Source of the DNA: an uncultured Eubacteriales bacterium
GTDB lineage: Bacteria > Acidobacteriota > Aminicenantia > Aminicenantales > UBA8522
Assembly: GCA_964580435.1 (NCBI GenBank)
Contig: CAZOKP010000005.1
Span: 5,613-69,167 of the forward strand
DNA length: 63,555 nt
Reading direction: 5' to 3'
In this document: one piece after another, positions 1 to 63,555 of the stretch
Numbering within the stretch: the first letter of the stretch is position 1
Layout of the letters: each line of letters opens with the position of its first letter
The notes under the pieces: generated by a model
What the model saw: only the letters and a program-made list of their open reading frames with translations
What the model was told of the DNA's origin: nothing
Database searches by the model: none
Made by a program: the position numbers and the translations under genes

Positions 1-1893
1 GTCTCCGGCACGAAAGCCACAAAGACGAAGATCCTTGTCCTCGGGTTCGACGGCGTTGACCCTCGCCTTCTTCAGACCTGGATGAAAGAGGGCAAGCTCC
101 CGGCTTTCGAGCGCCTCATCGGCCAGGGTGATTTTCGCCGGCTCCGCACGAGCATTCCCCCGCAGAGTCCGGTGGCCTGGGCCAATTTTATCACCGGCAT
201 GAACCCCGGCGGCCATGGGATTTTTGACTTTATGCACCGGGATCCACAAACCTACTGGCCCGTCTTTTCCGGCTCAGCTACTGAAGAGGCCAAGTCGACT
301 CTCAAAATCGGAGACCTCGTCCTTCCGCTGCGCGGCGGAAAGGTTAAAAACCAAATCCAAGGAAAGGCCTTCTGGCAAATCCTGGATGAATATGATATCC
401 CCGCGACAATTTTTAAAATTCCGTCCAATTACCCGCCCGTCCCCACAAAATCGAGAACTCTATCGGGAATGGGGACGCCGGACCTCAAGGGGTCCTACGG
501 CATTTTCAACTTTTACACAACCCAGCCGCAAGAGATCAACCAGGACATCGGAGGCGGAAGGGTTCATCAGGTCTATGTGATCGGGAATAGAGTAGAAGCC
601 AAGCTCCCCGGCCCCACCAACACCTTTAGGAAAGAGAACCCTGAGGCGACGTTGGACTTTACGGTCTATATCGACCCGGTCAACCCTCTGGCCAAGGTTT
701 CCTGCCAAGGCCAGGAGTTCATCCTCAAGGAAAAGGAATGGAGCGGATGGAAACGCGTTCGTTTCAATCTCATCCCGACGCAGAGTGTTGCCGGCATCTG
801 TATGTTTTATCTCAAAGAGGTCCGGCCGAATTTCAAGCTCTACGTCACGCCCATCAATATCGACCCGGCCGACCCGGCCCTTCCGATTTCCACTCCCGGT
901 CGTTATGCCCAGGAGCTGGACAAGAAATTCGGCCCCTTTTTCACCAAGGGCCTCCCGGCGGACACGAGCGCTCTTGACCAGAACTTTCTGGATGAAGGCG
1001 AGTTTCTCGAGCAGGATGACATGATCTTCCGAGAAGGCGAAAGAATGTTTGATTATGAGTTATCCAGGTTCGACTCAGGACTCCTTTTTTACTATGTTTC
1101 CAGCACCGACCAGCGGCAGCATATGTTCTGGCGGCTGCTGGATGAGAAACATCCGAAGTATGACCCGAAGCTCGCTTCTCAATATGGCAAGACCATAGAA
1201 AATATTTACATCGCCGCCGACAAATGCCTAGACCGTAGCCTGCAAAACATAGACCGGGACACACTCCTTCTGGTCATGTCTGACCACGGTTTCAATCCTT
1301 ATCGCCGGTCCTTCAATCTCAACACCTGGCTTCTTGACAACGGCTACCACAAGCTGCGCAACCCCTGGAAACAGGAAGAAGGCAGCCTGTTTGAGAATAC
1401 CGACTGGTCAAGAACCAGGGCGTACGGAAGCGGGCTCAACGGACTTTATATCAACCAGCAAGGAAGAGAACGAGAAGGAATCGTCAACGCAGGTGCGGAT
1501 AGCGACAACCTCATCCGGGAATTGGCCCAGAAACTGGAGCAGGTTGTGGACCCAAAGACGGGCGAGCGGGCTATCCTGCGCGCGTTTGTGGCCAAGGATG
1601 TCTACCGCGGTCCGCAAGTCGGACACGCTCCTGACATCGTTCTCGGGTTCAACTGGGGATACCGCATCTCGAATGCCTCGCCCCTGGGAAGGTTCCCCAA
1701 GGACGTCCTTGAGGACAACACCAAGAAATGGAGCGGTGACCACATGGGCGCACCCGAGGTCATTCCGGGCATTCTGGTGACTAACCGCAAGATAAGGGCT
1801 GAATCCCCGGCTCTCTACGACCTGACCGCAACGATCCTTGATGTTTTCGGCATCGAGAAACCCAAGGACATGATCGGAGAAACCATATTTTAA
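1..1893 (+). CDS. Alkaline phosphatase superfamily protein (type I phosphodiesterase/nucleotide pyrophosphatase-like), 5'-partial
   Basis: Frame is open from base 1 (VSGTKATKTKILVLGFDGVDP), so it starts upstream of the window; metal/nucleophile motifs GFDG, PPQSPVAW, MSDHGF, WSGDH. Confidence 0.85.
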   Translation, partial: VSGTKATKTKILVLGFDGVDPRLLQTWMKEGKLPAFERLIGQGDFRRLRTSIPPQSPVAWANFITGMNPGGHGIFDFMHRDPQTYWPVFSGSATEEAKSTLKIGDLVLPLRGGKVKNQIQGKAFWQILDEYDIPATIFKIPSNYPPVPTKSRTLSGMGTPDLKGSYGIFNFYTTQPQEINQDIGGGRVHQVYVIGNRVEAKLPGPTNTFRKENPEATLDFTVYIDPVNPLAKVSCQGQEFILKEKEWSGWKRVRFNLIPTQSVAGICMFYLKEVRPNFKLYVTPINIDPADPALPISTPGRYAQELDKKFGPFFTKGLPADTSALDQNFLDEGEFLEQDDMIFREGERMFDYELSRFDSGLLFYYVSSTDQRQHMFWRLLDEKHPKYDPKLASQYGKTIENIYIAADKCLDRSLQNIDRDTLLLVMSDHGFNPYRRSFNLNTWLLDNGYHKLRNPWKQEEGSLFENTDWSRTRAYGSGLNGLYINQQGREREGIVNAGADSDNLIRELAQKLEQVVDPKTGERAILRAFVAKDVYRGPQVGHAPDIVLGFNWGYRISNASPLGRFPKDVLEDNTKKWSGDHMGAPEVIPGILVTNRKIRAESPALYDLTATILDVFGIEKPKDMIGETIF

Positions 1894-1904
1894 AAGGAGG
1901 CCGC

Positions 1905-2096
1905 ATGGGTAAAGGCAAAATCAAGCTGGACAAAGACCTCTTCGAAAAAGTGAAAAAATACGCCCAGATGTCGGGCTATTCCTCAGCGGAAGAGTTCGTC
2001 TCCCATTGTCTCGAAAAAGAAATCGCCAAGCTGGAAGAATCGGATTCCGAGGAGGAAATCAAAAAAAAGCTCAAAGGACTGGGGTATATTTCCTAA
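1905..2096 (+). CDS. Small ribbon-helix-helix-like protein with C-terminal LKGLGYI tail
   Basis: AGGAGG RBS upstream; strand KIKL, helix DKDLFEKVKKYA, turn G-Y-S, helix AEEFVSHCLEKEI fits an RHH pattern. Confidence 0.6.
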   Translation: MGKGKIKLDKDLFEKVKKYAQMSGYSSAEEFVSHCLEKEIAKLEESDSEEEIKKKLKGLGYIS

Positions 2097-2100
2097 GCAA

Positions 2101-2928
2101 ATGTGGTTCATTAATTCTATCCTGAACAAATTTTTCGACTTCCTCTTTTTGCCGTTTCGGCATTTGAACGCCTGGTTCGGGATGGTCTTCATCTCGGTCC
2201 TGACAGGCCTTCTTATGCTTTTCATTTTTCGCCTGACGTCCAACCAGGCGGGCATAAAAAATGTCAAGGACAAGATCAAGGCTCACCTTCTTGAGCTGCG
2301 CCTTTTCAAAGACAACCTGAATATTAGCTTGAAAGCCCAGGGCCAGATCCTCCGTTACAATCTCCGGTACATCGGCTACTCCTTCAAGCCCATGCTGGTG
2401 ATGATAATCCCCCTGATCCTCATTCTCGTGCAACTCAACGTCTGGTTTGGTTATGAGCCGCTTCGTTTGGGAGAATCTGCCATCCTCAAGGTGAAGCTCG
2501 AGGAAAACGTAAAACTCACGGAATTGCCGGAGGCAGTCGAAGCTCCGGCCGGGCTCGTGGTCGAAACCCCGGCTCTTCGGCTCGAGGAGCAGAAGGAGAT
2601 GGATTGGCGCATCCGGGCCGCATCAAGAGGCGTCCACGAACTCACTCTTACAATCGGAGGACAGAGCCTCACTAAATCCATTGCTGTAGGCCTGGGACCT
2701 TTGGACAGAATCTCCCCTGTCAAGGTGAAGAGAGGGTTTGTCGGGGAAGTCCTCAATCCTGGAGAAAAGCCCCTCCCCTCCTCCGGGCTCATCAAGTCCA
2801 TCGAAGTCATTTATCCTCCCAAAAGGATGAATCTCTTCGGCCTGCGCCTGCACTGGCTCATCGTCTATTTTGCGCTTTCCATCATTATCGGGTTCGCCTT
2901 GAAAAGGCCCTTCAAGGTCGAAATCTGA
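2101..2928 (+). CDS. Membrane protein, DUF106/EMC3/TMCO1-like, with inserted soluble domain
   Basis: TM1, coiled coil, KPMLVMIIP TM, ~130-aa soluble region, C-terminal TM WLIVYFALS. Confidence 0.55.
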   Translation: MWFINSILNKFFDFLFLPFRHLNAWFGMVFISVLTGLLMLFIFRLTSNQAGIKNVKDKIKAHLLELRLFKDNLNISLKAQGQILRYNLRYIGYSFKPMLVMIIPLILILVQLNVWFGYEPLRLGESAILKVKLEENVKLTELPEAVEAPAGLVVETPALRLEEQKEMDWRIRAASRGVHELTLTIGGQSLTKSIAVGLGPLDRISPVKVKRGFVGEVLNPGEKPLPSSGLIKSIEVIYPPKRMNLFGLRLHWLIVYFALSIIIGFALKRPFKVEI

Positions 2929-2949
2929 CTTTAAAAAAAGGATATCGCC

Positions 2950-4074
2950 ATGAAAATCGAACAATTCAAGATGGAACGCATGCAGTCCACCTGGGAAAAT
3001 GTGGTCGAGGTCAATCTTTCGGAAAGCGGTGTCCATCCCCTTTCCCTTCAAGAGCTCATCAGCCAGGATGAACTCAAGGAGATTCTCGAAACCGGCCTCG
3101 GTTATAGTCAGACGAACGGGACTCCCGAGCTAAGGCAGGCCATCTCCAGGCTCTATCCGGGAATAGGCCTCGAGCAAATTCTGGCCACAGCCGGCTCCTC
3201 CGAGGCCAATTTCCTCCTGATGTGGAGCAACATCGAGCCTGGGGATGAAGTCATTTTCATGCTGCCCAACTACATGCAGATATGGGGGCTCCTCAGAGGC
3301 TTTGGCGCCAAGGTCAAGCCGTTCTGGCTGAGGGAAGGCCTGGGCTGGGCTCCCGACCTCGACGAGCTGGCCAAGCTGGTAACAAAAAAAACGAAATTGA
3401 TCATCGTCACGAACCCGAATAATCCGACGGGCGCTGTGCTGAGCCGAGAAGCAATGACGGCGATTGTCGAGTTAGCAGAAAAAGCCGGGGCCTGGATTAT
3501 CGCCGACGAGGTTTACCAGGGGGCGGAGCGGGAAGGCAAAGTCACGGCCAGCTTTTGGGGCAAATACGACAAAGTGATCATCGTCAACGGCCTCTCCAAA
3601 GCATACGGCCTTCCCGGGGTCAGAATCGGCTGGATCATCGGGCCGGAGGACTATATCAAGAAGACCTGGCCCTATCACGACTATACGACGATTTCTCCGA
3701 GCATCCTCAGCGACAGGCTGGCCCGGATCGCCCTCTCCCCTGCCAACAGGGACAAAATTCTTCAAAGAACGCGCAGCATTCTCAAGAGGAACTATCCGCT
3801 CCTGCGTGCCTGGCTCGAAAAGCACAGCGATCTTTTCACCTTCATCCCCCCGCAGGCAGGGGCCATCACGTTCGTTCGCTACAACCTAAAGATCAACTCT
3901 ACTGAGCTCGTGACCAGGCTTATCCACGAGAAAAGCGTCCTCATCGTGCCCGGCGACCACTTCGAGATGGACCATCACCTTCGCTTTGGGTTCGGCTCCG
4001 AGCCTGAGTATCTCGAGAAAGGCCTGGCTCGCGTCGGGGAGCTCGTGCGGGAAATCAAAAAAAGCGCGGGTTAG
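2950..4074 (+). CDS. PLP-dependent aminotransferase class I/II
   Basis: NPNNPTG, IIADEVY and PLP-lysine motif GLSKAYGLPGVRIGW. Confidence 0.9.
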   Translation: MKIEQFKMERMQSTWENVVEVNLSESGVHPLSLQELISQDELKEILETGLGYSQTNGTPELRQAISRLYPGIGLEQILATAGSSEANFLLMWSNIEPGDEVIFMLPNYMQIWGLLRGFGAKVKPFWLREGLGWAPDLDELAKLVTKKTKLIIVTNPNNPTGAVLSREAMTAIVELAEKAGAWIIADEVYQGAEREGKVTASFWGKYDKVIIVNGLSKAYGLPGVRIGWIIGPEDYIKKTWPYHDYTTISPSILSDRLARIALSPANRDKILQRTRSILKRNYPLLRAWLEKHSDLFTFIPPQAGAITFVRYNLKINSTELVTRLIHEKSVLIVPGDHFEMDHHLRFGFGSEPEYLEKGLARVGELVREIKKSAG

Positions 4075-4179
4075 GCCTCCCCAATTTGTTCTGACACGGG
4101 ACACCCCGGATTCCCGTATCTCTAAGTCCTGATTTCCCCTGGCTGGGCGACAAGCCCGCTTCAGGTTAGTTATAATTCG

Positions 4180-7100
4180 TTAGAATCCAGGCCAGAAGCT
4201 GACCTGCACGTACCAGCCCTGACCCGTCCGGGCAAACGGTTTAACATAATTGAGACCGAGGACCATAAAACCGAAAAGGTTCATCCGTACACCGACCCCC
4301 GCGCTGGAGACAGGTTGGTGCATGGCCTCCGAAAAAGTGAACCCCCCAAGCGGAGGATTGTTCCACCAGGCAAACCCCCAGTCATAAAATGCGATGAAGT
4401 CCAGCGGGAAGACGCCATAGTAGCCTTTCCCGATCCCGAGCAAACGAAAGAGCGGAAAGCGGAGTTCGGCATTGGCCACAAAGATCTTGCTGCCATAAAG
4501 TCGGTTCTGACTGTAAAAGTTCGGTTGTCCAAATACATCGTTGCTATAATAATAGTCGTAACCACGCACGAGGCCGGGATATCCTAAATAGTAAGCCCCG
4601 AGGCGGAAATCATCGGCATTTTTTCCAAAACGGCCATACATGAGAGCACGAAAAGCGAGAGTGAACGGCCTCTTGGGCATCAGGTATCGCCTGTAGTCGG
4701 CAATGATATCGAGATAAGAGAGAGAGCCCACTGTGGGCGAAAGCTGGAGGATGTAGCTTTGGCCGAGGATTGGGCCGGTCGCGCCAAAAATCGAGCTGTC
4801 ATAGATGAGGGCCAGGCTGGTATTAAAAAGGGAAAGATTGTTGAAACCCGTGGGGAGTTTTTGCCTATCTCGACCGACATGCGATAAGTCATAGGGAGAA
4901 TAGTAATCCGTGACAATTTCATTCAAATAATTAATATAGGTAAAACCCGTGCTGAACTCTAAACGGCGGACCGAATTGAACGGGTAGGAGAGAAACCCTG
5001 CCACTTGATTATTGAACTGCCAAAAAAGGTACTGTTGCTCGACAAGATAACTCGAGCCACCAGGGTCAGGACGTGGGTAGTAATCCATATAGTAGAGATA
5101 GACATAGGGCAAGCGCTGAGCCACTCCACCCCAATTCCACCGGCTCTTTGAATTCTGATATCCCACCAGGGCGGATATGCCCTTGAGCTCGTTTGTGGAT
5201 TGGACCATCGTGGCGAGCGTATGGTAACCCAGCATATCCGTCCAGAACAGAGTGACACCGCCGCCCGCGTATGTGCCGAACCGGTCAACTCCCACAGCGA
5301 TACTGGGAGAGCTGATGTAGTCGAGGCTCAGCTTGGGTTTATAAGAGGCTTCGGGGAAATCGATCTGCTCGGGCAGCCCGAACAATGGATTCCTTAGGAG
5401 CCCAAGGAGAGCGCCGCTCGGCTGGTCGCGGGGAGGGAGCACGGAGAGCAATTCGCCTTCGAATTGAGTCAAATTTGCATCCCCTTGGAGAACTCCTTGG
5501 TCATTTATGGAGAAAATGCTGAACTCGCCCGCATCATACCCGGAAAAGACCAGGTTTCCGGATTTCTGGGCGACGGAGATGGCCGGACTCAGGTCGGTGA
5601 TGCCGCTTACTCCGGTATAGAGGTTTGTCACCTCGAATATTTTTTCCGAGTCCAAATCAAGCCTGTAAATATCCGTTTTTCCGTTCCGGTCGGACAGGAA
5701 GTAGACACTCTTGGAGTCGGGAGACCATTGCGGATTGATATTCTTGGCTGAGGCAAAGCCAGGGAGTCTGCGGATCTTCCCCGACTCGGGGTCCATGAGC
5801 GCCAGCTCGTAGTCCCCGTAGCTCAAGAGCGAAAGGTCTGTGCCGAAGCGGTCGGTGACAAAAGCCACTGAATGCCCGTCTGGCGACCAAGCGGGCTGCA
5901 GGTCGCCGAAGAGGTCGTCTGTGAGCTGCCGCAAGCTCTTTGAGCCCAAGTCATAGACATAGAGGTCTGTCTTGCCTCCGGCCAATCCGGAGAAGGCGAT
6001 AAAGCGCCCATCGGGAGACCAGGTGGGGCTGTATATCTCGTCTATGTTCTTGAAGGGAATCTCATCGACGATTTTTTCGTTGGCTAAAATGGTCAGAATG
6101 GGCCGGCCGTTGCTGATGCCTCCAAAGGCAAACCGGTTTCCCGAGGAATCCCAGGCGCCGGCGGACTTGATGAATTGGATACTTTCGAATTCTGCGTTGG
6201 TCGCTGTCGAGGTGATTTTCTTTTTGATCTTGCCAGTCTGGGCATCGGCCAGGTAGAGGTCGATGGAAAAAAGGTCCCTGGTCGAGAGAAACATCATCGA
6301 CCGCCCGTCCGGATTGATCGAGGGCGCAATATTGTACCTGTTTTCCTCCGTACCCTTGAACAAGACCCGGCTTGAAGGCGCGAGGAGCTGGGTTTTTTTG
6401 ATAAGGGGGTCGTACGTTTTCGTGTAGGCCTCATGCCACTCTTTGGACAGAACCTCAGGCGTAACGCCGAGGACTCTTGTTGACACGGCCTCGAAGTCTC
6501 CGATTCTTCCCACGCCTTTCATTAACCGGGCCACCGTCTCATCCCCATACCGGCCGGTGATATAAGCCCACAGGGCTTGCCCATAGCGGTAAGGAAAATA
6601 CTTGTAGTAATTGTCCATCTTCTTGATCTGGGGAAGAAATTTCCTTTGGGTGGCATCCCGCATCCACATCGATGTATTCGGGTCCACCGAACCGATGGAA
6701 ATATACTCGGCCAGGCCTTCGATAAACCAGAGAGGAATGCGCTCGGCACTGGCCGCCGCGCCTCCTCCGGACCCAACGGCATTCATCATGTCGTATTGAA
6801 AAGCGTGGACGAGCTCGTGGCCGATGACGTGGTCTGTCTCAGCCAGCGAACCTCCCACGGGCAGGATGATCCTCCGCTTCAAAGACTCCGTCACTCCTCC
6901 CGTCCCTTCTCCGAGAATATCGGAAATGGCCGTTGTCTGCTGGAAAGCGGGACTGCTCGAATAAAGGATCAGAGGCTGACGACCCCGGAGGTCATAGTTG
7001 AGAATGCGCGAAATCCGGGCGAACCAGCGCTCGGCCATGCGCGCCGATTCTTCAGCTACCGCTTTGAACTCAGGGTAATAATAGACGTCAAAATGCTTGG

Positions 7101-7245
7101 TCTTGAGAATTTTGAAATCAAACCTCTGATACTGGACTTTATTGCGGCCGAAGTATTGCCCATAAAGTCCGGAATTGAAAAGCGTTAAGCTCAAGCTCAG
7201 GATAAAAAGAGATGTCCAGACTCTCCTCCTGGTTATGGTTTTCAT
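4180..7245 (-). CDS. Omp85/BamA-family outer-membrane protein with N-terminal HExxH metallopeptidase-like domain and TolB/PD40 beta-propeller
   Basis: Signal peptide, GHELVHAFQ...WFIEGLAEY, repeated P(A/T)WSPDG, barrel motifs VANAELRFP and SAGVGVR, C-terminal Phe; GAGGAGG RBS. Confidence 0.8.
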   Translation of the reverse strand: MKTITRRRVWTSLFILSLSLTLFNSGLYGQYFGRNKVQYQRFDFKILKTKHFDVYYYPEFKAVAEESARMAERWFARISRILNYDLRGRQPLILYSSSPAFQQTTAISDILGEGTGGVTESLKRRIILPVGGSLAETDHVIGHELVHAFQYDMMNAVGSGGGAAASAERIPLWFIEGLAEYISIGSVDPNTSMWMRDATQRKFLPQIKKMDNYYKYFPYRYGQALWAYITGRYGDETVARLMKGVGRIGDFEAVSTRVLGVTPEVLSKEWHEAYTKTYDPLIKKTQLLAPSSRVLFKGTEENRYNIAPSINPDGRSMMFLSTRDLFSIDLYLADAQTGKIKKKITSTATNAEFESIQFIKSAGAWDSSGNRFAFGGISNGRPILTILANEKIVDEIPFKNIDEIYSPTWSPDGRFIAFSGLAGGKTDLYVYDLGSKSLRQLTDDLFGDLQPAWSPDGHSVAFVTDRFGTDLSLLSYGDYELALMDPESGKIRRLPGFASAKNINPQWSPDSKSVYFLSDRNGKTDIYRLDLDSEKIFEVTNLYTGVSGITDLSPAISVAQKSGNLVFSGYDAGEFSIFSINDQGVLQGDANLTQFEGELLSVLPPRDQPSGALLGLLRNPLFGLPEQIDFPEASYKPKLSLDYISSPSIAVGVDRFGTYAGGGVTLFWTDMLGYHTLATMVQSTNELKGISALVGYQNSKSRWNWGGVAQRLPYVYLYYMDYYPRPDPGGSSYLVEQQYLFWQFNNQVAGFLSYPFNSVRRLEFSTGFTYINYLNEIVTDYYSPYDLSHVGRDRQKLPTGFNNLSLFNTSLALIYDSSIFGATGPILGQSYILQLSPTVGSLSYLDIIADYRRYLMPKRPFTLAFRALMYGRFGKNADDFRLGAYYLGYPGLVRGYDYYYSNDVFGQPNFYSQNRLYGSKIFVANAELRFPLFRLLGIGKGYYGVFPLDFIAFYDWGFAWWNNPPLGGFTFSEAMHQPVSSAGVGVRMNLFGFMVLGLNYVKPFARTGQGWYVQVSFWPGF

Positions 7246-7534
7246 TAATGTCCTCCTCGATCATCGGTCCTGGCGCTCGTTTGGATCAAGAGCAGCCTAA
7301 ATCTTACTATCTTTATAGATTCTATCAAATTAGTCAGCTTTTTTCCACCCGGCGGTGGTCCATCCCTATTGGATATAAAATAAAAAAAGCCCTCCAGACA
7401 ATATCATTCCTTATATTATATAACAAATAAACCTCGGCGGCCGTTGCGAAATGCGCCGATCCGCTTTCGTTCTGTCTCGAACCTTGCCTCCGAGGCGAAG
7501 ATAGTAACGCTCATATCGTATCCGCCCTCATTAC

Positions 7535-7551
7535 AGCAAATTTTATGCCAA
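7535..7551 (-). promoter_or_regulatory. Sigma-54 (-24/-12) promoter motif TTGGCATAAAATTTGCT
   Basis: GG-N10-GC spacing with TGGCA and TTGCT flanks, intergenic, pointing toward the Omp85 gene. Confidence 0.65.
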
Positions 7552-7669
7552 AACGTCTCCCTCTCCCCGCCTGTTCCATTGGAGAGCTCTGGTGAACGAA
7601 CGAACAGCGTGTCCCATGGCGAGGACAGATGTCGACGCAGAAGACAAACGGCCATCCCTTCCCAGTTCA

Positions 7670-8242
7670 TCAGTCTTCCAGCCGGTTAAACCAAGCGATC
7701 TCTGCCAGAGACTTCCTCTTTTTCTCCCGCCAAGGCCTCTTCTCATAATAGCCCATAGTCATCAGGCAGACGATTTTGTATTTTCGCGGGATCCTAAAGA
7801 ACTTCCTCGTTTTTCGGGAATTGAACCAGCCAATCCAACACGTGCCGAGGCCCATCTCCTCTGCCTGAAGGGCGAGATGTTCCCCGGCAATGCCGATATC
7901 CACGAGATAGAACGAGACATCTTGGATCCGTCCGCCCAGCCTGTGGGCGACCAGATCAAGCCTTGCCATAATGACAATAAGGACCGGGGCCTTGGCGGCA
8001 AATCTAGAAAAGGAATACGCGCCCGAAAAGGCTTCGGCAGCAAATTCGGTTTTGAGCTGAGGGTCATCGACGATCAAAAAACGCCAGGGCTGCGCGTTCT
8101 CGGCTGAAGGCGCCAGCCGGGCCGCTTCGATACAGGCCAGGATTTGTTCCCTCTCCACAGGTCTGTCCAGATACCGGCGGACGCTGCGACGGTTCGCGAT
8201 CAGCTCTTGCAAGGGAGTTCTCGGCATCTCGATTGACTCCAT
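7670..8242 (-). CDS. Nitroreductase family protein
   Basis: IANRRSVRRY, ARLAPSAENAQPW, GLGTCWIG motifs. Confidence 0.9.
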   Translation of the reverse strand: MESIEMPRTPLQELIANRRSVRRYLDRPVEREQILACIEAARLAPSAENAQPWRFLIVDDPQLKTEFAAEAFSGAYSFSRFAAKAPVLIVIMARLDLVAHRLGGRIQDVSFYLVDIGIAGEHLALQAEEMGLGTCWIGWFNSRKTRKFFRIPRKYKIVCLMTMGYYEKRPWREKKRKSLAEIAWFNRLED

Positions 8243-8373
8243 CTACATTACCTGGAGCTCGAAAAGAAATCAACTTCCCGGCCCCTTTTTATTTCCTATT
8301 TTTTGCCTCCGGTTTAAAATATCCGACAAAAGATAACGAGAGCTCGAAAGTATTTTTCAATTAGGAGACCGTC

Positions 8374-8682
8374 GTGATAAAAAGAATCTCGATCGGCTGG
8401 TCGCAGATGGAAGGCCATTTTCTTCAGGTCCAAGCGGATTATCTGTTCTACAGTGCCCGGATTGCCCGCGACCAAAACGTTCAGTTTTCTTTTGACGTCG
8501 GCGCCGGCGGGAAAATCATCGTTCAGGATAATAACAGCGCCTGGTTCCGCATCCTTCTGGGGATTGATTTGTTTCTCAAAAAAACTCCGTTGAATATCTT
8601 CTTCGAGATCGCCCCGTCCTTTGCTTTCGACGAGATCAATCTTTGCGGAGCGATCGGCATCCGCTACATCTTCACTCGATGA
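8374..8682 (+). pseudogene. Outer-membrane beta-barrel-like ORF lacking signal peptide and first strands (possibly N-terminally degraded)
   Basis: Alternating beta pattern ending GAIGIRYIF; in-frame TAG at 8362-8364 immediately upstream; no signal peptide. Confidence 0.4.
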
Positions 8683-8903
8683 CCTGGCAGGAATTTCTAG
8701 GAAGCATCTTCTATGATGATGTGATGGGGGCGGGCCCTGTCGCAGTTCCCCCCGGCGCCCGTGCGGTCAATCATGTTGTTTCCAGAGCCAAAGACGGGGG
8801 CATCAAACGCTCGGGGCGGCGGAGGACCCCCGAACCACGCCCCCCCTTCTATCAGCATAGGACTATCACGGAATTGAAAATGCTTCCGAACGTCTAAAAA
8901 AGA

Positions 8904-8932
8904 TTGCGCGTTGGATGACTTTCTGGTATAGT
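8904..8932 (+). promoter_or_regulatory. Sigma-70-type promoter TTGCGC-N17-TATAGT
   Basis: 17-bp spacer with extended TG, about 50 nt upstream of the lipoprotein gene. Confidence 0.5.
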
Positions 8933-8981
8933 CAAAAAGCGCTATGCGCTTTTTGCATATTATCAGAAAGGAGAAAACAGG

Positions 8982-9974
8982 ATGAAGAAATTCACAGCTA
9001 TTGGTCTATCTGTTCTTTTCGCCTTGTTCTTCGTGGCCTCGTGCGCCAAAAAACCGGCTGCACCTAAAGCCGGCGCGGCTAAGGCAAATGATATGCTTTC
9101 TCTTCTCCCCAAGGAATCAGCCGGCGTGATCGTCATCGATGTTAACCGGATCATGACGACGGAATCGGTTGACAAAGCGATCAAGGAAAATAAGGACTAT
9201 CAGAAATACCAGGAATTTGTCCAGGAGACGGGCATCGACCCGCAGAAAGATGTCTTTTTCTTTGTCGGGGCCATGACCGGAGATTTGAGTCAAGGGGCCA
9301 AAGACGGGGTGGCCGTCGTCAACCTCAAATACGACAAAGATAAGCTTCTGGCCAAGATCCAAAAGGAGCGCGGCGAGCTGGCCAAGGCAGAGTACAACGG
9401 ATTCACCATCTACCAGGCGGCCGGGGCCGGCGAGCAAAAACCGGTGAGCGGCGCGTTCCTGGATGATTCCAACATCATCTTCGGCACCGATTCTGCGGTC
9501 AAGAGAGTCATCGATGTCTACCAAAAAAAGGCCGAAAACATCTGGAAGAGCGCATCGCTTCCAGCCTTGCTGAAGGGCATGAACACAGATGCCATGGTCT
9601 GGGGTGGCTTTGCCGTTCCGGCAGAGGCCCTGAAAAAGGCCGCCTCGCAAAACCCGATGCTGGGCGCTTTTGCGGATATCCAGTCCATCATCATTTCCTT
9701 TGATTACAAGAACCAGAACGTCCTGGCTGAGATCAAGGCCATGTGCCCGGACGAGGCCAAAACCAAGAAGATGGCCGATGCGCTTAACGGGTTCAAGGCC
9801 TTGGGAGCGGGAGTCGCCGCAAAAGAGCCGCTGGTCGGTGAGCTCTTGAACAAGATCGAGATCAGCTCGTCGGCCGATCATGTCAAGATCAATGCCAGCA
9901 TACCCGAGGAGCTTATCAAGAGTCTCAGCGAGAAAGTGAAAGTTGAGAAACCCCAGCCCGAGGGCCAGAATTAG
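8982..9974 (+). CDS. Hypothetical lipoprotein
   Basis: AGGAG RBS; signal peptide II with lipobox VASC; no family recognised. Confidence 0.75.
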   Translation: MKKFTAIGLSVLFALFFVASCAKKPAAPKAGAAKANDMLSLLPKESAGVIVIDVNRIMTTESVDKAIKENKDYQKYQEFVQETGIDPQKDVFFFVGAMTGDLSQGAKDGVAVVNLKYDKDKLLAKIQKERGELAKAEYNGFTIYQAAGAGEQKPVSGAFLDDSNIIFGTDSAVKRVIDVYQKKAENIWKSASLPALLKGMNTDAMVWGGFAVPAEALKKAASQNPMLGAFADIQSIIISFDYKNQNVLAEIKAMCPDEAKTKKMADALNGFKALGAGVAAKEPLVGELLNKIEISSSADHVKINASIPEELIKSLSEKVKVEKPQPEGQN

Positions 9975-10759
9975 TCCTCAAGAACATAATCTTTAAGAGA
10001 AAAAAGTAGACAGGCCAGGCCCAAAAAAGCTGCCGTAACCAGGAAAAGAACGAGAAGGGCAATTGCCGGTTGAGTCGGCACCAGCCGGAAGGTCAAGAAG
10101 GAGAACCTCCCCGGAGAGGAAGAGGGCAGGAACGACTTGAGATAGTGGATAATCGCAAATCGCTGCGTCGACCCGGGAAAATACTGGATGACATTTTCCC
10201 AGCCAAAACTGAAGAGCAGCCCGAAAAAAATCGACCTTCTTAAAAAACTCCCGAAAAAAGTAAAAAACGCAGTGTACGCGATAATCCCCAAGGTTGAGAC
10301 GCCCCAATATCGGAACAGCGTCAGGTAGATGGAGCCGTCGAGAAGACGGCTGATGTTAAGAACGGCAAAGGAAAAAACCATGCCCAGGCTGACCATCCCG
10401 ATGACGATGACCGTATAAGCGGCGTACTTGCCCAAGACGATGGCTGATTTCGGAATCGGACGGGTGAGGAGATAAGTAAGGGTTTTGCCTTCCACCTCTT
10501 CGGAGCAGACCGATGTTCCATAAAAAAGAGCCAGGATCAGGATGATCAATTGAAGATAAAACAGCATGATGATGTTAGTGAAGAGGTAGAGGCCATCGAG
10601 AGAATGGCTCTCGGAAAAGACCTGGTTGAATTTGATGACCAGAGCCACGACCACTGGCAAGAAGCTCAACAGAAAAAAGAATTTTGTCCTCCTGGCCTTC
10701 TTACCCAGGGAAAAGAAAACCGAAAAAACGTGACCAAGAGTCTTGACATAATAACGCAT
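9971..10759 (-). CDS. ABC-2-type transporter permease
   Basis: About 6 TM; EEVEGKTLTYLLTRPIPKS motif; start re-called to MRYYVKT right after the ATPase stop. Confidence 0.85.
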   Translation of the reverse strand: MRYYVKTLGHVFSVFFSLGKKARRTKFFFLLSFLPVVVALVIKFNQVFSESHSLDGLYLFTNIIMLFYLQLIILILALFYGTSVCSEEVEGKTLTYLLTRPIPKSAIVLGKYAAYTVIVIGMVSLGMVFSFAVLNISRLLDGSIYLTLFRYWGVSTLGIIAYTAFFTFFGSFLRRSIFFGLLFSFGWENVIQYFPGSTQRFAIIHYLKSFLPSSSPGRFSFLTFRLVPTQPAIALLVLFLVTAAFLGLACLLFSLKDYVLED

Positions 10760-10760
10760 T

Positions 10761-11684
10761 CTATTTACCCACGAGATAATCGAACACGGCCTGCAGATTA
10801 TCATCGGCAGAAGTGATCTCTTCGACCTCAATCCTGTTCTTCACCAGAAGGGATTGAAGAAGGCCGAAGAATCTATCCCGATTATTCGTCTCGACCAAAA
10901 GCGCCCGCGAGTCCGGCCCAATATGAACTTTCAAAACATATTCCTCCCGCAAGACCAGGGCGGCAAGGCCGCGCGGGTCGGCACACTTGACCGAAACCAT
11001 ATGAGGGTGGCTCTCGATCAGGTCACGGATATAATGGATATCTCCCTTAGCGAAAATTTTGCCCTGATGAATCAGGATGATATTCTTGGTCAGGGCTTCG
11101 ATCTCGGGCAGCACATGGCTCGAGACGATAATGGTCTTCCCCTCTTTGAAGTCTTTGATCAGCCGGATGAGCTTGCGCTTTCCCAGCGGGTCCATTCCGC
11201 TCAAAGGCTCATCCAGGATGAGGATGTCCGGGTCGTGAGCGATCGCCTGGGCAAATTTGAGCCTCTGACGCATGCCGCGGCTGTAGGCTCTGATTAATCT
11301 TTTTTTATCTCCGACGAGCTCGACGATCTCCAGGGCCCGCTCCGCCCGGGATTGGATCTCCTCTGCAGAAAATTGCTGCAGCCTCAGAAGGCTGGTCAAG
11401 AATTCCCACCCAGTCATCTCCTCGTAGAAAGAGTCCTGCTCGGGGCAAAAACCGAGGCGCGAAAAAAGGGCATAGTTATTTCTAACCTTCTGCCCGTAAA
11501 TGGCGACTTGACCGATACTCGGCCTGATCTGGCCGGTCAGGAGCTTGAGGAAGGTCGATTTCCCGGCGCCGTTCGGTCCGAGAAGCCCGGTTATCCCAGG
11601 CTCGATCTGGAGGGTGACGTCGCTCAGCCCGAGGACATTGCCGTACCACTTGGACAGCTTGCTCGTTTCGATCACAGCGGTCAT
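10761..11684 (-). CDS. ABC transporter ATP-binding protein
   Basis: Walker A GPNGAGKS, signature YSRGMRQ, Walker B ILILDEP; start re-called to MTAVIE (ATGA overlap at 11681-11684). Confidence 0.92.
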   Translation of the reverse strand: MTAVIETSKLSKWYGNVLGLSDVTLQIEPGITGLLGPNGAGKSTFLKLLTGQIRPSIGQVAIYGQKVRNNYALFSRLGFCPEQDSFYEEMTGWEFLTSLLRLQQFSAEEIQSRAERALEIVELVGDKKRLIRAYSRGMRQRLKFAQAIAHDPDILILDEPLSGMDPLGKRKLIRLIKDFKEGKTIIVSSHVLPEIEALTKNIILIHQGKIFAKGDIHYIRDLIESHPHMVSVKCADPRGLAALVLREEYVLKVHIGPDSRALLVETNNRDRFFGLLQSLLVKNRIEVEEITSADDNLQAVFDYLVGK

Positions 11685-12553
11685 TTGATGACGTCCACTC
11701 CTTTGACTTTGCTTATCATCACTAAGTACGCCAGGAAACAGATCCCCAGCAAAATGAAGAACGACCAATACCAGGGAACAGCGTAGGCCGGTTTCATTTT
11801 AAAGATGAAGGCTCCGACCTGCTGAAGATTGGCTTTCACGGAAAGGAGAACAAAGCCCGGTTTTTTAAAATATTCGTAAAAGAAGCCAGAAAGGATGTCG
11901 GAAAAGATATACACGGCAAAGATCAGGATAGAGACATACCTCCTGTTCTTGCTCAACGCTGAAAGCAGGAGCGTATAAAAACAGAAAAACAAGGACACGA
12001 CCAAGGAATAGACGATGACGGAGACAATCAGCCAGGGATAAGAGGCGATAAACTGGAAGCTCCCGGAAAAGAGCAGCTTGAAGAGAATAAAAAGAAGCCC
12101 GGGAACAGCGGTCAGGAGAAGAAGGAAAAACAAGACGATTGCGCCTTTTCCGACCAGGTAGTCGCGCTTCTCCAGCGGCCTCGAGAAATACAGCTGGAGA
12201 GAATTGCCTTTGAGGTCATCGGAGATGAGGCCGGCCCCACTGACGACGAGGATCATGACCATTATGAAGAGAAGAAAATCACCCGTGAAATAGGTCTTGA
12301 AATAAGCCGGATTGACCTCGAGCAGCTTGGGCGTACCCCGGACCATATATTTGAAATCCTCGATTCTCTCGGAGACATAGATCCCCACAAGGAACACGAG
12401 AGCGGGTATAAAGGACCCGAAGTAAAGGAACTTGAAATATTTTTTCTTGAACGAGAGCTTGATGCCGAGCCAGGTGATCGGCCACCAGGCAAACTTCCTT
12501 TCTCTGAGCACGCCGTCCCAATGGATGTATCCTTTCTCCCTGATGGTCATCAA
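11681..12553 (-). CDS. ABC-2-type transporter permease
   Basis: Multiple TM; ISDDLKGNSLQLYFSRPL motif. Confidence 0.85.
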   Translation of the reverse strand: MMTIREKGYIHWDGVLRERKFAWWPITWLGIKLSFKKKYFKFLYFGSFIPALVFLVGIYVSERIEDFKYMVRGTPKLLEVNPAYFKTYFTGDFLLFIMVMILVVSGAGLISDDLKGNSLQLYFSRPLEKRDYLVGKGAIVLFFLLLLTAVPGLLFILFKLLFSGSFQFIASYPWLIVSVIVYSLVVSLFFCFYTLLLSALSKNRRYVSILIFAVYIFSDILSGFFYEYFKKPGFVLLSVKANLQQVGAFIFKMKPAYAVPWYWSFFILLGICFLAYLVMISKVKGVDVIK

Positions 12554-13461
12554 TCCACTCCAACCGCCTTGGCGAAAAGGTCCTCGAGGGAGGTTTGACT
12601 CCTGACGAACAGGCGGACCTGCACTTTCTCCTCTTCCGCCGCCTGGAAAAATTCGATGATTTCTCTGTCTGCCGGGATATATACCTTCAGCAGGTTGTCT
12701 TCGGTCTCTTCGACCTTGTAGCCTATGCTCCTCAATCTCTCAACAAAACCCTGTCCATCCCCTTTTATCCTCACTTCATAGAGCCTGAAGTGGAGCCGCT
12801 TGAGCTCGCTGATTTTTCCTTGGGCCGCCAGCCGCCCTTTGTTGAGAATCACCACATCCGAGCAGACGGATTCGATATCGGTGAGGATATGCGAGGAGAT
12901 CAGCACTTGAATGTCTTTCTTGGAAGAGATATCCGTGATCAGTTCGAGGATCTCTTTCCGGCCCTGCGGGTCCAGGTTGCTGGTCGGCTCATCAAGAAAG
13001 AGGAGCTTGGGATCATGGACGATGGCCTGGGCAAGCTTGAGCCTCTGCTTCATGCCGGCGGAATAGGTCTCCAACTGCCTGTACCGAGACTCCCCCAGCC
13101 CGACATAGAAAAGAACATCATGGGCTCTCTTCATGGCTTCTTGATGAGGCATCCCGGAAAGCTCTCCGAAATAAGCCGTGAAGGTTACTGCATCCATTCC
13201 GGGGATGAGACATTCGTCTTCAGGCATATAGCCGACGTGGCGTCGGATCTGCGGCTGCTCCAGCCGGATATCATAGCCGAGGACCCGCCCGCTCCCTTTC
13301 TGAGGGGCTAAAAAACCGAGAAGGAGGCGAAGTAGAGTGCTCTTGCCCGCGCCGTTGGGTCCGAGGAGCCCGACCGCGCCTTCGGAGAGTTCCAGAGTAA
13401 CGCCGTCCAGGGCTATGACTCGGCCGTAGCTGAAATGAATATCGTGGAGCTCGACGATCAT
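12550..13461 (-). CDS. ABC transporter ATP-binding protein
   Basis: GPNGAGKS, YSAGMKQ, LLFLDEP; start re-called to MIVELHDI. Confidence 0.92.
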   Translation of the reverse strand: MIVELHDIHFSYGRVIALDGVTLELSEGAVGLLGPNGAGKSTLLRLLLGFLAPQKGSGRVLGYDIRLEQPQIRRHVGYMPEDECLIPGMDAVTFTAYFGELSGMPHQEAMKRAHDVLFYVGLGESRYRQLETYSAGMKQRLKLAQAIVHDPKLLFLDEPTSNLDPQGRKEILELITDISSKKDIQVLISSHILTDIESVCSDVVILNKGRLAAQGKISELKRLHFRLYEVRIKGDGQGFVERLRSIGYKVEETEDNLLKVYIPADREIIEFFQAAEEEKVQVRLFVRSQTSLEDLFAKAVGVD

Positions 13462-13534
13462 CGTTCTCTGTCTCGGCCTCAATTCTCAAATACGAGGGTG
13501 AGGACAAAAAAGTTCAATCTTTCAAGGGAATGCA

Positions 13535-15139
13535 TCAACCCGAAATCTTCGTTCCCTCCCCATGCACGAGAGCCCGATACGCCTTTTCCACGCGATCCCA
13601 GTTCTCCTCCCTGTCAAGAGCCCAATAGCGGCCGAGGACGGTGACGGCTTCCCCGACTCCGAGCGTTTTGGCTGTCTCCTCGACCTTTTCCATGTAAATG
13701 GCCCCGCTTTCCGGCTTCTCCCCTCTCCGGCCGATGAAAGCATGAATGTAAACCTTTTTTAGTCCCACATTTTTGGCCAAGCGGAGGAGCGCAAAGAGAT
13801 GCCTGATCGTTCCATGAGAGCTATAATGAGAGACGATGCCCATGAGGTGAAGAGCCTTCTTGTCCCTTTTGGCTCCCTCCATGGCTGAGAGGAAAACAGG
13901 GTTGCGGAAAAAGCTTCCATCCTCGATGGACCGATCGATCTTCACCCGCTCAAGGAAGACGCGCCGCCCGGCGCCAAGATGGAGATGTCCGGCTTCCGAG
14001 TTTCCGACGGTGTGGGAAGGCATGCCCACCGCCTCTCCCGAGGCTCTGAGGAGTGAATGCGAAAAACAAGACCAGAGCCCGTCAAAATGAGGCGTCCGGG
14101 CTTCCAAGATGAGGTTGCCTTGGGTCTCTTCCTTCAATCCCCACCCGTCTAGGATAAGAAGGGCAACTCGCTGTCTCGTTCTTGACGGTCGAGGCCGGCC
14201 GAGGATTAGACTCTCGCCTGTCATTTCCTCCGGCTTCCCCATGTTCAGCAAGTCAAGGACCGTCGGCGCCACGTCGGCAAGCTCCCCTGTTTCTTTGAGA
14301 ACCCAGGCCTCTGGGCGTTCTCTGGATAGATCGGCCAGGATAAAAGGGACCGGATTTTTGGTGTGACCCGTATTGACCGTGCCGTCGGGATAAAGCCACT
14401 CTTCGACGGTGCCGTGATCCGAAGTCACAATCAGAAATACTCCCTGCCTTCGGCACTCTTCAATGATCGCGCCCAGCGCGGAATCTACCGTTTCCACAGC
14501 TTTTAGGACTGCCGGTTTATCCTCACTATGGCCGACCACATCAACATTGGCGAGATTCGCGATGATGACAGAGTAAGAACGATCTTGAAGTTTTCGCCTC
14601 ACGTCCTGAGCCACTAGAGCGGCGCTCATTTCCGGCTTTTGAGCATAAGAGGCGACGTCTTGAGGCGAAGGAACAACGAACCTCTCTTCGCCGGGAAAGA
14701 CCTGGTCGCTTTTGCCGTTGAGAAAATAGCCCACGTGCACGGCTTTTTCCGACTCCGAGATTTTCGCCAGGCGCAAGCCTTGCCGGCTGATGACTTCAGT
14801 GAGCGTATTTTTAATTTTTTCTTCCGGAGGGAAGGCCGTTTTGGCCCTGAGCATCGGGTCATAGGTGATCATGGTCACGAAATGCAGATGGAGATCCTTT
14901 TGGCGCGAAAAATGGCTAAAGTCATCTTCGGTCAAGCTCTGTGTCAGCTCGATCTCTCTCTCGCCGCGGATATCATAAAAAATAACATAATCTCCGTCGC
15001 TGAGCCTTCCTCTGGGCCTGCCCGTAGGGTCGGCCTTAATAAGCGGTTCCAGGGCCTCATCCTCTTGGCCCCTTGTGTAGGCTTCGCGTATGGCGTCAGC
15101 AAGCGAAAGATTCTTAACCTGAGCGGCCGTTTTCATCAT
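13535..15139 (-). CDS. gpmI: 2,3-bisphosphoglycerate-independent phosphoglycerate mutase, circularly permuted
   Basis: All iPGM motifs are present but the canonical C-terminal half (DIRGERE, EKAVHV, NVDVVGH, TSDHG, GHT, ADVAPT) precedes the canonical N-terminal half (LDGWG, GNSEAGH, GRYWALDR). Confidence 0.88.
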   Translation of the reverse strand: MMKTAAQVKNLSLADAIREAYTRGQEDEALEPLIKADPTGRPRGRLSDGDYVIFYDIRGEREIELTQSLTEDDFSHFSRQKDLHLHFVTMITYDPMLRAKTAFPPEEKIKNTLTEVISRQGLRLAKISESEKAVHVGYFLNGKSDQVFPGEERFVVPSPQDVASYAQKPEMSAALVAQDVRRKLQDRSYSVIIANLANVDVVGHSEDKPAVLKAVETVDSALGAIIEECRRQGVFLIVTSDHGTVEEWLYPDGTVNTGHTKNPVPFILADLSRERPEAWVLKETGELADVAPTVLDLLNMGKPEEMTGESLILGRPRPSRTRQRVALLILDGWGLKEETQGNLILEARTPHFDGLWSCFSHSLLRASGEAVGMPSHTVGNSEAGHLHLGAGRRVFLERVKIDRSIEDGSFFRNPVFLSAMEGAKRDKKALHLMGIVSHYSSHGTIRHLFALLRLAKNVGLKKVYIHAFIGRRGEKPESGAIYMEKVEETAKTLGVGEAVTVLGRYWALDREENWDRVEKAYRALVHGEGTKISG

Positions 15140-15199
15140 GGCTATGTCCCAAAGAGAAGTTATAATATAAGAAGCGAGCAAAAGCATGTCAATGGGGGT

Positions 15200-15540
15200 G
15201 CTTGGGGTATGGGCTCGAATGCAGGCGAGTGTGCTCCCAGCCCGGTGTGGGTCCTGTCAGGGCGCGTCCCCGTAAAGGCTCGGGCTCTGGGATTCGTCAG
15301 CACGCTGATTTTCCCCAGCGAGAAAAATCAGCTCCGACTCATCCTTCGCTCTTCTCTCTTGCGGAGAGAAACCCTGCCCGCTCAGTCTTCGACGGGCTTC
15401 CTCACCCAAACCCTTCGTCTTGTCTTTCTTGGTTGAGTTGCGGGCGGTCCAGGGACTAACGCCGTGCCACCCACACCTCAATACTCGCGCATACGAGAAT
15501 TGTTCGTCCAACCCCTCGCATCGAAATAAGGAAGGGGATG
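15200..15540. other. Unassigned intergenic element with several hairpins
   Basis: About 450 bp between divergent gpmI and S9 peptidase; 9-bp stem GCTGATTTT/AAAATCAGC at 15304-15332 plus smaller stems. Confidence 0.3.
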
Positions 15541-15640
15541 AGCGGCTGCCTCCATATCTTTCTCAAAGGTAGGAATTCTCTTGACGACCGAACAGCATCC
15601 GAATAAATTAGCAGGGAAAGCATCCGAGAAAGGAGAAGTC

Positions 15641-17683
15641 ATGAAAAGAATTTGGCGGCTGATTGTGGTCTTTGTGCCGTTCTCTCTCATGCTCACAGGA
15701 GTGGCGTCAGCAGCCCGGACCAGGGCCATCACGTTTGACGACTTCCTCAACATCAAGCGCGTGAGCGATCCCCAGCTCTCTCCTGATGGAAAGCATATCG
15801 CCTTCGTCGTCACGGTGATAGAAAAGGAAGCCAACCGCGGGGACAGCGACATCTGGATCGTCCCATCAAGCGGTGGCGAAATCCGCCGCCTCACGTCAAG
15901 CCCGAAAGCGGACTTCAACCCGCGCTGGTCTCCCGACGCGAAAAAGATTGCTTTCATCTCCGCGAGGAACGGAACTCCCCAGGTTTTTTTGATCGACCTC
16001 GCCGGGGGGGAGGCTCAGCCGCTTACAGATATCTCTACAGGAGCCTCCGGGGTTATTTGGTCTCCAGCAGGCAAAGATCTCGCTTTTATCTCAGCGGTCT
16101 TCCCAGAATGTCCGGATGACGAATGCAATAGCAAAAAGAAGGAAGCAAGAGAGAAAAGTCCGGTCAAAGCCCAAACCTACGATCACCTTCTCTTCCGCCA
16201 CTGGAATGCCTGGACCGATGGGACAAGAAGCCACCTGTTCACGGTTCCTGCCCAGGGAGGAAAAGCGGTCGACCTCACGCCCGGCGATTATGACACTCCG
16301 CCCATCGCCTTGGAGGGCATGTCGGACTATGTCTTTTCACCCGACGGCGAGGAAGTCTGCTTTGTTCGAAACATGGACCCGGAACTCAAACTTGGGCTGG
16401 GCACAAACAATGACGTCTTCCTGACTTCTTCAAGGGGTGGCGAGATCAAAAAAATTACCGAAAACCGGGCCAACGATAACCAGCCCCTTTATTCGCCCGA
16501 CGGACGACATATCGCTTACAGGGCCATGTCCCGTGGCGGTTTCGAGGCCGACAGCTATTGTTTGATGCTCTACGACAGGAAATCCGGCCGGGCACGAAAT
16601 CTCACCGAAAACCTCGATTATTCCATCGGGGAAGTCGTCTGGGCCCCGGACAGCGCCTCGCTTTATTTCACTTCCGAGGACAAGGGACGCACGGCCCTGT
16701 TCAGGCTAGGTTTGGCCGGACCAAAAATTGAAAAAATTCTCGAAGGCCATTACCTTACCCACCCCTTCATCTCCCCCGACGGAAAAACTCTCTTTTTCCT
16801 CAAGCAGTCCATCCATCGCCCCGCCGATATCTACTCTTTCGACCTGGAGGGACCAGAGCTCTTGCAGCTCACCGATATCAACTGCGAGCTCCTGGTCAGG
16901 CTCGAGCTTCCGGGGGCCGAGGAGTTCTGGTTTGAAGGCGCGGCTAAGGACAAGGTTCATGGCTTTCTTCTCAAACCGCCTTTCTTCGACGCGGCCAAAA
17001 AATACCCTCTGGTTATGCTCATCCACGGCGGACCTCAGGGCGCATGGAGCGACAACTTCCACTTTCGCTGGAACGCCGAGATGTTCGCCGCTCCCGGGTA
17101 TGTCGTGGCCATGATTAATTTTCACGGCAGCACAGGTTACGGCCAGCGCTTTACGGACTCAATAAGCGGCGATTGGGGAGGAAAACCCTACAAGGACATT
17201 ATGCGTGGATTGGACCACCTCCTTGCTCAGTACGCTTTCATTGATAAAGACAGGCTCGCAGCCGCAGGCGCTTCCTATGGAGGCTACATGGTCGACTGGA
17301 TCGAGGGTCAGACCGACCGCTTCGATTGCCTCATCTCTCATTCAGGCGTCTTTGACCTCCGCTCCATGTACGGAGCGACCGAGGAGCTCTGGTTTCCTGA
17401 ATGGGAATTCAGAGGCACTCCCTGGACAAATCCCGAACAATACGCGCACTGGTCGCCCAGCAATTATGTTAAAAATTTCAAGACACCGTGCCTTGTCATC
17501 CACAGCGCTAATGATTTCCGGGTTCCGCTCACTCAAGGCCTGCAGTTCTTTTCTTCGCTCCAGCGGATGGGAATCCCGTCCAAATTGTTGTATTTCCCGG
17601 ACGAGGACCATTTTATCCAAAAGCCCCAAAACTCCGAGCTCTGGTGGAAAACGGTCTTGGATTGGCTCAAAACGTATCTGTAA
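15641..17683 (+). CDS. S9 family (prolyl oligopeptidase/acylaminoacyl-peptidase-like) exported peptidase
   Basis: Signal peptide after AGGAG RBS, beta-propeller SPDG repeats, GASYGG nucleophile, NDFRV Asp, DEDH His. Confidence 0.92.
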   Translation: MKRIWRLIVVFVPFSLMLTGVASAARTRAITFDDFLNIKRVSDPQLSPDGKHIAFVVTVIEKEANRGDSDIWIVPSSGGEIRRLTSSPKADFNPRWSPDAKKIAFISARNGTPQVFLIDLAGGEAQPLTDISTGASGVIWSPAGKDLAFISAVFPECPDDECNSKKKEAREKSPVKAQTYDHLLFRHWNAWTDGTRSHLFTVPAQGGKAVDLTPGDYDTPPIALEGMSDYVFSPDGEEVCFVRNMDPELKLGLGTNNDVFLTSSRGGEIKKITENRANDNQPLYSPDGRHIAYRAMSRGGFEADSYCLMLYDRKSGRARNLTENLDYSIGEVVWAPDSASLYFTSEDKGRTALFRLGLAGPKIEKILEGHYLTHPFISPDGKTLFFLKQSIHRPADIYSFDLEGPELLQLTDINCELLVRLELPGAEEFWFEGAAKDKVHGFLLKPPFFDAAKKYPLVMLIHGGPQGAWSDNFHFRWNAEMFAAPGYVVAMINFHGSTGYGQRFTDSISGDWGGKPYKDIMRGLDHLLAQYAFIDKDRLAAAGASYGGYMVDWIEGQTDRFDCLISHSGVFDLRSMYGATEELWFPEWEFRGTPWTNPEQYAHWSPSNYVKNFKTPCLVIHSANDFRVPLTQGLQFFSSLQRMGIPSKLLYFPDEDHFIQKPQNSELWWKTVLDWLKTYL

Positions 17684-17702
17684 AGACGAGGCTTCGGGTA
17701 AG

Positions 17703-18635
17703 CTACTTCTGGAGCGGAAGACTGAGAAGAGCGAGAGGGTCGACCCGGCTGTCTTGAATCCTCACGCCCCAGTGGAGATGGGGGCCGGTTGACCTTCCGC
17801 TGCTGCCCACCAAGCCGACGACATCTCCTTTGCTCACCATCTCGCCCCTTTTCACTGTGATTCTAGAAAAATGGCAGTAGTAGGTGAATAAGCCCAGGCC
17901 GTGGTTCAGAATGACCGTTTTCCCGGAAAAATACAGATCTCTGGCCAAGACGACACGGCCCGCGTTGGCGGCCCGAACCGGGGAGCCGGAGGGCGCTCGA
18001 ATATCCACGCCCGCATGGGTGGAGCGGGGCACATTGTTATAAATTCTTCTCTCGCCAAAATTCGGAGCCATTTCACCCGCACTCGGGAGAATGAAGGCCC
18101 CGTCGCCCAGCCATTGCGTTGTAACAATGCCGTAGATGGATTCCAGAAGCTCGGCTTCCCACTGGACCCGCGCCCGGACCTCGGGCGGCGGAGTGACATA
18201 TTGTTCCTTTACCCAGAGTTTCTTGACCGGGAATTCCCTGGCTGAAAAAGAAAATTCCCTTTTCAAGGTCTCTGTCCGGCCGTCCTTTCTGAGGACTGTG
18301 ATATCGAAAGCGTGGCTTCCAGGCGCGAGGCCGATGTCAAGACCGATGAAAGCAAAGGGTTCGTCTCTCTCGCCGGCTGGTTCAAGCACAAACGTCTTGT
18401 TGAGGAATCGGATCGTAACCTTTCTCACTCCGGAAGCGTCGGTAAGCCTGACCAGGACGATTTGGCCAGGCTCAAAGGATGAATAAACGAAGTCGATGCC
18501 GGTTCCAAGCGGCGATTGCAGTATTATGCTTTCTTCGCCGTTAACAGCTATAGACGCAGCCAGGAAGAAACTGAAAAGAAACAGAAAACCCCTTTTCAAC
18601 CCGCTAAACCTTTTTCTTGAGAAGCTGTCCGGCAA
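17703..18635 (-). CDS. M23 family metallopeptidase (peptidoglycan endopeptidase-like)
   Basis: HAGVD (HxxxD) and TGPHLHW (HxH) motifs; N-terminal signal/anchor. Confidence 0.9.
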   Translation of the reverse strand: MPDSFSRKRFSGLKRGFLFLFSFFLAASIAVNGEESIILQSPLGTGIDFVYSSFEPGQIVLVRLTDASGVRKVTIRFLNKTFVLEPAGERDEPFAFIGLDIGLAPGSHAFDITVLRKDGRTETLKREFSFSAREFPVKKLWVKEQYVTPPPEVRARVQWEAELLESIYGIVTTQWLGDGAFILPSAGEMAPNFGERRIYNNVPRSTHAGVDIRAPSGSPVRAANAGRVVLARDLYFSGKTVILNHGLGLFTYYCHFSRITVKRGEMVSKGDVVGLVGSSGRSTGPHLHWGVRIQDSRVDPLALLSLPLQK

Positions 18636-20307
18636 GTCTCCCGGTATGTTCCCCGTGTTTAACTACGATCTGGCCGTTAACGATGACGTACTCTATGCCC
18701 ACAGGATATTGATGGGGATTTACCCAGGTGGCTTTGTCCTCAATTTTGTCCGGGTCGAAAATGACCAGGTCGGCAAAAAAACCGGGCTGAAGGCTGCCCC
18801 TTTTTTCAAAACCAAAGCGGTGGGCCGGAATCGAGGTTATTTTCTTAATCATCTCTTCGAGAGGAAGGATCCTTTCCTCCCGCACGTATTTGCCGAGAAC
18901 GCGGGGGAAAGTGCCGTAGTTGCGCGGATGCGGCTTGTCCCGACCGAGGATGCCATAAGGGGCTACGGCGGAGCCGTCACAGCCGACCCCGACAAGGGGA
19001 TGAGCCAGAATTTTTCTTAAATTGTCCTCGCTCATGGTAAAGGCGATCATGCCCACAAGGTCTTTCTCTTCGATAAGGATATCTCTTATAAAATCATAGG
19101 GCTCTTTCCCGTTCCCTTTGGCGGCCTCCAGGATATTCTTGCCCTGAAGGTTCCTATTCTTTTCGGAAACCACAGAAGAGATAACCACCTTGTCCCATGA
19201 GCCGAGTTTCTTTTCCTGCTCAACCAAAGACGAACGAAGCTTGGCGTCCAAGGACGGGTCCTGCAACCGGTGCAGGAACTCTTCTGTGGTCCCTTGCCTG
19301 GCCCAAAGGGGGAAGTAAAAACTGAGGCCGGTGGAGCCGGCAATATAAGGATACCGATCGCAAAAAATATCAACGCCATCCGAGTGGGCCTGTTCAAGCC
19401 TGGCCAACGCCGCATCGATTTTTGACCAGTTCCGAGGATAGGCGACCTTGAGATGGCCGATCTCGAGACGCGCGCCTGAAAGGCGGGCTGCTCCGATCGA
19501 TTCATCAAGAGACTCAAGGAGAAGATCTCCTTCATTGCGCATGTGTGTGGCATAGACGCCATCGTAGCTGGCGACAACCCTGCATAATTCGGCGATCTCC
19601 TCGGGCTGGGCGAAACTTCCGGGAGTGTACTCGAGGCCGGAAGAAAGTCCGAACGCGCCGCCGCGGATGTGCTCCTCAACAAGGTTTTTCATCCGTTCGA
19701 GCTCCGCGGGAGAGGGTTTGCGATCATTGAATCCCATCGCCGCCCCACGCACGGAGCCGTGGCCGACAAGGGTAGAGTAGTTCAGGGCGATCCCCTTCTC
19801 CTCGAGCCGAGAAAAGAAACCGGCCATATCCTTCCAGGTCAGGTCCAGGTCATAAACTTTCTTGGCGCTCTCTCTCGCCTCCTCAAAGACCTCCGCAGCA
19901 ATGGGGAAGGGAGAAGAGCCGCAATTCCCGCTCAGCAGAGTTGTTATCCCTTGGTGGATAACACTCTCGGCTCGCGGGTTAATGATCAAGCTGAGGTCCG
20001 AATGGTCGTGGACGTCAATGAACCCGGGGGCAACGGCGAGATTCTCGGCGCTGACTACGGTTATTCCCCGGCTGCTTTTTATTTTGCCTATGGCTGTGAT
20101 TATATCTCCAGTTATGGCGATATCCGCTGTGAAAGGAGGACCTCCCCGCCCGTCGTAGATAAGCCCGTTTTTGATAAGGAGGTCGTACTTCTTCCCTGCA
20201 CGACATCCCTGAAGGAGAGGGCCGCAGCCGCTCAGACTGGCGAGAGTTGCTGCTTTGGCCGTCTGCTTCAAAAAAGTCCGCCGGTCCATTTTTTTCTTCA
20301 TGGTCAT
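18604..20307 (-). CDS. N-acyl-D-amino-acid deacylase (D-aminoacylase family amidohydrolase) with Tat signal
   Basis: DRRTFLK twin-arginine and LSGC lipobox-like site; PGFIDVHDH, GNCG, THMR, GTFPRVLGKYVRE. Confidence 0.88.
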   Translation of the reverse strand: MTMKKKMDRRTFLKQTAKAATLASLSGCGPLLQGCRAGKKYDLLIKNGLIYDGRGGPPFTADIAITGDIITAIGKIKSSRGITVVSAENLAVAPGFIDVHDHSDLSLIINPRAESVIHQGITTLLSGNCGSSPFPIAAEVFEEARESAKKVYDLDLTWKDMAGFFSRLEEKGIALNYSTLVGHGSVRGAAMGFNDRKPSPAELERMKNLVEEHIRGGAFGLSSGLEYTPGSFAQPEEIAELCRVVASYDGVYATHMRNEGDLLLESLDESIGAARLSGARLEIGHLKVAYPRNWSKIDAALARLEQAHSDGVDIFCDRYPYIAGSTGLSFYFPLWARQGTTEEFLHRLQDPSLDAKLRSSLVEQEKKLGSWDKVVISSVVSEKNRNLQGKNILEAAKGNGKEPYDFIRDILIEEKDLVGMIAFTMSEDNLRKILAHPLVGVGCDGSAVAPYGILGRDKPHPRNYGTFPRVLGKYVREERILPLEEMIKKITSIPAHRFGFEKRGSLQPGFFADLVIFDPDKIEDKATWVNPHQYPVGIEYVIVNGQIVVKHGEHTGRLAGQLLKKKV

Positions 20308-20342
20308 GTGTTTCTCCCTGGTTCTTCGCGTTTTTTTATTTC

Positions 20343-21185
20343 TTAGAACCTGATCGAAAGCGTCAAGGCTTGCCGGGCACGGGAAAACTGAAAACCGAGG
20401 CTCACTGTTTTTTTCGCGCCAGGACGATTCAAATCCGAGATCTTTTTGCCAATGAAATAGCCGAGGGCCGACCCGATAAACACGTCCGAAGCCCAGTGCT
20501 GATTATCATGGATTCTGGAAAGCGCGACAAGTGTGGCCAGACTGTAGGCGATGATATCGACGGCCAGCACATTTGATTGTTCCGCAATTGTCGTGGCGAA
20601 GGCAAAGGCGCCTGCCGCATGGCCGGAGGGAAAAGACTGGTAGCTGGAAGCGATAGTGAAGGAGTCGAACGTATGACCCGACTCGTGCGTGTCGGGCCGG
20701 GCTCTTCCGACGATAGCCTTTGTGCCCCAGACAAGGATGCTGGCAGTGACCAAGCTTTCAACGCTCACTAAGGCTGTCTTCCGCCAACTGTCTTTATGAT
20801 CGATCGCGCCCACCGCATAAATCACCCCCGCGAGACCGAGGAGAACCCCGCCGTTGCCGACATAAGAAAAAACCGAAGAGACGTCATCCGACGACGGAGT
20901 GCGTTTTCCCTGAACCCAGGCGTTGATATCCTCGTCAAAGGAATAAAGGAGCAGTCCGACACCGGAAATGGCGGCCACTGTCAGGACATCTTTTTTCCCC
21001 CAGTGGCAAGGAGAGCTGAAGACGCCTTTGAAATCCCCGCCGAATCGTTTGAAGAATTCCTTATTAAGCTTATATTCTCCGGAGTCGGCTTGGCTATAGC
21101 CTATGCCCATACTCAAAACGCAAAAGATCGTAATCACGACCGTTGCTGCAGACAGCCAGCGCTTCCGAGTTGTTCTTGTCACCAT
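20343..21185 (-). CDS. PAP2 superfamily phosphatase
   Basis: C1 KAIVGRARP, C2 PSGH, C3 SRIHDNQHWASDV. Confidence 0.9.
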   Translation of the reverse strand: MVTRTTRKRWLSAATVVITIFCVLSMGIGYSQADSGEYKLNKEFFKRFGGDFKGVFSSPCHWGKKDVLTVAAISGVGLLLYSFDEDINAWVQGKRTPSSDDVSSVFSYVGNGGVLLGLAGVIYAVGAIDHKDSWRKTALVSVESLVTASILVWGTKAIVGRARPDTHESGHTFDSFTIASSYQSFPSGHAAGAFAFATTIAEQSNVLAVDIIAYSLATLVALSRIHDNQHWASDVFIGSALGYFIGKKISDLNRPGAKKTVSLGFQFSRARQALTLSIRF

Positions 21186-21213
21186 GGCAGTTTCCCCGTG
21201 TTTACGTTCCAAC

Positions 21214-22485
21214 CTAATCCTCAACCATCAACGTTTCGATCGCCTGAAGGGTTCTCTCGGTAGCGCCCTGAAACGAATTGAGCAGAATTTTTGCCTGTCT
21301 GCCCATTTCATGCAGGGCAGGTTCATCCTTCATCCTGAAGGCCTCGGCCAGCTCTTCTGTTCCGCCGACGACACGGACAGCGCCGGAACGAATAAATGCC
21401 TCAGCCAGAACGGCAAAATTTTCCAGATGTGGTCCGCAAAAAACGGGCTTCTCATAAAACGCCGGCTCCATAAAATTCTGGCCTCCGTGCGGAACAAGGC
21501 TTCCCCCAACAAAAGTCAGGTCGGCCAAAGCATAAAAATAGGCCAACTCGCCGATAGTGTCCAGAATCAGCACATCCCACGGCTGGTCGGGCGTGGCCCT
21601 GGTTTTTCTCACGACGGACAGGCCGAGATTCAGGCACATTTTCTCCACTTCTCCGGTTCTATCGGGGTGGCGAGGCGCGATGATCAGAAGCAAGCCCTCC
21701 TTTTCTTTTCTTGCCAGGCCAAAGGCCTCAAGGATCAGCTCTTCTTCGCCTCTGTGAGTGCTGCCCGCGACTATGACTTTTTCTGACCCGGAGATGCCCA
21801 GACTCTTTTTGAAAGCCTCCCTGTTCCCCTGATTAAGGGAAGGCAAACTCACCTCGGCCTTGAGATTGCCGGCGACCTTGACTCTTTTCGGGTCAATGCC
21901 GATGTCTTCTATCCTGCCCCTGTCCTGTTCTGTTTGCACCAGAAAGAGGTCGATGTTTTCGAGGACCTTGATAGACAGCGGCTTCAAGCGGCGATAGGCC
22001 TTGAATGAGCCAAGGGACATTCGTCCGTTGAGCAAAAGGACGGCTTGACATTTTTTTCCTGCGATCCGGAGAAGATTTGGCCAGAACTCGGACTCGGCCA
22101 ACAGGAAAAGCCGTGGATTCAGCACCCTAAAAAACCTTCGGACGATGAAGGCAAAATCCAAAGGAACCAAAAAAACGCTATCCGCCATCCAAAGTTTCTC
22201 TCTGGCCATGAGATAGCCTGTATTGGTGAGCGTCGAGAAGCAGATCCTCCAAGATGGATGCCTCTTTTTGATATGGGCCAGCAAGTTCCTCAGGCTCAGG
22301 ACTTCACCGACAGAAACGGCATGGATCCAGAGCGTGGGACCGGTTGCCTCTCTCGGCGGCAGCCTGAAACCCAGCCTTTCCGGAAGGTAGAGGCGTTTCC
22401 TACCCCATACCTTCATCCGGAAAAAATAAACCGGAGTATAAAGGAGGAAACCCAAGAACAGAAGAAAAGAATACAGAAAATACAC
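21214..22485 (-). CDS. waaA: 3-deoxy-D-manno-octulosonic acid transferase
   Basis: WIHAVSVGE, AESEFWPN, APRHPDR, GGSLVPHGGQNFMEPA. Confidence 0.95.
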   Translation of the reverse strand: MYFLYSFLLFLGFLLYTPVYFFRMKVWGRKRLYLPERLGFRLPPREATGPTLWIHAVSVGEVLSLRNLLAHIKKRHPSWRICFSTLTNTGYLMAREKLWMADSVFLVPLDFAFIVRRFFRVLNPRLFLLAESEFWPNLLRIAGKKCQAVLLLNGRMSLGSFKAYRRLKPLSIKVLENIDLFLVQTEQDRGRIEDIGIDPKRVKVAGNLKAEVSLPSLNQGNREAFKKSLGISGSEKVIVAGSTHRGEEELILEAFGLARKEKEGLLLIIAPRHPDRTGEVEKMCLNLGLSVVRKTRATPDQPWDVLILDTIGELAYFYALADLTFVGGSLVPHGGQNFMEPAFYEKPVFCGPHLENFAVLAEAFIRSGAVRVVGGTEELAEAFRMKDEPALHEMGRQAKILLNSFQGATERTLQAIETLMVED

Positions 22486-22654
22486 GGGTTTTGACTATAC
22501 TAAATTGGGACCGAGCAAGCAAGCTTTCCGAATGCAGTGGGCTCTCTGCAGGAACCAGCCATAAAAAAACGTTGCCTCTCAACTCAAATTTTGCTATTGT
22601 AGAACGGACAAAGAATAAAAAATATCAACTCCATATGAGAGGAAAGGCAGAAAA

Positions 22655-22843
22655 ATGGCTGAAGAAAAAGCAGAACAGGCTCAAGAAAAAGCCAAGAAAG
22701 GCAAGAAAACGAACAAGCTGACTTTGGCCGAAGTTGAGAAAAAACTCGAAGAGGCCAAGAGCGCCCAGGGAGGTTTTTCCTCCCGGTATGCCAAGGAGCT
22801 GCTTCGCCGCAAGGACATCCTCCGCTCTCAGGGAAAGAAATAG
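22655..22843 (+). CDS. Small charged hypothetical protein (62 aa)
   Basis: Fills an otherwise empty gap; purine-rich RBS; helical Lys/Glu-rich sequence. Confidence 0.55.
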   Translation: MAEEKAEQAQEKAKKGKKTNKLTLAEVEKKLEEAKSAQGGFSSRYAKELLRRKDILRSQGKK

Positions 22844-22914
22844 ATTCTAGACGAGTCCGCCCCCAAAGACATATTTCCCCTTTAGAGTCGCTATTTCGCA
22901 CTGATAATAAAAAA

Positions 22915-22943
22915 TTTACATTCTTATTCAAATCTGCTAGGAT
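22915..22943 (+). promoter_or_regulatory. Sigma-70-type promoter of rpsO-pnp, TTTACA-N17-TAGGAT
   Basis: 17-bp spacing with extended TG. Confidence 0.55.
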
Positions 22944-22970
22944 GATAGATTGATTGAAGGAGTTAGAATC

Positions 22971-23237
22971 GTGCTAAGCAAAGAACACAAGACGAAAATC
23001 GTCGAGGACAATCGGCTAAAGCCTGAGGATACAGGCTCGCCAGAAGTCCAAATCGCTCTTCTGAGCGAGAGAATCAGTTTTCTCACCAACCACCTCATCA
23101 TTCACAAAAAAGACCACACTTCTCAAGTCGGCCTGATGAGGCTTGTCGGACAGAGAAAAAGGCTCCTGGCTTACCTGAAAAGGCAAGACTCAAGCCGCTA
23201 TGAAAACCTTATTCAGAAGCTGAACCTGCGCAAATAG
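22971..23237 (+). CDS. rpsO: 30S ribosomal protein S15
   Basis: DTGSPEVQIALL, HKKDHTS, GQRKRLLAYL; GTG start after AAGGAG. Confidence 0.97.
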   Translation: MLSKEHKTKIVEDNRLKPEDTGSPEVQIALLSERISFLTNHLIIHKKDHTSQVGLMRLVGQRKRLLAYLKRQDSSRYENLIQKLNLRK

Positions 23238-23257
23238 GCTGCGGCCTGGGGACGAAA

Positions 23258-25432
23258 ATGCCTCACACCATTACCCTTGAAATCAACAATCTCCCTCTTA
23301 CTATCGAGATTGGCAAGATCGGCAAACAGGCTGACGGCTCCGCTCTAGTCCGCTATGGCGAAACCATCATGTTCTGCGCGGCCACCTCCAAGAAGGAAGT
23401 CAAAGAGCAAAAACCTTTCCTGCCTCTCATCGTGGACTATAGAGAGAATACCTATGCCGCCGGGAAGATCCCGGGCGGATTTTTCAAACGCGAGGGCAGG
23501 CCCTCGGAAAGAGAGATCCTGGTCAGCCGGCTCATCGACCGGCCCATCCGCTCTCTTTTCCCGGACGGCTACTTTTTTGACACCCAAATCGTCGCCCTCC
23601 TGCTCTCCGCCGACCTAGAGAACGAGCCGGATATTTTGGGGATCATCGGGGCCTCGGCGGCCCTCTATTTTTCTGATATTCCTTTCACCACGCCTATCGG
23701 CGCTGTCAAAATCGGCTGCGTCGACAACCAGTTCTTGATCAATCCTACCGGGGCACAACTCGAAAAAAGCAAGCTCAACATGGTCGTCGTGGGGACGGAG
23801 CAAGGCACCGTCATGATCGAGGCCGGAGCCACAGAAGTGGAAGAAGAAAAGTTTATCGAAGCCCTTGCGCTGGCTCAAGAGCCGATACGTAAAATCATCG
23901 AAGCGCAGAAAGACCTCTATCAGAAGCTCAACATCAAGAAGCGCGAATTCACGGTCAAGTCCTTTGACCCGGACAAAGTGGAAAAAATCGAGCGCAAAAT
24001 ATCGGCTGACCTTTTGCGGGCAATCCAGATCAGGACAAAAAAAGAGAGCGAAGAGGAAAGCGACAAGATTCTGAAAACGCTCTTGGCTGACATCCCGCCT
24101 GAGAACGAGAAGGAAATCAGTGAGACCAAAGAAACATTTTATAACCTGCAAAAGAAACTCGTCAGAGACCTCGTTTTGAACCAAGGCAAGCGTTCCGACG
24201 GCCGACGTTTTGACGAAATTAGGCCGATTTCCATAGAGGTCGGCCTCCTTCCACGCACCCACGGCTCGGCCCTTTTCACCAGGGGAGAAACTCAGTGCCT
24301 GGCCACCGTTACCCTGGGGACCTTTGAGGATGTCCAGAGGCTCAATGGGCTGGGAGAAGAGGCAGAAAAGCGCTTCATGCTCCATTACAATTTTCCGCCG
24401 TTCTCTGTAGGAGAGGTCTCTTTCCTGCGGGCTCCGGGAAGACGGGAGATCGGACACGGCGCCCTGGCTGAAAAATCTATTCTCCCTGCCATTCCGAGTG
24501 AGGAGGTTTTTCCCTACACGATCAGAATCGTCTCGGACATTCTGGAATCCAACGGCTCTTCCTCGATGGCGACGGTCTGCGGAGGCGTTCTCTCCCTCAT
24601 GGACGCGGGTGTTCCCCTGTCCATGACTATCGCCGGCATTGCCATGGGACTTTTTACGGATGGGCCGAGGTCCGTCATTCTCACGGATATCGCCGGGTTG
24701 GAGGATCATTTCGGGGACATGGACCTGAAGGTGACAGGCACGGATAAAGGGGTCACCGCCATCCAGCTGGACCTGAAGATCCCGTCGATTAGCCCTGAAG
24801 TCTTCCGGGAAGGACTGCTCAAAGCCAGAGCCGCCCGGCTGGAAGTCCTGGCGAAAATGAAAGAGGCTCTCCCGGCACCGAGACCCGAGATCTCGTCCTT
24901 TGCGCCCCGGATCATCACGCTTTTTATAAATCCCGAAAAAGTGGCTGAAGTGATCGGCCCGGCGGGAAAGGTCATCAAAAGGATCATCGCTCAAACAAAG
25001 GCCAAGATCGATATCGAAGAAGGCGGCAAAATCATCATCGCTTCCACGGACATGCAGGCGGCGGAAAAGGCCAAAGAGATGATCCGGGAGATCACTGTCG
25101 AGGCCGAAATCGGCAAGGTCTACCAGGGAAAAGTCATCCGGATCGAAGAGTACGGCGCTTTTCTTGAAATCCTCCCCAATATTGTTGGGCTGCTTCATGT
25201 TTCTGAGATCGCCCACTACCGGGTCAAGAGCGTCCGGGACGTGCTCAAAATGGGGCAGATCCTCGAAGTCAAAGTCATCAGCATCGACGAGGATAACAAG
25301 GTCCGCCTAAGCCGCAAAGCCCTCGAGGAAAGGCCCGCCTCAGCGCCCGACCCGGAAGGTTCGGATCAGTATCCCCGGCGCAATACATCCCCTCGCGACG
25401 ACCGCCGTCCGCGGAATAAATACAGGACTTGA
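23258..25432 (+). CDS. pnp: Polyribonucleotide nucleotidyltransferase
   Basis: GKIPGGFFKREGRP, RREIGHG, ESNGSSSMA, GDMDLKV, KH and S1 domains. Confidence 0.98.
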   Translation: MPHTITLEINNLPLTIEIGKIGKQADGSALVRYGETIMFCAATSKKEVKEQKPFLPLIVDYRENTYAAGKIPGGFFKREGRPSEREILVSRLIDRPIRSLFPDGYFFDTQIVALLLSADLENEPDILGIIGASAALYFSDIPFTTPIGAVKIGCVDNQFLINPTGAQLEKSKLNMVVVGTEQGTVMIEAGATEVEEEKFIEALALAQEPIRKIIEAQKDLYQKLNIKKREFTVKSFDPDKVEKIERKISADLLRAIQIRTKKESEEESDKILKTLLADIPPENEKEISETKETFYNLQKKLVRDLVLNQGKRSDGRRFDEIRPISIEVGLLPRTHGSALFTRGETQCLATVTLGTFEDVQRLNGLGEEAEKRFMLHYNFPPFSVGEVSFLRAPGRREIGHGALAEKSILPAIPSEEVFPYTIRIVSDILESNGSSSMATVCGGVLSLMDAGVPLSMTIAGIAMGLFTDGPRSVILTDIAGLEDHFGDMDLKVTGTDKGVTAIQLDLKIPSISPEVFREGLLKARAARLEVLAKMKEALPAPRPEISSFAPRIITLFINPEKVAEVIGPAGKVIKRIIAQTKAKIDIEEGGKIIIASTDMQAAEKAKEMIREITVEAEIGKVYQGKVIRIEEYGAFLEILPNIVGLLHVSEIAHYRVKSVRDVLKMGQILEVKVISIDEDNKVRLSRKALEERPASAPDPEGSDQYPRRNTSPRDDRRPRNKYRT

Positions 25433-25451
25433 GATAAAAAGCGGGACGAAA

Positions 25452-25946
25452 ATGGCTGGTTTTTTTCAGCCGAAAAAGGGTTTCACTCTCATCGAAGTGC
25501 TTGTGACTCTGGCGATCCTTGCTATTCTGGCCGCCGCCATCATGCCGCTGGCAAAAACCGCGGTCAAGCGGGAAAAAGAGATCGAGCTGCGCCGCAATTT
25601 GCGGATTATCCGTGAAGCGATCGACGCCTACAAGAAGCTGGCGGACGAAAAAAAAATCGAAGTCGAAGAAGATTCCGAAGGCTATCCTCCTGACCTCGAA
25701 ACCCTGGTGAAGGGCGTCGAGATCAAAGAACAGGAGGGCGACGAAAAGGGCCAAAAGACCGGCCCGAAGGTCATCAAGTTCTTGAGGCGAATACCCGGGG
25801 ACCCGATGACGGACTCGCTCGACTGGGGACTCCGCTCGTATCAGGATGACCCGGATGAGGATGTCTGGGGAGGCGAAAATGTCTACGACATCTATTCCAG
25901 AAGCAGGGCCACGGCCTTGGACGGCTCAAAGTACAGTGATTGGTAG
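25452..25946 (+). CDS. Type II secretion pseudopilin/type IV pilin-like protein (GspG-like)
   Basis: Prepilin site KKG|FTLIEV with Glu+5; RRIPGDPMT. Confidence 0.85.
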   Translation: MAGFFQPKKGFTLIEVLVTLAILAILAAAIMPLAKTAVKREKEIELRRNLRIIREAIDAYKKLADEKKIEVEEDSEGYPPDLETLVKGVEIKEQEGDEKGQKTGPKVIKFLRRIPGDPMTDSLDWGLRSYQDDPDEDVWGGENVYDIYSRSRATALDGSKYSDW

Positions 25947-25950
25947 CTCC

Positions 25951-26361
25951 ATGATGGCACAAGGAAACCGGCCAAAAAACGGATTCACCCTGATTGAAAT
26001 CATCATCGTTCTCACCCTCATCGGAATCCTGCTCGGGCTGGCGGTTCCCCAGTATAAATATTCCCTCAAAAAGGCTCGGGAGGCGGTCTTAAAAGAGGAC
26101 CTTTTCGTTTTTCGCAAACTGATCGGTCAGTACTATACGGACAAGGGCAAGTATCCGGCTTCTCTCCAGGCCCTGGTGGATGACGGCTACCTCACCAAGA
26201 TTCCCGTCGACCCGATGACCAAGAGAGCGGACACTTGGGTCGAGGTCAGGGAGAATCCCACCTACGAAGAGCTGGTCCCGAACATGGAATTCGGGATCGT
26301 AGATGTCCATTCCGGGTCCAAGGACAAAGCCATAGAAGGGACAACCTACGATACCTGGTAA
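25951..26361 (+). CDS. Type II secretion pseudopilin-like protein (GspG-like)
   Basis: KNG|FTLIEI; KGKYPASLQALV, IPVDPMT; start re-called to 25951. Confidence 0.85.
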   Translation: MMAQGNRPKNGFTLIEIIIVLTLIGILLGLAVPQYKYSLKKAREAVLKEDLFVFRKLIGQYYTDKGKYPASLQALVDDGYLTKIPVDPMTKRADTWVEVRENPTYEELVPNMEFGIVDVHSGSKDKAIEGTTYDTW

Positions 26362-26371
26362 CAGAAGAGGA

Positions 26372-26971
26372 ATGAAACAACCGCGCGGCTATGTCCTGAT
26401 CATGCTCATGCTTGTCATCGCACTCATGGGTCTCGGGCTGATGGTGGCCGTTCCCGTTTGGCAGACTCAAATTCAAAGAGAAAACGAGGAAGAGTTGATC
26501 TTCAGGGGCAACCAGTACGTTGAAGCCCTCCGCATCTTCCAGCTTAAGAATCCCGGCAGCTTTCCGAAAACGCTCGAGGAGCTCGTCGAAAACAAATGCA
26601 TTCGCCGTCTTTACAAAGACCCCATGACTCCCGGGGGCGAGTGGAACCTGATTCTTAATCAGGAAGGAATCGGCAGTGTGGGGCAGCCGAGGTCGCTCAC
26701 ATCCCGCGGCTCAGCCTCGTCAAGAATCTCCCCAGGCGAGGGCCCAAAGGGCCCGTCCTTTTCTGCCCAGAGAGTCATGGTCGCTCCCCCGAAAGCTCTC
26801 TCGTCTATCCGGAACCCTCGCATCCTCGGAGTCGTCAGCACCTCCACTAAAAAATCTATTCGGGTCTACAAAGAACAAGAGAGCTACGATAAATGGCTTT
26901 TTTTCTACGGCCAGGACTCGACCAAACTCCCGGAGATCATTTATTACGGTCAACCCGCCAAGACTCCATGA
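26372..26971 (+). CDS. Pseudopilin-like protein lacking Glu+5
   Basis: PRG|YVLIMLM hydrophobic N-terminus; IRRLYKDPMT resembles the two preceding genes. Confidence 0.7.
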   Translation: MKQPRGYVLIMLMLVIALMGLGLMVAVPVWQTQIQRENEEELIFRGNQYVEALRIFQLKNPGSFPKTLEELVENKCIRRLYKDPMTPGGEWNLILNQEGIGSVGQPRSLTSRGSASSRISPGEGPKGPSFSAQRVMVAPPKALSSIRNPRILGVVSTSTKKSIRVYKEQESYDKWLFFYGQDSTKLPEIIYYGQPAKTP

Positions 26972-28104
26972 ATTCCATCCTAATCGTTGCGGGCGAAAAT
27001 TCGGGAGAGAAATACGGGGCCGATGTCATCCACGAATTCAAGAAGAGACATCCCTCTCTCTCTTTTTTCGGAATTGGCGGAAAAAGGATGCGGGAGGAGG
27101 GCGCGGAGCTCATTTTCTCGATCGAAGACCTGAGCGCAATCGGCATCATCGAGGTCATCTCCAGGATTCCTCAGATCAAAAAAATCTTCAACCGCCTGGG
27201 AAAAGAAATAGAAGCCAGAAGACCAGTCAGCGCCGTGCTGATTGATTCTCCGGATTTCAACTTGCGCCTGGCCCGCAAGCTCAAAAAAGCGGGGATTCCC
27301 GTCTTGTATTATATCAGCCCCACTGTCTGGGCTTGGCGGAGCAGCCGGCTGAAGACAATCAAAGACGTCGTCACTCGGATGTGTCTTATTTTTCCTTTTG
27401 AGCTGGCGCTCTACGAGGAGCACGGCATTCCCGCTACGTTCGTCGGACACCCACTCAAAGAAAAGGTCAAAACGCGGCTGGGCCGCGAGGAATTTTTCAA
27501 GAAATATTCGCTTCCTCCCGCAAGCCGGCTCATCGCTCTGCTTCCAGGAAGCCGGAAGACCGAAGTGAAAAACAATCTGCCCATTCTCGTCCAGGCCGTC
27601 GGCAGAATGAAAAGAGATGTTCCGGCGTGTTTTCTCTTGGTCCTGGCCGAAAGCTTGGATCGGGGCTATCTTAGCCGTTTCCTGTCCTCCGAAGAAAGGG
27701 ACATCCGGGTTCTTGACGCCGACGGCTATGAAGCCATCGCCTACTCCGACCTCGCTCTTTCGGCCTGCGGGACGGCCAACCTCGAAGCCGCTCTGTTGGG
27801 AACGCCCCTAATCGCTTTTTACCGGGTCTCCCCCCTGACCTACTATCCTTTCCGCCGGCTCTTGAAAATCCACAACTACAGCATCGTCAATATCCTCGCC
27901 GGAAGAAGAATCATTCCCGAGCTCATCCAGCGCCAATTCAACGCCGAAAGACTTGCGCAAGAAGCCAAAGAGCTCCTCTTTTCCGAGAAAGCAAGAGCGA
28001 ACATGAAAGCAGAATTCCTACGAATCGGAGAGAGTCTCGGCCAGGAAAGCGCCTCTGTTCACGTCGCGGCAGAACTGGAAAAGCTCATTTTCATTTCTCC
28101 TTGA
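26968..28104 (+). CDS. lpxB: Lipid-A-disaccharide synthase
   Basis: VAGENSG, IDSPDFN, YYISPTVWAWR, LLPGSR, GTANLE; ATGA overlap with previous gene. Confidence 0.95.
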   Translation: MNSILIVAGENSGEKYGADVIHEFKKRHPSLSFFGIGGKRMREEGAELIFSIEDLSAIGIIEVISRIPQIKKIFNRLGKEIEARRPVSAVLIDSPDFNLRLARKLKKAGIPVLYYISPTVWAWRSSRLKTIKDVVTRMCLIFPFELALYEEHGIPATFVGHPLKEKVKTRLGREEFFKKYSLPPASRLIALLPGSRKTEVKNNLPILVQAVGRMKRDVPACFLLVLAESLDRGYLSRFLSSEERDIRVLDADGYEAIAYSDLALSACGTANLEAALLGTPLIAFYRVSPLTYYPFRRLLKIHNYSIVNILAGRRIIPELIQRQFNAERLAQEAKELLFSEKARANMKAEFLRIGESLGQESASVHVAAELEKLIFISP

Positions 28105-28165
28105 AATTCCCTGTGTTTCCAATATAATTCCTCTTTCCAAAACGTCAGACGACAAAGGAGGTCGC

Positions 28166-28675
28166 ATGAAAAAGTCCGTGATGTGCGGCGCTATTTTCTT
28201 CCTGGCGCTGGGTCTATTGTTCGGCCAAAGCGATGAAATCCTCAAACTCAAGGAAAAGATCATCGAGATGCAGAACGCCGGCGAGCTGGGATTCCGTAAT
28301 TTTGCCTTTTGCTCAAACATCATCGGGTTCGGCTCCTATGTCCCTCTTCCCAACCCGGTCTTGGACAAAAACGCAGACCTTTTAGTTTACTACGAACCCG
28401 TCAATGTTTTTACCAGCAAAAAAGAAGGACTCTACGAAATCTGGTATACCCAAGACATGGCCCTCCTTAATGACAAAGGAGAAGTCCTCCAGGAATGGCC
28501 TAACGCCCTCGACTTCCACTATACAGCCAGGGCTCCGGTCATGGACCTCTTTGCCCAGAACAACATCACTTTGGGAGGTCAGGTTCCGGCGGGGAAATAT
28601 AAATTCAAGGCGGTACTCAAAGATAAACTGAGCGGAAAGTCTGCGACTAAAGTCGCGGATTTTGAGGTCCGCTGA
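28166..28675 (+). CDS. Hypothetical exported protein
   Basis: AGGAGG RBS, signal peptide, beta-rich C-terminal domain. Confidence 0.7.
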   Translation: MKKSVMCGAIFFLALGLLFGQSDEILKLKEKIIEMQNAGELGFRNFAFCSNIIGFGSYVPLPNPVLDKNADLLVYYEPVNVFTSKKEGLYEIWYTQDMALLNDKGEVLQEWPNALDFHYTARAPVMDLFAQNNITLGGQVPAGKYKFKAVLKDKLSGKSATKVADFEVR

Positions 28676-29120
28676 TATTCTTCGGCAGGACGAAAGCGAG
28701 CCGGTCATAAAGGCGGAGGCCCTGCTTTTCTGCGCTTCCGCTTTTCAGCTCCAAGACGTACATAGCGGCAGCGCCCGGTACATAAGAGGGGCAAGGGTCG
28801 CTCGGGCAGGGCGGGACATTGGGCTCGAGGTGGACAACCCTTTTTTGGATGTCCAACCACAAGATATCAATAGAAAATCTCATGTTCTTCATCCAGAAGG
28901 AGTTGATCCCTTCCTCCTCGAAAAGAAATAGCATGCCCTGGTCGTCATTGAGTCTCTCCCGAAACATCAGCCCCTGCTGTCTTTGTTCATCAGTTATGGC
29001 GAGTTCGGCCGTTACGGCAAATCCATTTGGAAAATAGACCTTGACGAAGGCCTTTTTCCCGGCTTGGCCTGAGCAAAAGAGCAGGCACAGCGACAAAGTC
29101 AGAAGGTACCTTCTTTTCAT
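28647..29120 (-). CDS. DUF192 family protein
   Basis: QQGLMFRE, GMLFLF, FWMKNMRFSIDILWL, YVLEL. Confidence 0.88.
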   Translation of the reverse strand: MKRRYLLTLSLCLLFCSGQAGKKAFVKVYFPNGFAVTAELAITDEQRQQGLMFRERLNDDQGMLFLFEEEGINSFWMKNMRFSIDILWLDIQKRVVHLEPNVPPCPSDPCPSYVPGAAAMYVLELKSGSAEKQGLRLYDRLAFVLPKNISGPQNPRL

Positions 29121-29134
29121 TTCTCGTCTCCGTC

Positions 29135-29836
29135 TCAATGCATTGAAATCAGGGGCACAAAACGAACCGGCAGAAGCTTCTTCTTCTTGAAATGCTCCTT
29201 TTCCCGGACGACGACAACCAACTCCTGAAACCCCTCCCCGACCGGAATGATCATTCTGCCGGCAGAGCAGAGTTGTTCCCGCAATTTTTTCGGCACCGCA
29301 GGCGCCGCCGCAGTCACCATGATCGCATCATAGGGAGCGTTGTCTTGCCAGCCAAAGGTCCCATCTCCGATCTTAAAATGGATGTTAGCATACCCAAGCT
29401 TCTGCAACAGTTCCTGGGCTCTTGACGAGAGCGTGCTGATAACCTCAATGGTATAGACCTGCTTGACGATTTCGGCCAGCACGGCTGTTTGATAGCCAGA
29501 GCCTGTTCCCACCTCCAAGACCGTTTCCCCGCCCTTGAGATCGAGCGCTTCTGTCATATAGGCCACGATATATGGCTGAGAAATCGTCTGTCCTTCGCCG
29601 ATAGGAAGCGGTTCATCGGCATAAGCATAGGGCTTGAGCTCATCGGGAACGAAAAAATGCCGCGGGACCTTCCTCAGGGCCCGGAGGACCTTTTCGTCCT
29701 TGACTCCGCGGGCCTGGATCTGAAGGTTGACCATGCTCTCTCTTGGCCCGGCGAATCCGTTGTCGTTCTCTAACAAGAAAGTCCCCGAATCTATAAGGCT
29801 TGCGGGTTCATCAGTAGGCTCTGGCAAAGAAGACAA
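29135..29836 (-). CDS. pcm: Protein-L-isoaspartate O-methyltransferase (start codon uncertain, may be about 29770-29734)
   Basis: VPRHFF, GQTISQPY, VLEVGTGSGYQ, APYDAIMVTAA, VRFVPL. Confidence 0.95.
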   Translation of the reverse strand: MSSLPEPTDEPASLIDSGTFLLENDNGFAGPRESMVNLQIQARGVKDEKVLRALRKVPRHFFVPDELKPYAYADEPLPIGEGQTISQPYIVAYMTEALDLKGGETVLEVGTGSGYQTAVLAEIVKQVYTIEVISTLSSRAQELLQKLGYANIHFKIGDGTFGWQDNAPYDAIMVTAAAPAVPKKLREQLCSAGRMIIPVGEGFQELVVVVREKEHFKKKKLLPVRFVPLISMH

Positions 29837-31265
29837 GTTCCTTGGCTTCTTTCTGGCAGGAGATGCATTTTCCAGAAGGTTCTTTGTTCTCCTGGTTCAG
29901 CGGAATAACCCGGATGGTGGCCATGGTCTCTTCCTTGATCTTGTCTTCGCAGGACGCGTCCCCGCACCACCAACTCTTTAGAAAGCCTCTTTTCGACTCG
30001 ATCACTTTTTTGAACTCTTGATAATCCTCGACGGCGTGCGTGTTTTCGAGTTTAAATTTCAGAGCCTGTTCGAAGAGGGATACTTGAATATCCTTGAGTG
30101 TCTGGGGAATCCGCTGGACGAGATTGTCCAGGCCGACAAAGTCCTTTCTTTTGATGTCCCTTCTGACCAGCACAGCGCGGTTTTCCTGGATGTCTTTCGG
30201 ACCGATCTCCAGACGAAGAGGAACGCCCCGCATCTCCCACTCGGAAAATTTCCATCCGGGAGTGAATTCTTCCCTGGCATCAAGCCTGACACGAAGTCCG
30301 CTTTGCCCGAGATCTTTCTCTATCTGCAGCGCTACAGGCAGAATGGTTTCTTTCCAATTGCCGATGGATATGGGAACAATCACGACCTGCACGGGCGCGA
30401 CCTGAGGAGGGAGCCTCAACCCGGAGTCATCTCCATGCATCATCACCAAAGCCCCGATCAATCGCGTCGAGACCCCCCATGAGGTCTGCCAGACATACTG
30501 GAGGTTCTGGTCTCTGTCCTCATAGCGGATGTCAAAGACTTTGGAAAAATGCTGGCCGAGGTTATGGGATGTTCCCATCTGCAGGGCTTTCCCGTCCGAC
30601 ATCAGAGCCTCGATCGCATAGGTTTCCAAGGCACCGGCAAATTTTTGGCTCAGGGTTTTCCGTCCTTCGATCACGGGAATAGCCAGCTCCGTTTCGACAA
30701 ATTCCTTGTACAGGTAGAGGATTTTGATGGTCTCTTCCTGAGCTTCCTCAAAGGTCTCGTGAGCCGTATGTCCCTCCTGCCAAAGGAATTCGGTTGTCCT
30801 TAGGAACGGACGAGTTACTTTTTCCCAGCGAACGATGTTGGCCCACTGGTTGATCAAAACAGGCAGATCCCGCCACGACTGGATCCACTTAGAATACATC
30901 GAGCCGATAATGGCCTCGGAAGTGGGCCGGACAGCCAGCCGTTCTTCGAGTTCTTCTGTCCCTCCGTGGGTAACCCAGGCCACTTCGGGCGCAAACCCCT
31001 CCAGGTGATCCATCTCCTTCTGGAACAGGCTTTCCGGGATGAAAAGAGGGAAATAGGCATTGACATGGCCGGTGTCCTTGATCCGCTTGTCCATCAGCCG
31101 CTGGAGGTTCTCCCAAATCGAGTAGCCATAGGGACGGATGATCATCATGCCCTTCATCGGGGCATAATCCGCCATCTCCGTTTTACGGATGATCTCCACA
31201 TACCATTTGGAAAAATCCTCGCTCTTGGGAGTGATCTGCTTGACAAAACGTTCGTCTTTGATCAC
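29811..31265 (-). CDS. proS: Proline--tRNA ligase, archaeal/eukaryote-like type without insertion editing domain
   Basis: IRPYG, VRPTSE, RPFLRTTEFLWQEGHT, QTSWGVSTR, C-terminal FARAY; 484 aa. Confidence 0.96.
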   Translation of the reverse strand: MIKDERFVKQITPKSEDFSKWYVEIIRKTEMADYAPMKGMMIIRPYGYSIWENLQRLMDKRIKDTGHVNAYFPLFIPESLFQKEMDHLEGFAPEVAWVTHGGTEELEERLAVRPTSEAIIGSMYSKWIQSWRDLPVLINQWANIVRWEKVTRPFLRTTEFLWQEGHTAHETFEEAQEETIKILYLYKEFVETELAIPVIEGRKTLSQKFAGALETYAIEALMSDGKALQMGTSHNLGQHFSKVFDIRYEDRDQNLQYVWQTSWGVSTRLIGALVMMHGDDSGLRLPPQVAPVQVVIVPISIGNWKETILPVALQIEKDLGQSGLRVRLDAREEFTPGWKFSEWEMRGVPLRLEIGPKDIQENRAVLVRRDIKRKDFVGLDNLVQRIPQTLKDIQVSLFEQALKFKLENTHAVEDYQEFKKVIESKRGFLKSWWCGDASCEDKIKEETMATIRVIPLNQENKEPSGKCISCQKEAKELVFFARAY

Positions 31266-31295
31266 GGAAGTCTCCGCTCTCTTGAGTATTGGCTC

Positions 31296-31324
31296 ATTCT
31301 ATCCGCGCCCCTCATTTTTGTCAA
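31296..31324 (-). promoter_or_regulatory. Sigma-70 promoter of proS, TTGACA-N17-TAGAAT
   Basis: Near-consensus with 17-bp spacer on the minus strand. Confidence 0.75.
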
Positions 31325-31408
31325 GGAACGCTCCGACCCAACCGCGCCTCTCAAGGCTAGTTCTCCACGGTGATGGGCCAATGAAAAAGAACTAAAAATT
31401 CGCCCCAG

Positions 31409-31447
31409 GAAATTCACCCCTGATTTCATCCAAAAGGGTGATTGACC
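31409..31447 (+). promoter_or_regulatory. Copy 1 of a 39-bp shared upstream element (palindrome TCATCC-AAAA-GGGTGA abutting a TTGACC -35)
   Basis: GAAATTCACCCCTGATTTCATCCAAAAGGGTGATTGACC; 35/39 identical to 48443-48481; candidate -10 CATCGT at 31465-31470 (17-bp spacer). Confidence 0.8.
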
Positions 31448-31500
31448 CATGAAAAAGGCCGTGGCATCGTAGGCTCTACACAAAGGAAAAGGAAGCGAAT

Positions 31501-31860
31501 ATGCGATCGAAATCCTCGCTCTTTCATCTGGACAAAGCAGAGAGGAAGGGCCAGGCCTTCAACCTTCCTCTCCCGACGGTCGTAGAAGGGCAAGATGCCG
31601 CGGGAAAGACATTCCAGGAAAAAACCGTGCTCTTCTATATCAGCCATAAGGGCGCTTCATTCAATCTGCCGAACGCCATCGCTCTTGGGTCCAAGCTGAA
31701 GCTGATCATCGACCTGCCCCCAGCATTGGCCGAAGATAAGAACCTGAAGCTCGTCATCAAGGGCAAAGTGGCTCTCGTGGAGGCTAATCATTCGCACCCC
31801 TCCAGACAGCGGGTCTCTCTGAGGTTTGAAAGCAAGTATTTTATCAAAGCGGACGATTGA
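31501..31860 (+). CDS. PilZ-like domain protein (degenerate motifs)
   Basis: Paralog of 33301 (FNLPLPTVVEG...GSKLKLIIDLP); RxxxR absent, YISHKG replaces NxSxxG. Confidence 0.7.
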   Translation: MRSKSSLFHLDKAERKGQAFNLPLPTVVEGQDAAGKTFQEKTVLFYISHKGASFNLPNAIALGSKLKLIIDLPPALAEDKNLKLVIKGKVALVEANHSHPSRQRVSLRFESKYFIKADD

Positions 31861-31980
31861 GGCCCCCCTGTCCTCAGTCGAAGGAAATGGATAGGCCTCT
31901 TGCCGGCGCGTTCAAGATCATCAAGACCGCGCCCAGAGGCAGGATGAAGCCAAGTTGCCTAATCTCTGTGGATGATAAGA

Positions 31981-32451
31981 ATGTCAAAAAAATCACCCTC
32001 TGATTCATCCCCAAGAGCGATTGAACTCAGAGAAGAAGCCGACGAAAATTGGTCTGCGGAAATGAACGAAAAGGAAGAACTCTCCAAACCCTCCACCCAT
32101 GGCGCGGCCAGAGCCGGGAAGAGAGAGCGCGCCTTCGAGCTCTCTCTCCCAGCTTTGGTTACGGGCGTGGATGCCCTGGAAAACAAGTTCAGGGAAAAAA
32201 CCCAAGTCTTGTCCATAAGCTCGGAAGAGGCTACGGTCTGGCTCAAGTCAAGAGTTATGCTGGGGTCTAAGCTGGACTTGGCCCTAGACATCCCCAAGAC
32301 GCTGATCCTGGAGAATCATTTCAAGCTTCGCCTCTCCGGCACGGTCATTCTCATGCAAAATGACTCGGCACGGGCTGGCAAAAAGCAGCTTGTATCCGTG
32401 CGGCTGGACAAAAAATTCCGCCTGCTTCCGATTCCTCCCTCGATCAATTAA
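31981..32451 (+). CDS. PilZ-like domain protein (degenerate motifs)
   Basis: FELSLPALVTG...GSKLDLALDIP; SISSEE replaces NxSxxG; start could be 31972, 31981 or later. Confidence 0.65.
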   Translation: MSKKSPSDSSPRAIELREEADENWSAEMNEKEELSKPSTHGAARAGKRERAFELSLPALVTGVDALENKFREKTQVLSISSEEATVWLKSRVMLGSKLDLALDIPKTLILENHFKLRLSGTVILMQNDSARAGKKQLVSVRLDKKFRLLPIPPSIN

Positions 32452-32488
32452 TAGACATCTCTCTTCCCGTCTTTGGGCAATTATTTCC

Positions 32489-32517
32489 TTGACAAGAATT
32501 CATCGATTTAATAGAAT
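32489..32517 (+). promoter_or_regulatory. Sigma-70 promoter of the LuxR-type regulator, TTGACA-N17-TAGAAT
   Basis: Near-consensus sequence and spacing. Confidence 0.75.
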
Positions 32518-32586
32518 TTTGCCTACCGGAGAATTGATATACCTCTTTGGCTCAGGGGTTAAGAAAGACCAAAGAGGGAGAGAACT

Positions 32587-33273
32587 ATGAATAAAAAACC
32601 AATAACCACGGAAGAAAAAAGAATCAAAATCCTCATTTTCTGTCCCTCTGAAATCATCCTCTCGGGCATCCTCAGAGCTCTGGAAGTGGACGCGGGGATT
32701 GAGATCACGAATGTAGAAAAGAATACGATCGAAACGTTCATGGATTCGATCAAAAAACTCAGGCCGCACGTCATCCTCTTTGCCAACACGGAGCCCCTGC
32801 CCAATATGAGGGAAATCTGCAAGGCGATCAAGGAGATCTCCAAGCTCCAGAGCAAATCCCAGTTGCTGATCCTGGGCAGTATTCCCTCCCATGAAGAAAT
32901 CGTCGGGCTCATCAATGCTGGCGCCCGGGGATATTTCGACCTCACCGACCCGTCCAGTCAACTCTCCGAAGCGATCCGCGTTATCCACAAAGGAGAAATC
33001 TGGCTTCCCCGGGACAAGATGAGCAGCATCATGGACCGGATCATCTCCGTGGTCGGAAGAGACCTCAAGGAAAAAACTCTGGACCAGCTAACCCCCACCG
33101 AATTCCAGGTCCTCAGGCTGATCGGGCAGGGCAAGAGCAACGATGAAATCGCCGAGATCCTTTTTATCAGTAAAAACACGGTCCGGTCTCATATCAAGAG
33201 CATCTATGCCAAGCTCGATACCCACAGCCGGTTGCAGCTGGCCCTTTATGCCATTAATTCTGCCCTATTTTAA
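32587..33273 (+). CDS. LuxR/NarL-family regulator with atypical (pseudo-)receiver domain, VpsT/CsgD-like
   Basis: HTH LTPTEFQVLRLIGQGKSNDEIA...TVRSHIKSIYAKL; receiver lacks acidic pocket, phospho-Asp and Lys; linker GEIWLPR. Confidence 0.85.
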   Translation: MNKKPITTEEKRIKILIFCPSEIILSGILRALEVDAGIEITNVEKNTIETFMDSIKKLRPHVILFANTEPLPNMREICKAIKEISKLQSKSQLLILGSIPSHEEIVGLINAGARGYFDLTDPSSQLSEAIRVIHKGEIWLPRDKMSSIMDRIISVVGRDLKEKTLDQLTPTEFQVLRLIGQGKSNDEIAEILFISKNTVRSHIKSIYAKLDTHSRLQLALYAINSALF

Positions 33274-33300
33274 TGAAACCTAAAAAAATCAGAGGTTGAG

Positions 33301-33696
33301 ATGAAGAAAGTTCAAAAATCCAAAAAGAGAATTCCCCTGCCTGTGGTCCGGACCAATCGACGAAGGGAATGGCGCTTTGACTTGCCCCTCCCGACGACCA
33401 TCGAGGGGAAACTCCCCCACGGAGAACAATTTAAAGAATTCACCACGCTCGAGAATATCAGCTCCACGGGAGCCTATTTCTGCCTGGATTCCGGCGTCAT
33501 CGTCGGCTCGAAGCTCAACCTTATGATCGACCTTCCCCCGAAGCTAACGGGAGGCAAAGAGGTTAAGCTCCATCTTGGGGGAATCACCGTCCGCCTTGAA
33601 GAACCGGACAAGAAAGGCAAGAGGCAAGGCGTGGCCATCCGCTTCAGCAAAGATTTCAATTTTGTTGAATCCGAAAAAAAGAAGAAATCAAAGTAA
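33301..33696 (+). CDS. PilZ domain protein (canonical c-di-GMP motifs)
   Basis: RREWR (RxxxR) and NISSTG (NxSxxG). Confidence 0.8.
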   Translation: MKKVQKSKKRIPLPVVRTNRRREWRFDLPLPTTIEGKLPHGEQFKEFTTLENISSTGAYFCLDSGVIVGSKLNLMIDLPPKLTGGKEVKLHLGGITVRLEEPDKKGKRQGVAIRFSKDFNFVESEKKKKSK

Positions 33697-33793
33697 TTTT
33701 CCGGTTCAGACCCGTCAGCCCGGATCTCATTCCTCAAGAATTGGCGAGTCTGGGCAGCGATGACATCATTCTGAAGAGCAGGCCGACCCCATC

Positions 33794-34423
33794 ATGAGCA
33801 TTTTGACCGTCGCGCTCACGGGAGGGATTGCGACAGGCAAGTCCGTCGTCGCCCGGATGCTAAAACTGCGCGCTTGCTATATCCACTCTGCCGATCGAGT
33901 CGCCCGCGACCTGATGAAACCCCGCCTCCCGGCCTGGATAAAAATAGTCTCTCACTTCGGCCCGGAGGTCCTGAATCCCGACCAAACAATTGATCGCTCC
34001 AAACTGGGTGTCATCATCTTCTCAAATAAAAAAGAGCGGCAGTTTCTCAACAGCCTCATTCACCCTCTCGTCCTGGAAAAGAAAATGGAGGCAATTCGGC
34101 GACTGGAGAAAAAAGGCCGCTACAAGATATTTGTGTCCGAGGCGGCTTTAACCGTCGAATCCGGGTTCGCCAGTTTCTTTGATAAAGTCATCGTTGTCCG
34201 CTGCGGAAAAGAGACGCAGATCCGGAGGCTGATGGGAAGGGATAAGATCAGCCGTGCCGAAGCCCTCAAGAAAATTCGTAGCCAGATGCCGCTGGAAGAA
34301 AAGCTGAAATATGCCGATTACGTGATCGACACATCCGGCACCTTGGACGAAACAGCCAGGCAGACGGAGGCTGTCTATCAAGGTCTTCTGTCCGATTACC
34401 GCAGGAAGTCGAAAACGTCCTAG
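33794..34423 (+). CDS. coaE: Dephospho-CoA kinase
   Basis: ALTGGIATGKS, ADRVAR, LNSLIHP, RSQMP, ADYVIDTSG. Confidence 0.95.
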   Translation: MSILTVALTGGIATGKSVVARMLKLRACYIHSADRVARDLMKPRLPAWIKIVSHFGPEVLNPDQTIDRSKLGVIIFSNKKERQFLNSLIHPLVLEKKMEAIRRLEKKGRYKIFVSEAALTVESGFASFFDKVIVVRCGKETQIRRLMGRDKISRAEALKKIRSQMPLEEKLKYADYVIDTSGTLDETARQTEAVYQGLLSDYRRKSKTS

Positions 34424-35364
34424 ACCAGCAGGGCGGCGGCCAAAAGGGGAATCATGATTTCGTGATGCCCGATAAAGTAAAACCCCTTCCCTTTTTTGCC
34501 CACGGGTCTCTGGACGACGTTTTGAGACGGACGATAGTGATGGATGAAATCAAAAACCGCGGTGGAAAAATCGTCCAGAGCCTTGCCCCTGTTTCTGACG
34601 AAGGATACCGCTTTGAGGAAGACTTCGGGCAGGATGACGGCTGAGCCGACGTTGATGAAGACTCCTCCTCCTTCAAGGCTTTCCACGAGAGAGCAGAAGA
34701 GAAAAAAATCAGCCAAGGATGTTTTTCCGATGGCCTCGCCGCTTGCTTCCGGATGGAAGTGGATCGTGTCTGTCCCCACAGCCACATGGACGCTGACGGG
34801 AATGCCAAGATCGGATGAAGCCGCCAGGAGGCTCAGGTGTTTATAAGGAAAGCGCGAGGCGGCAATCATTCTGCCGACTGCATCTCCCAACCCGATCCCC
34901 TGCTTGGCGCCCGCCCTTATGGCCCTGTTTAAAAGTTCCCCGGTTTCCTTGGCCATACCAAACGTCCCGTCTTTGACCCCGGAAGCGACATCCTCTGAAG
35001 TCCGGCCGGCAAAGGCGATTTCGAAGTCATGAATGATGCCGGCTCCATTCAGGGCCAGCCCGGTGACCCAGCCCTCTCTCATCAGCTGGATGATCACCGG
35101 GCTCAAACCCACCTTGATCACATGGGCGCCCAGGGCAAAAAGGATGGCTCTTTTTTTCGACTTGGCCGCCCGGACGAGAGAAATAAATTCTTTGAAATCC
35201 CTGGCGGCCAAAATGTTGGGAAGGCTGCCAAGAAATCCCTCCAGGCCGCTCGAGGGCGAATAATCCTTGGCGAAGTCTTTGACCTCGACTTTGCTCTTTC
35301 TCGCAAGGAGTGAATGGGTCCTCAATCCCGCCGAAGAGCGCTTCTGGGATGGTTTGTTCTTCAT
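34420..35364 (-). CDS. Conserved hypothetical protein, deoxyhypusine-synthase-like fold
   Basis: LGAHVIK, LNGAGIIHD, HVAVGTD, NVGSAVILPEVF resemble DHS-like NAD-binding segments. Confidence 0.55.
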   Translation of the reverse strand: MKNKPSQKRSSAGLRTHSLLARKSKVEVKDFAKDYSPSSGLEGFLGSLPNILAARDFKEFISLVRAAKSKKRAILFALGAHVIKVGLSPVIIQLMREGWVTGLALNGAGIIHDFEIAFAGRTSEDVASGVKDGTFGMAKETGELLNRAIRAGAKQGIGLGDAVGRMIAASRFPYKHLSLLAASSDLGIPVSVHVAVGTDTIHFHPEASGEAIGKTSLADFFLFCSLVESLEGGGVFINVGSAVILPEVFLKAVSFVRNRGKALDDFSTAVFDFIHHYRPSQNVVQRPVGKKGKGFYFIGHHEIMIPLLAAALLV

Positions 35365-35459
35365 GGCTGAATCTCCCCTGTCTCGAGAATCCGAGGATGT
35401 CCTCTCCTGCGTTTGCCGGAGAGTGGGTCGACGAGGTTATGCGCGAGGATCACTCGGGT

Positions 35460-35738
35460 TTATTTTTTGACCAGGGTGTTCTTCAGGTCTTGGCCGGAAC
35501 GGAACTTGATCCGTTTTCCCTTTTCTATCTTGATCTGTCTTTTCCGGCGGATATCCCGACCGAAGCCCGTTTTCTTGTTGACGACCTTGAAGCTCCCAAA
35601 TCCCCTGATCTCGATCTTCTGATTCTTGGTCAAGGCCTCTTTTAAGGCCGCCAATATGGATTCGACGATTAACAATGATTTGGCCCTGTTGAATTCCGAA
35701 TTCTTCTCAATAGCAAGGGCAATATCATTCTTAATCAT
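35460..35738 (-). CDS. HU/IHF family DNA-binding protein
   Basis: IEIRGFGSFKV, GRDIR arm, IKFRSG. Confidence 0.92.
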   Translation of the reverse strand: MIKNDIALAIEKNSEFNRAKSLLIVESILAALKEALTKNQKIEIRGFGSFKVVNKKTGFGRDIRRKRQIKIEKGKRIKFRSGQDLKNTLVKK

Positions 35739-35811
35739 GTGAATCTCCTCTGATCCGGTCGGACGATAGATAATAATTAATGAATCACAAATAAAAAGTC
35801 AAGACGTATTA

Positions 35812-35840
35812 TTGACTTGATTTTCTCGAGTTCATATAAT
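35812..35840 (+). promoter_or_regulatory. Sigma-70 promoter TTGACT-N17-TATAAT
   Basis: Near-consensus; -10 ends 9 nt before the nfeD ATG. Confidence 0.8.
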
Positions 35841-35849
35841 GAGAACACG

Positions 35850-37127
35850 ATGAAAAAAAATTCCCTTCTTCTCTTTTGCTTTGTTCTTTTGTCGCTCCAG
35901 GTCAACGCCGCGATTCTAAAAATTACGGTCGACGCTCCCATCCATCCCATCTCTTCTGAGTACATTATCAAGAGCATCGAACACGCGGAGAAAGAAAACG
36001 CCGGTTTGATCATCCTGGTCCTGAATACGCCGGGAGGTCTGGATTCCTCGATGCGGGAGATCATCGCGAAAATTCTCGTCTCCAAAGTGCCGCTGGCCAC
36101 TTACGTGAGCCCGAGCGGCGCTCGGGCCGCCTCGGCCGGTTTTTATATCGCCATCGCTAGCGATCTTTTCGTGATGGCTCCAGGGACTAGCACGGGGGCC
36201 GCCCATCCGGTCGGGGTTTCCCTCACCGGCCAAGGAATGGACAAGACCATGGAGGAGAAAGTCACCAATGACGCGGCTGCCTATATCAAAACCCTGGCTG
36301 AAAAAAGGGGAAGGTCCGTCCAGCCGTCGGAAGACGCTGTCAGGAAAAGCCTCTCTTATACAGAAAAGGAAGCCTTCGAGCTCGGGTTGATCGACCTCGT
36401 TGCCAAGAACGAGCAGGAGATCATCGATCATTTTGACAATAAAATCATCAAGCGATTCAACGGCGAAGACCTGCTGTTGCATCTCAAGGACGAACCCATC
36501 ATTGAAATCCCGATGTCGACCAGGCAGAAGTTTCTTCTCACCATTTCCAACCCTAACCTGGCTTACATCCTGCTTATGCTCGGGCTTCTCGGCCTCTATT
36601 TTGAGTTTTCTAACCCCGGGGCCATTCTGCCCGGGGTTATGGGAGGCATCTGTCTGCTTCTGGCCATATTCTCTTTCCAGATTTTGCCCATCAATTATGT
36701 CGGGCTCCTGCTCATCCTGCTGGCTATCGGGTTGTTCATCTTGGAGGTCAAGGTCCATAGTTATGGAATTCTTTCCGTCGGAGGAATAGCGGCTATGGTC
36801 ATCGGGTCCATCATGCTTATCAATGCGCCTATTCCGGAGCTCAGGCCCAGCCTTAGATTCGTCATTCCTGTGGCCGTCAGCTTTGGGGTGGTCTTTTTGT
36901 TCCTCGTCTTCCTGGTGATCCGGGCCCACGCCAAAAAGGTCCAAACGGGGAAGGAAGGGCTCATCGGCGAAATCGGTGTCGCTGAGACCGACCTCAACCC
37001 GGAGGGGAAGGTCTTTGTCCATGGGGAGCTGTGGAATGCCGAAACGACTGGAGAGATCCCCAGGGGCAGCCGAGTCAAGGTCATCCAGGTCTTGAACGGC
37101 CTTAAGATACGCGTGCAAAAAATCTGA
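35850..37127 (+). CDS. nfeD: NfeD family membrane-bound ClpP-class serine protease
   Basis: Signal peptide, LNTPGG, ARAASAG, TSTGAAHPV, TM region, C-terminal OB fold (GKVFVHGELWNA). Confidence 0.92.
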   Translation: MKKNSLLLFCFVLLSLQVNAAILKITVDAPIHPISSEYIIKSIEHAEKENAGLIILVLNTPGGLDSSMREIIAKILVSKVPLATYVSPSGARAASAGFYIAIASDLFVMAPGTSTGAAHPVGVSLTGQGMDKTMEEKVTNDAAAYIKTLAEKRGRSVQPSEDAVRKSLSYTEKEAFELGLIDLVAKNEQEIIDHFDNKIIKRFNGEDLLLHLKDEPIIEIPMSTRQKFLLTISNPNLAYILLMLGLLGLYFEFSNPGAILPGVMGGICLLLAIFSFQILPINYVGLLLILLAIGLFILEVKVHSYGILSVGGIAAMVIGSIMLINAPIPELRPSLRFVIPVAVSFGVVFLFLVFLVIRAHAKKVQTGKEGLIGEIGVAETDLNPEGKVFVHGELWNAETTGEIPRGSRVKVIQVLNGLKIRVQKI

Positions 37128-37152
37128 CTTGACATAGACTGAGGAGGTCAAA

Positions 37153-37917
37153 ATGATTACTTTTCCTATTATCGTCGTCGGTTTTGTCGTCCTATATTTG
37201 TTGAACTCGATCAAAATCTTAAGGGAATATGAACGCGGCGTTATCTTTCGCCTGGGACGCGTCCTCCCCCATCCCAAAGGCCCCGGTCTTATTTTTGTCT
37301 TTGCTCCGATCGACAGGATGATCAGGGTCAGCTTGAGGATTATTACCCTGGACATCCCGCCGCAAGATGTCATCACCAAGGACAACGTCTCGGTCAAGGT
37401 GAATGCCGTCGTATATTTCCGCGTCATGGACCCGCTCAAAGCGATCATCGAAGTCCAAGATTATCTTTATGCGACCTCCCAGCTTGCCCAGACGACCTTG
37501 CGCAGTGTGCTCGGCGAGGTCGAACTCGACGACCTCCTTTCTAAGAGAGAGAAGCTCAATGCCCAGCTCCAGGACATTCTGGACAAGCACACCGATCCCT
37601 GGGGGATCAAGGTCCAGCTCGTCGAAACAAAGCACGTTGACTTGCCCGACAACATGGTCAGGGCCATTGCCAAGCAGGCCGAGGCGGAAAGAGAAAGAAG
37701 GGCCAAGGTCATCCATGCCGATGGAGAGTTCCAAGCTGCTTCCAAGCTGACCGACGCCGCAGAGATCATCTCTCGAAATCCGCAGGCCCTTCAGCTACGC
37801 TATCTCCAGACCCTCACGGAGATCGCCGTCGAGAAGAATTCGACGATCGTCTTTCCCCTGCCCATCGAAATTTTGAAATCTTTTGGCTATGAGAAAGCGA
37901 AGTCCGAGAAACCATGA
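37153..37917 (+). CDS. Stomatin/slipin (SPFH) family protein
   Basis: [40 protein letters not shown]. Confidence 0.95.
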
Positions 37918-38549
37918 TGAAAAACAGAGAATTCAGAGAATTGCAGGTCTCCAGTACTCAGCTGGCCATTATATTTCTGGGGATTCTGATCATCGGGGTC
38001 ATCATCTTCCTGCTTGGAGTTTCTGTGGGGAAAAAGCACGCTAAAATCGCCCAGAAATCGAACCTCATCGCCCAGCAGCAGCCTGAGCAGGTCAAAGAGA
38101 AGATATCCCTCCCGGAGACAAAGCCGTTGCTGCAGCCCGCCAAGACATCCACGAGGCAGGCTGCCCCCGGTCAAAAACAGGCCCCCGTCGAAAAGCCCAA
38201 GGAAGAGCCAAAAGCAGCTCTTAAAGTCGAGCCCGAGAGAGAAACGGACAAGAAGGTGGAGCCCAAGCTGGAGGCAAAGGTCACCGAGAGTGTTCCCGCA
38301 GCGAAAACGAACCTTTATTACGTCCAAGTCGGTGCGCTCGCAGACAGGCCGGCTGCTTTATCCACGGCCCAAAAATTCAAGACTCAGGGCTACCCGGCCC
38401 TTATTTTAGACCCTCTCCCCACGGACAGAAAGCCTGTTTTCCGGGTGAGGATTGGGGGATTTCAAACCAAGGAAGAAGCAGAATCCGCCAGAACAAAGTT
38501 AGCCTCAGCGGCCGGAAGGAAAACAGATTATTTCATCGTCAGAGATTAA
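37914..38549 (+). CDS. SPOR domain-containing membrane-anchored protein
   Basis: N-terminal TM, Pro/Glu/Lys linker, YYVQVGAL...FRVRIGGF. Confidence 0.88.
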
Positions 38550-38563
38550 AGAATCCAGCGGCC

Positions 38564-40105
38564 ATGTCCTTTCTATTAGCCTGTTTAAGCGGCGCGCTTA
38601 CGGCTTTCTGCTTTCCCAAGATCAATTTATTCTTTCTGGCCTGGGTTTGTCTTATACCCCTGTTCTTTTCTCTGCTTAGAAAAAGGCCTGGGCGGTCATT
38701 CTTTCTGGGATTCTCGGGGGGTTTTGTCTATTACGCCATCCTGCTCTATTGGATCCCAGCGGTTCCGGCGCATTACGGCAATCTTTCTGCGATATTGAGC
38801 TTTCTCATATACCTTCTGCTTATCATTCTGATGGCCCTCTCCTGGGCAGGCTTTGCCTTTATTTTTGCTGCGCTGCGCTCAGCCTTCCCTCAGTCAGGCT
38901 TCATTTTGGCGCCTTTCATCTGGGTTGCCTTTGAATATATCTTCACCTTTTTCCTGACCGGTTTTCCCTGGGGCCTTTTGGGCTATAGTCAGGTAAAAAA
39001 TATCGCCTTTCTCCAGACGGCCTCAGTGGCGGGAGTATACGGGCTTTCCTTCGTGCTCGTCCTCCTCCAGAGCTTTTTTGTCCTGTCCCTAAAAAGCCGG
39101 AAGAGATGGCCTTTTTCCTTGGCCCTGGCGGCTGTTCTGGCTGTCCATTTGGCCGGCTTCCTCAGCCTCAAGGTCCCCGCCCCTTCGAAAGACACTTTCA
39201 AAGCGGCTGTGCTTCAGGGGAACGTTTCCTCGGACATTTACTGGGACCGCATTTCTGCGCCCGAGATCGAGGGCCTTTTCAAACAGCATCTCGACCTTAG
39301 CCGCCAGGCCTATCTGCAGGGGGCCAGGCTGATCATCTGGCCGGAATTTTCCGTCCCTCTCTGTTTTAGCTGCAACGAACCGCTCTACAGGTCTTTTAAG
39401 GAGACGCTTTTTCAATTTGTCAGGGAGACAAAGTGCACACTCCTTCTCGGCACCAACGAAACCGCTTCCGAAGGCGGTGAACTCCGTTATTTCAATACAG
39501 CCCTCTGCCTCAGCCCCGACCTCTCCATGACGCAATATTACAAAATGCATCTCGTTCCCTTTGGCGAGTACACTCCCTATAAGAAAATATTCTCTTTTAT
39601 TGAAAAGGTGACTCACGCGATCGGGGATGTAACTCCTGGCAAACAGCATGTCCTGCATTCTTTCGAGGGGAAAAAATTCGGTTCCCCTATCTGCTATGAG
39701 GTCATCTTTCCCAAGCTTGTTTGCAAATTTTCGGAAAAGGGCGCCGAATTCCTCGTGACCATCACCAACGACGGTTGGTATGGAACAAGCCCGGCTCCTT
39801 ACCAGCATTTCTTGATTGCCGTGTTCAGGGCGGTTGAGAACAGGCGTTTCCTGCTACGGGCCGCGACAACGGGCATAAGCGGAATCGTCGACCCCTGCGG
39901 GCGGATTCTCTCCCGCTCAGAGCTCATGACCCAGACCTATTTGACGGGAGATATTACGCCCCTTAAAAAACTCTCTTTCTATGCCCGCTTTGGCGACGTG
40001 CTTCCCGTCCTGAGCTTGACTTTGACCTGCATCTTCTTTATTCTGGCCTTGGCAAAGAGAGCCGATGAAAGAAAAAAAGCAGACCGCAGCAGACAAGTCA
40101 TCTGA
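38564..40105 (+). CDS. lnt: Apolipoprotein N-acyltransferase
   Basis: FPWGLLGYSQ, IWPEF, KMHLVPFGEY, ICYE, TNDGWYG, RAVENRR. Confidence 0.95.
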   Translation: MSFLLACLSGALTAFCFPKINLFFLAWVCLIPLFFSLLRKRPGRSFFLGFSGGFVYYAILLYWIPAVPAHYGNLSAILSFLIYLLLIILMALSWAGFAFIFAALRSAFPQSGFILAPFIWVAFEYIFTFFLTGFPWGLLGYSQVKNIAFLQTASVAGVYGLSFVLVLLQSFFVLSLKSRKRWPFSLALAAVLAVHLAGFLSLKVPAPSKDTFKAAVLQGNVSSDIYWDRISAPEIEGLFKQHLDLSRQAYLQGARLIIWPEFSVPLCFSCNEPLYRSFKETLFQFVRETKCTLLLGTNETASEGGELRYFNTALCLSPDLSMTQYYKMHLVPFGEYTPYKKIFSFIEKVTHAIGDVTPGKQHVLHSFEGKKFGSPICYEVIFPKLVCKFSEKGAEFLVTITNDGWYGTSPAPYQHFLIAVFRAVENRRFLLRAATTGISGIVDPCGRILSRSELMTQTYLTGDITPLKKLSFYARFGDVLPVLSLTLTCIFFILALAKRADERKKADRSRQVI

Positions 40106-41202
40106 GCTTGAAGCAGAGATCAAACAACATCTGCTCAAGTTTGAAGAGCTCAGAGGCTTTCTTTGACATAGCCAGCAAAAAAGCCGAAGCCCAAGCTATC
40201 CATAAAGAGCTTACTTCGCCGGACACCTGGCAGGATCAAACAAAGTTCCAATCCCTGCAGCAGAAAAAAAAGAAGTTAGACCGGGGCCTACGTTTTTTCT
40301 CCGGCCTGGAGGAAAAAAAGGAAGAAGTCGAAGTCCTCGCTGAGCTGGCCGCGGAGGGGGAAAATGTTGCTGAAGACCTCGAGCGAGCCTTGACTATATT
40401 CGGGAAAAAACTTGAAGAAGCCGAACTTCAAACCCTTTTTTTTGAGGAAGATGACGGCAGGAATGCCATCCTGACGATCCATCCCGGGGCCGGTGGGACC
40501 GAATCACAGGACTGGGCCCAGATCCTCCTCAGGATGTACCTTCGGTACGCCGAACGCATTGACTATAAGACTGAGGTCCTCGATATCATGCCCGGCGAGG
40601 AAGCCGGGATTAAAAGCGTTACCGTCCGTGTGGAAGGCGACTATGCTTACGGCAACTTGAGCCAGGAATCCGGGGTTCATCGCCTTGTCCGGATCTCGCC
40701 TTTTGACGCCAATAAAAGGCGCCACACCTCTTTTGCCGCCGTGTTCGTTTTCCCTGAGGTCGAGGAGGATATTGCCATCGCTATCAATCCCGAGGACCTG
40801 CGGATAGACACTTACCGGTCCTCGGGCCGGGGCGGCCAGCACGTCAATGTCACCGATTCGGCCGTCCGCATCACCCATATTCCTACCGGGATTGTCGTCC
40901 AGTGCCAGAGCGAAAGGTCTCAACACAAGAACAAAGCGGCCGCGCTGAAGGTCCTCAAGGCCCGGCTCTATGAAAGGGAGAAGAAAAAGCAGCTTGAAAA
41001 GTTCGAAAAAATGGAGGAATCCAAGTCGGATATCGCCTGGGGCAATCAAATCAGGTCCTACGTTCTCCACCCCTACCGGATGATCAAAGACCTGCGCACG
41101 AAAGTAGAGACCGGGGATGTCGATAAAATCTTGGACGGCGAGCTGGACGAGTTCATCAAAGCCAGCCTTGTCCTGAGAAAAAAATCGGCGCAAGCGTCCT
41201 AA
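40065..41202 (+). CDS. prfB: Peptide chain release factor 2 (programmed +1 frameshift after codon 33)
   Basis: ATG 40065...CTT TGA C then +1 frame DIASKK; SPF and GGQ motifs. Confidence 0.96.
40152..40167 (+). promoter_or_regulatory. RF2 programmed +1 ribosomal frameshift site
   Basis: Internal SD AGAGG, spacer, CTT TGA C (stop at 40164-40166). Confidence 0.93.
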
Positions 41203-41361
41203 CCCTTCGGTTTTTTCTTCAGCTCGTCCCAGGTCTGTCCTCTATCCTCAAGGCTCACGTGTCCCAGGGCCAGCCGTCTTGGCTCCGTAAGACCCTCAGA
41301 TCTCGACAAGCCTCTCAAATTTTTCTCCCGCTCTTATCGTCGGCTCCATCTTTTCTCCCCC

Positions 41362-41390
41362 TTGAATTCTTCCGCATAAAAAAGTAATAT
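41362..41390 (+). promoter_or_regulatory. Sigma-70-type promoter TTGAAT-N17-TAATAT
   Basis: 17-bp spacing upstream of DUF1844-ribF. Confidence 0.5.
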
Positions 41391-41474
41391 AGCCTTCTAA
41401 GAACATAACTTGGGCCCGAATAAATATTAATTCCTGCTTGCCCGATAGAGATAAAATCAACCAAGAGGATGATA

Positions 41475-41801
41475 ATGTCGGAAAAAGATTCTTCAGAGAA
41501 GGACCCGATAAAATCGGAAAACGGAGAATCCAAGAAGGAGTTCCTTCCGCCCCTCGATTTCAGTTCCATCGTCTTTCCGTTTTATACCCAAGCCCTGTTC
41601 AAGATGGGCATCCTGGAAGACACGACTGAGCCCAAGGGCGAAGAGAATGTGGAATTGGCCCGCCGGCTGATCGATATCCTTGACCTCCTGAAGGACAGGA
41701 CCAAGGGAAATCTCAATCCTGATGAGGAGAAATTCCTCCAATCGTGCCTCGAACAGCTGAAGATGCATTACTTGGAGAAGGCCAAGATCATTAAATACTG
41801 A
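41475..41801 (+). CDS. DUF1844 family protein
   Basis: LDFSSIV, ARRLIDILDLLKDRTKGNL, EEKFLQSCL. Confidence 0.8.
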   Translation: MSEKDSSEKDPIKSENGESKKEFLPPLDFSSIVFPFYTQALFKMGILEDTTEPKGEENVELARRLIDILDLLKDRTKGNLNPDEEKFLQSCLEQLKMHYLEKAKIIKY

Positions 41802-41805
41802 AGCC

Positions 41806-42732
41806 ATGCAGGTCTTTAAAGGACTCGATCGCTGGCCGCCTCCAACCCGTCCTGCGGCAGTAGCAATAGGGAACTTCGACGGCGTTCACCTCGGGCATCA
41901 AAAGATTCTGCGGTTCCTCGTCGATAGAGCCAGGGAGAGGCGACTTTATTCTCTTGTCCTGACATTCTCCCCCCATCCAGAAAGAGTTCTAGGCAGGAGC
42001 CGCATCGCCATGATTCAAACCCTGGCCCAGAGACTGGCGCGAATAAGGGCGCATGGCATCCAGGCCATTGTCGTCACGCCTTTCGACCGGAGGTTCTCGA
42101 GCTTGTCAGGCCAGGAATTTGTTCGGGAAATCATTGTCCGCTCTCTCCGAGCCAAGGAGGTTATTGTCGGGGAGAATTTCCGTTTTGGCCGCAACCGCTC
42201 CGGCACGATCGATGACCTTCGGCGACTCGGTTCAAGACTCGGATTTATCATTCATCCGATCCCGGCCGTTGCCCATAACGGCCAGGTCGTCAGCAGCAGT
42301 CTCATCCGGCTCCTCCTTGCTCAGGGGAAAATTAAAAACGCCAATGCCCTCCTGGGCCGGCCTTACGAAATCGATGGGACGGTCATAAAAGGTGCCTCGA
42401 GAGGGACATCTCTCGGGTTTCCCACCACCAACACTCAGACAATCAATGAAATCACGCCAGAAGGCGTCTTTTTCACAGAAGCACAAATCAGCCGCCGGAA
42501 CTATCCTTCCGTGACCAATATCGGGACTCGTCCGACGTTCGGAGAGCACACGCTTGAGATTGAATCCTTCCTTTTGGATTTTCAAGGAAATGCCTACCGA
42601 AAAAAGATCAGGCTTCGCTTTCTCAAAAAGCTCAGGGCTGAGCGAAAATTCCGCACCTCGCAAGCTCTGGTGAAGCGGATCCGTCAAGATATTGCCGCTG
42701 CCAAGAAATTCTTTGCTCACAGAAAGGATTGA
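41806..42732 (+). CDS. ribF: Bifunctional riboflavin kinase/FAD synthetase
   Basis: IGNFDGVHLGH, LTFSPHP, GENFRFG, LGFPT, NIGTRPTF. Confidence 0.96.
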   Translation: MQVFKGLDRWPPPTRPAAVAIGNFDGVHLGHQKILRFLVDRARERRLYSLVLTFSPHPERVLGRSRIAMIQTLAQRLARIRAHGIQAIVVTPFDRRFSSLSGQEFVREIIVRSLRAKEVIVGENFRFGRNRSGTIDDLRRLGSRLGFIIHPIPAVAHNGQVVSSSLIRLLLAQGKIKNANALLGRPYEIDGTVIKGASRGTSLGFPTTNTQTINEITPEGVFFTEAQISRRNYPSVTNIGTRPTFGEHTLEIESFLLDFQGNAYRKKIRLRFLKKLRAERKFRTSQALVKRIRQDIAAAKKFFAHRKD

Positions 42733-42757
42733 CTTTTTTCCCCGCTTGGTGCATTTT
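42729..42757 (+). promoter_or_regulatory. Sigma-70-type promoter TTGACT-N17-CATTTT
   Basis: 17-bp spacing, extended TG, upstream of pyrR. Confidence 0.45.
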
Positions 42758-42792
42758 CATGGGAGATTCGTCAAGAATTTAGGAGACTGCTC

Positions 42793-43347
42793 ATGGACGA
42801 AAAAATCAAAGCCAGGGTCATGGACGCCGGCAAAATTAAAAGATCCCTTGACCGGATGACGACCGAGATCCTGGAGCGGAACCGCAACCTGAAAAACCTG
42901 GTGATCGTGGGCATAAGAACCAGGGGAATTTATTTGGGCAAGCGTATATCCCAGCTGATCAAAGAGCTTGAAAAAATCGATATTCCCGTGGGAGTTTTAG
43001 ACATCACTCTCTACCGGGATGATTTCTCCGAGCTCGAAACTCAGCACATGGTCCAAAAAACGGAAATCGACTTTCCCATTTCCAAAAAAGATGTTCTTCT
43101 CATCGACGATGTCCTTTTTACAGGACGGACGATCAGGGCGGCCATGGACAGCCTTTTTGACCTGGGACGACCGCAAAGTATCCAGCTTCTTGTGCTCATC
43201 GACCGCGGACACCGCGAGCTGCCCATTCGCGCAGACTATACGGGAAAAGTCCTTCCCACGTCCAAGAGGGAGATCGTCCAGGTAAGGCTCATGGAAATCG
43301 ATGAGACGGATGAGGTCCTCATCACCGAGTCCGCCAAGCTCGAATAG
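42793..43347 (+). CDS. pyrR: Bifunctional pyr operon regulator/uracil phosphoribosyltransferase
   Basis: [36 protein letters not shown]. Confidence 0.96.
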
Positions 43348-43354
43348 GAGACGC

Positions 43355-44296
43355 ATGTTGGAATTTAAGCAGAGACATCTCCTGGGCATTCAGAATCTCG
43401 ACGTCTCGGATATCATGACGATTTTGGATACTGCTGAATCCCTGGCCGAGATCTCCACCCGAGAGGTCAAAAAAGTCCCGACCTTGAGAGGCAAGACCGT
43501 CGTCAACCTGTTTTTTGAGCCGAGTACGAGGACGCGCAGCTCCTTTGAGCTGGCCGCCAAAAGACTGAGCGCCGACATCATCAACTTCAGCCAGCAGACG
43601 AGCAGCGTGGTCAAGGGAGAGACATTGAAGGACACGGTTCTCAACCTTGAGGCCATGAACCCCGACGCCCTGATCATCAGGCACTCATGTTCTGGGGCTC
43701 CCTACTTCGTTTCGACATTCTGCCGCTCTCACGTCATCAACGCGGGTGACGGATCGCACGAACATCCTACCCAGGCCCTGCTCGATGCCTTCACCATAAG
43801 GCAACAGAAGAAAAGCTTCAAGAACCTTAAGGTCGTTATCGTTGGCGACATCCTGCACAGCAGGGTGGCCCGCTCGAACGTCTTTCTACTTCAGAAAGTG
43901 GGAGCTCAGGTGACTCTTGTCGGCCCCCCTCCTCTTCTTCCGGCAGAGTTCAAGAATTTCGGCACGCAAATCTCTTACGACCTGGACAGAGCTCTGGAAG
44001 GGGCGGACGTCATCATGATGCTTCGCATTCAGAAGGAAAGGCAGAAAGCCAACTTCTTTCCGTCCACTCGAGAATACCGTAACCTCTATTGCCTGACAGA
44101 AAAAAGATACTGTCTGGCCAATAAAGATGCCATTATCATGCATCCAGGCCCGATTAACCGCGGAGTGGAAATCTCCTCGGAAATGGCCGATTCGGTGAAA
44201 TCAGTCATCTTGAAACAAGTCGAAAATGGGATCTCGATTCGGATGGCTGTCCTCTATCTTCTCTTAGGAGGAAAAGAGCGTGAGACTGCTGATTAA
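43355..44296 (+). CDS. pyrB: Aspartate carbamoyltransferase catalytic subunit
   Basis: [35 protein letters not shown]; AGGAG RBS before 43355. Confidence 0.97.
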
Positions 44297-45560
44297 AAAC
44301 GGAAGAGTCGTTGACCCCTCTTCTGGGATAGATGAGACCCTGGATATCCTTGTCGACAGGGGTAAGATCGTCGACCTCAGAGCCAAGATCGAAGCAGATA
44401 ATGCCCAGGTCGTCGATGCTTCAAGGCTCGTCGTGGCTCCTGGTTTCATCGATATGCACGCCCATCTCAGAGAGCCCGGTCAGGAAGACAAGGAGGACAT
44501 TTTCACGGCCTCCCTTGCTGCCGCCAAAGGAGGGTTCACTTCTCTCTGTGCCATGCCCAACACCCATCCGGTCAATGACAGCCGAGGTGTGACGGAATAT
44601 ATCCTTTCCGAAGCGAACAAGAGGGCCCGAGTGAATATCTTCCCGGTCGCAGCCATCACCATGAACCTCAAGGGAGAGGAGCTTACGGATATGGCCGATC
44701 TTGTCAGCGCCGGCGCCGTGGCCTTCTCTGACGATGGGAAGTGTATCCAGAACAGTCTTGTGATGAGACGGGCTCTGGAGTACTCGAATTTCCTCCAGGC
44801 GCTAATCATTGACCATTGCGAGGATTCGAGCCTCAGCCAGGACGGGCTCATGCATGAGGGCTTCTCTTCTCATCTCTTCGGGCTCGAAGGCATCCCCGCC
44901 TCAGCCGAAGATATAATGGTTGCGCGGGACGTCATCCTGGCCGAAGCGGCGAACGCCCGAATCCATATCGCTCACCTCAGCACTCGCGGCGCCGTTTATC
45001 TCGTTCGGGAAGCCAAGAAAAGAAAAGTCAAGGTCACGGCCGAGGTCACGCCGCATCATTTGATCCTCACCGACTCAGCTCTCGAGAGCTACAGCACCAA
45101 TCTTAAGGTCAATCCTCCCTTGCGTGGCCAGGACGATGTTCAGGCCCTTCTAGCTGCCGTCAAGGAAGGCGCGATCGATGTCTTCGCCACCGACCACGCG
45201 CCCCATTCACCGGAGGAAAAGGACGTCGAGTTCGACCGGGCACCGTTTGGCATCAACGGCCTGGAGACAGCGGTTTCTTTGCTCTTGGACAAATTGGTGA
45301 ACAAAAACATCATCTCCTTGCCGCGGTTCGTGGAGATGATATCAACCCGGCCGGCCCAGATCCTGGGCCTCAAGGATAAAGGCCGCATCGCAGCGGGCGC
45401 GGATGCAGACCTGACCATCCTCAACCTGCACAAAGAGGTCGTTGTGGACGTCCATGGATTTCTCTCCAAAAGCCGGAACAATCCCTTTCACGGCTGGAAG
45501 CTGAGAGGAGCTCCAACAATGACAATCGTCGCCGGAAAGATCGTTGATCCCTGGTCATAA
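44280..45560 (+). CDS. pyrC: Dihydroorotase (type I)
   Basis: [34 protein letters not shown]. Confidence 0.96.
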
Positions 45561-45571
45561 GCCCCAAAAAT

Positions 45572-46312
45572 ATGACCGCGAATCTGGCCCAGCTTGAGAA
45601 AGCCATCGGCGTTCATTTTCGAGATCAAGAGCTGCTGCTCCGGGCGTTGACCCATAGTTCTTATGCCTATGAAAATCAGCCCAAAGGTCTGACGGACAAT
45701 GAGGTCCTGGAATTCCTTGGAGATTCGGTCGTCGGGCTTGTGTTGGCCGATTTTTTCTGCGCCACCTACCCCGGCGCTGCCGAAGGCGAGCTCTCCAAGT
45801 ACAAAGCGGCGGCGGCCAGCACCCTGTCTCTTTCCCAGTTTGCCAAAAAAATCAAGCTCGATAAATACATCCTTCTAGGAATAGGAGAGGAAAGAAGCGG
45901 CGGCCGCAAAAAAAGGACCATTCTGGCCGGAGCCTTGGAGGCCCTGGTGGGCGCGGTCTATTTGGATCAAGGCTATGATAGAGCCCGGAGACTGCTCCTC
46001 CCGCTCCTCGATAAATCCTACAAGAAAGTGGACAGCCACAAGTTCCTGATCAACAATTATAAGTCCGCCCTTCAGGAACATTTTCAGAAGGAGAACCTTC
46101 CTGCGCCCGTTTATAAGACTTTGACTTCGGTCGGACCAGACCACAAAAAGACCTTTTTCGTGGAGGTCTGTCTCGGGCATTATCCTCTGGCCAAGGCCAA
46201 GGGCTTCTCTAAAAAGAGCGCCGAGCAGAAGGCGGCGCAGATTGCCCTAAGGAGTTTGCTCGGGAAAAAAATGAAGACCCTGACCAGCGAAACGTTTATC
46301 CTGAAAAAATGA
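45572..46312 (+). CDS. rnc: Ribonuclease III
   Basis: ALTHSSY, NEVLEFLGDSV, EALVGAVYLD, dsRBD (YKSALQE, GPDHKK). Confidence 0.96.
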   Translation: MTANLAQLEKAIGVHFRDQELLLRALTHSSYAYENQPKGLTDNEVLEFLGDSVVGLVLADFFCATYPGAAEGELSKYKAAAASTLSLSQFAKKIKLDKYILLGIGEERSGGRKKRTILAGALEALVGAVYLDQGYDRARRLLLPLLDKSYKKVDSHKFLINNYKSALQEHFQKENLPAPVYKTLTSVGPDHKKTFFVEVCLGHYPLAKAKGFSKKSAEQKAAQIALRSLLGKKMKTLTSETFILKK

Positions 46313-46647
46313 TCCGAAGCTACGATTTCGGCGCCATGGTGATAGACGGGCAAGAATATTTCGCCGACTTGGTCATCTTGCCCCGAAAGATCAATTCGGC
46401 GTGGTGGCGCAAAGAGGGACACAAGCTCGCCTTGGTGGACCTTGAGGATGTGTTGAAAGAAGATATCGAAGCCCTTGTCGTCGGGACGGGATTCTTCGGC
46501 CTGATGAAGGTGCAGCAGGATGTTCTTGAAGCGGCCCGCGTGAAAGGCCTTATCCTCCACATCGAAAAGACCCAAAAGGCGGTGCAGATCTTTAATCAGC
46601 TTTTTTCGCAGATAAAAACAGCTGGCGCGTTCCACCTCACCTGTTGA
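46309..46647 (+). CDS. Mth938/DUF498-like protein
   Basis: IRSYDFGAMVIDG, LVVGTG, C-terminal FHLTC. Confidence 0.85.
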   Translation: MIRSYDFGAMVIDGQEYFADLVILPRKINSAWWRKEGHKLALVDLEDVLKEDIEALVVGTGFFGLMKVQQDVLEAARVKGLILHIEKTQKAVQIFNQLFSQIKTAGAFHLTC

Positions 46648-46661
46648 AGCGAGAAAAGAAC

Positions 46662-47291
46662 ATGATTAAATGCTCCCGTTGCAGAGAGAGAAAAGCGAAA
46701 AGGCTTTGCCCGGCTCTGGGCAACGACCTCTGTCCGCTCTGCTGCGGAATCCTGAGGGAAAAGAAAATCCATTGTCCGGCCGACTGTTCCTTTCTGATTA
46801 AGCACAAACCCTACCAAGAGAAGAAGGTCATCGAGAAAAAGCCGACCTTCTCCGCAGACATCCTCCAGGATGAAAGGCTCAACTGGCTGACCTTGAACAT
46901 CGAAGCCCCACTCGAGGAATATGGAGAAAGAGACCGCGCCTTTGCCGACAGAGAGGCGATTCTGGCCCTCGAATATGCCAAAGAAAAAGTGGAGAAAGGA
47001 AAATCAGCCCTTGTCCTCCCGAAAGAAGAAGACAAACTGAAAAATGATCTGGGGGAGGCAATATTCCAGAACATTGAGCAGTGCCATTACCAAAGGAAAA
47101 TTATTCTTCCCCAAGGCCTGGAAACATACAAAAAAGAAGAAAAGCTAAAATGCCTGGAAAATGCCATCGTGGCGGTTAAGCATCTGGCCAAGAGAAATAT
47201 CCGGGGCAGGAATTACATCGAGGACCTCAGCCGGCGTTTCGCCAGGATCAAAGACGCCTCCGAGCAAAAAAGAATCATCAGCCCGGCCTGA
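46662..47291 (+). CDS. Hypothetical protein with N-terminal 8-Cys cluster
   Basis: CSRC...CPAL...CPLCC...CPADC in the first 42 aa. Confidence 0.7.
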   Translation: MIKCSRCRERKAKRLCPALGNDLCPLCCGILREKKIHCPADCSFLIKHKPYQEKKVIEKKPTFSADILQDERLNWLTLNIEAPLEEYGERDRAFADREAILALEYAKEKVEKGKSALVLPKEEDKLKNDLGEAIFQNIEQCHYQRKIILPQGLETYKKEEKLKCLENAIVAVKHLAKRNIRGRNYIEDLSRRFARIKDASEQKRIISPA

Positions 47292-47302
47292 GCCTCATCG
47301 GC

Positions 47303-48322
47303 TCAACCGCTCATCATTTCGGCAATGGGCTGAAGAGCAGGAATATTGCTGCAAATGATCTTGACCACGGCCATAAGAGGAACAGCCAGGATCATCCCGG
47401 GGATCCCCCACAGCCAGCCCCAGAAAATGAGAGAAAGGAGTACCACCAGCGGGCTCAGCCCCAGCCCTTGCCCCATCATCTTCGGCTCCAAAACATTGCC
47501 TATGACGACATCGATAACGATGAGAATAAGGAAAATCCATAAAGTGGGCCAGAGGCTGTTCAATTGAACGGCCGCAGCCAGAACGCATAAGGCCAGCGCC
47601 ACGACCGATCCCAGGCTGGGAATGTAGTTGAGAACAAACGTCAGGAAGCCAAGGACGATTGCATAATCGACGCCAAAGATGGCCAGGACGGCTGTCGTGA
47701 TGATTCCCGAGATGATGCTGATACCAGTTTTTATGATCAAGTACTTCTGGATTTGACCATCGATGTTATCGATGATCTGGTTGACCTTCTTTGCCCGGGT
47801 CGGAGAAAACGATTTATCCACCTTGACCTTGAGCTTGCCCCGTCCCGCCAGCATAAAGACAAGAAAGACAAAAATCAGGGCGAACGTAGAGAAAAATGAA
47901 AAAATTCTATCCAGAGAAGTCAGGACCAGAGAGGCCAATTTATGGGGATTGAGACTCTTGCTCCAGGCCCAGGGATCCCAATTCTCCTCGGTCAGCTTTA
48001 ATTCTTGCCTTACCGATTGAAGGAACTCATTCAGTTTCTCGCTGTACTGGGGCAATGAGTTGGCAAAATCTTTGCCGCTGGTATAGATGAGGATGCCGAA
48101 AAGATAAAGGACAAAAAAAGCGACCACAACGATAAAAAGGAGGGCCAGGCCTCGAGGAATCTTTAGTCGAGTTAGGAAATCCAAGGCCGGAGAGAGGATG
48201 AAGTAGAACAGAATGGCCAGGAAAAAAGGAAAAAAAACTGGCTTGGCCAGCCGCAGGATAACGCCCAGGACAACAACCAGGATCACTCCTGAAGTGATGG
48301 CAACAATCTTGTTATCTTCCAT
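47303..48322 (-). CDS. AI-2E family transporter
   Basis: PFFLA, LNYIPSLG, GNVLEPK, GLSPLVVLLSLIFWGWLWGIPGMILAVP. Confidence 0.93.
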   Translation of the reverse strand: MEDNKIVAITSGVILVVVLGVILRLAKPVFFPFFLAILFYFILSPALDFLTRLKIPRGLALLFIVVVAFFVLYLFGILIYTSGKDFANSLPQYSEKLNEFLQSVRQELKLTEENWDPWAWSKSLNPHKLASLVLTSLDRIFSFFSTFALIFVFLVFMLAGRGKLKVKVDKSFSPTRAKKVNQIIDNIDGQIQKYLIIKTGISIISGIITTAVLAIFGVDYAIVLGFLTFVLNYIPSLGSVVALALCVLAAAVQLNSLWPTLWIFLILIVIDVVIGNVLEPKMMGQGLGLSPLVVLLSLIFWGWLWGIPGMILAVPLMAVVKIICSNIPALQPIAEMMSG

Positions 48323-48414
48323 TAGATTTTATATTATACATTTTCTCTCTGAAATATTGAACTGGAATAGGTGAAATCGGCCTCTCCGTTCTCCCCTTCC
48401 CTTAAGAGCTCTCT

Positions 48415-48430
48415 TCACCCCTCCGGGTGA
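48415..48430. promoter_or_regulatory. Perfect palindromic box TCACCC-CTCC-GGGTGA
   Basis: Same 6-4-6 palindrome as in the shared 39-bp element, 45 bp upstream of the promoter-proximal box. Confidence 0.7.
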
Positions 48431-48442
48431 TGTTCCCATCCT

Positions 48443-48503
48443 GAAATTCACCCCAGTTTTCACCCAAAAGGGCGATTGACCGGGCTCAGGGAGCGGCTAA
48501 AAT
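48443..48503 (+). promoter_or_regulatory. Copy 2 of the 39-bp element (48443-48481) plus promoter TTGACC-N16-TAAAAT
   Basis: GAAATTCACCCCAGTTTTCACCCAAAAGGGCGATTGACC; box at 48460-48475 abuts the -35 at 48476-48481; -10 at 48498-48503. Confidence 0.8.
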
Positions 48504-48537
48504 CAAACCGTCTTACTTCTGACAGAGAGGACTATGG

Positions 48538-51500
48538 ATGCCAATTCCTGACGACTATGTTCTGGAAGAGGAAGAACAGTCCTACCAGAGCGAGCCGGCC
48601 GCCCGAGAAAAGACGACGAAGAGGCTCGTCTCGGACCTGGCTCACGTCCAGATAGAAAAGGCCTATTTCGAAAAGCTGTTTGAAGACGCCCAGGAGGGCA
48701 TTATCATCGCAGATAGAGAAGGCCATGTCCTCAAAGTGAACGGGGAATTCAAAAGAATGTTCGGGTTTGAAAACGACGAAATCGTCGGCCAAACCATTGA
48801 TAAACTCATTGCTCCCCGGGATAACCTCAATGCCGCCGTTAACATAACCCAGCGCGTCGCCAGCGGCGAGAAAGTCTCCTTTGAAACGCTCCGCCGCAGG
48901 AAAGACGGCCGGTCCATCCAAGTTTCGGTCATCGCCTCTCCGATCATTGAGGAGGGAAAGTTACAGGCCATTTTTGGCATTTACAGGGATATTTCCGAGC
49001 AGAAAAAAATCCTGCAGGAGCTCAAGAACTCAGAGATGAGATTTCAGGATATTGCCCTCAGCTCGGCCGACTGGATCTGGGAAATCGACAGGAACGGGAG
49101 GTATATTTTCGCTTCCGGCAGAGTCACACAGATCCTCGGGTACGACCGCGAAGAAATCCTCGGCAAGACGCCGTTTGACCTGATGCCCAAAACAGAAGCG
49201 GAGCGAGTCCGACATTTCTTTCAGGAAATCATGGCCGCAAAAAAGCCGGTCGTCGACCTGGAAAACTGGAACCTCACCCGGGATGGGAAATTGGTCTGCT
49301 TGCTGACGAACGCCCTGCCAATACTCGACGAAAAAAGCGGGCTTCTGGGCTACCGCGGCATGGACAAGGACATCACGGAAAGGAAGCGCACAGAAACGCA
49401 AATCTTAAGACAGAACCTTCTTTTGGACGGCATCAACAGGCTCCTGCAAAAAGTCTTTACGAAAGAGACGGATGCTGATTTGGCCGAGTTCTGTCTCCAC
49501 CTGGCTGAAGAACTCACGGGGAGCAAGTACGGATTCATCGGCGAGATCAATGACCAGAATAACCTGGATATTATCTCCATGAGTCACTTTGCCTGGGACG
49601 CCTGCACAATTCCCAAATCCAACGCGCCCCTGCTTCTGAAGAACATGAGAATCCGAGGAATATGGAGTGAGGCCATCAAATATGGCGAGACCCAGCTCAT
49701 CAACGCCCCGGATTCGCACCCGAGCCGGGTCGGATTTCCCAAAGGACATCCCACTCTTCAAACTCTACTCTGCGCGCCTCTGAAACATGCCGGTCATATT
49801 GTCGGCGTCATAGCCCTGGCCAACAAAGAATTCGGTTATGACAGGGATGATGAAAAGGCCGTAGAAGCTCTGGCGACGGCCTTCGTCGAGGCTCTGTACC
49901 GCAAAAGAGCTGAAGCGGCGATCCAGAGAGAGACGGCCAAGCTCTCGGCGATCATCACCGGAATTGACGAGGGGGTTCTTTTTGCAGACCAGGATGACAG
50001 GATCATCGAAATTAATGATTACTTTCTCAGACTCTTGGGGAAGAATAAACCGGAGATCCTGGGCAAGACTCTCTGGGACATCTATGTCGGAAAGCCGGAG
50101 GAAGACCTGAAAAAATATGTCGAGATCTTCAAGAAGGATTCGGGGGCTCCCCCCGTCGAAATTCAGAAAACCTTGGGCGAGAAAGAAGTCATTTTCAGGA
50201 TCAAGCCCATCCGCCGCAATGATCAATACGAAGGTCTTATCCTCAACGTGGCGGATGTTTCCGAACTCGTCCGGGCGCGCATAGAGGCCCTGACCGCCAA
50301 CAGAGTCAAAAGCGAGTTCTTGGCGAATATCAGCCACGAAATCCGCACCCCGATGAACGGGATTTTGGGCATGACCGACCTGGCCCTCGACACCCAGCTG
50401 ACTCCTGAGCAGAAAGAGTACTTGGGGGGGATCAAATCCTCGGCAGAGTCCCTGTTGAGCTTGATCAACGATATCCTTGATTTTTCCAAGATTGAAGCCA
50501 AAAAGCTCGAGCTGGAATCGACCGTCTTCAGCCTGGAAGACCTTCTCTTCGAGACCTTGGCCCCTCTCTCCATCCAGGCCCATCGAAACAAGCTCGACTT
50601 GGCCTGCGAGATCTCTCCGAGTCTGGATCCCGACCTCCTCGGCGACCCCGGCCGGCTCCGTCAGATCCTGGTCAACCTTATCGGCAACGCCATCAAATTC
50701 ACAGAAAAAGGCGCCGTGGTTGTCACGGTCGCTGAATCGACCCGGTCGGAGAAGGACGTCGTCCTCCATTTTACCATCGCCGACACGGGAATCGGCATTC
50801 CTGAGGAGAAGCAGAAGATCATTTTTGATGTCTTCGCCCAGGCCGACAGCTCCATGACCCGAAAATACGGCGGCACGGGCCTCGGTCTGGCGATTTCCTC
50901 CCAGTTGGTCGACCTGCTTGGCGGCAAAATTTGGGTGGAGAGCACGGTAGGAAAAGGCAGCAAGTTCCACTTCACCGCTCGCTTCGGAGTTCTCCAAGAC
51001 TCTGACGAGAGGAGAATAGCGCAGCCAAAACTCACCTTCATGAATCTGCCTCTTTTCTTGGTGGAGGATAACGCGAGCTGCCGGCGCATCCTCAGGGAAT
51101 TGACATCCGGCTGGGGTGCGAAAGTGAAAGAGGCCGAAAGCGCCGACGAAGCGACCGTCCTGCTCGATGAAGCTAAGGAAAAGAAAAAGCCTTTTCCTCT
51201 CATCCTTTTGGATGCCAATCTCCCGGGGCACGACAGTTTCATCATCCTCGATTACATCAAGAACAATCCGGATATCGCCAAGGCCATCATCATGATGATG
51301 GGCACAACGAGCAACCGCATTGACGCCACACCCTGGCTGAAGGTCGGGATTTCTGTTCACCTGAGCAAACCCATTAAGCCGACCGAGCTCAATAATAAGA
51401 TCTCCCAGGTGCTCGGGCTGGCTGCCACGTTCCCCAAGCCTGCGGAGGCGCCTGTTCCCGTAATCGCTGAGCCTGTCGCCCCTCAGGTTGAGCAGCGCCC

Positions 51501-51936
51501 GACCACATATCGCGTTCTTATCGCGGAAGACAATTTGGTCAATCAAAAGGTCGCTATCTACATGCTTGAAAAACAAGGCCATTCCGTAACAGGAGTGATG
51601 AATGGAGAAGAAACTCTGGCTGCGCTGGAGAAGGGGAATTTTGAGCTTATTCTGATGGACCTCCAGATGCCTAAAATGGACGGTTTTAAAGCCACCCAGT
51701 TGATCCGCCAGAAAGAAAAGGAAACAGGTCTTCACCTCCCGATCATTGCCATGACCGCGCACGCCATGAAAGGAGACCGCGAAAGATGCCTGCGCGCGGG
51801 AATGGATGAATATATCTCTAAGCCCCTGAACGTCAAGCAACTCGCTGACACGATCGCCCGGGTTATGAATAATGAGGTCCAGGGCCACGAGGAACCCCCG
51901 GGAACAGCGGAGGTAGCTGGTAAAAGAAGACAATGA
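48538..51936 (+). CDS. Cytoplasmic hybrid sensor histidine kinase (PAS-PAS-GAF-PAS-HisKA-HATPase-REC-REC)
   Basis: H-box FLANISHEIRTPMNG, N/G/F boxes, receiver Asp in LILLD and LILMD; no TM segment. Confidence 0.95.
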   Translation: MPIPDDYVLEEEEQSYQSEPAAREKTTKRLVSDLAHVQIEKAYFEKLFEDAQEGIIIADREGHVLKVNGEFKRMFGFENDEIVGQTIDKLIAPRDNLNAAVNITQRVASGEKVSFETLRRRKDGRSIQVSVIASPIIEEGKLQAIFGIYRDISEQKKILQELKNSEMRFQDIALSSADWIWEIDRNGRYIFASGRVTQILGYDREEILGKTPFDLMPKTEAERVRHFFQEIMAAKKPVVDLENWNLTRDGKLVCLLTNALPILDEKSGLLGYRGMDKDITERKRTETQILRQNLLLDGINRLLQKVFTKETDADLAEFCLHLAEELTGSKYGFIGEINDQNNLDIISMSHFAWDACTIPKSNAPLLLKNMRIRGIWSEAIKYGETQLINAPDSHPSRVGFPKGHPTLQTLLCAPLKHAGHIVGVIALANKEFGYDRDDEKAVEALATAFVEALYRKRAEAAIQRETAKLSAIITGIDEGVLFADQDDRIIEINDYFLRLLGKNKPEILGKTLWDIYVGKPEEDLKKYVEIFKKDSGAPPVEIQKTLGEKEVIFRIKPIRRNDQYEGLILNVADVSELVRARIEALTANRVKSEFLANISHEIRTPMNGILGMTDLALDTQLTPEQKEYLGGIKSSAESLLSLINDILDFSKIEAKKLELESTVFSLEDLLFETLAPLSIQAHRNKLDLACEISPSLDPDLLGDPGRLRQILVNLIGNAIKFTEKGAVVVTVAESTRSEKDVVLHFTIADTGIGIPEEKQKIIFDVFAQADSSMTRKYGGTGLGLAISSQLVDLLGGKIWVESTVGKGSKFHFTARFGVLQDSDERRIAQPKLTFMNLPLFLVEDNASCRRILRELTSGWGAKVKEAESADEATVLLDEAKEKKKPFPLILLDANLPGHDSFIILDYIKNNPDIAKAIIMMMGTTSNRIDATPWLKVGISVHLSKPIKPTELNNKISQVLGLAATFPKPAEAPVPVIAEPVAPQVEQRPTTYRVLIAEDNLVNQKVAIYMLEKQGHSVTGVMNGEETLAALEKGNFELILMDLQMPKMDGFKATQLIRQKEKETGLHLPIIAMTAHAMKGDRERCLRAGMDEYISKPLNVKQLADTIARVMNNEVQGHEEPPGTAEVAGKRRQ

Positions 51937-52865
51937 AGATACTCATCGCTGAAGATGACCCCATCAGCAGCAAGATTTTGGGAAAAAACCTCTCGAACTG
52001 GGGCTACAATGTCAGCCTGGCCAAGACCGGCGAAGAAGCCTGGGGCGCTCTCAAGGATGAAGATTTGCGCCTAGCGATCCTAGACTGGATGATGCCGGGG
52101 ATGGACGGCGTGGACATCTGCAAGAAGATCCGCCGCCGGAAAAGGAAAAAATACACCTATATCATCCTTCTGAGCGCCAAAGACCGAAAACAGGACATCA
52201 TCGCCGGACTTTCCTCCGGCGCGGACGATTACATGACCAAGCCGGTAAATTTTCTCGAGCTGAGGGCGCGCCTGAGAACGGGCGAGCGCATCATCGACCT
52301 CGAAGATAAGCTGATTCTCATCCAGAATCAGCTTAAAGATATCGCCAGCAGGGACAGCTTGACCAAGCTCTGGAACCGGGGCGAAATTATCAAATTTCTG
52401 CGTGAGGAGCTCGAGCGAGGCAGCAGAGATAAAAACGCGGTCGGGGTCATCATGCTGGACCTGGACTATTTCAAAAAGATCAACGACATCTTTGGCCACG
52501 ATATCGGGGATGTCGCTCTCCTTCAGGTTGTCTCACGAATCAAAAGAAAAGTGCGCAAATCAGATAAGGTGGGCCGCTATGGAGGGGACGAAATCGTCGT
52601 CATCCTGCCCAATTGCCCCCAATCGGAATTGTTTGAAATCGGCGAGCGCTTGCGCCTGTCCGTCGCACGTCGAGCCATTAAAACTGACCTGGATACGATC
52701 CCCATAACCATTTCTGCCGGCTGCGCCTGCTCGGATGATGTTCCGCAGCCAACGGCTGAGAAGCTCATCAGGGCTTCTGATGAGGCACTTCTGACAGCCA
52801 AAAGCCAGGGGCGTAACTGCGTCATCGTAAATAACGCATCTCACAAAGGACAGAAAAATGTCTAA
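51933..52865 (+). CDS. Response regulator-diguanylate cyclase (REC-GGDEF, WspR/PleD-like)
   Basis: IAEDD, ILDWMMP, KP; DLDYFKKIND, I-site RKSD, active site GGDEI. Confidence 0.92.
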   Translation: MKILIAEDDPISSKILGKNLSNWGYNVSLAKTGEEAWGALKDEDLRLAILDWMMPGMDGVDICKKIRRRKRKKYTYIILLSAKDRKQDIIAGLSSGADDYMTKPVNFLELRARLRTGERIIDLEDKLILIQNQLKDIASRDSLTKLWNRGEIIKFLREELERGSRDKNAVGVIMLDLDYFKKINDIFGHDIGDVALLQVVSRIKRKVRKSDKVGRYGGDEIVVILPNCPQSELFEIGERLRLSVARRAIKTDLDTIPITISAGCACSDDVPQPTAEKLIRASDEALLTAKSQGRNCVIVNNASHKGQKNV

Positions 52866-53250
52866 CCATCTTGATTCCAGCCAGGATCTGCCCATTGATT
52901 ATTCCGAAGTCCTCGAAAGAATCGGCGGAGACGAACTTTTCCTTGAAGAGCTCCTCAAAATCTACTTTGAAGAATTCAGCGAAAAAATTGCCCTGCTCCG
53001 AGAGGCCATCGAGCAGGGAAATTTCAGCCTGATCCAAGAACTTGGCCACTGTCTTAAGGGCGCCTCTGCCAACCTCAGCCTAGCCTCGCTGAAAAAAGCC
53101 TGCTTTGCTTTGGAAGTATCCGGACGCGAAAAGAACATCGAGCAAGCCCAGAGCGCCTTCCTCTCCCTGGGGACAGAATTCCAGAGACTCAAGAATTACC
53201 TTGAGGCGTCTCCCCTGAAAAATCGGGCCGCCCAGAGATTAGGGAAGTGA
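52858..53250 (+). CDS. Hpt (histidine phosphotransfer) domain protein
   Basis: LGHCLKGASANL. Confidence 0.9.
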   Translation: MSNHLDSSQDLPIDYSEVLERIGGDELFLEELLKIYFEEFSEKIALLREAIEQGNFSLIQELGHCLKGASANLSLASLKKACFALEVSGREKNIEQAQSAFLSLGTEFQRLKNYLEASPLKNRAAQRLGK

Positions 53251-54150
53251 TTTCCTTATGGAGCGGGCCAACGCCTGGAGATATCTAAGGCCCGTTTCTT
53301 CATAACCGTCCTTGATTCTCATCACTCCGAATATAACCTTCCCGGCCCTAGAGATATAGATATCTTGAGCGTAACGGTCTTTGATATGATAGCCAAGGGG
53401 AATTTCGTCAGGAGTCGGGTCGTTTTTCTGGTAAGCCGATAAATATTGCTTCATCATATCCGCCCCATCGGCTTCGCTTTTTCCCTCGATGATAAAAACG
53501 TCGAATTCAAGGTCCCCGTCTTTATAGCTCGCCAGATAGCCGTTATGAAGAAAGCTAAACCCCAAGACATTGCGGAGGATGAATTTCTCGCTATTGACAA
53601 TCAGTCCTTCTTTCGGAAAACGTTCCAGGAGAGGCGGCAGAGCTCCCTTCTCTTTCACCCTTTTGGCGATGTCCTGGGCAAACTGTTTCAAAACACTTTC
53701 CGAACTCTCTCCGCAGTCGTAACAAAGGAGTTTCACATAGTCGCTTCCGACAATAAAATTGAGGCTTCCTTCCTCTAGATATCCCTGATTGCCCACGGGT
53801 ATAAAGAGGCTCTCCGGATACCTCTCGGAGCTATAAATGCCGAAGGAATTCCTATCATTCCCCATATCATAAATTTCAAGCGTGAGGGAGCCCTTGGACA
53901 TTTCGTCCTGATACTGAGCCACGATGAGTTCCTTGAAGTCATAGCTCAAATAGGCCTCAGCCGCTCCATCGATGTATTCAAACAGCGTTGCCGGAAGAAA
54001 CGTCTGCGGTTTTTCTCGAAGCGTCCAACCCGAGACTTGAGGAAGAAGAGGCTGAAGAGGAGAACGACCGGCCTCCTGGCTGAATGCAGCGGGCAGCAAA
54101 AGGAAAAATAAGGCATAAAGCAGAGTTCTGGTCGGTTTTCTTTCGGCCAT
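53239..54150 (-). CDS. Exported hypothetical protein (DUF6599-like)
   Basis: Signal peptide from MAERKP (GGAGG RBS); LFEYIDGAAEAYLSYDF, LEIYDMG, FGIYS. Confidence 0.6.
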   Translation of the reverse strand: MAERKPTRTLLYALFFLLLPAAFSQEAGRSPLQPLLPQVSGWTLREKPQTFLPATLFEYIDGAAEAYLSYDFKELIVAQYQDEMSKGSLTLEIYDMGNDRNSFGIYSSERYPESLFIPVGNQGYLEEGSLNFIVGSDYVKLLCYDCGESSESVLKQFAQDIAKRVKEKGALPPLLERFPKEGLIVNSEKFILRNVLGFSFLHNGYLASYKDGDLEFDVFIIEGKSEADGADMMKQYLSAYQKNDPTPDEIPLGYHIKDRYAQDIYISRAGKVIFGVMRIKDGYEETGLRYLQALARSIRKSLP

Positions 54151-54263
54151 GGTGGACCTCCTTTTCTTCCAAAATCTCGTCTCAACTTTACTACACCGGG
54201 CGGGATTTTTCAAACGACCTCAGTTGACAGGTCCCTCAAAGAAGAGTAATTTTTCTAATCCGG

Positions 54264-55160
54264 ATGAACGAAGCCAAAGTCGCCGTAATTAGAGGAAAAG
54301 GGGTCCTCACTCGAGCGGGTGAATTGAGCCAGCTGAAGGTTGCTGAGATGATCCAGCGCGGTCTCCAAATCCTTACCGGGTTGCCTAATGCCGAGGACGC
54401 TCTCGGCCAGATTTTCGCCAGGAATGACCGCATCGGCATCAAAATCAATACCATCGGAGGCCGCAAGATCTCCACCCGGCCGGAAGTATCTCTGACCCTG
54501 GCCGATCTCCTGGTTAAAAGCGGTCTCCACGAACGGAACATCATCATCTGGGATCGCACCAACAGAGAGCTCAAAGATGCCGGCTATCGCCTGGCCTCAC
54601 CCTCAAACGGCCTGAAGGTTTTCGGCACGGACATGGATGGCGCAGGATATGAGACCGAGCTCGTATCTCATCTCAACATCGGAAGTCTTTTCTCCACAAT
54701 CCAGACCAATTTTGTTACCGCCTCGGTCAGCCTAGCCATTCTCAAAGACCACGGCCTGGCCGGGGTAACAGCGGGAATGAAAAACTATTTTGGCTCCATC
54801 CATAATCCTAATAAATACCATGATTCCCACTGCAACCCTTATGTTGCCGAGCTCTTTGATACAGACCCTATCAAGAGGAAACACAAGCTCTCCGTCCTCG
54901 ACGGACTGATCGTTCAATACCACCGCGGACCTTCCTATCATGCTCAGTGGGCGGAAGCTTGCGGAGTCCTTGTTTTTAGCCGCGACCCTGTTGCTGCTGA
55001 TTCAGTGGGCTGGCAGATGATCGAAAAACTGCGGGCCAAAAAGGGGCTTCCGTCGCTTCAAGAAGACAAAAGAGAACCGGCCTATCTTATGACAGCCGAG
55101 AAGATGGGACTTGGCCGGGCCGGAGTTGATCAAATCCAAATTATCGAGGATGAGGTATAA
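54264..55160 (+). CDS. DUF362 family protein
   Basis: IGIKIN, IIWDRT, LKDHGLAGVTAGMKNYFG, DPVAAD. Confidence 0.85.
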   Translation: MNEAKVAVIRGKGVLTRAGELSQLKVAEMIQRGLQILTGLPNAEDALGQIFARNDRIGIKINTIGGRKISTRPEVSLTLADLLVKSGLHERNIIIWDRTNRELKDAGYRLASPSNGLKVFGTDMDGAGYETELVSHLNIGSLFSTIQTNFVTASVSLAILKDHGLAGVTAGMKNYFGSIHNPNKYHDSHCNPYVAELFDTDPIKRKHKLSVLDGLIVQYHRGPSYHAQWAEACGVLVFSRDPVAADSVGWQMIEKLRAKKGLPSLQEDKREPAYLMTAEKMGLGRAGVDQIQIIEDEV

Positions 55161-55185
55161 TAGGATTATCAGGACAGTGTGGACC

Positions 55186-56307
55186 ATGGAAAGGCGGCAA
55201 TTCTTTAAGACCGTGGCCGGCTCGAGCCTTCTCTTGGGCGCAAACGCGGGAACCTTTCTCTGCGACCTTTTCGCGTTCCAGGACACTGCCAACCTCTCCC
55301 GAGTGGAAGCGCGTTATTACAAGAAACTTCCCGACAGGGAAATCGAATGCCAGCTCTGTCCTCGCAACTGCAAGCTGGGGGATAAAGAACGAGGATACTG
55401 CGGAGTCAGGGAGAACATCGGCGGGACGTACTATACGTTGGTCTATGGCAAAGCCTGCACCGCCAATGTTGACCCTATCGAGAAAAAACCGTTCTTCCAT
55501 TTTCTGCCCGGCAGCAAGGCTTTTTCCATCGCCACAGCCGGCTGCAATCTCAACTGCAAGTTCTGCCAGAACTGGCAGATCTCTCAAGTGAGGGCGGAAC
55601 AGGTCACGCCGTTGGACCTGCCCCCCCAGGATGTCGTCGTCAATGCCCTCAGCTACAAGTGCCCCAGCATTTCCTACACCTACACAGAGCCCATCGTTTA
55701 CTTCGAGTATATGTATGACACGGCCATCCAGGCGCGTACTAAGGGAATAAAGAATTGCGTCGTCACGGCGGGACATATCAACCGAGAGCCCCTCCTGGAC
55801 CTGGTCAAGGTCGTCGACGCCATCAAGATCGACCTGAAGTCTTTCAGCCAAAATTTTTATGCAAATTATGTCCGCGGCGAACTCCAGCCGGTTCTTGAAG
55901 CTATAAGAACCGTACACCAAAGCAAGGTCTGGCTGGAGCTTGTCTATCTGGTCATCCCCACCCTGAATGACGACGTTGAAGGGATCCGCGAGATGAGCCA
56001 ATGGATCAGAAAAGAAATCGGGCCCGACGTCCCGCTCCATTTTTCGCGGTTTCAACCGATGTATCTCGTGCAAAATCTCCCCCCCACTCCCATCTCGACT
56101 TTGGAGAAAGCGCACGATATCGCCCTGGATGAGGGGCTCCATTATGTTTACATCGGCAACGTTCCTGGGCATAAAGCGGAAAGTACCTTCTGCCCCCGTT
56201 GTCAAAACGTGATCATTGAGAGAGTGGGCTTCGAGGTCAATAGAATAGACCTCGACGGCGGAAAGTGCAAATTCTGCCACAACCCTATTCCCGGAATCTG
56301 GGCTTGA
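55186..56307 (+). CDS. AmmeMemoRadiSam-type radical SAM enzyme with twin-arginine leader
   Basis: ERRQFFK leader; CQLCPRNC; DPIEKKPFFHF; CNLNCKFCQNW (CxxxCxxC); YTYTEP; YIGNV. Confidence 0.9.
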   Translation: MERRQFFKTVAGSSLLLGANAGTFLCDLFAFQDTANLSRVEARYYKKLPDREIECQLCPRNCKLGDKERGYCGVRENIGGTYYTLVYGKACTANVDPIEKKPFFHFLPGSKAFSIATAGCNLNCKFCQNWQISQVRAEQVTPLDLPPQDVVVNALSYKCPSISYTYTEPIVYFEYMYDTAIQARTKGIKNCVVTAGHINREPLLDLVKVVDAIKIDLKSFSQNFYANYVRGELQPVLEAIRTVHQSKVWLELVYLVIPTLNDDVEGIREMSQWIRKEIGPDVPLHFSRFQPMYLVQNLPPTPISTLEKAHDIALDEGLHYVYIGNVPGHKAESTFCPRCQNVIIERVGFEVNRIDLDGGKCKFCHNPIPGIWA

Positions 56308-58439
56308 CCAATTATCTTCCTCCGTTTCTGCTCGGGTTTCTGGCCACTTCCTTCCAAATCCTGCTGCTGCGGGAATTCTCCGCCCATTTCTACGGGAATG
56401 AAATGATGATCGGAATCGTCCTGGCCTCCTGGCTTCTCTGGGGAGGTCTCGGCAGCCTAACGGCTCCGAAAATTAAGTTCAAGGCAAAGCATCTGCCGTA
56501 TATTTATGGCCTGGTCATTCTTCTCTTCCCCGTCTCGCTCATAGGCGTCAGGTTTTCCAGATTTATGCTGCATCTTCTTCCCGGTGAGCTCACCGGAATG
56601 ACTTCCGTCCTCTTCATCTCTCTCGGTTTTTGTTTTCTCGTCAGTTTTCCTTTAGGAATCCTTTTTGTCTTCAACGTCAGCCGCATCGGAGGCCGGATTA
56701 CTCAGGTCTATATATTTGAATCGCTCGGCGCCGCGACGGCAGGATTGATCGTTCACTGGCTTCTCGTCCCTTATTTCTCCGCCTGGCTGGCCGTTTCTCT
56801 GGTCGGCGCGGCGGGCGCTCTGTTCATCTCCTTCGCAGCGGCAAAAAAGCCGCCGTGGCTCTTTTTGGGGTTTATCCTGGTTTTCCTGGCAGGATTCGGC
56901 CTCTTTGACCTTCCCAGTCAAAAGATCTACTGGAAGCCGTTCAATCTTATCGCCAGCAAGGACACCCGTTACGGAAGGCTCCAGGTCATCCAAACCCAGG
57001 AACAAATTTCTCTCTACAGCAACGGCTTCCAGGCCTATTCGTATCCAAATCCTGCCGCCGCCGAGGAGTCCGTCCATTTTGCCCTGCTTCAAAATCCGGA
57101 GGCTCGATCTGCACTCCTCATCGGGGGCGGGGCGGGAGGAAGCCTGAAAGAAATGCTCAAATACCCTCGGGTCGAAGTCGATTATGTCGAGTTGGACCCC
57201 GAGATTATCCGCTTATCCCGAAGATTTTTGAGCCCTGAGGAAAGGACTATTTTGGGCGGTGAGCGGGTTCACCTATTCTTTCAAGACGGGAGAGCTTTTC
57301 TCCAGAAATCAGCAAAAAAATTCGAATTCATCATCCTGATCCTGCCGGAGCCAGCCACAGCCCAGCTCAATCGGTTTTACACGAGAGAATTTTTTTGTCT
57401 GGCCAAGGAAAAGCTCGACCCGAACGGCGTTTTTTCCTTTACCGTTCCCTCGGCCGAAAACTATATCAGCCCCGCCCTTCAGCAGTTTCTCTCCTCTCTT
57501 TATTTCACTCTGACAAGCGTTTTCACGGAAGTGAAAGTCGTGCCCGGGGACAGAAATATTTTTCTCGCCTCTTCCCGTCCCCTGTCTCTCAATACTGCTG
57601 ATCTCGGCCAAAGAATCGAGTCCTATCACCTGGACAACCTTTATGTAAACCCTTCCTTTCTCGCGTCCCGGCTTCATTCTCTCAGGGTCGATTACTTGGA
57701 AAGCATGTTGAAGTCAGGAGATAAGAGGCTCAACCGCGACCTTGTTCCCGTGAGCTTTTTTTTTCACGCGGTCCTCTGGAGCACGCAGTTCAATAGCCTG
57801 GACTCAAAGATATTGGGCTCCTTGTCCGGGCTTTCTTTTTTTTGGCTGCTTGATTTCCCTCTTCTTCTCTTTGTGCTCCTGCTTCTTTTTTTATACATCA
57901 AAAGGAAAACAACCAGCTTTTTCTTGACGCCTCTTGTGGTCATGGGCCTGACGACGATCGCAGTGGAAATCATTCTGCTCGTCTGGTTTCAAGCGCTCTA
58001 CGGCTATCTTTATGGGCGGATTGCCCTACTTCTAACCGCCTTTATGTTTGGGCTCTTCCTGGGGAGCCTGGCAAGCTCAAGAATCAAAGACGCATCGTTC
58101 AGACATCTCATTATTGTCCAGTCCGGGTTTCTGGTCGTCCTGGTTCTTTTTCAGCTGACCCTGGAGGCAGCTCCCCCCGAGTTCCTGGCGTTTCTTTTCC
58201 TTCTGCTCTTTGGCTCTCTCGGCGGCGCTCTTTTTATCGTTTCTAACCGGCTTTATCTCCGAGAAAAAAGCAATTACGGAATCGGCTATGGACTCGACCT
58301 GGGGGGCTCTTTTCTCGGGGCCTTTGTGACTTCTTCCGTTCTAATCCCCCTCGTCGGATTGCCCCTTCTTTTGAGATATCTCCTTCTCCTGAATTCTTTT
58401 TGCTTTCTGTTCCTTCTGCTCCGCCCCAAAAATCCTTGA
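56304..58439 (+). CDS. Polytopic membrane protein with central spermidine-synthase-like SAM-binding domain
   Basis: TTG start overlapping the rSAM stop; about 7 TM, LLIGGGAGG/VELDPE/DGRAFL domain, then about 6 TM. Confidence 0.85.
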   Translation: MTNYLPPFLLGFLATSFQILLLREFSAHFYGNEMMIGIVLASWLLWGGLGSLTAPKIKFKAKHLPYIYGLVILLFPVSLIGVRFSRFMLHLLPGELTGMTSVLFISLGFCFLVSFPLGILFVFNVSRIGGRITQVYIFESLGAATAGLIVHWLLVPYFSAWLAVSLVGAAGALFISFAAAKKPPWLFLGFILVFLAGFGLFDLPSQKIYWKPFNLIASKDTRYGRLQVIQTQEQISLYSNGFQAYSYPNPAAAEESVHFALLQNPEARSALLIGGGAGGSLKEMLKYPRVEVDYVELDPEIIRLSRRFLSPEERTILGGERVHLFFQDGRAFLQKSAKKFEFIILILPEPATAQLNRFYTREFFCLAKEKLDPNGVFSFTVPSAENYISPALQQFLSSLYFTLTSVFTEVKVVPGDRNIFLASSRPLSLNTADLGQRIESYHLDNLYVNPSFLASRLHSLRVDYLESMLKSGDKRLNRDLVPVSFFFHAVLWSTQFNSLDSKILGSLSGLSFFWLLDFPLLLFVLLLLFLYIKRKTTSFFLTPLVVMGLTTIAVEIILLVWFQALYGYLYGRIALLLTAFMFGLFLGSLASSRIKDASFRHLIIVQSGFLVVLVLFQLTLEAAPPEFLAFLFLLLFGSLGGALFIVSNRLYLREKSNYGIGYGLDLGGSFLGAFVTSSVLIPLVGLPLLLRYLLLLNSFCFLFLLLRPKNP

Positions 58440-58516
58440 GAGGCGGTTTGACATCATTGCCCTTCTGTGCTAATAGGTAACGCCTTTGGTGTCATATCCA
58501 GATAGTCCCAAAGAGA

Positions 58517-59308
58517 ATGGACGGCTTAGACACAAATCGCGAAAAAGAGAACCTTGTCCTCGTCAACGCCTACTTGACCAATAGCTTGGTCTTGAAAGGG
58601 TTCATCGATTATCTGAGCCGCTTTTTCAACGTCTATTTCATCGACCTTCCGGGTTTCATCCAAGATGTCCCTCCGCTTGCCCAAATCTCCATCGAAAGCT
58701 ATGCCGGATATGTCCAGAAAAGACTTGAACGGCTGAACCTTAAGAGCTTTATCCTCGGGGGCATTTCTTTTGGGTTTCTGGTCGCGAGCCATATGCCGCA
58801 AGATCAAAGATGCAAGGGACTTGTCGCTATCGCTCCTTATATCAATTCCCGCTCGCTCAAGCTGGGATTCCTGAAAATGTCCGTCTACTCGCTCCTTGTT
58901 CATCTGACCCTGACCTTCAACATGTCTACTAAGATATGGGAAAGCCGCCATTTCCATCGGGCTTTTCATTGGTACAGCGACTATCCTGCCGAACGAATCA
59001 ATAACCTTTTGAGCCATATGGACGGGAGGACCTTTTTTGAAACCGCAAGGATCATCCTGGGACACCGCGAGCCCTGCCCCTTTCACGCGTTGCCCTATGT
59101 CCTCATCATCAGTTCTTCCGACAAAACCATCAAGAACGATCCTCTCCTGAAACTTTTTGCGAAGAACGTCGAAAACCTGAAAGTGCTGGAAGTCGGCACG
59201 GATCACTATCCTCTGGATATCAGCGCAGACTATTTTAAGAAAAGAATTCCTGAGGAACAAATCAAAGACATCATTCTTTTTGTCAACGGAAAAGCAGCCC
59301 GGAATTAA
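58517..59308 (+). CDS. Alpha/beta hydrolase fold protein
   Basis: IDLPGF, GISFG nucleophile elbow, late Asp (SDK) and His (TDH). Confidence 0.8.
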   Translation: MDGLDTNREKENLVLVNAYLTNSLVLKGFIDYLSRFFNVYFIDLPGFIQDVPPLAQISIESYAGYVQKRLERLNLKSFILGGISFGFLVASHMPQDQRCKGLVAIAPYINSRSLKLGFLKMSVYSLLVHLTLTFNMSTKIWESRHFHRAFHWYSDYPAERINNLLSHMDGRTFFETARIILGHREPCPFHALPYVLIISSSDKTIKNDPLLKLFAKNVENLKVLEVGTDHYPLDISADYFKKRIPEEQIKDIILFVNGKAARN

Positions 59309-59331
59309 GAGCCCGGGTCGGGCAAATTTTC

Positions 59332-59360
59332 TTGACAGGAAATCAAATTTATGTTTTACT
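59332..59360 (+). promoter_or_regulatory. Sigma-70-type promoter TTGACA-N17-TTTACT
   Basis: Consensus -35, extended TG, upstream of hdrC. Confidence 0.55.
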
Positions 59361-59435
59361 GGAAAGTCATTTTTGGCATGACAATTTCTCAAAGAGATAG
59401 ATATCTCGCCATCCAATCTTGAAAGAGCAAAACAC

Positions 59436-59843
59436 ATGAGAATCAACATATCCAAGAAAAAAATCAGGGACCCTTTTGTCCAAAAGATCGAGGAACTGAG
59501 CGGCCAGAAGCTTCTCGCCTGTTATCAGTGCGGCAAATGCTCAGCTGGGTGCCCCGCGGTGTCCCAGATGGATATCTTGCCCAATCAAATCATCCGCTTC
59601 GCCCAGCTCGGGCTGAAAGAGGAGCTCCTCGAATCCAAATCCATCTGGGTCTGCGCCTCCTGCTACACCTGCAACGTCCGCTGTCCCAAGGGGATAAAAA
59701 TAGCTGAAGTGATGGAAGCCCTCAGGCAGGTCCTGCTGCGCAAAAGATGCGACCATGTCGAAATCCCCAAACTCACCAACGAAGAAAAGGCCAGCGTGCC
59801 AGCCATCGCCTTAATCAGCAATTTCCGGAAATTCACGTCTTGA
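59436..59843 (+). CDS. hdrC: Heterodisulfide reductase subunit C-like 2x[4Fe-4S] protein
   Basis: CYQCGKCSAGCP and CASCYTCNVRCP. Confidence 0.88.
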   Translation: MRINISKKKIRDPFVQKIEELSGQKLLACYQCGKCSAGCPAVSQMDILPNQIIRFAQLGLKEELLESKSIWVCASCYTCNVRCPKGIKIAEVMEALRQVLLRKRCDHVEIPKLTNEEKASVPAIALISNFRKFTS

Positions 59844-59866
59844 CAGAGAGATGTTAAGGAATCACG

Positions 59867-60745
59867 ATGAAAATAAGCTACTACCCGGGTTGCACCTTAA
59901 AAAGCAATGCCAAGAACTTTGAAGACTCCGCGCTATGCTCCTTAAAAGAGCTTGGGGTTGACGTCCAGGAGCTCAAGCGCTGGAACTGCTGCGGGACCGT
60001 CTATTCCCTGGCGACTGACGATCTGATGCATCATCTTGCCTCTATCCGCAACCTGATCCGCGTCAAAGAAGCCCAGACAGATTCGGTGATGACTCTTTGT
60101 GCCATGTGCTACAACACCCTGAAGAGAGTCAACGAGAGGATCAAAGCCGACCCGGAAAGCCTGGAAAAAATCCACAAATTCATGGATGAGGAAAAAGTCT
60201 CCTACGAGGGCGATGTTAAAGTCCGTCATCTGCTGGAACTTTTGCGGGACGATATCAAATTCGAGAACATCACCAGGAAGGTCCGAAAGCCCCTGAAAAG
60301 CCTTAAGGTTGCCAGCTATTATGGCTGCCTTCTGGTCCGTCCCAAAGAGATCGGGTTTGATGACCTGGAAAATCCCCGGATTCTCGACGACCTGATGACC
60401 GCCCTGGGCGCTAAGTCCGTGGATTTCCCGTATAAGACAGAATGCTGCGGTGCTTATCAGACGGTCGATAAGCCCGAAATCATTGCCGAGAGGACATACG
60501 GCATCCTGACCTCCGCCCGGAACCAGGGGGCCGAGGTCGTCGCCGTAAGCTGCCCTCTCTGCGCGTTCAACCTGGATCATCGGCAAAAAGAGACGACTCA
60601 GAAATACTCGGAATTCAAGAAAATGCCGATTCTCTACTTCACCCAAATCATGGCCATCGCTCTGGGGTGTGAGGAAAAAGACCTCCGTTTTGACCTTCAT
60701 TATGTTAACCCCAAGCCGCTGCTCGAACAGAAAGGCTTGATCTGA
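59867..60745 (+). CDS. hdrB: Heterodisulfide reductase subunit B-like (two CCG domains)
   Basis: YYPGC...CCG...CAMC and YYGC...CCG...CPLC. Confidence 0.9.
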   Translation: MKISYYPGCTLKSNAKNFEDSALCSLKELGVDVQELKRWNCCGTVYSLATDDLMHHLASIRNLIRVKEAQTDSVMTLCAMCYNTLKRVNERIKADPESLEKIHKFMDEEKVSYEGDVKVRHLLELLRDDIKFENITRKVRKPLKSLKVASYYGCLLVRPKEIGFDDLENPRILDDLMTALGAKSVDFPYKTECCGAYQTVDKPEIIAERTYGILTSARNQGAEVVAVSCPLCAFNLDHRQKETTQKYSEFKKMPILYFTQIMAIALGCEEKDLRFDLHYVNPKPLLEQKGLI

Positions 60746-60752
60746 GGAAAAA

Positions 60753-61028
60753 ATGATCCACTTTGGCGATCTCAAGGCTAAAAAAGGCACCATTCATATC
60801 AACAAGGAACGATGCAAAGGTTGCGGGTTTTGTGTGGAATACTGTCCCAGGGACGTCCTCGAACTCTCCGAAGAATTCAACAAGAAGGGCTACCATCCGC
60901 CCCGTATCGTAAAAGAAGAAGAATGCTGTTATTGCCAACTCTGTGAAGCGATCTGCCCGGAGTTCGCCCTGTTTGTCACACTCAAGAAAGAGGAGGAAGA
61001 AGGTGAAAAAAGTGAAAGCCGACCCTAA
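60753..61028 (+). CDS. korD: 2-oxoacid:ferredoxin oxidoreductase delta subunit (2x[4Fe-4S] ferredoxin)
   Basis: CKGCGFCVEYCP, KGYHPP, CCYCQLCEAICP. Confidence 0.85.
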   Translation: MIHFGDLKAKKGTIHINKERCKGCGFCVEYCPRDVLELSEEFNKKGYHPPRIVKEEECCYCQLCEAICPEFALFVTLKKEEEEGEKSESRP

Positions 61029-62169
61029 GGGAGTCTTAACCGGATCCCATTATCTGGACGGCGACTTTGCCATAGCCGAGGGCGCGCTGGCAGCCGGCTG
61101 CCGTTTTTTTGCGGGTTACCCGATTACGCCTTCCACGGAAACGGCGGAAAGGTTTGCCGAGCGGATTCCCTTTGTTGGCGGAGTTTTTATACAGATGGAG
61201 GATGAGATTGCCTCTATCACGGCGTTGATCGGAGCCTCCTGGGCTGGCCAGAAAGCCATGACGGTGACTTCCGGACCAGGATTTTCCTTGATGATGGAGA
61301 ATATCGGGCTGGCCTGCATGATGGAAGCTCCGCTTGTCATCGCTAACGTCCAGAGGGGCGGGCCCTCCACGGGGCTTCCCACCCTGGTCGGCCAAGGTGA
61401 CATGATGCAGGTCAAGTGGGGCTCCCACGGCGATTTCAGGATCATCGCCCTCTCCCCCGATTCTCCCCAAGAGTGTTTTGACCTCACCATCAAGGCCTTC
61501 AACCTCGCGGAATTGTACCGGGTTCCTGTTTTTGTCATGACGGACGAGTGCGTCGGCCACATGCATGAAAAAGTCGTGATCCCCGCTGCTGACCAGATCG
61601 AGGTCGTCGAACGGAAATGGTACAAGGGGCCGAAAGACAAGTACCTCCCCTACAAGCCGGACAAAGACAAGGTCCCCTTCATGGTCAAAGCGGGTGACGG
61701 CTACCGCTTCCACACGACCGGACTCACCCATGATGAAAGGGGCTACCCTGCGATTAACGCCGAATGCCAGGATGTCTGCGTCCGCCACCTGGTGGATAAG
61801 ATCGATAATAACGCTGATAAAATCATCGAATACCAAGAAGACCAGACAGACAATGCCGATGTCGTGGTCATATCCTACGGCATCACCTCAAGGGTCGCGA
61901 CCAAGGCGATTCAAGAGGCCAGAAAGTCCGGTATTAAAGTGGGAACCATGCGGTTGATCACAGTCTGGCCTTTCCCGGAGAAACGGATCAAGGAGCTGGC
62001 CAAAAAAGTCAAGGCGTTCGTCATCCCGGAGCTAAACCTGGGTCAGGTCCGCATGGAGGTGGAACGCTGCGCCTTTGGCCAGGCCCCGGCCATCGGAGTA
62101 GGCCATTGCGGCGGCTGGGTCCATGACCCCGATGACATTCTCAAAGCCATCAAGGAGGCAGCCCGATGA
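61003..62169 (+). CDS. korA: 2-oxoacid:ferredoxin oxidoreductase alpha subunit
   Basis: AGYPITPSTE, QMEDEIA, TSGPG, QRGGPSTGLPT; GTG start at 61003. Confidence 0.93.
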   Translation: MKKVKADPKGVLTGSHYLDGDFAIAEGALAAGCRFFAGYPITPSTETAERFAERIPFVGGVFIQMEDEIASITALIGASWAGQKAMTVTSGPGFSLMMENIGLACMMEAPLVIANVQRGGPSTGLPTLVGQGDMMQVKWGSHGDFRIIALSPDSPQECFDLTIKAFNLAELYRVPVFVMTDECVGHMHEKVVIPAADQIEVVERKWYKGPKDKYLPYKPDKDKVPFMVKAGDGYRFHTTGLTHDERGYPAINAECQDVCVRHLVDKIDNNADKIIEYQEDQTDNADVVVISYGITSRVATKAIQEARKSGIKVGTMRLITVWPFPEKRIKELAKKVKAFVIPELNLGQVRMEVERCAFGQAPAIGVGHCGGWVHDPDDILKAIKEAAR

Positions 62170-63035
62170 AAGAAGAACCCCGGCTCGAAGAACGTAACCC
62201 GATAGAGAATTTCTTGAGGATGGACCGCATCCCCCACATCTGGTGTCCTGGGTGCGGCATCGGAACGGTCGTGACCTCTTTTGCCGAAGCCCTGCGCAAG
62301 AGTCAGATCGATTTGAGCAAGGTCGCCGTGGTCTCCGGCATCGGCTGCACTGGAAGGGTCGCCGGCTATGTCAAGCTCGATTCGTTCCACAGCACTCACG
62401 GCCGGGCCATCCCCTTTGCCACCGGACTGAAGTTGGCCAATCCTGAACTCAAGGTCGTCGTTTTCAGCGGCGACGGCGATATCGCAGGCATCGGCGGCAA
62501 TCATCTCATCCACGCCGCTCGGCGCAACATGGACCTCGTGGTCATCTGCGTCAACAACTTCAACTACGCGATGACGGGAGGGCAGGTTGCGCCCACAACA
62601 CCGATTCAGGCCAACCTTTCCACCGCCCCTTACGGCAATTTCGAGTATCCTTTTAACCTGCCTTATCTGGCCGAAGCCTGCGGCGCGACTTATGTGGCCC
62701 GCTGGACGGCTTTGCATCTGCGCAGAGTTACCAAGTCCATCCAGGAGGCGCTGGGCAAAAAGGGTTTCTCTTTCATCGAGGTCATCACGCCATGTGTCAC
62801 CCTTTACGCCCGCCGCAACAGGCTGGGAGACGGGCTCAACCTGATGAAATACTACTACGAGAACTGCGACATCCAACACGGCGCTGATACCCGCACGCTG
62901 GCCATCGACTTTCAAGCGAAATTCGTTGTCGGCAAATTCATCGATAAGGATAAACCGACTTTTCTCGAATGCATGAATACTCATCTGCAGAAAGCCTTGG
63001 GCGAAAAATACGTCCCCTATGGAGTCAAGCCATGA
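62166..63035 (+). CDS. korB: 2-oxoacid:ferredoxin oxidoreductase beta subunit (TPP-binding)
   Basis: WCPGCG, SGIGC, HGRAIP, GDGD, NNFNYAMTGGQ. Confidence 0.94.
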   Translation: MKEEPRLEERNPIENFLRMDRIPHIWCPGCGIGTVVTSFAEALRKSQIDLSKVAVVSGIGCTGRVAGYVKLDSFHSTHGRAIPFATGLKLANPELKVVVFSGDGDIAGIGGNHLIHAARRNMDLVVICVNNFNYAMTGGQVAPTTPIQANLSTAPYGNFEYPFNLPYLAEACGATYVARWTALHLRRVTKSIQEALGKKGFSFIEVITPCVTLYARRNRLGDGLNLMKYYYENCDIQHGADTRTLAIDFQAKFVVGKFIDKDKPTFLECMNTHLQKALGEKYVPYGVKP

Positions 63036-63555
63036 ACGAGATCCGTTTTTCAGGCTATGGCGGGCAGGGCATTATCCGCTGCGGTCTCATCGCCGGAAAG
63101 GCCATCTCCCTGTTTGACAACAAGTACGCAACTATGACTCAGAGCTTCGGACCGGAGGCCCGGGGAAGCGCCTGCAGCTCTCAGGTTGTCGTTTCCGAGG
63201 ACCGCGTGCTTTACCCCTACATCACCCGGCCGGAGATTCTCGTGACCATGTCTCAAGATGCCTACGAAAAGTATGAACCTGATCTCCGGGAAGGCGGCAT
63301 CCTGATCTATGACACGGACCTGGTGAGATTAAAGCCGGCCCGGCCGAAAATCAAGATCTACGGCATCTCCTCAACCCGCTTTGCCGAGGAAATGGGCAAT
63401 CGCATTTTTGCCAACCTAGTTATGCTCGGGTTCTTCACGGCTATCACCAAGGTCGTTACTCCCGAGGCCATGAAAAAGGCCCTTCCTGGACTGGTCCCCA
63501 AGAGATTCTTGGAGCTTAATATCCGGGCTTTCGAAAAAGGCTACAGCTACGGGCT
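63032..63555 (+). CDS. korC: 2-oxoacid:ferredoxin oxidoreductase gamma subunit, 3'-partial (missing from ORF track)
   Basis: My translation from ATG 63032: MNEIRFSGYGGQGIIRCG...QSFGPEARGSACSSQVV; runs off the window. Confidence 0.92.
   Translation, partial: MNEIRFSGYGGQGIIRCGLIAGKAISLFDNKYATMTQSFGPEARGSACSSQVVVSEDRVLYPYITRPEILVTMSQDAYEKYEPDLREGGILIYDTDLVRLKPARPKIKIYGISSTRFAEEMGNRIFANLVMLGFFTAITKVVTPEAMKKALPGLVPKRFLELNIRAFEKGYSYG

What the first reader, a model, noticed from the sequence alone, without database searches (positions are those of the whole stretch)
13535..15139. Circularly permuted cofactor-independent phosphoglycerate mutase (GpmI)
Seen: the single ORF begins with what is the middle of canonical iPGM (DAIREAY..EDE, DGDYVIFYDIRGERE), runs through the normal C-terminus (EEMTGESL), then a short linker (GRPRPSRTRQR, about 14205-14170) leads into the normal N-terminus (VALLILDGWG, Asp at 14147-14149) and ends after NWDRVEKAYRALVHGEG. 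Established: in Bacillus iPGM both termini lie in the phosphatase domain and the transferase domain is an insertion, so joining the termini and cutting in the transferase domain is structurally plausible. The phospho-Ser (GNSEAGH) and metal ligands are intact, but DGRD becomes IGRR and GGVHSH becomes YSSHGT, which hints at altered substrate contacts. I know of no described permuted GpmI.
Basis: partly seen in the sequence, partly recalled or inferred. Interest (0 to 1): 0.85.

Follow-up and report, generated by a model that had tools for sequence, protein, structure and literature searches.

The report
Circularly permuted iPGM, conserved in Aminicenantes
This gene encodes a glycolytic enzyme (cofactor-independent phosphoglycerate mutase) whose two halves are in swapped order; the rearrangement is real, is under purifying selection and is shared by hundreds of uncultured bacteria, and I found no paper describing it, though whether it still performs the standard reaction is untested.

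Summary
The ORF at 13535-15139 (-), 534 aa, matches Geobacillus stearothermophilus iPGM in two swapped blocks: aa 15-313 match iPGM 218-510 and aa 322-530 match iPGM 3-211, joined by a linker of about 8 residues. Pfam shows the inverted nesting iPGM_N / Metalloenzyme / iPGM_N.

It is not an assembly artefact. Ninety independent loci, five of them complete Aminicenantes chromosomes, carry the same order in a single colinear match. 394 GTDB species genomes hit. dN/dS is about 0.11-0.13, and synteny is conserved.

The permuted order also occurs in Ca. Desulfofervidus, Limnochordia and a Pseudomonadota MAG. Fifteen permuted representatives form a clade with 198/200 bootstrap support. That clade has its own active-site signature: GGVHS becomes xSSHG, Asp154 is lost, and NFRPDR becomes xxRGER.

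The Ser nucleophile, all metal ligands and the Arg/Lys/His substrate binders are invariant. The AlphaFold2 model is confident (pLDDT 87) and superposes on closed iPGM.

Most likely this is an active iPGM with inverted domain nesting. A changed substrate cannot be excluded. Five literature searches found no description of a permuted iPGM. I rate it a new variant of a known kind, of moderate to high interest.

The parts
15164..15192 (-). Sigma-70-like promoter (TTGACA, 17 nt, TATATT) upstream of the true start codon
   Evidence: It matches 11 of 12 consensus positions. It overlaps the upstream in-frame ATG at 15187, so translation most likely starts at 15139. A consensus match only; not shown to be functional.
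13535..15139 (-). Complete CDS of the permuted iPGM (534 aa plus stop codon)
   Evidence: An identical 534-aa protein is in the database (P0001). Homologues at 64-88% identity cover 97-100% of it.
14819..15139 (-). aa 1-107: second part of the transferase domain (about iPGM 218-310), now at the N-terminus. Carries the Arg261/Arg264 equivalents R58 and R61.
   Evidence: aa 7-94 match iPGM_N profile 130-216. One search gives the alignment. R58 and R61 are invariant.
14201..14818 (-). aa 108-313: phosphatase domain, the part that is C-terminal in canonical iPGM (about 311-510). Carries K132 (Lys336) and the metal ligands D200/H204, D241/H242 and H259.
   Evidence: Metalloenzyme profile 68-250. 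The residues are invariant in A1 and A2.
14177..14200 (-). aa 314-321 (GRPRPSRT): linker joining the old C-terminus to the old N-terminus
   Evidence: This stretch is unaligned between the two 1ejj blocks. Its sequence varies but its length is similar in all permuted homologues. pLDDT dips to about 71 here.
13955..14176 (-). aa 322-395: phosphatase domain, the part that is N-terminal in canonical iPGM (about 3-76). Carries D331 (Asp12; 14147-14149) and the nucleophile S381 (Ser62; 13997-13999) in the GNSEAGH motif.
13538..13954 (-). aa 396-534: first part of the transferase domain (about iPGM 77-211), now at the C-terminus. Carries SHYSSHG (H442 = His123), GRRG (R471 = Arg153; Asp154 is replaced by Gly), R504 (Arg185) and R510 (Arg191).
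   Evidence: aa 401-531 match iPGM_N profile 1-131.
12550..13482 (-). DrrA-like ABC ATPase gene directly downstream, the first gene of an ABC-2 transporter cluster. It is a conserved neighbour. A functional link is not shown.
   Evidence: Pfam hits. It sits on the same strand within 400 nt in 67 of 69 Aminicenantes loci. No terminator-like site lies between the two genes.

Best explanation
The gene encodes a naturally circularly permuted cofactor-independent phosphoglycerate mutase.

Shown: the ancestral N- and C-termini, both in the alkaline-phosphatase-like domain, are fused through a loop of about 8 residues. The chain now begins and ends in a surface loop of the phosphotransferase domain, at iPGM residues about 211/218. 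The nesting is therefore inverted. The phosphatase domain is one contiguous insert (aa about 108-395) between two pieces of the transferase domain (aa 1-107 and 396-534).

Inferred: both inter-domain hinge crossings are retained.

Inferred mechanism, the usual iPGM cycle: 3-phosphoglycerate binds in the inter-domain cleft and the domains close. The phosphate moves to Ser381 at the two-metal centre (D331, S381, D200, H204, D241, H242, H259). Glycerate is held by H442, R471, R504, R510, R58, R61 and K132 while it reorients. It is then re-phosphorylated at the other hydroxyl.

Inferred origin: tandem duplication, in-frame fusion and trimming of both ends. This happened before the radiation of Aminicenantes, because the same breakpoints occur in several phyla.
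For: Permutation: there are two swapped homology blocks to 1ejj, each at about 1e-62. Pfam nesting is inverted. TIGR01307 scores 495 bits against a cut-off of 331.

Real and selected: more than 120 full-length homologues come from independent assemblies. 394 GTDB species genomes hit; the best 80 are all Aminicenantes and include five complete chromosomes. All 91 sources give one colinear HSP, and the order is permuted relative to a canonical query. dN/dS is 0.11-0.13. Synteny is conserved.

Catalytic competence: the nucleophile, all metal ligands and H123/R185/R191/R261/R264/K336 are invariant in 39 Aminicenantes sequences and 14 diverse permuted sequences. 60 of the 78 positions that are at least 90% conserved in canonical iPGMs are retained.

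Fold: the AlphaFold2 model has pLDDT 87.1 and pTM 0.85. The best Foldseek hits are the substrate-bound closed iPGM structures 1o99, 1ejj and 1o98, at E about 1e-20 and rmsd 2.6 A over 308 columns.

Glycolytic link: a related permuted protein that keeps the canonical motifs overlaps pgi by 4 nt.

Two-hinge architecture of iPGM: PMC5382265.
Against: Activity is not tested.

The clade containing this protein has lost Asp154, which is 96% conserved in canonical iPGMs. It also differs at V122, M189, N259, D263, G409 and N447, all next to substrate or metal residues.

The equivalog model NF003897 scores 395 bits against a cut-off of 862.

The Aminicenantes gene is not next to glycolytic genes. It is next to an ABC-2 transporter cluster.

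I could not check whether these genomes also carry a dPGM, an apgM or a canonical gpmI.

Foldseek aligns sequentially and therefore covers only about 58% of the model. I had no coordinates to check the full non-sequential superposition or the active-site geometry.
Confidence: 0.7

Rival explanations
1. A neofunctionalised iPGM-fold enzyme. On this view the core permuted clade (the SSHG / no-Asp154 signature) is a phosphomutase, phosphotransferase or phosphatase acting on a different small phospho-hydroxy-acid or phosphorylated metabolite. Housekeeping PGM activity would be supplied by another gene.
For: A clade-specific active-site signature is absent from all 126 canonical-order representatives examined. 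The genomic contexts are non-glycolytic and varied. Aminicenantes have an ABC-2 exporter downstream in 67 of 69 loci. There is an Afu/Fbp-like ABC importer operon (L089) and a GDPD plus importer (L088). Ca. Desulfofervidus has a 2401-aa PPDK_N protein overlapping the gene. Limnochordia have a phosphohexomutase next door. The four permuted representatives that keep the canonical motifs fall outside this clade.
Against: All residues that bind the phosphate and the carboxylate of phosphoglycerate are invariant. TIGR01307 is well above its cut-off. The gene appears single-copy and is present in at least 80, and up to 394, species genomes of the lineage, as expected for a housekeeping enzyme. No second PGM was seen in the window or in the flanks.
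Confidence: 0.22
2. An assembly or gene-calling artefact, for example a collapsed tandem duplicate or a chimeric join, that only mimics a permuted gene.
For: None was found. This is only the a-priori risk for metagenome-derived contigs.
Against: The same order, breakpoints and reading frame occur in 90 independently assembled loci from JGI, ENA, NCBI and Logan, including five complete chromosomes. Flanking synteny is conserved. There is purifying selection over the whole length. The single-chain model is confident.
Confidence: 0.01
3. A decaying or catalytically dead relic (pseudoenzyme) kept for a structural or regulatory role.
For: Asp154 is lost and there are several second-shell changes. 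NCBI often names these proteins 'hypothetical' or 'alkaline phosphatase family'.
Against: The nucleophile, all metal ligands and the substrate-binding Arg/Lys/His residues are invariant across more than 50 divergent sequences. dN/dS is about 0.1. There are no frameshifts or stops in 91 sources.
Confidence: 0.05

Closest known systems
Canonical cofactor-independent phosphoglycerate mutase (GpmI/GpmM; e.g. Geobacillus stearothermophilus iPGM, PDB 1ejj/1o98/1o99; TIGR01307; Pfam Metalloenzyme PF01676 + iPGM_N PF06415)
   Same: About 38-43% identity in each block. The two domains are the same. The Ser nucleophile, the two-metal ligand set and the Arg/Lys/His substrate binders are the same. The predicted structure resembles the closed conformation.
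   Different: The chain order is circularly permuted, so the phosphatase domain is nested in the transferase domain instead of the reverse. Asp154 is replaced by Gly. GGVHSH is replaced by YSSHGT, NFRPDR by DIRGER, GHSG by GHSE, and DHGN by DHGT. The equivalog model NF003897 is far below its cut-off.
Other permuted iPGM homologues found here (Ca. Desulfofervidus auxilii UniRef A0A7C0Y5T5 cluster P0144; Limnochordia P0187/P0297; Pseudomonadota MAG P0172; unnamed P0132, P0141, P0179, P0216, P0232, P0237)
   Same: They share the breakpoints and the linker position. They share the SSHG / RGER / no-Asp154 signature. Together with the Aminicenantes proteins they form a clade with 198/200 bootstrap support.
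   Different: They are only 36-46% identical to the window protein. Their gene neighbourhoods differ. The Aminicenantes branch uniquely has GRRG at positions 151-154.
Permuted iPGMs that keep the canonical active-site motifs (P0126, P0127, P0129, and the module inside the 5027-aa P0193)
   Same: The same permuted order, with termini within a few residues of the same positions.
   Different: They retain GVHS, DGRD, NFRxDR and DHGN. They do not group robustly with the core clade: all permuted sequences are monophyletic in only 2 of 200 bootstraps. P0126 is co-operonic with pgi.
Classical natural circular permutants (e.g. eukaryotic versus bacterial glutathione synthetase, cited in PMC2876114)
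   Same: Homologous enzymes whose sequence blocks are swapped while the fold and active site are kept. The usual explanation is duplication, fusion and trimming.
   Different: The fold and enzyme are different. Here the permutation also inverts which domain is the insert in a two-domain hinge enzyme. No duplication intermediate was found.

Membership tests
Cofactor-independent phosphoglycerate mutase (iPGM, GpmI) | Contains both the alkaline-phosphatase-like domain (Pfam Metalloenzyme) and the iPGM-specific transferase domain (Pfam iPGM_N) | tested here: met
   iPGM_N scores 198 bits and Metalloenzyme 197 bits.
Cofactor-independent phosphoglycerate mutase (iPGM, GpmI) | Scores above the curated cut-off of the family model | tested here: inconclusive
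   TIGR01307 scores 495.4 bits against a cut-off of 330.65, so it is met. NF003897 scores 394.7 bits against a cut-off of 862, so it is not met, because the match is split in two.
Cofactor-independent phosphoglycerate mutase (iPGM, GpmI) | Phospho-serine nucleophile and binuclear metal ligands (Asp12, Ser62, Asp403, His407, Asp444, His445, His462 in 1ejj numbering) | tested here: met
   All are present and invariant: D331, S381, D200, H204, D241, H242 and H259.
Cofactor-independent phosphoglycerate mutase (iPGM, GpmI) | Substrate-contact residues of the transferase domain and Lys336 (His123, Arg153, Asp154, Arg185, Arg191, Arg261, Arg264, Lys336). The list is recalled from the 1ejj literature and was not re-read here. 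| tested here: inconclusive
   Seven of the eight are conserved. Asp154, which is 96% conserved in canonical iPGMs, is Gly here and Gly or Ser in the core clade.
Cofactor-independent phosphoglycerate mutase (iPGM, GpmI) | Canonical chain topology: the transferase domain is inserted in the phosphatase domain, and both termini lie in the phosphatase domain | tested here: not met
   The order is swapped relative to 1ejj and to the Pfam profiles. All PDB iPGMs have the canonical order.
Cofactor-independent phosphoglycerate mutase (iPGM, GpmI) | Catalyses 3PG/2PG interconversion without 2,3-BPG | not testable with these tools
   This needs an enzyme assay or complementation.
Cofactor-independent phosphoglycerate mutase (iPGM, GpmI) | Acts as the PGM of central metabolism: the only PGM in the genome, or linked to glycolytic genes | tested here: inconclusive
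   No other PGM was found in the 63.5-kb window or in the flanks of 90 loci. Whole genomes could not be scanned. A basal permuted relative is co-operonic with pgi. The Aminicenantes gene is linked to an ABC-2 transporter.
Natural circular permutant of a known protein family | Two homologous blocks in swapped order that cover the whole reference, with a short linker at the old termini and the new termini in a loop | tested here: met
   The blocks cover iPGM 218-510 and then 3-211. The linker is about 8 residues. The break is at iPGM_N profile position about 130/131.
Natural circular permutant of a known protein family | Found in independent genomes and under purifying selection, so not an artefact | tested here: met

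The most novel reading that the evidence does not exclude
The core permuted clade (SSHG motif, Asp154 lost) is not a glycolytic PGM. It would instead be a previously unrecognised enzyme family built on the iPGM scaffold, with a changed substrate or reaction: for example a mutase or phosphotransferase for another phosphorylated hydroxy-acid, possibly tied to the adjacent transporters or to the PPDK_N giant proteins. On this view the permutation was the enabling step for the new function and for embedding the module in larger proteins.
Probability: 0.2. Interest if true: 0.75.

Novelty: new variant of a known kind. Interest (0 to 1): 0.58.

Why it matters
iPGM is a central glycolytic and gluconeogenic enzyme and a studied anti-parasite and antibacterial drug target. 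Its catalysis depends on hinge motion between two domains.

A natural version with inverted domain nesting, conserved across a class-level lineage and present in several phyla, is a ready-made experiment. It can show how chain connectivity affects folding, domain closure and catalysis.

It also exposes an annotation weakness. NCBI names these proteins variously 'hypothetical', 'alkaline phosphatase family', 'sulfatase-like' or PGM. Metabolic reconstructions of Aminicenantes, Limnochordia or Desulfofervidus may therefore miss or mislabel the PGM step.

If the clade-specific active-site changes reflect a new substrate, this would be a new enzyme family.

Tried and rejected
1. Mis-assembly is rejected.

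2. The upstream start at 15187 is rejected. Homologues are about 534 aa, and the promoter-like -35 box overlaps that ATG.

3. I looked for duplication-fusion intermediates among the long hits (596-934 aa). Each has a single canonical iPGM plus unrelated extensions, so there are none.

4. I tested a single origin of all permuted forms with a neighbour-joining bootstrap on 'un-permuted' sequences. The core clade is robust (198/200). All 19 permuted sequences are monophyletic in only 2 of 200 replicates, so the question is unresolved. The method is a simple distance method; no maximum-likelihood tool was available. The first attempt timed out.

5. Rfam scan of the window: no hits, so no riboswitch or leader upstream.

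6. Literature on the role of Asp154: the 1ejj papers were not retrievable. The residue roles are therefore from memory.

7. Aminicenantes metabolic papers gave no statement on PGM.

8. Co-occurrence with another PGM could not be tested.

9. Pfam annotation of about 50 ORFs in the window found no other glycolytic gene.

Full report
**1. What is in the sequence**

The region holds one long ORF on the minus strand, 13535..15187. The in-frame ATG at 15139 gives 534 aa. That is exactly the length of the identical database entry P0001 and of its homologues.

An 11/12 match to a sigma-70 promoter (TTGACA, 17 nt, TATATT; 15192..15164) overlaps the upstream ATG at 15187.

The window is about 52-54% G+C with no compositional break at the gene.

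**2. The permutation is real at the sequence level**

Against the PDB sequences, the protein matches Geobacillus stearothermophilus iPGM (1ejj, 1o98, 1o99) in two blocks of about 213-215 bits each. In the 550-aa numbering, residues 338-546 align to iPGM 3-211 and residues 31-329 align to iPGM 218-510. Every other solved iPGM also matches in two swapped stretches.

TIGR01307 scores 495 bits (cut-off 331) in two stretches. The stricter equivalog model NF003897 reaches only 395 of 862 bits.

Pfam scans of sub-fragments make the topology explicit:
- aa 7-94 match iPGM_N profile positions 130-216.
- aa 108-395 match Metalloenzyme.
- aa 401-531 match iPGM_N profile positions 1-131.
- In the canonical relative P0123, iPGM_N (85-300) is nested in Metalloenzyme (10-501).

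So the old termini, both in the phosphatase domain, are joined by aa 314-321 (GRPRPSRT; window 14177-14200). The chain is opened in the transferase domain between iPGM residues about 211 and 218.

iPGM is described as a phosphatase domain connected to a transferase domain by two hinge peptides (PMC5382265). The permutation keeps both crossings but inverts which domain is the insert.

**3. It is not an artefact**

- A search of 5.8 billion proteins returned more than 120 full-length homologues (64-88% identity, 97-100% coverage, about 520-550 aa). They come from independent JGI, ENA, NCBI and Logan assemblies, and those with names are Candidatus Aminicenantes / Acidobacteriota.
- A scan of one genome per GTDB species found 394 genomes with a relative. 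The best 80 are all Aminicenantes. They include the complete chromosomes CP070825.1, OY969586.1, OY970261.1, OY969696.1 and OY970122.1, and Ca. Aminicenans sakinawicola.
- In all 90 fetched loci plus the window, tblastn with the permuted protein gives one colinear HSP. A canonical iPGM query gives two HSPs in permuted order. No locus has a second iPGM copy in its flanks.
- Nei-Gojobori dN/dS against the closest orthologues is 0.11 (L008) and 0.13 (L009).
- Synteny is conserved: KdtA, PAP2, (amidohydrolase), M23 peptidase, permuted iPGM, two ABC-2 ATPase/permease pairs, DUF3352. The DrrA-like ATPase lies directly downstream on the same strand in 67 of 69 loci. In the window an S9 peptidase (15581-17683, +) sits upstream, as it does in about 30 other loci.

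**4. Distribution beyond Aminicenantes**

In an exhaustive HMMER search of 1.84 billion cluster representatives, most of the top 150 are canonical (two stretches). Fourteen are colinear with the query.

Named members belong to Ca. Desulfofervidus auxilii (UniRef A0A7C0Y5T5), a Pseudomonadota MAG, and Limnochordia. One Limnochordia sequence is seen on 254 contigs, one of them 2.5 Mb long. All share the same breakpoints and linker position.

I moved the C-terminal block to the front of each permuted sequence and aligned them with 126 canonical representatives. Neighbour-joining then gave these results:
- The Aminicenantes proteins plus nine other permuted representatives form a clade in 198 of 200 bootstraps.
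- Four further permuted proteins (P0126, P0127, P0129, and a module inside the 5027-aa P0193) do not attach robustly.
- All permuted sequences are monophyletic in only 2 of 200 replicates.

One origin or several therefore remains open. No tandem-duplication intermediate was seen among the long hits.

**5. Active site**

The following are invariant in 39 Aminicenantes sequences and in 14 diverse permuted sequences. Residue numbers in parentheses are 1ejj numbering.

| Role | Residues |
|---|---|
| Nucleophile | S381 (Ser62) |
| Metal ligands | D331 (Asp12), D200/H204 (Asp403/His407), D241/H242 (Asp444/His445), H259 (His462) |
| Substrate binders | H442 (His123), R504 (Arg185), R510 (Arg191), R58/R61 (Arg261/Arg264), K132 (Lys336) |

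Of 78 positions that are at least 90% conserved in canonical iPGMs, 60 are kept in the core permuted clade.

The exceptions cluster next to catalytic residues:
- V122 becomes S.
- D154 becomes G or S.
- M189 becomes L.
- N259 becomes D, C or F.
- D263 becomes E.
- G409 becomes E, P or A.
- N447 becomes T or L.

None of the 126 canonical-order representatives has this signature. The four 'basal' permuted proteins keep the canonical residues.

GGVHSH aligns to YSSHGT with His123 retained.

I recall that Asp154 contacts the glycerate moiety in 1ejj, but I could not retrieve the papers to confirm this. The functional meaning of its loss is unresolved.

**6. Structure**

AlphaFold2, run with the 39-sequence alignment, gives mean pLDDT 87.1 and pTM 0.85. 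Confidence dips at the extreme termini, at the linker (about 71) and in a few loops.

The best Foldseek hits in the PDB are the substrate-bound, closed iPGM structures 1o99, 1ejj and 1o98 (E about 1e-20, rmsd 2.4-2.7 A over 308 columns, TM about 0.52). About 58% coverage is what a sequential aligner is expected to give for a circular permutant. Open-form iPGMs fit worse.

I had no coordinates, so I could not do a non-sequential superposition.

**7. Function**

The best-supported reading is an active iPGM working by the normal phospho-serine, two-metal, domain-closure mechanism (confidence about 0.7). The evidence:
- The catalytic and substrate-binding set is intact.
- The TIGR01307 score is well above its cut-off.
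- Selection is strongly purifying.
- The gene is apparently single-copy and lineage-wide.
- A basal permuted relative overlaps pgi by 4 nt.

The main rival (about 0.2) is a neofunctionalised enzyme. The evidence:
- The core clade has its own active-site signature.
- The gene sits in non-glycolytic, variable contexts. Aminicenantes have an ABC-2 exporter downstream. L089 has an SBP / fused-permease / ATPase importer operon. L088 has a GDPD plus an importer. Limnochordia have a phosphohexomutase next door. In Ca. Desulfofervidus a 2401-aa PPDK_N protein overlaps the start of the gene.

No other PGM or glycolytic gene is in the window. I could not scan whole genomes, so co-occurrence with another PGM is the key untested point.

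**8. Novelty**

Five full-text searches combining circular permutation or 'permuted' with iPGM or phosphoglycerate mutase found no description of a permuted iPGM. Neither did the survey of bacterial PGM evolution (PMC2964296) or a 338-sequence iPGM analysis (PMC12077085).

The proteins are in public databases but are named inconsistently: hypothetical, alkaline phosphatase family, sulfatase-like, or PGM. Canonical ones are named uniformly.

Natural circular permutation is a known phenomenon. I therefore class this as a new variant of a known kind. It is real, widespread and experimentally attractive, but it is not a new principle unless the altered active site turns out to mean a new reaction.

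Noticed in passing
P0193 (Logan contig, 15.6 kb), aa 3835-4373: A 5027-aa predicted protein contains a complete permuted iPGM module with canonical active-site motifs, embedded between long unrelated regions. Termini placed in the transferase domain may make the module easy to insert into larger proteins.
   Followed up: partly
L006 and L007, 2839-10044 and 10001-11572: In Ca. Desulfofervidus auxilii contigs, the start of the permuted iPGM gene overlaps by 44 nt the end of a 2401-aa ORF with a PPDK_N (PEP-utilising, ATP-grasp) domain. This suggests translational coupling with a phosphotransfer protein of unknown role.
   Followed up: no
L090, 6556-8004 and 8001-9626: A permuted iPGM that keeps the canonical motifs (P0126) overlaps glucose-6-phosphate isomerase (pgi) by 4 nt. 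This is a glycolytic operon context for a permuted form.
   Followed up: partly
window 9971-13482 (-), and L008-L087: Two ABC-2 ATPase/permease pairs follow the iPGM gene on the same strand. The first ATPase is directly downstream in 67 of 69 Aminicenantes loci, and no terminator-like site lies between the genes in the window. They may form an operon of unknown logic.
   Followed up: partly
L046 and L077 (MAG PFL55, JALHUR01): One MAG carries two permuted iPGM genes that are only 66.6% identical. They are either paralogues or the bin mixes two Aminicenantes species.
   Followed up: partly
L088 (6337-13160) and L089 (4146-9419): In two unrelated core-clade members, the permuted iPGM sits beside an ABC importer with a fused double permease and a periplasmic binding protein (Afu/Fbp-like architecture). 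In L089 it is the last gene of that operon. In L088 a GDPD phosphodiesterase lies between them.
   Followed up: no
window 15193-15580: An intergenic region of about 390 nt lies between the divergently transcribed iPGM and S9 peptidase genes. There is no Rfam match. Only short ORFs without support are present.
   Followed up: partly
window 82-1893 (+): A 603-aa protein of the Phosphodiest (nucleotide pyrophosphatase/phosphodiesterase) family. It is another alkaline-phosphatase-superfamily member in the same window and is unrelated to the finding.
   Followed up: no
window 48538-52865 (+): A 1132-aa hybrid sensor kinase (multiple PAS domains, GAF, HisKA, HATPase, two receiver domains) is followed immediately by a receiver-GGDEF diguanylate cyclase.
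   Followed up: no
database names: NCBI and PGAP names for permuted iPGMs vary: hypothetical protein, alkaline phosphatase family protein, sulfatase-like hydrolase/transferase, phosphoglycerate mutase. Canonical iPGMs are named uniformly. This is a likely source of gaps in pathway reconstructions.
   Followed up: partly

Follow-up and report, generated by a model that had tools for sequence, protein, structure and literature searches.

In E. coli, the response regulator NarL has 7-2-7 sites centred at -43.5 at the yeaR promoter and at -44.5 and -77.5 at the ogt promoter; it contacts bases through Lys188, Val189 and Lys192 and the DNA backbone through His190 (PMC10853779). Among LuxR-type regulators, VpsT of Vibrio cholerae and CsgD have a receiver-like domain and link transcription with c-di-GMP and biofilm formation. 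In Pseudomonas aeruginosa, the single-domain PilZ adaptor TssZ binds the LasR/LuxR-type regulator HinK and blocks its DNA binding, and this interaction is weaker at high c-di-GMP (PMC10912698).

The present case is a window of 63,555 nucleotides, which is the whole stretch of DNA that was analysed, from an uncultured bacterium of the Aminicenantales. It contains two copies of a 39-bp element, site 1 at 31409-31447 (GAAATTCACCCCTGATTTCATCCAAAAGGGTGATTGACC) and site 2 at 48443-48481 (GAAATTCACCCCAGTTTTCACCCAAAAGGGCGATTGACC). Both were read directly and are identical at 35 of the 39 positions (90%), as the first-pass annotation had reported. In each, a TCACCC(C) half-site starts 12 bp ahead of a 6-4-6 dyad with one mismatch, and TTGACC directly adjoins the dyad; the imperfect TCACCC-N4-GGGTGA dyads abutting TTGACC, which had been described before, are thus present in both copies. 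The unit of the element is the heptamer TCACCCC, of which two inverted copies form a 7-2-7 geometry and a third lies 12 bp upstream. The individual features, all on the + strand, are as follows.

31414-31420, + strand: site 1 far half-site TCACCCC; 44 distinct orthologous sites show TC[A/C]CCC with little or no variation
31426-31441, + strand: site 1 proximal dyad TCATCC-AAAA-GGGTGA, a 7-2-7 reading TCATCCA-AA-AGGGTGA; predicted centre about -43.5
31442-31447, + strand: site 1 -35 hexamer TTGACC, present in all orthologous copies but one (L016, TTGACG)
31462-31470, + strand: site 1 extended -10 TGgCATCGT, 17 bp past the -35; predicted start near 31477
31501-31860, + strand: PilZ-domain protein 1, 119 aa (Pfam PilZ 8.9e-05, 23.2 bits versus a cut-off of 22.5)
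31972-32451, + strand: PilZ-like protein 2, 159 aa, 34% identical to PilZ protein 1
32489-32517, + strand: sigma-70 promoter of the regulator gene, TTGACA-17-TAGAAT (11/12 consensus), conserved in orthologous loci
32587-33273, + strand: NarL/LiaR-type protein of 228 aa, pseudo-receiver plus LuxR/GerE HTH (Pfam GerE 1.1e-20)
33301-33696, + strand: PilZ protein 3, 131 aa (Pfam PilZ 1.2e-05), 27 nt past the regulator gene
48415-48430, + strand: site 2 distal perfect dyad TCACCC-CTCC-GGGTGA; predicted centre about -87.5
48448-48454, + strand: site 2 far half-site TCACCCC, read directly and compared among orthologs
48460-48475, + strand: site 2 proximal dyad TCACCC-AAAA-GGGCGA; predicted centre about -42.5
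48476-48481, + strand: site 2 -35 hexamer TTGACC, directly adjoining the proximal dyad
48476-48503, + strand: site 2 core promoter TTGACC-16-TAAAAT (10/12 consensus); predicted start near 48510
48538-51936, + strand: hybrid histidine kinase PAS-PAS-GAF-PAS-HisKA-HATPase-REC-REC (Pfam domains; orthologs)
51933-52865, + strand: REC-GGDEF diguanylate cyclase with receiver Asp, RKSD I-site and GGDEI active site
52858-53250, + strand: Hpt phosphotransfer protein (Pfam domain)

Within the window, a degenerate 39-mer fitting both copies matched only sites 1 and 2, and none of 100 shuffles contained a match. The dyad pattern with up to two mismatches occurred 8 times versus 2.35 expected, a count reached in none of 100 shuffles, and the previously noted perfect palindrome at 48415-48430 was confirmed. 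Extra weak dyad matches at 116, 2713, 43734 and 54307 are all intragenic and chance-like. Elsewhere the motif is rare: TCACCCC is under-represented in the window, with 4 occurrences versus 9 expected, three of the 4 within the two regions.

The earlier gene calls were essentially right, with Pfam profile matches for most products; to the earlier layout is added the consensus promoter of the LuxR-type gene itself. PilZ-like protein 2 gave no Pfam match. The description of the cluster's PilZ proteins as c-di-GMP readers is weakened, since only one of the three keeps the c-di-GMP-binding motifs: in PilZ protein 3 these are the canonical RREWR and NISSTG, retained at 75 or more of 78 loci, whereas the motifs are degenerate in PilZ protein 1 (RKGQA for RxxxR, YISHKG for [D/N]xSxxG) and in PilZ-like protein 2 (KRERA, SISSEE).

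Start sites were predicted from hexamers only. The predicted -10 elements are conserved 16-17 bp from TTGACC, which places the proximal dyad centre near -42.5 to -43.5, close to the value of about -42 proposed before. At site 1, the -10 is conserved as 'tGgcAt..T', the hexamer having A as its second and T as its sixth base; at site 2, orthologs keep TA[A/G]AAT at the 16-17 bp distance. The sigma-70 consensus is also followed by housekeeping promoters of this DNA, and both core promoters are good, combining TTGACC with an extended -10 (site 1) or with TAAAAT (site 2). Promoters that depend on an activator, NarL's yeaR among them, tend to have a weak -35. Because the core promoters are near consensus, repression or modulation has to be considered besides activation.

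Sequence comparison of orthologous loci gives a phylogenetic footprint of the box at either site, each copy being conserved at its own place while the flanking DNA drifts freely. Site 1 was found in every locus of a LuxR-type ortholog that reaches far enough upstream (54 distinct sequences, 80-99% protein identity), and the only stretches of high information there are aAATaTCACCC..TTCATCctaAGGGGTGATTGACC and the -10. AAT[T/A] directly before the far half-site (31410-31413) is also conserved. Site 2 is present in all 9 kinase orthologs, which were selected by protein and range from 93% down to 40% identity, between an AI-2E transporter gene and the operon. The invariant core consists of GG[T/C]GATTGACC and the far TC[A/C]CCC, and the left arm of the 'palindrome' is its least conserved part: at site 1, the right arm GGGTGA is invariant and the left arm varies (TCATCC, TCACCG, TCACCT). 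The right arms differ by locus, with GGCGA at site 2 in 9/9 orthologs and always GGTGA at site 1. The distal dyad of site 2 is perfect in L085/L165, has one mismatch in L081, takes TCACC-N6-GGTGA forms in L172, L188 and L190, and is degenerate or absent in other lineages.

The genome-wide motif scan that the first-pass annotation had called for was run over 596 Gb of genomes with a strict 34-bp composite pattern, which required TTGACC and three half-sites and is therefore biased towards this architecture. At least 119 stretches matched, versus about 2 expected in 596 Gb (uniform composition, our own arithmetic). Among the matches listed, all are in Aminicenantes-type MAGs; at least 55 are site 1 copies, at least 20 are site 2 copies and at least 15 precede a stand-alone canonical 125-aa PilZ gene (Pfam 2.8e-15). 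Other listed matches precede genes for REC-GGDEF, REC-REC and REC-TonB_C proteins and for a pilus-type T2SSE+MshEN ATPase, and further ones precede kinase-operon, epimerase, OMP and protease genes; envelope genes are among those that follow a match. No sigma or anti-sigma gene was found downstream of the listed matches. In one genome (L122), a GntR gene is a target.

Judged from this conservation, the array defines a small regulon within the Aminicenantes, which comprises the pilZ-pilZ-(luxR-pilZ) cluster, the kinase/REC-GGDEF/Hpt operon and the stand-alone canonical PilZ gene, with GGDEF, receiver, MshEN-ATPase and envelope genes as lineage-specific members. The footprints at both loci and the scan support the earlier proposal that one factor co-regulates a c-di-GMP writer and PilZ readers, and the same box before further PilZ, GGDEF and kinase genes in other Aminicenantes lends weight to the idea of an undescribed c-di-GMP regulon.

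The 228-aa candidate regulator is the sole transcription factor in the conserved core of this regulon, and a neighbourhood comparison revealed no other DNA-binding gene conserved beside any of the three core site classes. Its structure-database sequence matches are LiaR (5hev, 1.6e-23), DevR and NarL, and LiaR is also the best Foldseek match of its structure model (pLDDT 71.7). Residues 136-228 are almost all invariant, and the few others among them are at least 90% conserved. By sequence, its receiver is dead, with all phosphorylation residues lost (C19, P20, A66, G97 and L119 in place of D, D, D, T and K). The HTH is invariant, mirroring the invariant GGGGTGA, and its R200, S201, H202 and K204 align with Lys188, Val189, His190 and Lys192 of NarL. 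One to three TCACCC(C) direct repeats lie just upstream of the -35 of the regulator's own promoter in 18 of 69 distinct loci, which belong to one sublineage; in the window's lineage, this promoter (32489-32517) has no TCACCCC heptamer, which means that any autoregulation in that lineage would depend on transcription reading through from site 1. The first-pass annotation's choice of the LuxR-type protein as candidate binder is reasonable, because the conserved core encodes no other DNA-binding protein, its residues at the base-contact positions of NarL are basic and invariant, TCACCCC repeats occur at its own promoter in one sublineage, and NarL-family dimers use a 16-bp site of this 7-2-7 geometry at about -43.5 (PMC10853779). 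Adjacency and autoregulation are commonly used to assign a binder but fall short of proof, and on this basis the protein probably binds both sites. The suggestion that the regulator itself senses c-di-GMP is weakened, because it has WLPR where VpsT has WLTR, a variant that occurs in QstR and BrpT, which act independently of c-di-GMP (PMC6237807).

With moderate confidence, we favour reading the 39-bp element as an operator array of TCACCCC heptamers that lies next to the promoter and serves a c-di-GMP regulon. The inverted heptamers, in 7-2-7 arrangement and immediately 5' of the sigma-70-type -35 TTGACC (predicted centre about -43), would be bound by a dimer of the adjacent NarL/LiaR-family protein; 12 bp upstream of these comes a third heptamer, and the kinase operon adds a second dyad near -87. 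The far half-site and its 12-bp offset have no role accounted for in this scheme. The regulator may act as NarL does at yeaR and ogt, just 5' of the -35, assisting RNA polymerase; activation appears the somewhat likelier sign of regulation, with repression still carrying considerable weight. More speculatively, since the receiver is dead and WLPR is a non-binding variant, a partner probably sets the regulator's activity. The best candidate for this partner would be the canonical PilZ protein 3, whose gene follows that of the regulator after 27 nt; c-di-GMP synthesis and transcription would then form a closed loop.

It is possible, but rather unlikely, that the LuxR-type protein binds and represses intrinsically strong promoters until released by a signal, either by blocking the alpha-CTD/UP region or by looping the dyads at -43 and -87. 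The near-consensus core promoters (TTGACC-16-TAAAAT, 10/12; TTGACC plus TGn-extended -10 at site 1) fit this idea, and the extra upstream GGGTGA or dyad at site 2 and many other sites could support looping; a PilZ adaptor blocking a LuxR-type factor is also known from TssZ-HinK (PMC10912698). However, the array stops exactly at the -35 and does not overlap the -35, spacer, -10 or start in any class, its position is that of NarL activation sites, and the -10 lacks its first T at site 1 (CATnnT) and in the third class (GAAAAT), as in promoters that require help. More doubtful is that a different transcription factor binds the same array and regulon, the LuxR-type gene being merely a target. Several families, CRP/FNR and TetR among them, use dyads of 16 bp, TCAC...GTGA resembles a CRP half-site in inverted orientation, the regulator's promoter in the window's lineage is free of heptamers, and the GntR gene of L122 is itself among the targets. 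Yet beside the three core site classes no further DNA-binding gene is conserved, a 7-2-7 just 5' of the -35 is a NarL-family signature, the candidate's HTH is invariant and basic at the base-contact positions of NarL, and in one sublineage its promoter has heptamer repeats upstream.

That the block is an unusually long -35, an extended promoter element for an alternative sigma factor and no operator, is improbable. GGYGATTGACC is nearly invariant and TTGACC ends in C where housekeeping promoters of the same DNA have TTGACA, but the -10 differs by class (CATnnT with TG, TAAAAT, GAAAAT) and fits sigma-70 rules at 16-17 bp, conservation reaches -63 and -95 with dyad-related heptamer repeats, also in other arrangements, and the regulon as listed contains no sigma or anti-sigma gene. 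We give almost no credence to a non-regulatory by-product, whether left by recent duplication or by gene conversion, part of a mobile element or dispersed repeat, or transcribed as a hairpin or riboswitch. The copies are 90% identical over 39 bp in one genome and the dyad can fold as a 6-bp hairpin; against this, each copy keeps its syntenic locus throughout the phylum, with locus-specific GGTGA or GGCGA, the likeness ends at the box edges and the dyad sits 5' of the -35. No Rfam match and no tRNA was obtained, the dyad shows no compensatory change (an A-C mismatch is present in 9/9 distinct site 2 sequences), and its paired-position percentage is no better than that of shuffles (90/500). Chance, a repeat element and an RNA are all rejected.

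Compared with the known systems, the favoured operator array shares with the lux box and class II activation by LuxR-AHL a dyad near -42, 5' of a sigma-70 promoter, and the HTH superfamily. The earlier lux box analogy is nevertheless weakened, because the candidate has no autoinducer-binding domain, the dyad spans 16 bp rather than 20 bp, and additional half-sites are present. The likeness to NarL at yeaR and ogt extends to the NarL/FixJ family with its LuxR-type HTH, the 16-bp inverted heptamer pair with 2-bp gap abutting the -35 (here with a predicted centre at -42.5 to -43.5), a second upstream dyad at one promoter (site 2, as at ogt), a C-rich half-site (TACCCCT-type for NarL, TCACCCC here) and basic residues at the Lys188 and Lys192 positions. 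In contrast to NarL, the heptamer is not TACYYMT and its C-run lies 1 bp nearer the dyad centre, a third half-site occurs as a direct repeat 12 bp upstream, the distance to the distal dyad is 45 bp (33 bp at ogt), the -35 is near consensus (weak at yeaR), the candidate is not phosphorylatable, as all receiver active-site residues are replaced, and the targets are c-di-GMP signalling rather than nitrate respiration genes.

With VpsT and CsgD, the candidate shares a receiver-like domain plus GerE HTH, independence of phosphorylation and the control, here predicted, of a diguanylate cyclase gene and surface functions; VpsT matches its C-terminal half (3kln, E 9.4e-13; Foldseek rank 21). It is nevertheless nearer LiaR/VraR (31% identity) than VpsT (18%), WLPR stands in place of the c-di-GMP motif W[F/L/M][T/S]R, and the DNA motif is apparently unrelated to those of VpsT and CsgD. 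Different from TssZ-HinK, the candidate has a pseudo-receiver and no autoinducer-type domain, and the pairing with PilZ protein 3 is genetic only, the two genes being 27 nt apart in 75 or more loci. What recalls TssZ-HinK is the pairing of a LuxR-type HTH regulator with a canonical PilZ protein that stands alone; in this way, c-di-GMP could act on a regulator without being bound by it.

Direct reading of the window confirmed the two stretches that the first-pass annotation had described, one upstream of PilZ1 (site 1) and one upstream of a kinase operon (site 2), as identical at 35 of 39 positions. Both copies hold a TCACCCC half-site 12 bp ahead of a 6-4-6 dyad that abuts a TTGACC hexamer, and the third, perfect dyad reported near site 2 is likewise present. 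The features concerned are:

116-131, 2713-2728, 43734-43749 and 54307-54322: weak dyads within ORFs (DUF362, a pyrB-like gene, others)
31324-31296, minus strand: ProRS promoter, TTGACA-17-TAGAAT, score 11/12
31409-31447: site 1
31426-31441: proximal dyad of site 1, TCATCC-AAAA-GGGTGA
31501-31860: PilZ1
31972-32451: PilZ-like 2
32489-32517: the regulator gene's own promoter, TTGACA-17-TAGAAT, score 11/12, conserved in orthologous loci
32587-33273: candidate regulator, a NarL/LiaR-like LuxR/GerE protein of 228 aa
33301-33696: PilZ3
48415-48430: distal dyad of site 2, TCACCC-CTCC-GGGTGA
48443-48481: site 2
48460-48475: proximal dyad of site 2, TCACCC-AAAA-GGGCGA
48538-51936, 51933-52865 and 52858-53250: writer operon (hybrid kinase, REC-GGDEF and Hpt)

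A degenerate 39-mer covering both copies has two matches in the window, which are the two sites, and none in 100 shuffles. The dyad pattern with up to two mismatches is found eight times versus 2.35 expected, and dyads one mismatch from TCACC-N6-GGTGA seven times versus 1.6 expected. The extra weak matches in the window are all located inside ORFs, and those at 116, 2713, 43734 and 54307 were taken as chance occurrences that are seemingly non-functional. The heptamer TCACCCC is under-represented in the window (4 copies versus 9.0 expected); three copies fall into the regulatory regions of sites 1 and 2, and the remaining one is at 20822. According to Pfam, the first locus consists of ProRS (minus strand), PilZ, a PilZ-like protein, the LuxR/GerE regulator, PilZ and CoaE, and the second of an AI-2E-family transporter (minus strand), the hybrid kinase, REC-GGDEF and Hpt. 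The names of the homologues put the source DNA in Candidatus Aminicenantes.

The promoters of ProRS and of the regulator gene, both of housekeeping type and from the same DNA, score 11/12, and the organism therefore follows sigma-70 rules. The core promoter of site 2, TTGACC-16-TAAAAT, reaches 10/12 in the promoter scan and its hexamers are conserved. At site 1, a conserved TGn[C/G]A[T/A]nnT follows 17 bp past TTGACC, i.e., an extended -10 whose first base is not T, so that a conserved -10 lies 16-17 bp from the conserved TTGACC at the two sites. The hexamers predict start sites at ~31477 (site 1) and ~48510 (site 2), relative to which the proximal dyads are centred at ~-43.5 and ~-42.5, respectively, the far half-site at ~-59 and the distal dyad of site 2 at ~-87.5. 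A terminator scan of the cluster revealed nothing separating the genes, and the regulator gene could be transcribed independently of site 1 because it has its own near-consensus sigma-70 promoter. The ProRS promoter is divergent and ~90 bp away from site 1; in some lineages, e.g., at locus L073 from another genome, the ProRS -35 is just 4 nt from the far half-site, and proS might therefore also be affected by the same factor.

The conservation of both sites was followed through their proteins. A protein-guided scan of metagenome contigs provided 80 loci encoding regulator orthologues of 80-99% identity, and site 1 precedes the first PilZ gene in every locus that reaches ~1.2 kb upstream. The profile of 54 distinct sequences reads aAATaTCACCC..g..TTCATCctaAGGGGTGATTGACCg, then gGcc.tGgcAt..Tag, with no information in the flanks on either side of this block. 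Within it, GGGGTGATTGACC is practically invariant across the orthologous loci. The left arm occurs as TCATCC, TCACCG or TCACCT, and the far half-site reads either TCACCC or TCCCCC. For site 2, kinase orthologues were picked by protein alone (eight kinases of 93, 75, 69, 63, 60, 59, 50 and 40% identity, nine loci). All nine loci keep the divergent AI-2E transporter and the kinase-GGDEF-Hpt order, and all nine carry the element in the form TCACC[C/T]-N6-TCACC-N6-GGCGATTGACC-N16/17-TA[A/G]AAT. The motif is conserved upstream of orthologues and is not frequent at random positions, as far as sequence can tell, and comparative conservation supports the shared operator and the c-di-GMP-themed regulon proposed in the first-pass annotation.

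The right arm is always GGTGA at site 1 versus always GGCGA at site 2, and the two copies are therefore maintained separately at their loci, without homogenisation by conversion. A mobile repeat or a recent duplication is excluded by the syntenic conservation with locus-specific variants. A reading as an RNA element, including a c-di-GMP riboswitch, was rejected as well: Rfam gave no match at the gathering threshold anywhere in the window, nor was a tRNA found there, and the dyad is positioned upstream of the -35. A hairpin function of the dyad was also rejected, because pair counting over 44 distinct orthologous sites showed that the two variable dyad positions change without compensation; an A-C mismatch is present in 9/9 distinct site 2 sequences, and the paired fraction is no better than that of shuffles.

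Beyond these two loci, the pattern TCMCC-N7-TCAYC-N6-GGYGATTGACC was scanned over 596 Gb with one genome per species, for which our own arithmetic gives a chance expectation of ~2 matches under uniform composition. At least 119 stretches matched, and among the matches listed all are in Aminicenantes-type MAGs. Some of these MAGs are otherwise labelled but have the same ProRS-PilZ-LuxR synteny. Public MAG records with loci L087, L119, L133, L176, L202 and many others are labelled 'uncultured Eubacteriales', 'Clostridiales bacterium', 'Anaerolineae', 'Spirochaetota' or 'Candidatus Desulfaltia'. They carry the Aminicenantes sites, mostly in ProRS-PilZ-LuxR synteny, and their labels look wrong. 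Sorting by flanking genes, in 8-kb pieces around the pattern matches, assigned the 120 sites among the matches listed to site 1 (55), site 2 (20), kinase/GGDEF genes lacking upstream context (5), PilZ genes lacking context (4) and others (36); the kinase/GGDEF group includes REC-GGDEF (L152, L170, L200) and REC-REC (L201) genes. A third conserved class comprises 15 of these 36 other sites and has the form GGGTGA-gata-TCACCT-N6-TCACCC-tta-GGGGTGA-TTGACC, followed ~66 nt downstream by a stand-alone PilZ protein of 125 aa (Pfam 2.8e-15) with canonical RKDKR and DISLSG motifs. Among the matches listed, the remaining sites lie ahead of genes for REC-TonB_C proteins (L189, L198), a T2SSE ATPase that carries MshEN, a GntR regulator, a sugar epimerase, OMP/SH3 proteins, a secreted protease, agmatinase-like proteins, TPR proteins and unknowns. 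Several MAGs contain at least three strict sites, and many sites have an additional upstream GGGTGA or a full dyad at N4, N7 or N16-17.

Individual lineages show further variation. In L026 (4075-4126) and L193 (2948-2981), a full copy of the composite element belongs to the second gene of the cluster, with GGCGA as the arm in L193. At L103 (~2546-4600, oriented), from a single MAG, the composite element stands ahead of a gene for a PilB/MshE-like T2SSE ATPase that includes MshEN, a domain family known for c-di-GMP binding; this placement links the regulon to type IV pili. The writer operon also differs between lineages (L207, L208; protein P0182): in some it starts with an extra REC-GGDEF gene and ends with an Hpt-REC-Hpt gene, and one lineage has a kinase-GGDEF fusion protein of 1408 aa.

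The REC-GGDEF protein (Pfam GGDEF 3.4e-43) has an intact receiver Asp, GGDEI as active site compared to GG[D/E]EF, and an intact I-site, RKSD, five residues ahead of the active site. Among the cluster's three PilZ-type proteins, a single one retains the c-di-GMP-binding motifs. PilZ3, whose gene directly follows the regulator gene after a 27-nt gap, carries canonical RREWR and NISSTG motifs (RxxxR, [D/N]xSxxG), which at least 75 of 78 loci retain. In contrast, the motifs are degenerate in PilZ1 (RK[G/D/E]Q[A/I/V], [Y/F][I/M]SH.G) and in PilZ-like 2 (KRER.,.IS[A/S][E/Q]E), the latter having no Pfam match, yet aligning with the other two. The degeneracy is itself conserved, and PilZ1 and PilZ-like 2 may serve as non-binding PilZ-fold adaptors.

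The candidate regulator combines a CheY-like receiver fold at the N-terminus (alignment with LiaR 5hev over residues 13-226) with a GerE/LuxR-type four-helix HTH at the C-terminus (Pfam GerE 1.1e-20; model helices 170-227), and a PDB sequence search aligned it end-to-end with LiaR/VraR, DevR and NarL. The AF2 model is of moderate confidence (pLDDT 71.7) and consists of the receiver fold with five strands and five helices in beta-alpha order (pLDDT 70-88), a linker helix (142-160) and the four-helix HTH. In the Foldseek ranking, LiaR (31% identity), VraR, RcsB and NarL come first and VpsT is 21st. The LiaR alignment shows that none of the receiver active-site residues is retained (DD is replaced by C19-P20, the acceptor Asp by A66, Thr by G97 and Lys by L119), and the replacements are fixed or almost fixed across 34 orthologues. 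The regulator can therefore not be a phospho-acceptor and is, judged by its sequence, an atypical, phosphorylation-blind member of the NarL/FixJ family with a pseudo-receiver.

In the same 34 orthologues (80-98% identical overall), residues 136 to the C-terminus are almost wholly invariant, and this invariance of the HTH parallels that of GGGGTGA in the DNA sites. R200, S201, H202 and K204 align with NarL Lys188, Val189, His190 and Lys192, which contact DNA (PMC10853779). Apart from the regulator gene, none of the core site classes contains a conserved gene for a DNA-binding protein. In 18 of 69 distinct loci, which represent a high-GC sublineage, the regulator's own promoter is headed by TCACCC(C) direct repeats (one to three copies, 10-bp period) that end ~6 bp ahead of the -35; such repeats are absent from the window's lineage. 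On this basis, which is the usual one for pairing a factor with a motif in comparative genomics, we infer that the regulator probably pairs with the TCACCCC motif. Its identity as the binder and activation by it are plausible but unproven.

The NarL-like position favours activation somewhat over repression or modulation. The latter are kept in play because the near-consensus -35, joined at site 2 by a near-consensus -10, could make these promoters strong on their own. With regard to the signal, the single-domain PilZ protein TssZ controls the LuxR-type factor HinK (PMC10912698). This precedent suggests that c-di-GMP may reach the regulator through PilZ3. In the complete circuit, a phosphorelay of hybrid kinase, Hpt and REC-GGDEF would produce c-di-GMP, PilZ3 would read it and gate the phosphorylation-dead NarL-type regulator via its pseudo-receiver, and the regulator, bound to TCACCCC heptamers beside the -35, would drive the writer operon and the reader genes. 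As a self-contained, phylum-wide whole, this circuit is a tentative and rather improbable proposal. If true, it would be a feedback loop at the level of transcription, with a PilZ adaptor in place of phosphorylation as response-regulator input.

Aminicenantes (OP8) are abundant in sediments, and we know of no cultured representative. A full-text literature search returned no paper mentioning Aminicenantes together with c-di-GMP. The analysis provides an operator defined by its sequence, a candidate for the regulator and a list of conserved targets. Together, they yield a hypothesis on how Aminicenantes link the synthesis of c-di-GMP with its receptors and with surface functions, and synthetic genes expressed in a heterologous host would suffice to test it. 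A further result is another response regulator that has lost phosphorylation and yet ranks with the best-conserved proteins encoded around it, which raises the question of its input. The regulon is well supported by comparative sequence data, and its attraction is that it joins a c-di-GMP writer with its readers. It belongs to the ordinary transcription-factor regulons familiar from comparative genomics, and its value is therefore that of a solid new example rather than of a new principle.

Compared to known c-di-GMP-responsive and quorum-sensing factors, the regulator falls outside both the VpsT type and the LuxR-AHL type. The segment GEIWLPRD had pointed to direct, VpsT-like sensing of c-di-GMP, but W139-L-P-R142 is invariant and does not match the VpsT-type W[F/L/M][T/S]R, the positional equivalence being taken from the 3kln alignment ranges, as a short-segment PDB search did not recover VpsT. 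The VpsT c-di-GMP motif, which follows the receiver-like domain, is W[F/L/M][T/S]R, whereas QstR and BrpT carry WLPR and are c-di-GMP-independent (PMC6237807). Because WLPR is the QstR/BrpT variant, direct sensing of this kind is not supported; the fold is also nearer to LiaR/VraR than to VpsT. That the regulator itself senses c-di-GMP directly is thus unlikely. The comparison with the lux box drawn in the first-pass annotation is weakened, considering that the protein has no Autoind_bind match and a receiver-like N-terminus and that the dyad spans 16 bp versus the 20-bp lux-type palindrome.

A possible resemblance to the CsgD box, CGGGKGAGNKA, was set aside. The counterpart of the element is the NarL site, although the heptamer is TCACCCC here and TACYYMT in the established NarL consensus. 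As in NarL sites, two inverted heptamers stand 2 bp apart and cover 16 bp in total, every aligned site fitting TCAYCCN-NN-GGGGTGA. NarL recognises inverted heptamers in 7-2-7 arrangement, and its site at yeaR is placed just upstream of the -35 with its centre at -43.5, while ogt has two NarL sites at -44.5 and -77.5 (PMC10853779). The predicted position of the proximal dyads would match that of NarL sites, and site 2 has a second upstream dyad comparable to the arrangement at ogt. By analogy, the system would act like a NarL-type promoter-proximal activator site.

Follow-up and report, generated by a model that had tools for sequence, protein, structure and literature searches.

Three genes for single-domain PilZ-like proteins (here A, B and C) and one for a LuxR-type regulator make up, judging from sequence comparison, a four-gene module conserved across the class Aminicenantia, in which C carries the motifs expected of a c-di-GMP-binding PilZ protein and A and B carry altered ones. 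A and B each stand behind a 28-bp operator box that, in the window (the whole stretch of 63,555 nucleotides analysed here), has a third copy in front of a kinase/cyclase operon. From analogy with known systems we think it quite possible, though still short of probable, that C feeds a c-di-GMP input to the LuxR-type protein as activator of the box promoters, with A and B as competitors or adaptors.

The gene cluster and the PilZ fold

The genes follow one another on the plus strand of the window in the order A, B (open reading frame 31972-32451), LuxR gene and C:

31501..31860, plus strand: gene A, single-domain PilZ-like protein of 119 aa (Pfam PF07238; BLASTP to C)
32062..32451, plus strand: gene B, PilZ-fold protein of 129 aa from its probable start (AlphaFold2/Foldseek; hhalign to the C family)
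32489..32517, plus strand: sigma-70-type promoter of the LuxR-C pair, TTGACA-17-TAGAAT (11/12 consensus matches)
32587..33273, plus strand: LuxR/GerE-type regulator with a pseudo-receiver domain (GerE match; alignment to VraR, DevR and NarL)
33301..33696, plus strand: gene C, canonical single-domain PilZ protein of 131 aa (Pfam PilZ, motifs, AlphaFold2/Foldseek)

The original prediction, made from the DNA alone, was of three tandem paralogs of PilZ type with common motif strings, and most of it held. The open reading frames and both strings are present, F-x-L-x-L-P-x4-G (FNLPLPTVVEG, FELSLPALVTG and FDLPLPTTIEG) and GSKL-x-L-x-x-D-x-P, and all the genes are neighbours on one strand, although the LuxR gene, standing between B and C, keeps the trio from being strictly tandem. 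Pairwise BLASTP similarities are far above chance (41% identity and E 5e-24 for A and C, 36% and 1e-19 for A and B, 35% and 1e-17 for B and C), which at the level of sequence makes the three paralogs, and hhalign joins the B and C families at 98.5% (E 3.4e-15).

The PilZ assignment was upheld as well. For B and C, AlphaFold2 gave all-beta models with the six strands of a PilZ-type beta-barrel, and Foldseek placed them on the PilZ domains of MotI/DgrA, Alg44, BcsA, YcgR, MrkH, MapZ and PA0012 (probability 1.00, E 7e-5 to 1e-3), the top matches of B being 5vx6, 4xrn, 4rt1 and BcsA and those of C including 5vx6, 4xrn, 8u0i (PA0012) and BcsA. The C model has a pLDDT of 80, and that of B, numbered on a 159-aa open reading frame, has high pLDDT at residues 50-155 (means of 10-residue blocks mostly 90-95; 72 residues at 90 or above) and is disordered at residues 1-47. 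The models cover B and C; the fold of A is assigned from a narrow pass against Pfam PilZ (23.2 bits, cut-off 22.5) and from its BLASTP similarity to C, which itself scores 26.0 bits, and B matched no Pfam family. No PDB chain was matched in sequence searches with the trio profile (E up to 10) or with a 121-member family profile (E up to 1), so that the family is tied to solved PilZ domains by fold comparison only, and none of the three has a model in NCBIfam. On models and sequences together, A, B and C are PilZ-type beta-barrels or close homologues of them. Some 5 kb upstream of the cluster lie pseudopilin-like open reading frames (Pfam).

Canonical and altered binding motifs

One canonical and two degenerate members had been foreseen, and the motifs bear this out, RxxxR and NxSxxG being kept together in C alone. 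There they read N-RRREWR (RREWR) and N-I-S-S-T-G; among 120 orthologues, the number compared for each gene, N-R-R-R-E-W-R occurs in 119 and both motifs in 119-120, the second being invariant as N-I-S-[AS]-T-G, and by these motifs C is a predicted c-di-GMP-binding PilZ protein. In A the second Arg of RxxxR is Ala (Ile or Val in most orthologues; I, V, G or A overall), and Y-I-S-H-x-G (YISHKG here) replaces D/N-x-S-x-x-G, with the Tyr present in 119/120 orthologues and the Ser and Gly retained. B has G-K-R-E-R-A-F, with KRERA in the RxxxR place and two basic residues (K-R-E-R) kept there, and S-I-S-S-E-E, in which Glu stands for the second-motif Gly in 118/120 orthologues. Because the broken motifs of A and B are nearly invariant, they are selected states and not decay; of the proposed division of labour between one sensor and two non-binding adaptors or decoys, this much can be said, that strong purifying selection on the degenerate motifs fits it rather than pseudogenisation.

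The same residues bear on a different reading, in which A and B would still bind a ligand, their variant motifs taking up c-di-GMP non-canonically or else another nucleotide or small molecule, and the trio would amount to three sensors of different specificity. Their variant residues are indeed as conserved as the canonical ones of C, beyond what a mere scaffold would need, and the Ser and Gly of A and the K-R-E-R of B make residual or altered nucleotide binding possible. We nevertheless hold this reading to be improbable, as replacement of the RxxxR Arg yields PilZ proteins that do not bind c-di-GMP, for example TssZ R5A/R9A (PMC10912698). In B, moreover, the near-invariant Glu puts a negative charge at the position of the ligand-binding Gly.

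Among known proteins, PA2960 and XAC1133 have a PilZ fold without a functional RxxxR or D/NxSxxG site and act as protein-protein adaptors in the PilZ-FimX-PilB system. A and B resemble them in joining this fold to broken motifs, but are paralogs of a canonical neighbour and not orthologues of PilZ itself. For the analogy drawn with the non-binding PilZ proteins of Xanthomonas and Pseudomonas, no specific relationship was found: there was no PDB sequence match, and the 50 best Foldseek matches of the B and C models did not include PA2960/XAC1133. Neither FimX nor PilB genes were found among the conserved neighbours checked (pcm, proS, coaE and a 314-aa open reading frame).

Conservation across Aminicenantes

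A, B and C fall into three separate orthogroups, all within Aminicenantes, where A has 138 homologues. The arrangement pcm-proS | A-B-LuxR-C-coaE is syntenic in 73 Aminicenantes species-level loci; the LuxR-C pair is universal among them, C adjoining the LuxR gene in 73/73, and A/B are present as two copies, one or none. Separate orthogroups with a gene order kept class-wide mean that the duplication was not recent, and the local duplication that had been proposed must be rejected in that sense; by sequence, the three genes are ancient paralogs within a lineage-specific single-domain PilZ subfamily.

The flanking genes (pcm, proS, coaE and the 314-aa open reading frame) are syntenic across the class too, and because the whole neighbourhood is, the adjacency of the LuxR gene to PilZ genes says less about functional coupling than it would if gene order had been shuffled. 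This bears on an explanation that we rate as unlikely, namely that the three PilZ proteins are independent adaptors with unlinked targets (pili, secretion, enzymes), that the LuxR gene is a mere neighbour and that another factor binds the box. Its proponents could point to the collinearity of pcm-proS-A-B-LuxR-C-coaE, which may reflect descent only, to the pseudopilin-like genes 5 kb upstream, and to the diversity of the partners of single-domain PilZ proteins, such as CheR1, SagS and HinK (PMC12564702). It sits badly, however, with the position of C, which begins 27 nt past the LuxR stop codon and keeps its place in every locus while A/B vary in presence.

The LuxR-type regulator

The regulator has a GerE domain (1.1e-20, Pfam) and aligns over its full length to VraR, DevR and NarL. 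Its phospho-acceptor Asp is replaced by Ala ('ilfANte' against 'ilmDlv' in the alignment) in 68/68 orthologues, and the acidic pocket DD of receivers has become C-P/T. Residues 139-228, which include the helix-turn-helix, are almost invariant among the 68 orthologues, and median identity is 81%, against 74% for ProRS; in NCBIfam the protein falls below the cut-off of every equivalog model. A receiver-like domain of phosphorylation-independent type combined with a GerE helix-turn-helix is what is also found in VpsT, QstR and BrpT of Vibrio, LuxR/CsgD-type proteins with a phosphorylation-independent receiver-like domain (PMC3359988, PMC6237807).

VpsT was never among the top five of PDB searches with the regulator; its residues 107-217 align with residues 114-225 of the regulator, which at the place equivalent to the VpsT motif has a W-L-x-R motif, the correspondence resting on the aligned ranges and on the motif as given in PMC6237807. 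The c-di-GMP motif of VpsT is W[F/L/M][T/S]R; the regulator has WLPR at 139-142, invariant in 68/68 orthologues, a variant that goes with c-di-GMP independence in QstR and BrpT (PMC6237807). Direct c-di-GMP sensing is therefore not expected, and we discarded the regulator as a VpsT-like sensor on the strength of this motif (PMC6237807). The Vibrio proteins differ from it in retaining a putative Asp site (D58 in QstR) where it has Ala, and in lacking the attached PilZ gene that it has.

The prediction that C lies behind the LuxR gene and a strong sigma-70 promoter was correct (TTGACA-17-TAGAAT at 32489-32517), and TTGAC(A)-16..18-TAnnnT occurs upstream of the LuxR gene in 67/67 loci. The pattern scan of the loci found no box upstream of the LuxR-C pair, which again favours independent adaptors. 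A riboswitch or structured RNA was considered and dropped: no Rfam family passes in the region 31200-33900, and a 9-bp hairpin in the LuxR 5' UTR is no better than shuffled sequences (z = -1.2).

An operator box shared by three promoters

A box shared by A and B had been noted, and it is real, as is the split between box promoters for A and B and the sigma-70-type promoter under which C stands with the LuxR gene. The consensus TCACCC-N6-TCAYCC-N4-GGGYGA has three matches in the window (31414-31441, 31993-32020 and 48448-48475), against 0.03 expected. The elements in front of A and B are:

31414-31441, plus strand: operator box of A, TCACCCCTGATTTCATCCAAAAGGGTGA, an exact pattern match that abuts the -35-like element
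31442-31447, plus strand: -35-like TTGACC of A, conserved in the alignment
31462-31470, plus strand: extended -10-like TGG+CATCGT of A, with TGGCAT-N2-TA conserved in the alignment
31993-32020, plus strand: operator box of B, TCACCCTCTGATTCATCCCCAAGAGCGA, a pattern match with 1 mismatch
32021-32026, plus strand: -35 TTGAAC of B (alignment of 16 close relatives)
32044-32049, plus strand: -10 GAAAAT of B, after a 17-nt spacer

In 56/58 loci where tblastn found A, the box stands upstream of it on the plus strand; by pattern scan it is missing in L011, where the locus stops within A, and in L055. The box-promoter layout of B recurs in 43/60 loci with B. Throughout the loci scanned (about 1.6 Mb) the box is always on the plus strand and was found nowhere but upstream of A and B. 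We considered a sigma-54 promoter at the conserved TGGCAT 3' of the A box and rejected it, there being no conserved -12 GC element.

This promoter also changes the start of B. The frame as drawn encodes 159 aa from 31972, or 156 aa from 31981, the start originally predicted; the gene exists, but from either start its own box lies inside the open reading frame. In 16 close relatives box, -35 and -10 are conserved and the spacer is fully variable without codon periodicity, and in all lineages compared an ATG stands 10-13 nt past the -10. We thus discarded the longer forms, in whose first 90 nt the alignment shows a box, a -35, a variable spacer of 17 nt and a -10 instead of codons, and whose first 47 residues are modelled as disordered; comparison puts the true start probably at 32062. 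Most annotations of B probably have the wrong start, with 90 nt of promoter read as coding sequence, and B-type proteins are labelled hypothetical although they have the PilZ fold.

The third copy belongs to the kinase/cyclase/Hpt operon (48538..53250, plus strand), 15 kb from the trio:

48415-48430, plus strand: distal palindrome TCACCCCTCCGGGTGA of the kinase/cyclase promoter
48448-48475, plus strand: proximal box TCACCCCAGTTTTCACCCAAAAGGGCGA, pattern match
48476-48481, plus strand: -35 TTGACC, abutting the proximal box
48498-48503, plus strand: -10 TAAAAT, after a 16-nt spacer
48538-51936, plus strand: hybrid PAS-GAF histidine kinase with two receiver domains (Pfam)
51933-52865, plus strand: REC-GGDEF diguanylate cyclase with GGDEI and RKSD I-site (Pfam, translation)
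52858-53250, plus strand: Hpt protein gene (Pfam)

The same layout stands in front of the orthologous kinase genes of L076 (60% identity), L083 (76%) and L095 (71%), where the flanks have diverged. A box abutting the -35, with the -10 rightly spaced, is found at the A, B and kinase/cyclase promoters and in 26 metagenomic loci; because the metagenomes were scanned for the exact GGGCGA form only, the search itself accounts for part of the conservation seen at the kinase/cyclase promoter. On related metagenomic contigs a box variant stands before receiver, TPR-CHAT, protease and polysaccharide-export genes.

In its proximal half the box reads as a 7-2-7 inverted repeat that ends directly beside the -35. 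An inverted repeat just upstream of the -35 is the lux-box or NarL 7-2-7 geometry of dimeric LuxR/NarL-type activators, and that the repeat suits such a protein speaks against the LuxR gene being a mere neighbour, as does the parallel between an invariant helix-turn-helix and a near-invariant class-wide operator. With the helix-turn-helix invariant, no covariation with operator variants (e.g. TCCCCC first half-sites) is demonstrable, and a regulator other than the LuxR protein could bind the box.

Such a binder might even be one of the PilZ proteins. MrkH of Klebsiella pneumoniae is a c-di-GMP-dependent, PilZ-containing activator whose site lies immediately before the -35; the B and C models match it structurally, and C has a pI of 10.1 and conserved Lys-rich N- and C-terminal tails. 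Binding of the box by the PilZ proteins themselves through basic tails, in the manner of MrkH and with an unrelated LuxR regulon, nonetheless seems to us highly improbable: A, B and C are single 100-residue barrels without a helix-turn-helix, the inverted repeat better suits a dimeric helix-turn-helix protein, and DNA binding by MrkH needs a second, N-terminal domain (PMC12564702). MrkH, with two domains, binds DNA itself, whereas in Aminicenantes the DNA is more likely bound by a separate protein with a helix-turn-helix, the PilZ proteins being single domains.

Discussion

Our preferred reading, that C informs the LuxR-type regulator, would work as follows. The regulator, for which phosphorylation appears impossible and which by its WLPR motif should also be c-di-GMP-independent, would bind the box operator as a class-II-type activator; C would be the c-di-GMP sensor acting on it in trans, as TssZ does on HinK, and the c-di-GMP level would thereby govern the activity of the box promoters. 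A and B, made only when these promoters fire, would be ligand-blind look-alikes of C that either compete with it for the regulator, as feedback, or pass the output on to other partners, and box control of the cyclase operon would close the loop on c-di-GMP synthesis.

The closest precedent is TssZ, a single-domain PilZ protein that controls DNA binding of the LuxR-type HinK in Pseudomonas aeruginosa (PMC10912698). The likeness would lie in a stand-alone c-di-GMP-binding PilZ protein acting in trans on a LuxR/LasR-type factor, and TssZ itself (PA0012, 8u0i) is among the structures that Foldseek matched to C. HinK, however, is a LuxR protein with an autoinducer domain and the Aminicenantes regulator is of pseudo-receiver type; nor is TssZ-HinK reported as an operon, or with degenerate PilZ paralogs or a cyclase-shared operator (PMC10912698). 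The genomic linkage of the Aminicenantes pair consists of the 27-nt gap, the adjacency in all 73 loci and a common conserved promoter. HapZ contacts the receiver domain of SagS and would be a precedent for a PilZ protein touching a receiver fold. This single-domain PilZ adaptor of P. aeruginosa acts with a histidine kinase, SagS (PMC12564702), unlike the DNA-binding pseudo-receiver regulator proposed as target here.

The VpsT regulon is matrix polysaccharide, and the Aminicenantes box precedes polysaccharide-export and envelope genes. A wider scheme, a "split VpsT" in which a c-di-GMP-blind LuxR protein fed by the co-transcribed C drives, through one class-wide operator, A and B as decoys competing with C for the regulator, the kinase/cyclase operon and envelope or exopolysaccharide genes, is in our estimate unlikely, but if true it would amount to a transcriptional switch for c-di-GMP that is complete in itself and assembled from PilZ paralogs.

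Sediments and wetlands harbour Aminicenantes (OP8) in abundance, and to our knowledge the group has no cultured representative; our full-text literature search found no paper mentioning both Aminicenantes and PilZ, and no public RNA run containing the locus sequence was found. For these bacteria the locus offers a candidate for a compact c-di-GMP circuit, with a defined operator, a candidate regulator, a predicted sensor, two paralogs predicted not to sense and, under the same operator, a cyclase operon. If control of the LuxR-type protein in trans by PilZ, with decoys, proves true, it would be, next to TssZ-HinK, the second instance of a LuxR-type factor controlled by a PilZ protein, and decoy paralogs would give a concrete evolutionary role to "degenerate" PilZ proteins, which are common in genomes and mostly unexplained.

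A conserved LuxR-PilZ cluster

Between proS and coaE lie four + strand genes, encoding three PilZ-like proteins (A, B and C) and a LuxR-type regulator:

29811-31265, minus strand: proS, divergently transcribed from the cluster
31501-31860, + strand: A, 119 aa
31972-32451, + strand: B as a mechanical ORF, 159 aa
32587-33273, + strand: LuxR/GerE-type regulator (LuxR), 228 aa
33301-33696, + strand: C, 131 aa
33794-34423: coaE, on the far side of the cluster from proS

By sequence A, B and C are clearly homologous, with pairwise BLASTP E values of 5e-24 (A/C), 1e-19 (A/B) and 1e-17 (B/C), and with 98.5% probability (E 3.4e-15) in a profile-profile comparison of the B and C families; every motif string quoted in the original prediction was found, and its observation was upheld. 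Its call of a PilZ fold also stood. Proteins A (23.2 bits) and C (26.0 bits) narrowly passed the 22.5-bit cut-off of Pfam PilZ PF07238, for which the Pfam scan of B gave no match, and the AlphaFold2 models of B and C, based on a 121-sequence alignment, both predict a six-stranded barrel. The B core is confident (10-residue block means mostly 90-95 over residues 50-155 of the 159-aa ORF, with residues 1-47 disordered), as is that of C, and the best PDB matches of both models in Foldseek are PilZ domains (MotI/DgrA 5vx6, the Alg44 PilZ domain 4rt0/4rt1 and the P. aeruginosa PilZ-domain entry 4xrn, and further BcsA, YcgR, MrkH, MapZ and PA0012). The family profiles found no PDB chain by sequence; as judged from such comparisons, all solved PilZ domains are distant from the family, which is also narrow: a search of 1.84 billion clusters gave 241 representatives at E <= 1e-3.

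Only C combines RxxxR (RREWR) with NxSxxG (NISSTG), which bears out the proposal of one canonical and two degenerate copies. Across 120 orthologues of each protein, N-RRREWR and N-I-S-[AS]-T-G are invariant in C. The A orthologues show Y-I-S-H-x-G (Tyr in 119/120), together with Ile/Val at the second Arg position, and those of B carry G-K-R-E-R-A-F and S-I-S-S-E-E, with Glu for Gly in 118/120. Such conservation of the variant motifs argues that the "degenerate" motifs of A and B are fixed, selected states.

Each protein recovers a separate orthologue set, which comes almost entirely from metagenome bins of Candidatus Aminicenantes. When a single genome was scanned for each species, 73 loci emerged. 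All belong to Aminicenantes or Aminicenantia, some under wrong labels, and the gene order is kept: pcm and proS, then A, B, LuxR, C and coaE, then the 314-aa ORF. The LuxR-C pair is present in 73/73, and among the 61 loci with sufficient upstream sequence A and B occur together in 53, a B-like gene alone in four, an A-like gene alone in two and neither in two (Ca. Aminicenans sakinawicola and a relative). Compared with the window, median identity is 81% for LuxR, 74% for ProRS, 67% for C, 53% for A and 48% for B. LuxR-C thus forms the core, to which A and B are accessory. The separate orthologue sets and class-wide gene order argue that the duplications pre-date the radiation of the class; the local duplication originally suggested was rejected, in any recent sense, on these grounds, and the specific tie of A and B to non-binding PilZ proteins of Xanthomonas and Pseudomonas was unsupported. 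Collinearity of the entire neighbourhood also makes LuxR/PilZ adjacency alone weak evidence.

The 314-aa ORF (34420-35364, minus) adjoins coaE in 63/73 loci at 58-88% identity and has no Pfam match at E <= 1e-3. Many of the nearest genome records (L001-L006 and others) bear the title "uncultured Eubacteriales bacterium" or "Clostridiales bacterium"; since they agree with Aminicenantes bins in gene content and order, these labels look wrong. About 5 kb upstream of the cluster, between a 724-aa ORF and lpxB, lie pseudopilin-like ORFs (25452-26971), one with a prepilin N-terminal methylation motif (PF07963) and two neighbours pseudopilin-like by eye only, one of these without a Pfam match; no link to the PilZ cluster was found. 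A 510-aa ORF (35916-37448, minus) antisense to a 436-aa + strand ORF (35817-37127, NfeD-like by eye only) is probably a spurious shadow ORF.

The LuxR regulator

LuxR aligns over its full length with VraR, DevR and NarL. In its degenerate receiver, C-P replaces the acidic DD pair and Ala the phospho-acceptor Asp ("ilfANte" vs "ilmDlv"), in 68/68 orthologues. The stretch from residue 139 to 228, which comprises W-L-P-R-D-K, the linker and the helix-turn-helix, is near-invariant throughout the class. Alignment of residues 114-225 to VpsT residues 107-217 places WLPR at the VpsT c-di-GMP motif W[F/L/M][T/S]R, from which it differs; it is exactly the variant of QstR and BrpT, whose action is independent of c-di-GMP (PMC6237807). 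On this likeness, LuxR is VpsT/QstR-like in architecture, and no c-di-GMP sensing of its own is predicted.

The LuxR promoter, TTGACA-17-TAGAAT (+), is kept in 67/67 loci, and C starts 27 nt downstream of the LuxR stop codon. The 5' UTR holds a GGGG motif conserved among relatives and a perfect 9-bp hairpin (32537-32577, CCTCTTTGG ... CCAAAGAGG), whose 3' arm extends into the Shine-Dalgarno region; it had no Rfam match, and its folding energy was not better than that of shuffles (z = -1.2). A second near-consensus TTGACA-17-TAGAAT (31296-31324, minus) faces proS, divergent from A, and is set in a TTCCTTGACAA context which, as an inverted match, mirrors the surroundings of the LuxR promoter.

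A shared operator

A box with consensus TCACCC-N6-TCAYCC-N4-GGGYGA occurs three times in the window with <=2 mismatches (31414, 31993 and 48448), vs 0.03 expected. Across about 1.6 Mb of related loci it is limited to the + strand upstream of A (56 loci) or B (43/60, with a B-tuned pattern). A -35-like TTGACC or TTGAAC directly adjoins the box at its 3' end, followed by 16-17 variable bases and a -10-like hexamer (TGG-CATCGT for A, GAAAAT for B, TAAAAT for the kinase operon). In the proximal half, TCATCCA-AA-AGGGTGA forms a 7-2-7 inverted repeat whose end falls at about -36, the geometry of LuxR/NarL-type activators, and a third half-site lies in direct orientation one helical turn upstream. 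No regulator-operator covariation is visible in the class, because the LuxR helix-turn-helix is invariant.

In 16 aligned relatives the box, -35 and -10 of B are conserved, the bases between are fully variable without codon periodicity, and the ATG at 32062 constantly lies 10-13 nt past the -10 (12 nt in the window). From this alignment and fixed distance, 32062 is the most likely start of B, giving a protein of 129 aa and an almost leaderless mRNA; the initial 90 nt of the 159-aa ORF (31972-32061, 30 codons) are then most likely promoter: box, -35, spacer and -10. The geometry is the same across the class, so many 156-159-aa database entries of B are probably over-extended.

The third box heads an operon (48538-53250, +) encoding a PAS-GAF hybrid histidine kinase, a REC-GGDEF cyclase and an Hpt protein. 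The REC-GGDEF protein (51933-52865) has GGDEI, not GG[D/E]EF, with an RKSD (RxxD) I-site five residues upstream. This predicted cyclase gene indicates that the organism makes c-di-GMP, with expression of the putative enzyme tied to the same operator as A and B. At 48415, TCACCCCTCCGGGTGA is a perfect short palindrome; a GGTGAAA[TC]CG element (48340-48375), about 75 nt upstream of the operon's proximal box, is conserved in the related loci L083 and L095 and not in L076.

An exact-match metagenome scan restricted to the GGGCGA form found 26 loci, all with -35/-10 at the right spacing. Downstream lie kinase/cyclase operon orthologues (3 loci, 60-76% identity, flanks diverged), double-receiver proteins (7), TPR-CHAT proteins of about 1000 aa (5, one Pfam-scanned and the others assigned by size and N-terminal similarity), an outer-membrane-barrel/SH3 protein with a subtilase (2) and a CapD-like polysaccharide biosynthesis gene with a Wza-type exporter (1). 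The predicted box genes look like a signalling-plus-envelope/matrix regulon.

Discussion

Our analysis shows that A, B and the predicted cyclase operon share one candidate operator, placed for activation, that a universal LuxR-C pair lies behind a strong promoter of constitutive type, and that one canonical PilZ paralog is accompanied by two conserved non-canonical ones. We are highly confident that the module and regulon exist. LuxR protein would bind the operator, which we somewhat favour, and c-di-GMP sensitivity might be supplied in trans by C. A precedent for the latter is TssZ/PA0012, a PilZ protein whose binding to the LuxR-type HinK keeps HinK off DNA in a c-di-GMP-modulated manner (PMC10912698); HapZ acts together with the kinase SagS (PMC12564702). 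A and B would be ligand-blind copies of C, made only upon firing of the box promoters, although altered ligand binding by both is possible as well, given that A retains the Ser and Gly and B two basic residues. As ligand-blind copies, A and B might act as competitors of C for the regulator or pass output on elsewhere; we hold a decoy role to be somewhat less likely than not. Box control of the cyclase operon would feed back on c-di-GMP. Taken as a whole, this model is plausible and tentative.

The original interpretation keeps its PilZ fold and its one canonical and two degenerate copies, and loses its local duplication, as a recent event, and its specific Xanthomonas/Pseudomonas tie; the class-wide module and operator are the more interesting result, and are directly testable. 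PilZ adaptors acting with LuxR-type factors and VpsT/QstR-like regulators are known kinds, and what this uncultured lineage presents is a further variant of them.

Follow-up and report, generated by a model that had tools for sequence, protein, structure and literature searches.

A conserved operon of a pseudo-receiver LuxR regulator with PilZ genes in Aminicenantes

The gene cluster around the luxR regulator gene

The DNA analysed here (63,555 nucleotides, referred to as the window in its whole length) contains a luxR regulator gene that is accompanied by three short PilZ genes and lies between proS and coaE. The genes of this cluster and the elements upstream of them are as follows.

31414–31447, plus strand: operator-like element upstream of pilZa; TCACCC-N16-GGGTGA (31414–31441) overlapping a TTGACC −35-like hexamer
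31501–31860, plus strand: pilZa; Pfam PilZ 23.2 bits (cut-off 22.5), degenerate c-di-GMP motifs
31972–32451, plus strand: pilZb; PilZ paralogue by hhalign, degenerate c-di-GMP motifs, conserved synteny
32489–32517, plus strand: sigma-70-type promoter of the luxR gene; TTGACA-17-TAGAAT, 11 of 12 consensus positions
32587–33273, plus strand: luxR regulator gene; 228 amino acids, transcription factor with an aspartate-less receiver and a LuxR/GerE HTH
33301–33696, plus strand: pilZc; canonical single-domain PilZ protein, Pfam PilZ 26.0 bits (cut-off 22.5)

The three PilZ proteins are paralogues according to profile–profile comparison with hhalign (probability 99.5–99.7%), in which PilZb matched PilZc with a probability of 99.5% and PilZa reached 99.6%. 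They differ in the motifs RxxxR and [D/N]xSxxG, both of which were found in register in 80/80 PilZc sequences, but in only 1/76 PilZa and 0/76 PilZb sequences. The gene order proS (on the opposite strand), pilZa, pilZb, luxR, pilZc, coaE was retained in essentially all 80 species loci, wherever the contig was long enough. In 79/79 loci pilZc starts 10–29 nt after the stop codon of luxR (27 nt here), and terminator prediction gave no candidate in the gap; pilZc is likely co-transcribed with the regulator gene. Judged by its gene neighbourhood, the regulator is coupled throughout to a single genuine c-di-GMP receptor and to two paralogues with degenerate motifs. A link between the regulator and c-di-GMP is likely from the three flanking PilZ paralogues in conserved synteny. 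The preliminary description of this DNA did not draw on the PilZ context of the regulator.

The DNA upstream of the genes is conserved as well. The −35 hexamer of the luxR promoter is at least 95% conserved among 79 related loci, and the same degree of conservation (at least 95%) was observed for a block upstream of pilZa in 75 loci, with GGTGAY present at −61 to −82 in 73/75 of them. The inverted repeat in this block and a 21-nt direct repeat upstream of pilZa have no other copy in the window. The element at 31414–31447 is a reasonable candidate for an operator, possibly of the luxR regulator itself. Nothing ties this element to c-di-GMP turnover.

It had been proposed in the preliminary description that the regulator closes a c-di-GMP feedback loop through a shared box. 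The one sequence that the luxR promoter has in common with another site is TTCCTTGACAARAAT, also present in the proS promoter, but this is essentially an extended −35 region, and we rejected it as a shared box since two copies at the same stringency appeared in 8/100 shuffles. Furthermore, neither a GG[DE]EF nor an HD-GYP motif was found in the 63.5-kb window, the EAL-like strings in it fall in unrelated ORFs, and Pfam recognised no GGDEF, EAL or HD-GYP domain in its ten largest ORFs. Among the 80 loci, an ORF with a GGDEF motif was present within 6 kb in one. With neither a cyclase or phosphodiesterase in the window nor a significant shared box, the feedback loop is unsupported, and we infer c-di-GMP metabolism in the source organism only from the intact PilZc.

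Two other candidates for control elements were discarded. A search of the leader for a riboswitch or another RNA element (Rfam, positions 29000–36000, E up to 1) returned two sub-threshold chance matches, and a perfect 9-bp hairpin at 32542–32578, which takes in part of the ribosome-binding site, is lacking in the majority of the 79 related loci.

The receiver domain and its phosphorylation residues

The regulator consists of two domains.

32623–32988, plus strand: receiver-like (pseudo-receiver) domain; residues 13–134, β1–α5, (β/α)5 fold
33082–33252, plus strand: LuxR/GerE HTH domain; residues 166–222, PF00196

In a Pfam scan, GerE was the sole domain recognised (PF00196, 73.5 bits against a cut-off of 23.5, 1.1e-20), and Response_reg gave no match. 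The receiver was identified by alignment and by structure prediction. Using phmmer, the regulator could be aligned over its full length with LiaR/VraR (5hev, 1.6e-23) and end to end with the canonical NarL-type proteins DevR (1.2e-14) and NarL (7.4e-14). Two AlphaFold2 models were obtained, with mean pLDDT values of 71 and 80; in the better one, pLDDT was 80–90 for the receiver and 88–96 for the HTH. Both models have a regular β1–α5 receiver fold that is followed by a helix from R142, and in Foldseek the receiver matched those of DesR and RcsB with TM scores of 0.82–0.84 and an rmsd of 2.3–3.1 Å. The regulator thus combines a GerE/LuxR HTH with a predicted CheY-like (β/α)5 receiver fold, the features of the NarL/FixJ superfamily.

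LiaR/VraR, NarL, RcsB and DesR were its best full-length matches (for 5hev, E was 8e-14 in Foldseek). The regulator has the same domain order as these proteins and shares their α5 consensus, which reads L.EAIR.I..GE in the regulator. Unlike them, it lacks the five phosphorylation residues, no gene for a partner kinase is adjacent to luxR, and its linker is invariant.

More than 1100 homologues of the regulator were found. The best 120 were all at least 80% identical to it and came from metagenome-assembled genomes of Aminicenantes/Acidobacteriota, and identity across about 80 species was at least 78%. Clustering at 50% gave essentially one full-length cluster, after which identity dropped to ~35%, the level of generic NarL-type proteins. 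As far as this clustering goes, the regulator family is a separate lineage restricted to Aminicenantes.

To follow individual residues, we used a set of 81 sequences, comprising the window and 80 loci from as many species-representative genomes; nearly all of these genomes are labelled Aminicenantes or Acidobacteriota. The residues of the receiver were placed by the alignment with LiaR (5hev) and then by a multiple alignment with canonical relatives. In the 5hev register, IFCP lies on VDD, ILFAN on ILMDL, LILGS on IIVTS and GYFDL on GYLLK. This gave the following replacements.

32641–32646, plus strand: C19-P20 in place of the Asp-Asp pair after β1; Cys in 81/81 and Pro in 81/81 species
32782–32784, plus strand: A66 at the phospho-Asp position (end of β3); Ala in 80/81, Ser in 1/81, never Asp or Glu
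32875–32877, plus strand: G97 at the position of the conserved Thr/Ser (end of β4); Gly in 81/81
32941–32943, plus strand: L119 at the position of the conserved Lys (end of β5); Leu in 78/81, Phe in 3/81

The preliminary description had read IFCP, HVILFAN and GYFDL as replacements of the DD pair, the phospho-Asp and the Lys, and our alignments confirmed this assignment in every detail. It had also suggested that the receiver probably cannot be phosphorylated, and had named a phosphorylatable Asp at the end of β3 as the finding that would speak against it. There is no such Asp, and strand β3 (residues 62–66) contains no acidic residue at all. The suggestion is supported by the replacement of all five catalytic positions, fixed in 78 to 81 of 81 species. 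The degeneracy of the receiver is clearly real and under selection.

With all five phosphorylation residues replaced, the protein is not a canonical phosphorylatable response regulator; it has what defines a pseudo-receiver or aspartate-less receiver (ALR), i.e. a predicted receiver fold without the phospho-accepting Asp. To the extent that sequence comparison can tell, it is an aspartate-less NarL/LuxR-family protein that is not switchable by phosphorylation. It shares with the ALR/PsR class (RitR, CsgD, RcsB-like SecR) the combination of a receiver fold that lacks the phospho-acceptor with a DNA-binding domain, but differs from its members in forming the separate Aminicenantes-restricted lineage. 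The regulator is a lineage-specific new family inside the known class of pseudo-receiver LuxR regulators. We know of no characterised ALR/PsR member whose gene shares an operon with PilZ genes. Members of this class are expected to be under the control of a ligand, a partner, redox state or abundance (PMC4395418, PMC12632262, PMC13199381).

One form of redox control would be a thiol switch at C19. This residue, invariant in 81/81 species, occupies the position of the first acidic Asp in the former metal-binding pocket, where its oxidation or modification would control dimerisation as in RitR-type proteins, and Cys-based redox control of aspartate-less regulators has been documented (PMC5965902; PMC12632262). 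However, the only other Cys of the protein, C78, is probably structural, since its counterpart in the canonical DG[IL]E, where α3 starts, is a buried hydrophobic residue, and the surroundings of the gene showed no thioredoxin or peroxidase context. We regard a thiol switch as very improbable.

The α5/α6 junction, the linker and the comparison with VpsT

The receiver and the HTH are connected by a segment that contains the motif discussed in the preliminary description; E128, which is also compared with VpsT, lies before it within the receiver.

32989–33081, plus strand: junction, α6 helix and linker; residues 135–165, the most conserved segment of the regulator
33001–33012, plus strand: W139-L140-P141-R142 at the α5/α6 junction; aligned on VpsT W131-L-T-R134, invariant in 81/81 species
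32968–32970, plus strand: E128, aligned to VpsT K120 in the BLASTP register; Glu in 80/81, Asp in 1/81

Over the 81 species, mean column identity was 0.989 for residues 135–165, compared to 0.978 for the HTH and 0.837 for the receiver. Third-codon identity was the same in all regions of the luxR gene (0.73–0.75), which shows that the constraint on residues 135–165 acts on the protein, and a nucleotide-level element behind the conservation of the linker was rejected for the same reason. The linkers of NarL-type proteins are normally variable. Since this one is invariant, residues 135–165 very likely form a functional surface, which could serve a partner, a dimer or a ligand. Read from the sequence, M145, I148, M149, I152, I153, V155 and V156 form a hydrophobic stripe in this segment.

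The conservation of the linker bears on one view of the regulator, in which it is a constitutively active orphan whose pseudo-receiver serves as a fixed dimerisation scaffold, and whose activity follows from how much protein its own promoter yields, without any ligand or partner. Many pseudo-receiver regulators are indeed dimeric without phosphorylation (PMC12632262), the luxR gene has its own strong and conserved sigma-70 promoter, and its location between the housekeeping genes proS and coaE would fit as well. However, a mere scaffold does not account for a linker whose conservation exceeds that of both the receiver and the HTH, nor for the universal coupling of the gene, at a distance of 10–29 nt, to a canonical pilZ gene and the presence of two further PilZ paralogues. 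We consider this view unlikely.

Another use of the conserved segment would be direct binding of the nucleotide, as in VpsT of Vibrio cholerae (PDB 3KLN/3KLO), which likewise joins a GerE HTH to an atypical receiver that works independently of phosphorylation, and which binds c-di-GMP. A dimer of the regulator would then bind intercalated c-di-GMP at the base of α6 through W139 and R142, and the nucleotide would stabilise a DNA-binding oligomer, with the PilZ proteins working alongside the regulator or downstream of it. VpsT contacts c-di-GMP through K120 and through W131, L132, T133 and R134, the latter four forming the motif W[F/L/M][T/S]R (reviewed in PMC7288161). Using a VpsT sequence checked against PDB 3kln, we obtained with BLASTP an identity of 34% over 117 residues, with W139-L-P-R142 lying exactly on W131-L-T-R134. 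The coordinates of WLPR given in the preliminary description were thus exact, and W-L-x-R is found at the same α5/α6 junction in both proteins. With low to moderate confidence, a helix is predicted from the Arg onwards, where α6 of VpsT begins as well; it spans residues 142–160 in the first AlphaFold2 model and 142–149 in the second, with pLDDT values of 46–69 in this part. The hydrophobic stripe from M145 to V156 could support helix–helix dimerisation, and the PilZ cluster provides a c-di-GMP context that is independent of the motif.

However, only three of the five VpsT contacts (W, L and R) are kept. The third motif position, Thr/Ser in the strict W[F/L/M][T/S]R, is Pro in 81/81 species, and the Lys equivalent to K120 is replaced by E128. 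R131 and K135 are close to E128 in the sequence of the regulator. VpsT itself keeps an Asp at the end of β3, which the regulator does not have. In addition, since the whole segment 135–165 is invariant, finding WLPR invariant gives no particular indication of nucleotide binding. The VpsT homologue BrpT is reported to bind only weakly (Kd 135 µM; PMC10519070).

We then examined how common the motif is among NarL-type proteins. In 83 full-length cluster representatives of related NarL-type proteins, the columns of WLPR contained W in 43 (52%), R in 28 (34%) and both in 26; the strict VpsT motif occurred in 1/83, and the residue between W and R was most often Glu. Within this sample, W..R was present in 25/42 non-canonical receivers compared to 1/41 canonical ones (Fisher p = 6e-9), and the nearest relatives outside the regulator family were W-h-x-R proteins, both of which would favour direct sensing. 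This association does not generalise, though. A profile of the W..R proteins gave more than 4000 matches, of which the best 120 were, with few exceptions, canonical receivers with the full set of DD, D, T and K, and 116 of these best 120 carried W..R. Therefore, W..R was rejected as a marker of dead receivers, and with such a very large canonical clade carrying it, W and R are background residues at these columns. The canonical clade reads K..GE[LM]W[VI]ER, and its proteins fit K120, W131 and R134 of VpsT better than the Aminicenantes regulator does. One regulator that reads K..GELWVER is encoded beside genes for polysaccharide export. The WLPR near-motif is, by this measure, not distinctive. 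The canonical receiver 2qsj (PDB) reads GEIFLPR at the same junction.

Neither is the protein as a whole particularly similar to VpsT. The phmmer alignment with VpsT covered residues 114–225 only (9.4e-13) and left the N-terminal two thirds of the receiver unaligned. The preliminary description had called for a structural comparison with VpsT/CsgD, and in two Foldseek runs VpsT ranked 32nd and 15th, behind LiaR, VraR, ChrA, RcsB, EvgA and NarL. The NCBIfam CsgD model scored 60 bits, far below its cut-off of 250. In sequence as in fold searches, the regulator shows no special closeness to VpsT/CsgD among the NarL-type proteins.

Of the VpsT-like c-di-GMP sensor proposed earlier, the positional match and the c-di-GMP context have held up, whereas the specific resemblance has not: K120 and the Thr/Ser are lost, the motif is widespread, and LiaR, VraR and NarL are closer. 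Direct VpsT-style binding of c-di-GMP by the regulator is rather disfavoured by these comparisons, and we regard it as possible but doubtful.

A proposed PilZ-based c-di-GMP module and its meaning for Aminicenantes

We propose that pilZa-pilZb-luxR-pilZc form a PilZ-based c-di-GMP module whose DNA-binding output is the regulator, and assign to this reading a probability of about 0.5. The c-di-GMP signal would enter the module mainly via the canonical PilZc, encoded 10–29 nt downstream on what is likely the same transcript. Docking of PilZc on the regulator, possibly joined by its degenerate paralogues PilZa and PilZb, would most likely use the surface formed by the α5/α6 junction and the linker (residues 135–165), and would alter dimerisation or DNA binding of the regulator as the c-di-GMP level changes. 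PilZa and PilZb might act as nucleotide-independent competitors or adaptors. The analysis itself shows the predicted fold, the degenerate active site, the HTH, the conservation of the operon and the intact motifs of PilZc, whereas we infer the physical interaction between PilZ protein and regulator, the direction of its effect and the target genes.

A mechanism of this kind has a counterpart in Pseudomonas aeruginosa, where TssZ, a single-domain PilZ adaptor, binds the LuxR-superfamily regulator HinK and blocks its DNA binding in a c-di-GMP-responsive manner (PMC10912698). If the proposed docking holds, both systems would couple a c-di-GMP-dependent, single-domain PilZ adaptor to a regulator with a LuxR-type HTH. 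They differ in that HinK is described as a LasR-type protein and not a pseudo-receiver, and the TssZ–HinK pair was found in a yeast two-hybrid screen, its genes not being adjacent. In the Aminicenantes cluster, adjacency is evidence of functional coupling of luxR and pilZc, not of a mechanism; alternatively, the regulator could control PilZc as one of its targets, or PilZc could be an effector in its own right that shares nothing but its expression with the regulator. As for VpsT, we know of no PilZ genes beside its gene.

The comparison with VpsT has a consequence for annotation. Since W-h-x-R is common in canonical NarL-type regulators, the four-residue VpsT motif alone is unfit for annotating c-di-GMP receptors. 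A speculative and rather unlikely extension of direct sensing is that W139 and R142 bind c-di-GMP despite P141 and E128, and that the VpsT mechanism belongs to the large GE-x-W-h-x-R class of NarL-type proteins. If this were true, the mechanism would be no speciality of Vibrio, thousands of canonical response regulators with K..GE[LM]W[VI]ER would integrate phosphorylation and c-di-GMP, and the Aminicenantes regulator together with its co-transcribed PilZ protein would form a lineage-wide two-receptor c-di-GMP switch.

The PilZ-based module that we favour makes the four short genes a small, clean test case for the control of pseudo-receivers, and allows one to ask whether single-domain PilZ adaptors dock on a dead receiver or on the linker. 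How pseudo-receivers are controlled is still regarded as an open question in recent reviews (PMC12632262). What was found here is a new element, a conserved operon of a pseudo-receiver LuxR regulator with PilZ genes. Aminicenantes are uncultured bacteria that are widespread in sediments and subsurface habitats, and to our knowledge almost nothing is known about their gene regulation. Since the module lies beside proS and coaE in every species examined, with a regulator that is at least 78% identical, it probably serves the Aminicenantes lineage as a core regulatory switch.

Repeats and promoters around the luxR module

The intergenic region between the divergent genes proS and pilZa and the region just upstream of luxR, the gene of the regulator with an aspartate-less receiver, contain the following elements:

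31414-31447, upstream of pilZa: conserved block, at least 95% identity across 75 species
31369-31389 and 31437-31457, proS-pilZa intergenic region: 21-nt direct repeat GGTGATKGRCCMATGAAAAAG
31324-31296 (-): sigma-70 promoter of proS, 11/12 consensus match
32489-32517 (+): sigma-70 promoter of luxR, 11/12 consensus match
32542-32578, luxR leader: perfect 9-bp hairpin CCTCTTTGG-N19-CCAAAGAGG

The conserved block includes an inverted repeat, TCACCC-N16-GGGTGA, which overlaps a TTGACC -35-like hexamer and occurs only once in the window; the block looks like a candidate operator. The two copies of GGTGATKGRCCMATGAAAAAG are spaced 68 nt apart (chance expectation: 0.01 copies). Of the 75 loci, 73 keep the proximal GGTGAY at a position between -61 and -82, and the distal copy was found in some loci only.

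The luxR and proS promoters have identical hexamers and spacing (TTGACA-17-TAGAAT) and share the extended -35 region TTCCTTGACAARAAT, a likeness that may just reflect the strong-promoter consensus of this lineage. Downstream of the luxR promoter, the 3' arm of the leader hairpin overlaps the ribosome-binding site. This hairpin was not found in most related loci, and a comparison with Rfam gave no match for it.

Canonical response regulators with the W..R motif

Fully canonical response regulators of the NarL type form a very large clade that carries the motif K..GE[LM]W[VI]ER (seen among P0271-P0390, the best 120 of more than 4000 profile matches, and at loci L081 and L082). They agree in sequence with Vibrio cholerae VpsT at K120, W131 and R134. 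One member adjoins genes for polysaccharide chain length and export (Wzz/GNVR, Poly_export), and another adjoins the gene of an FHA-GAF-HD_5 (HD-GYP-type) protein. In P0271, a metagenomic protein of 356 aa, the sequence begins again partway through the HTH, at 'LKPDIVLLD'; the protein appears to be a WVER-type response regulator that was either partly duplicated in tandem or assembled as a chimera.

Other genes in the window and C19 of the regulator

Two further genes are of note:

48538-51936 (+), 15 kb downstream: large hybrid histidine kinase, PAS-PAS-GAF-HisKA-HATPase_c-REC-REC
34420-35364 (-): GSU2086-family protein, NCBIfam 412 bits

The kinase is the sole two-component sensor among the ten largest ORFs of the window and has no evident link to the regulator. 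The GSU2086-family protein is weakly similar to deoxyhypusine synthase; its gene is convergent with coaE, and its position beside the module is kept in many loci.

In the regulator itself, the first acidic-pocket position is occupied by cysteine (C19, 32641-32643) in all 81 species. This residue may be reactive or metal-binding, within a pocket that has lost its binding of Mg2+ and phosphate.
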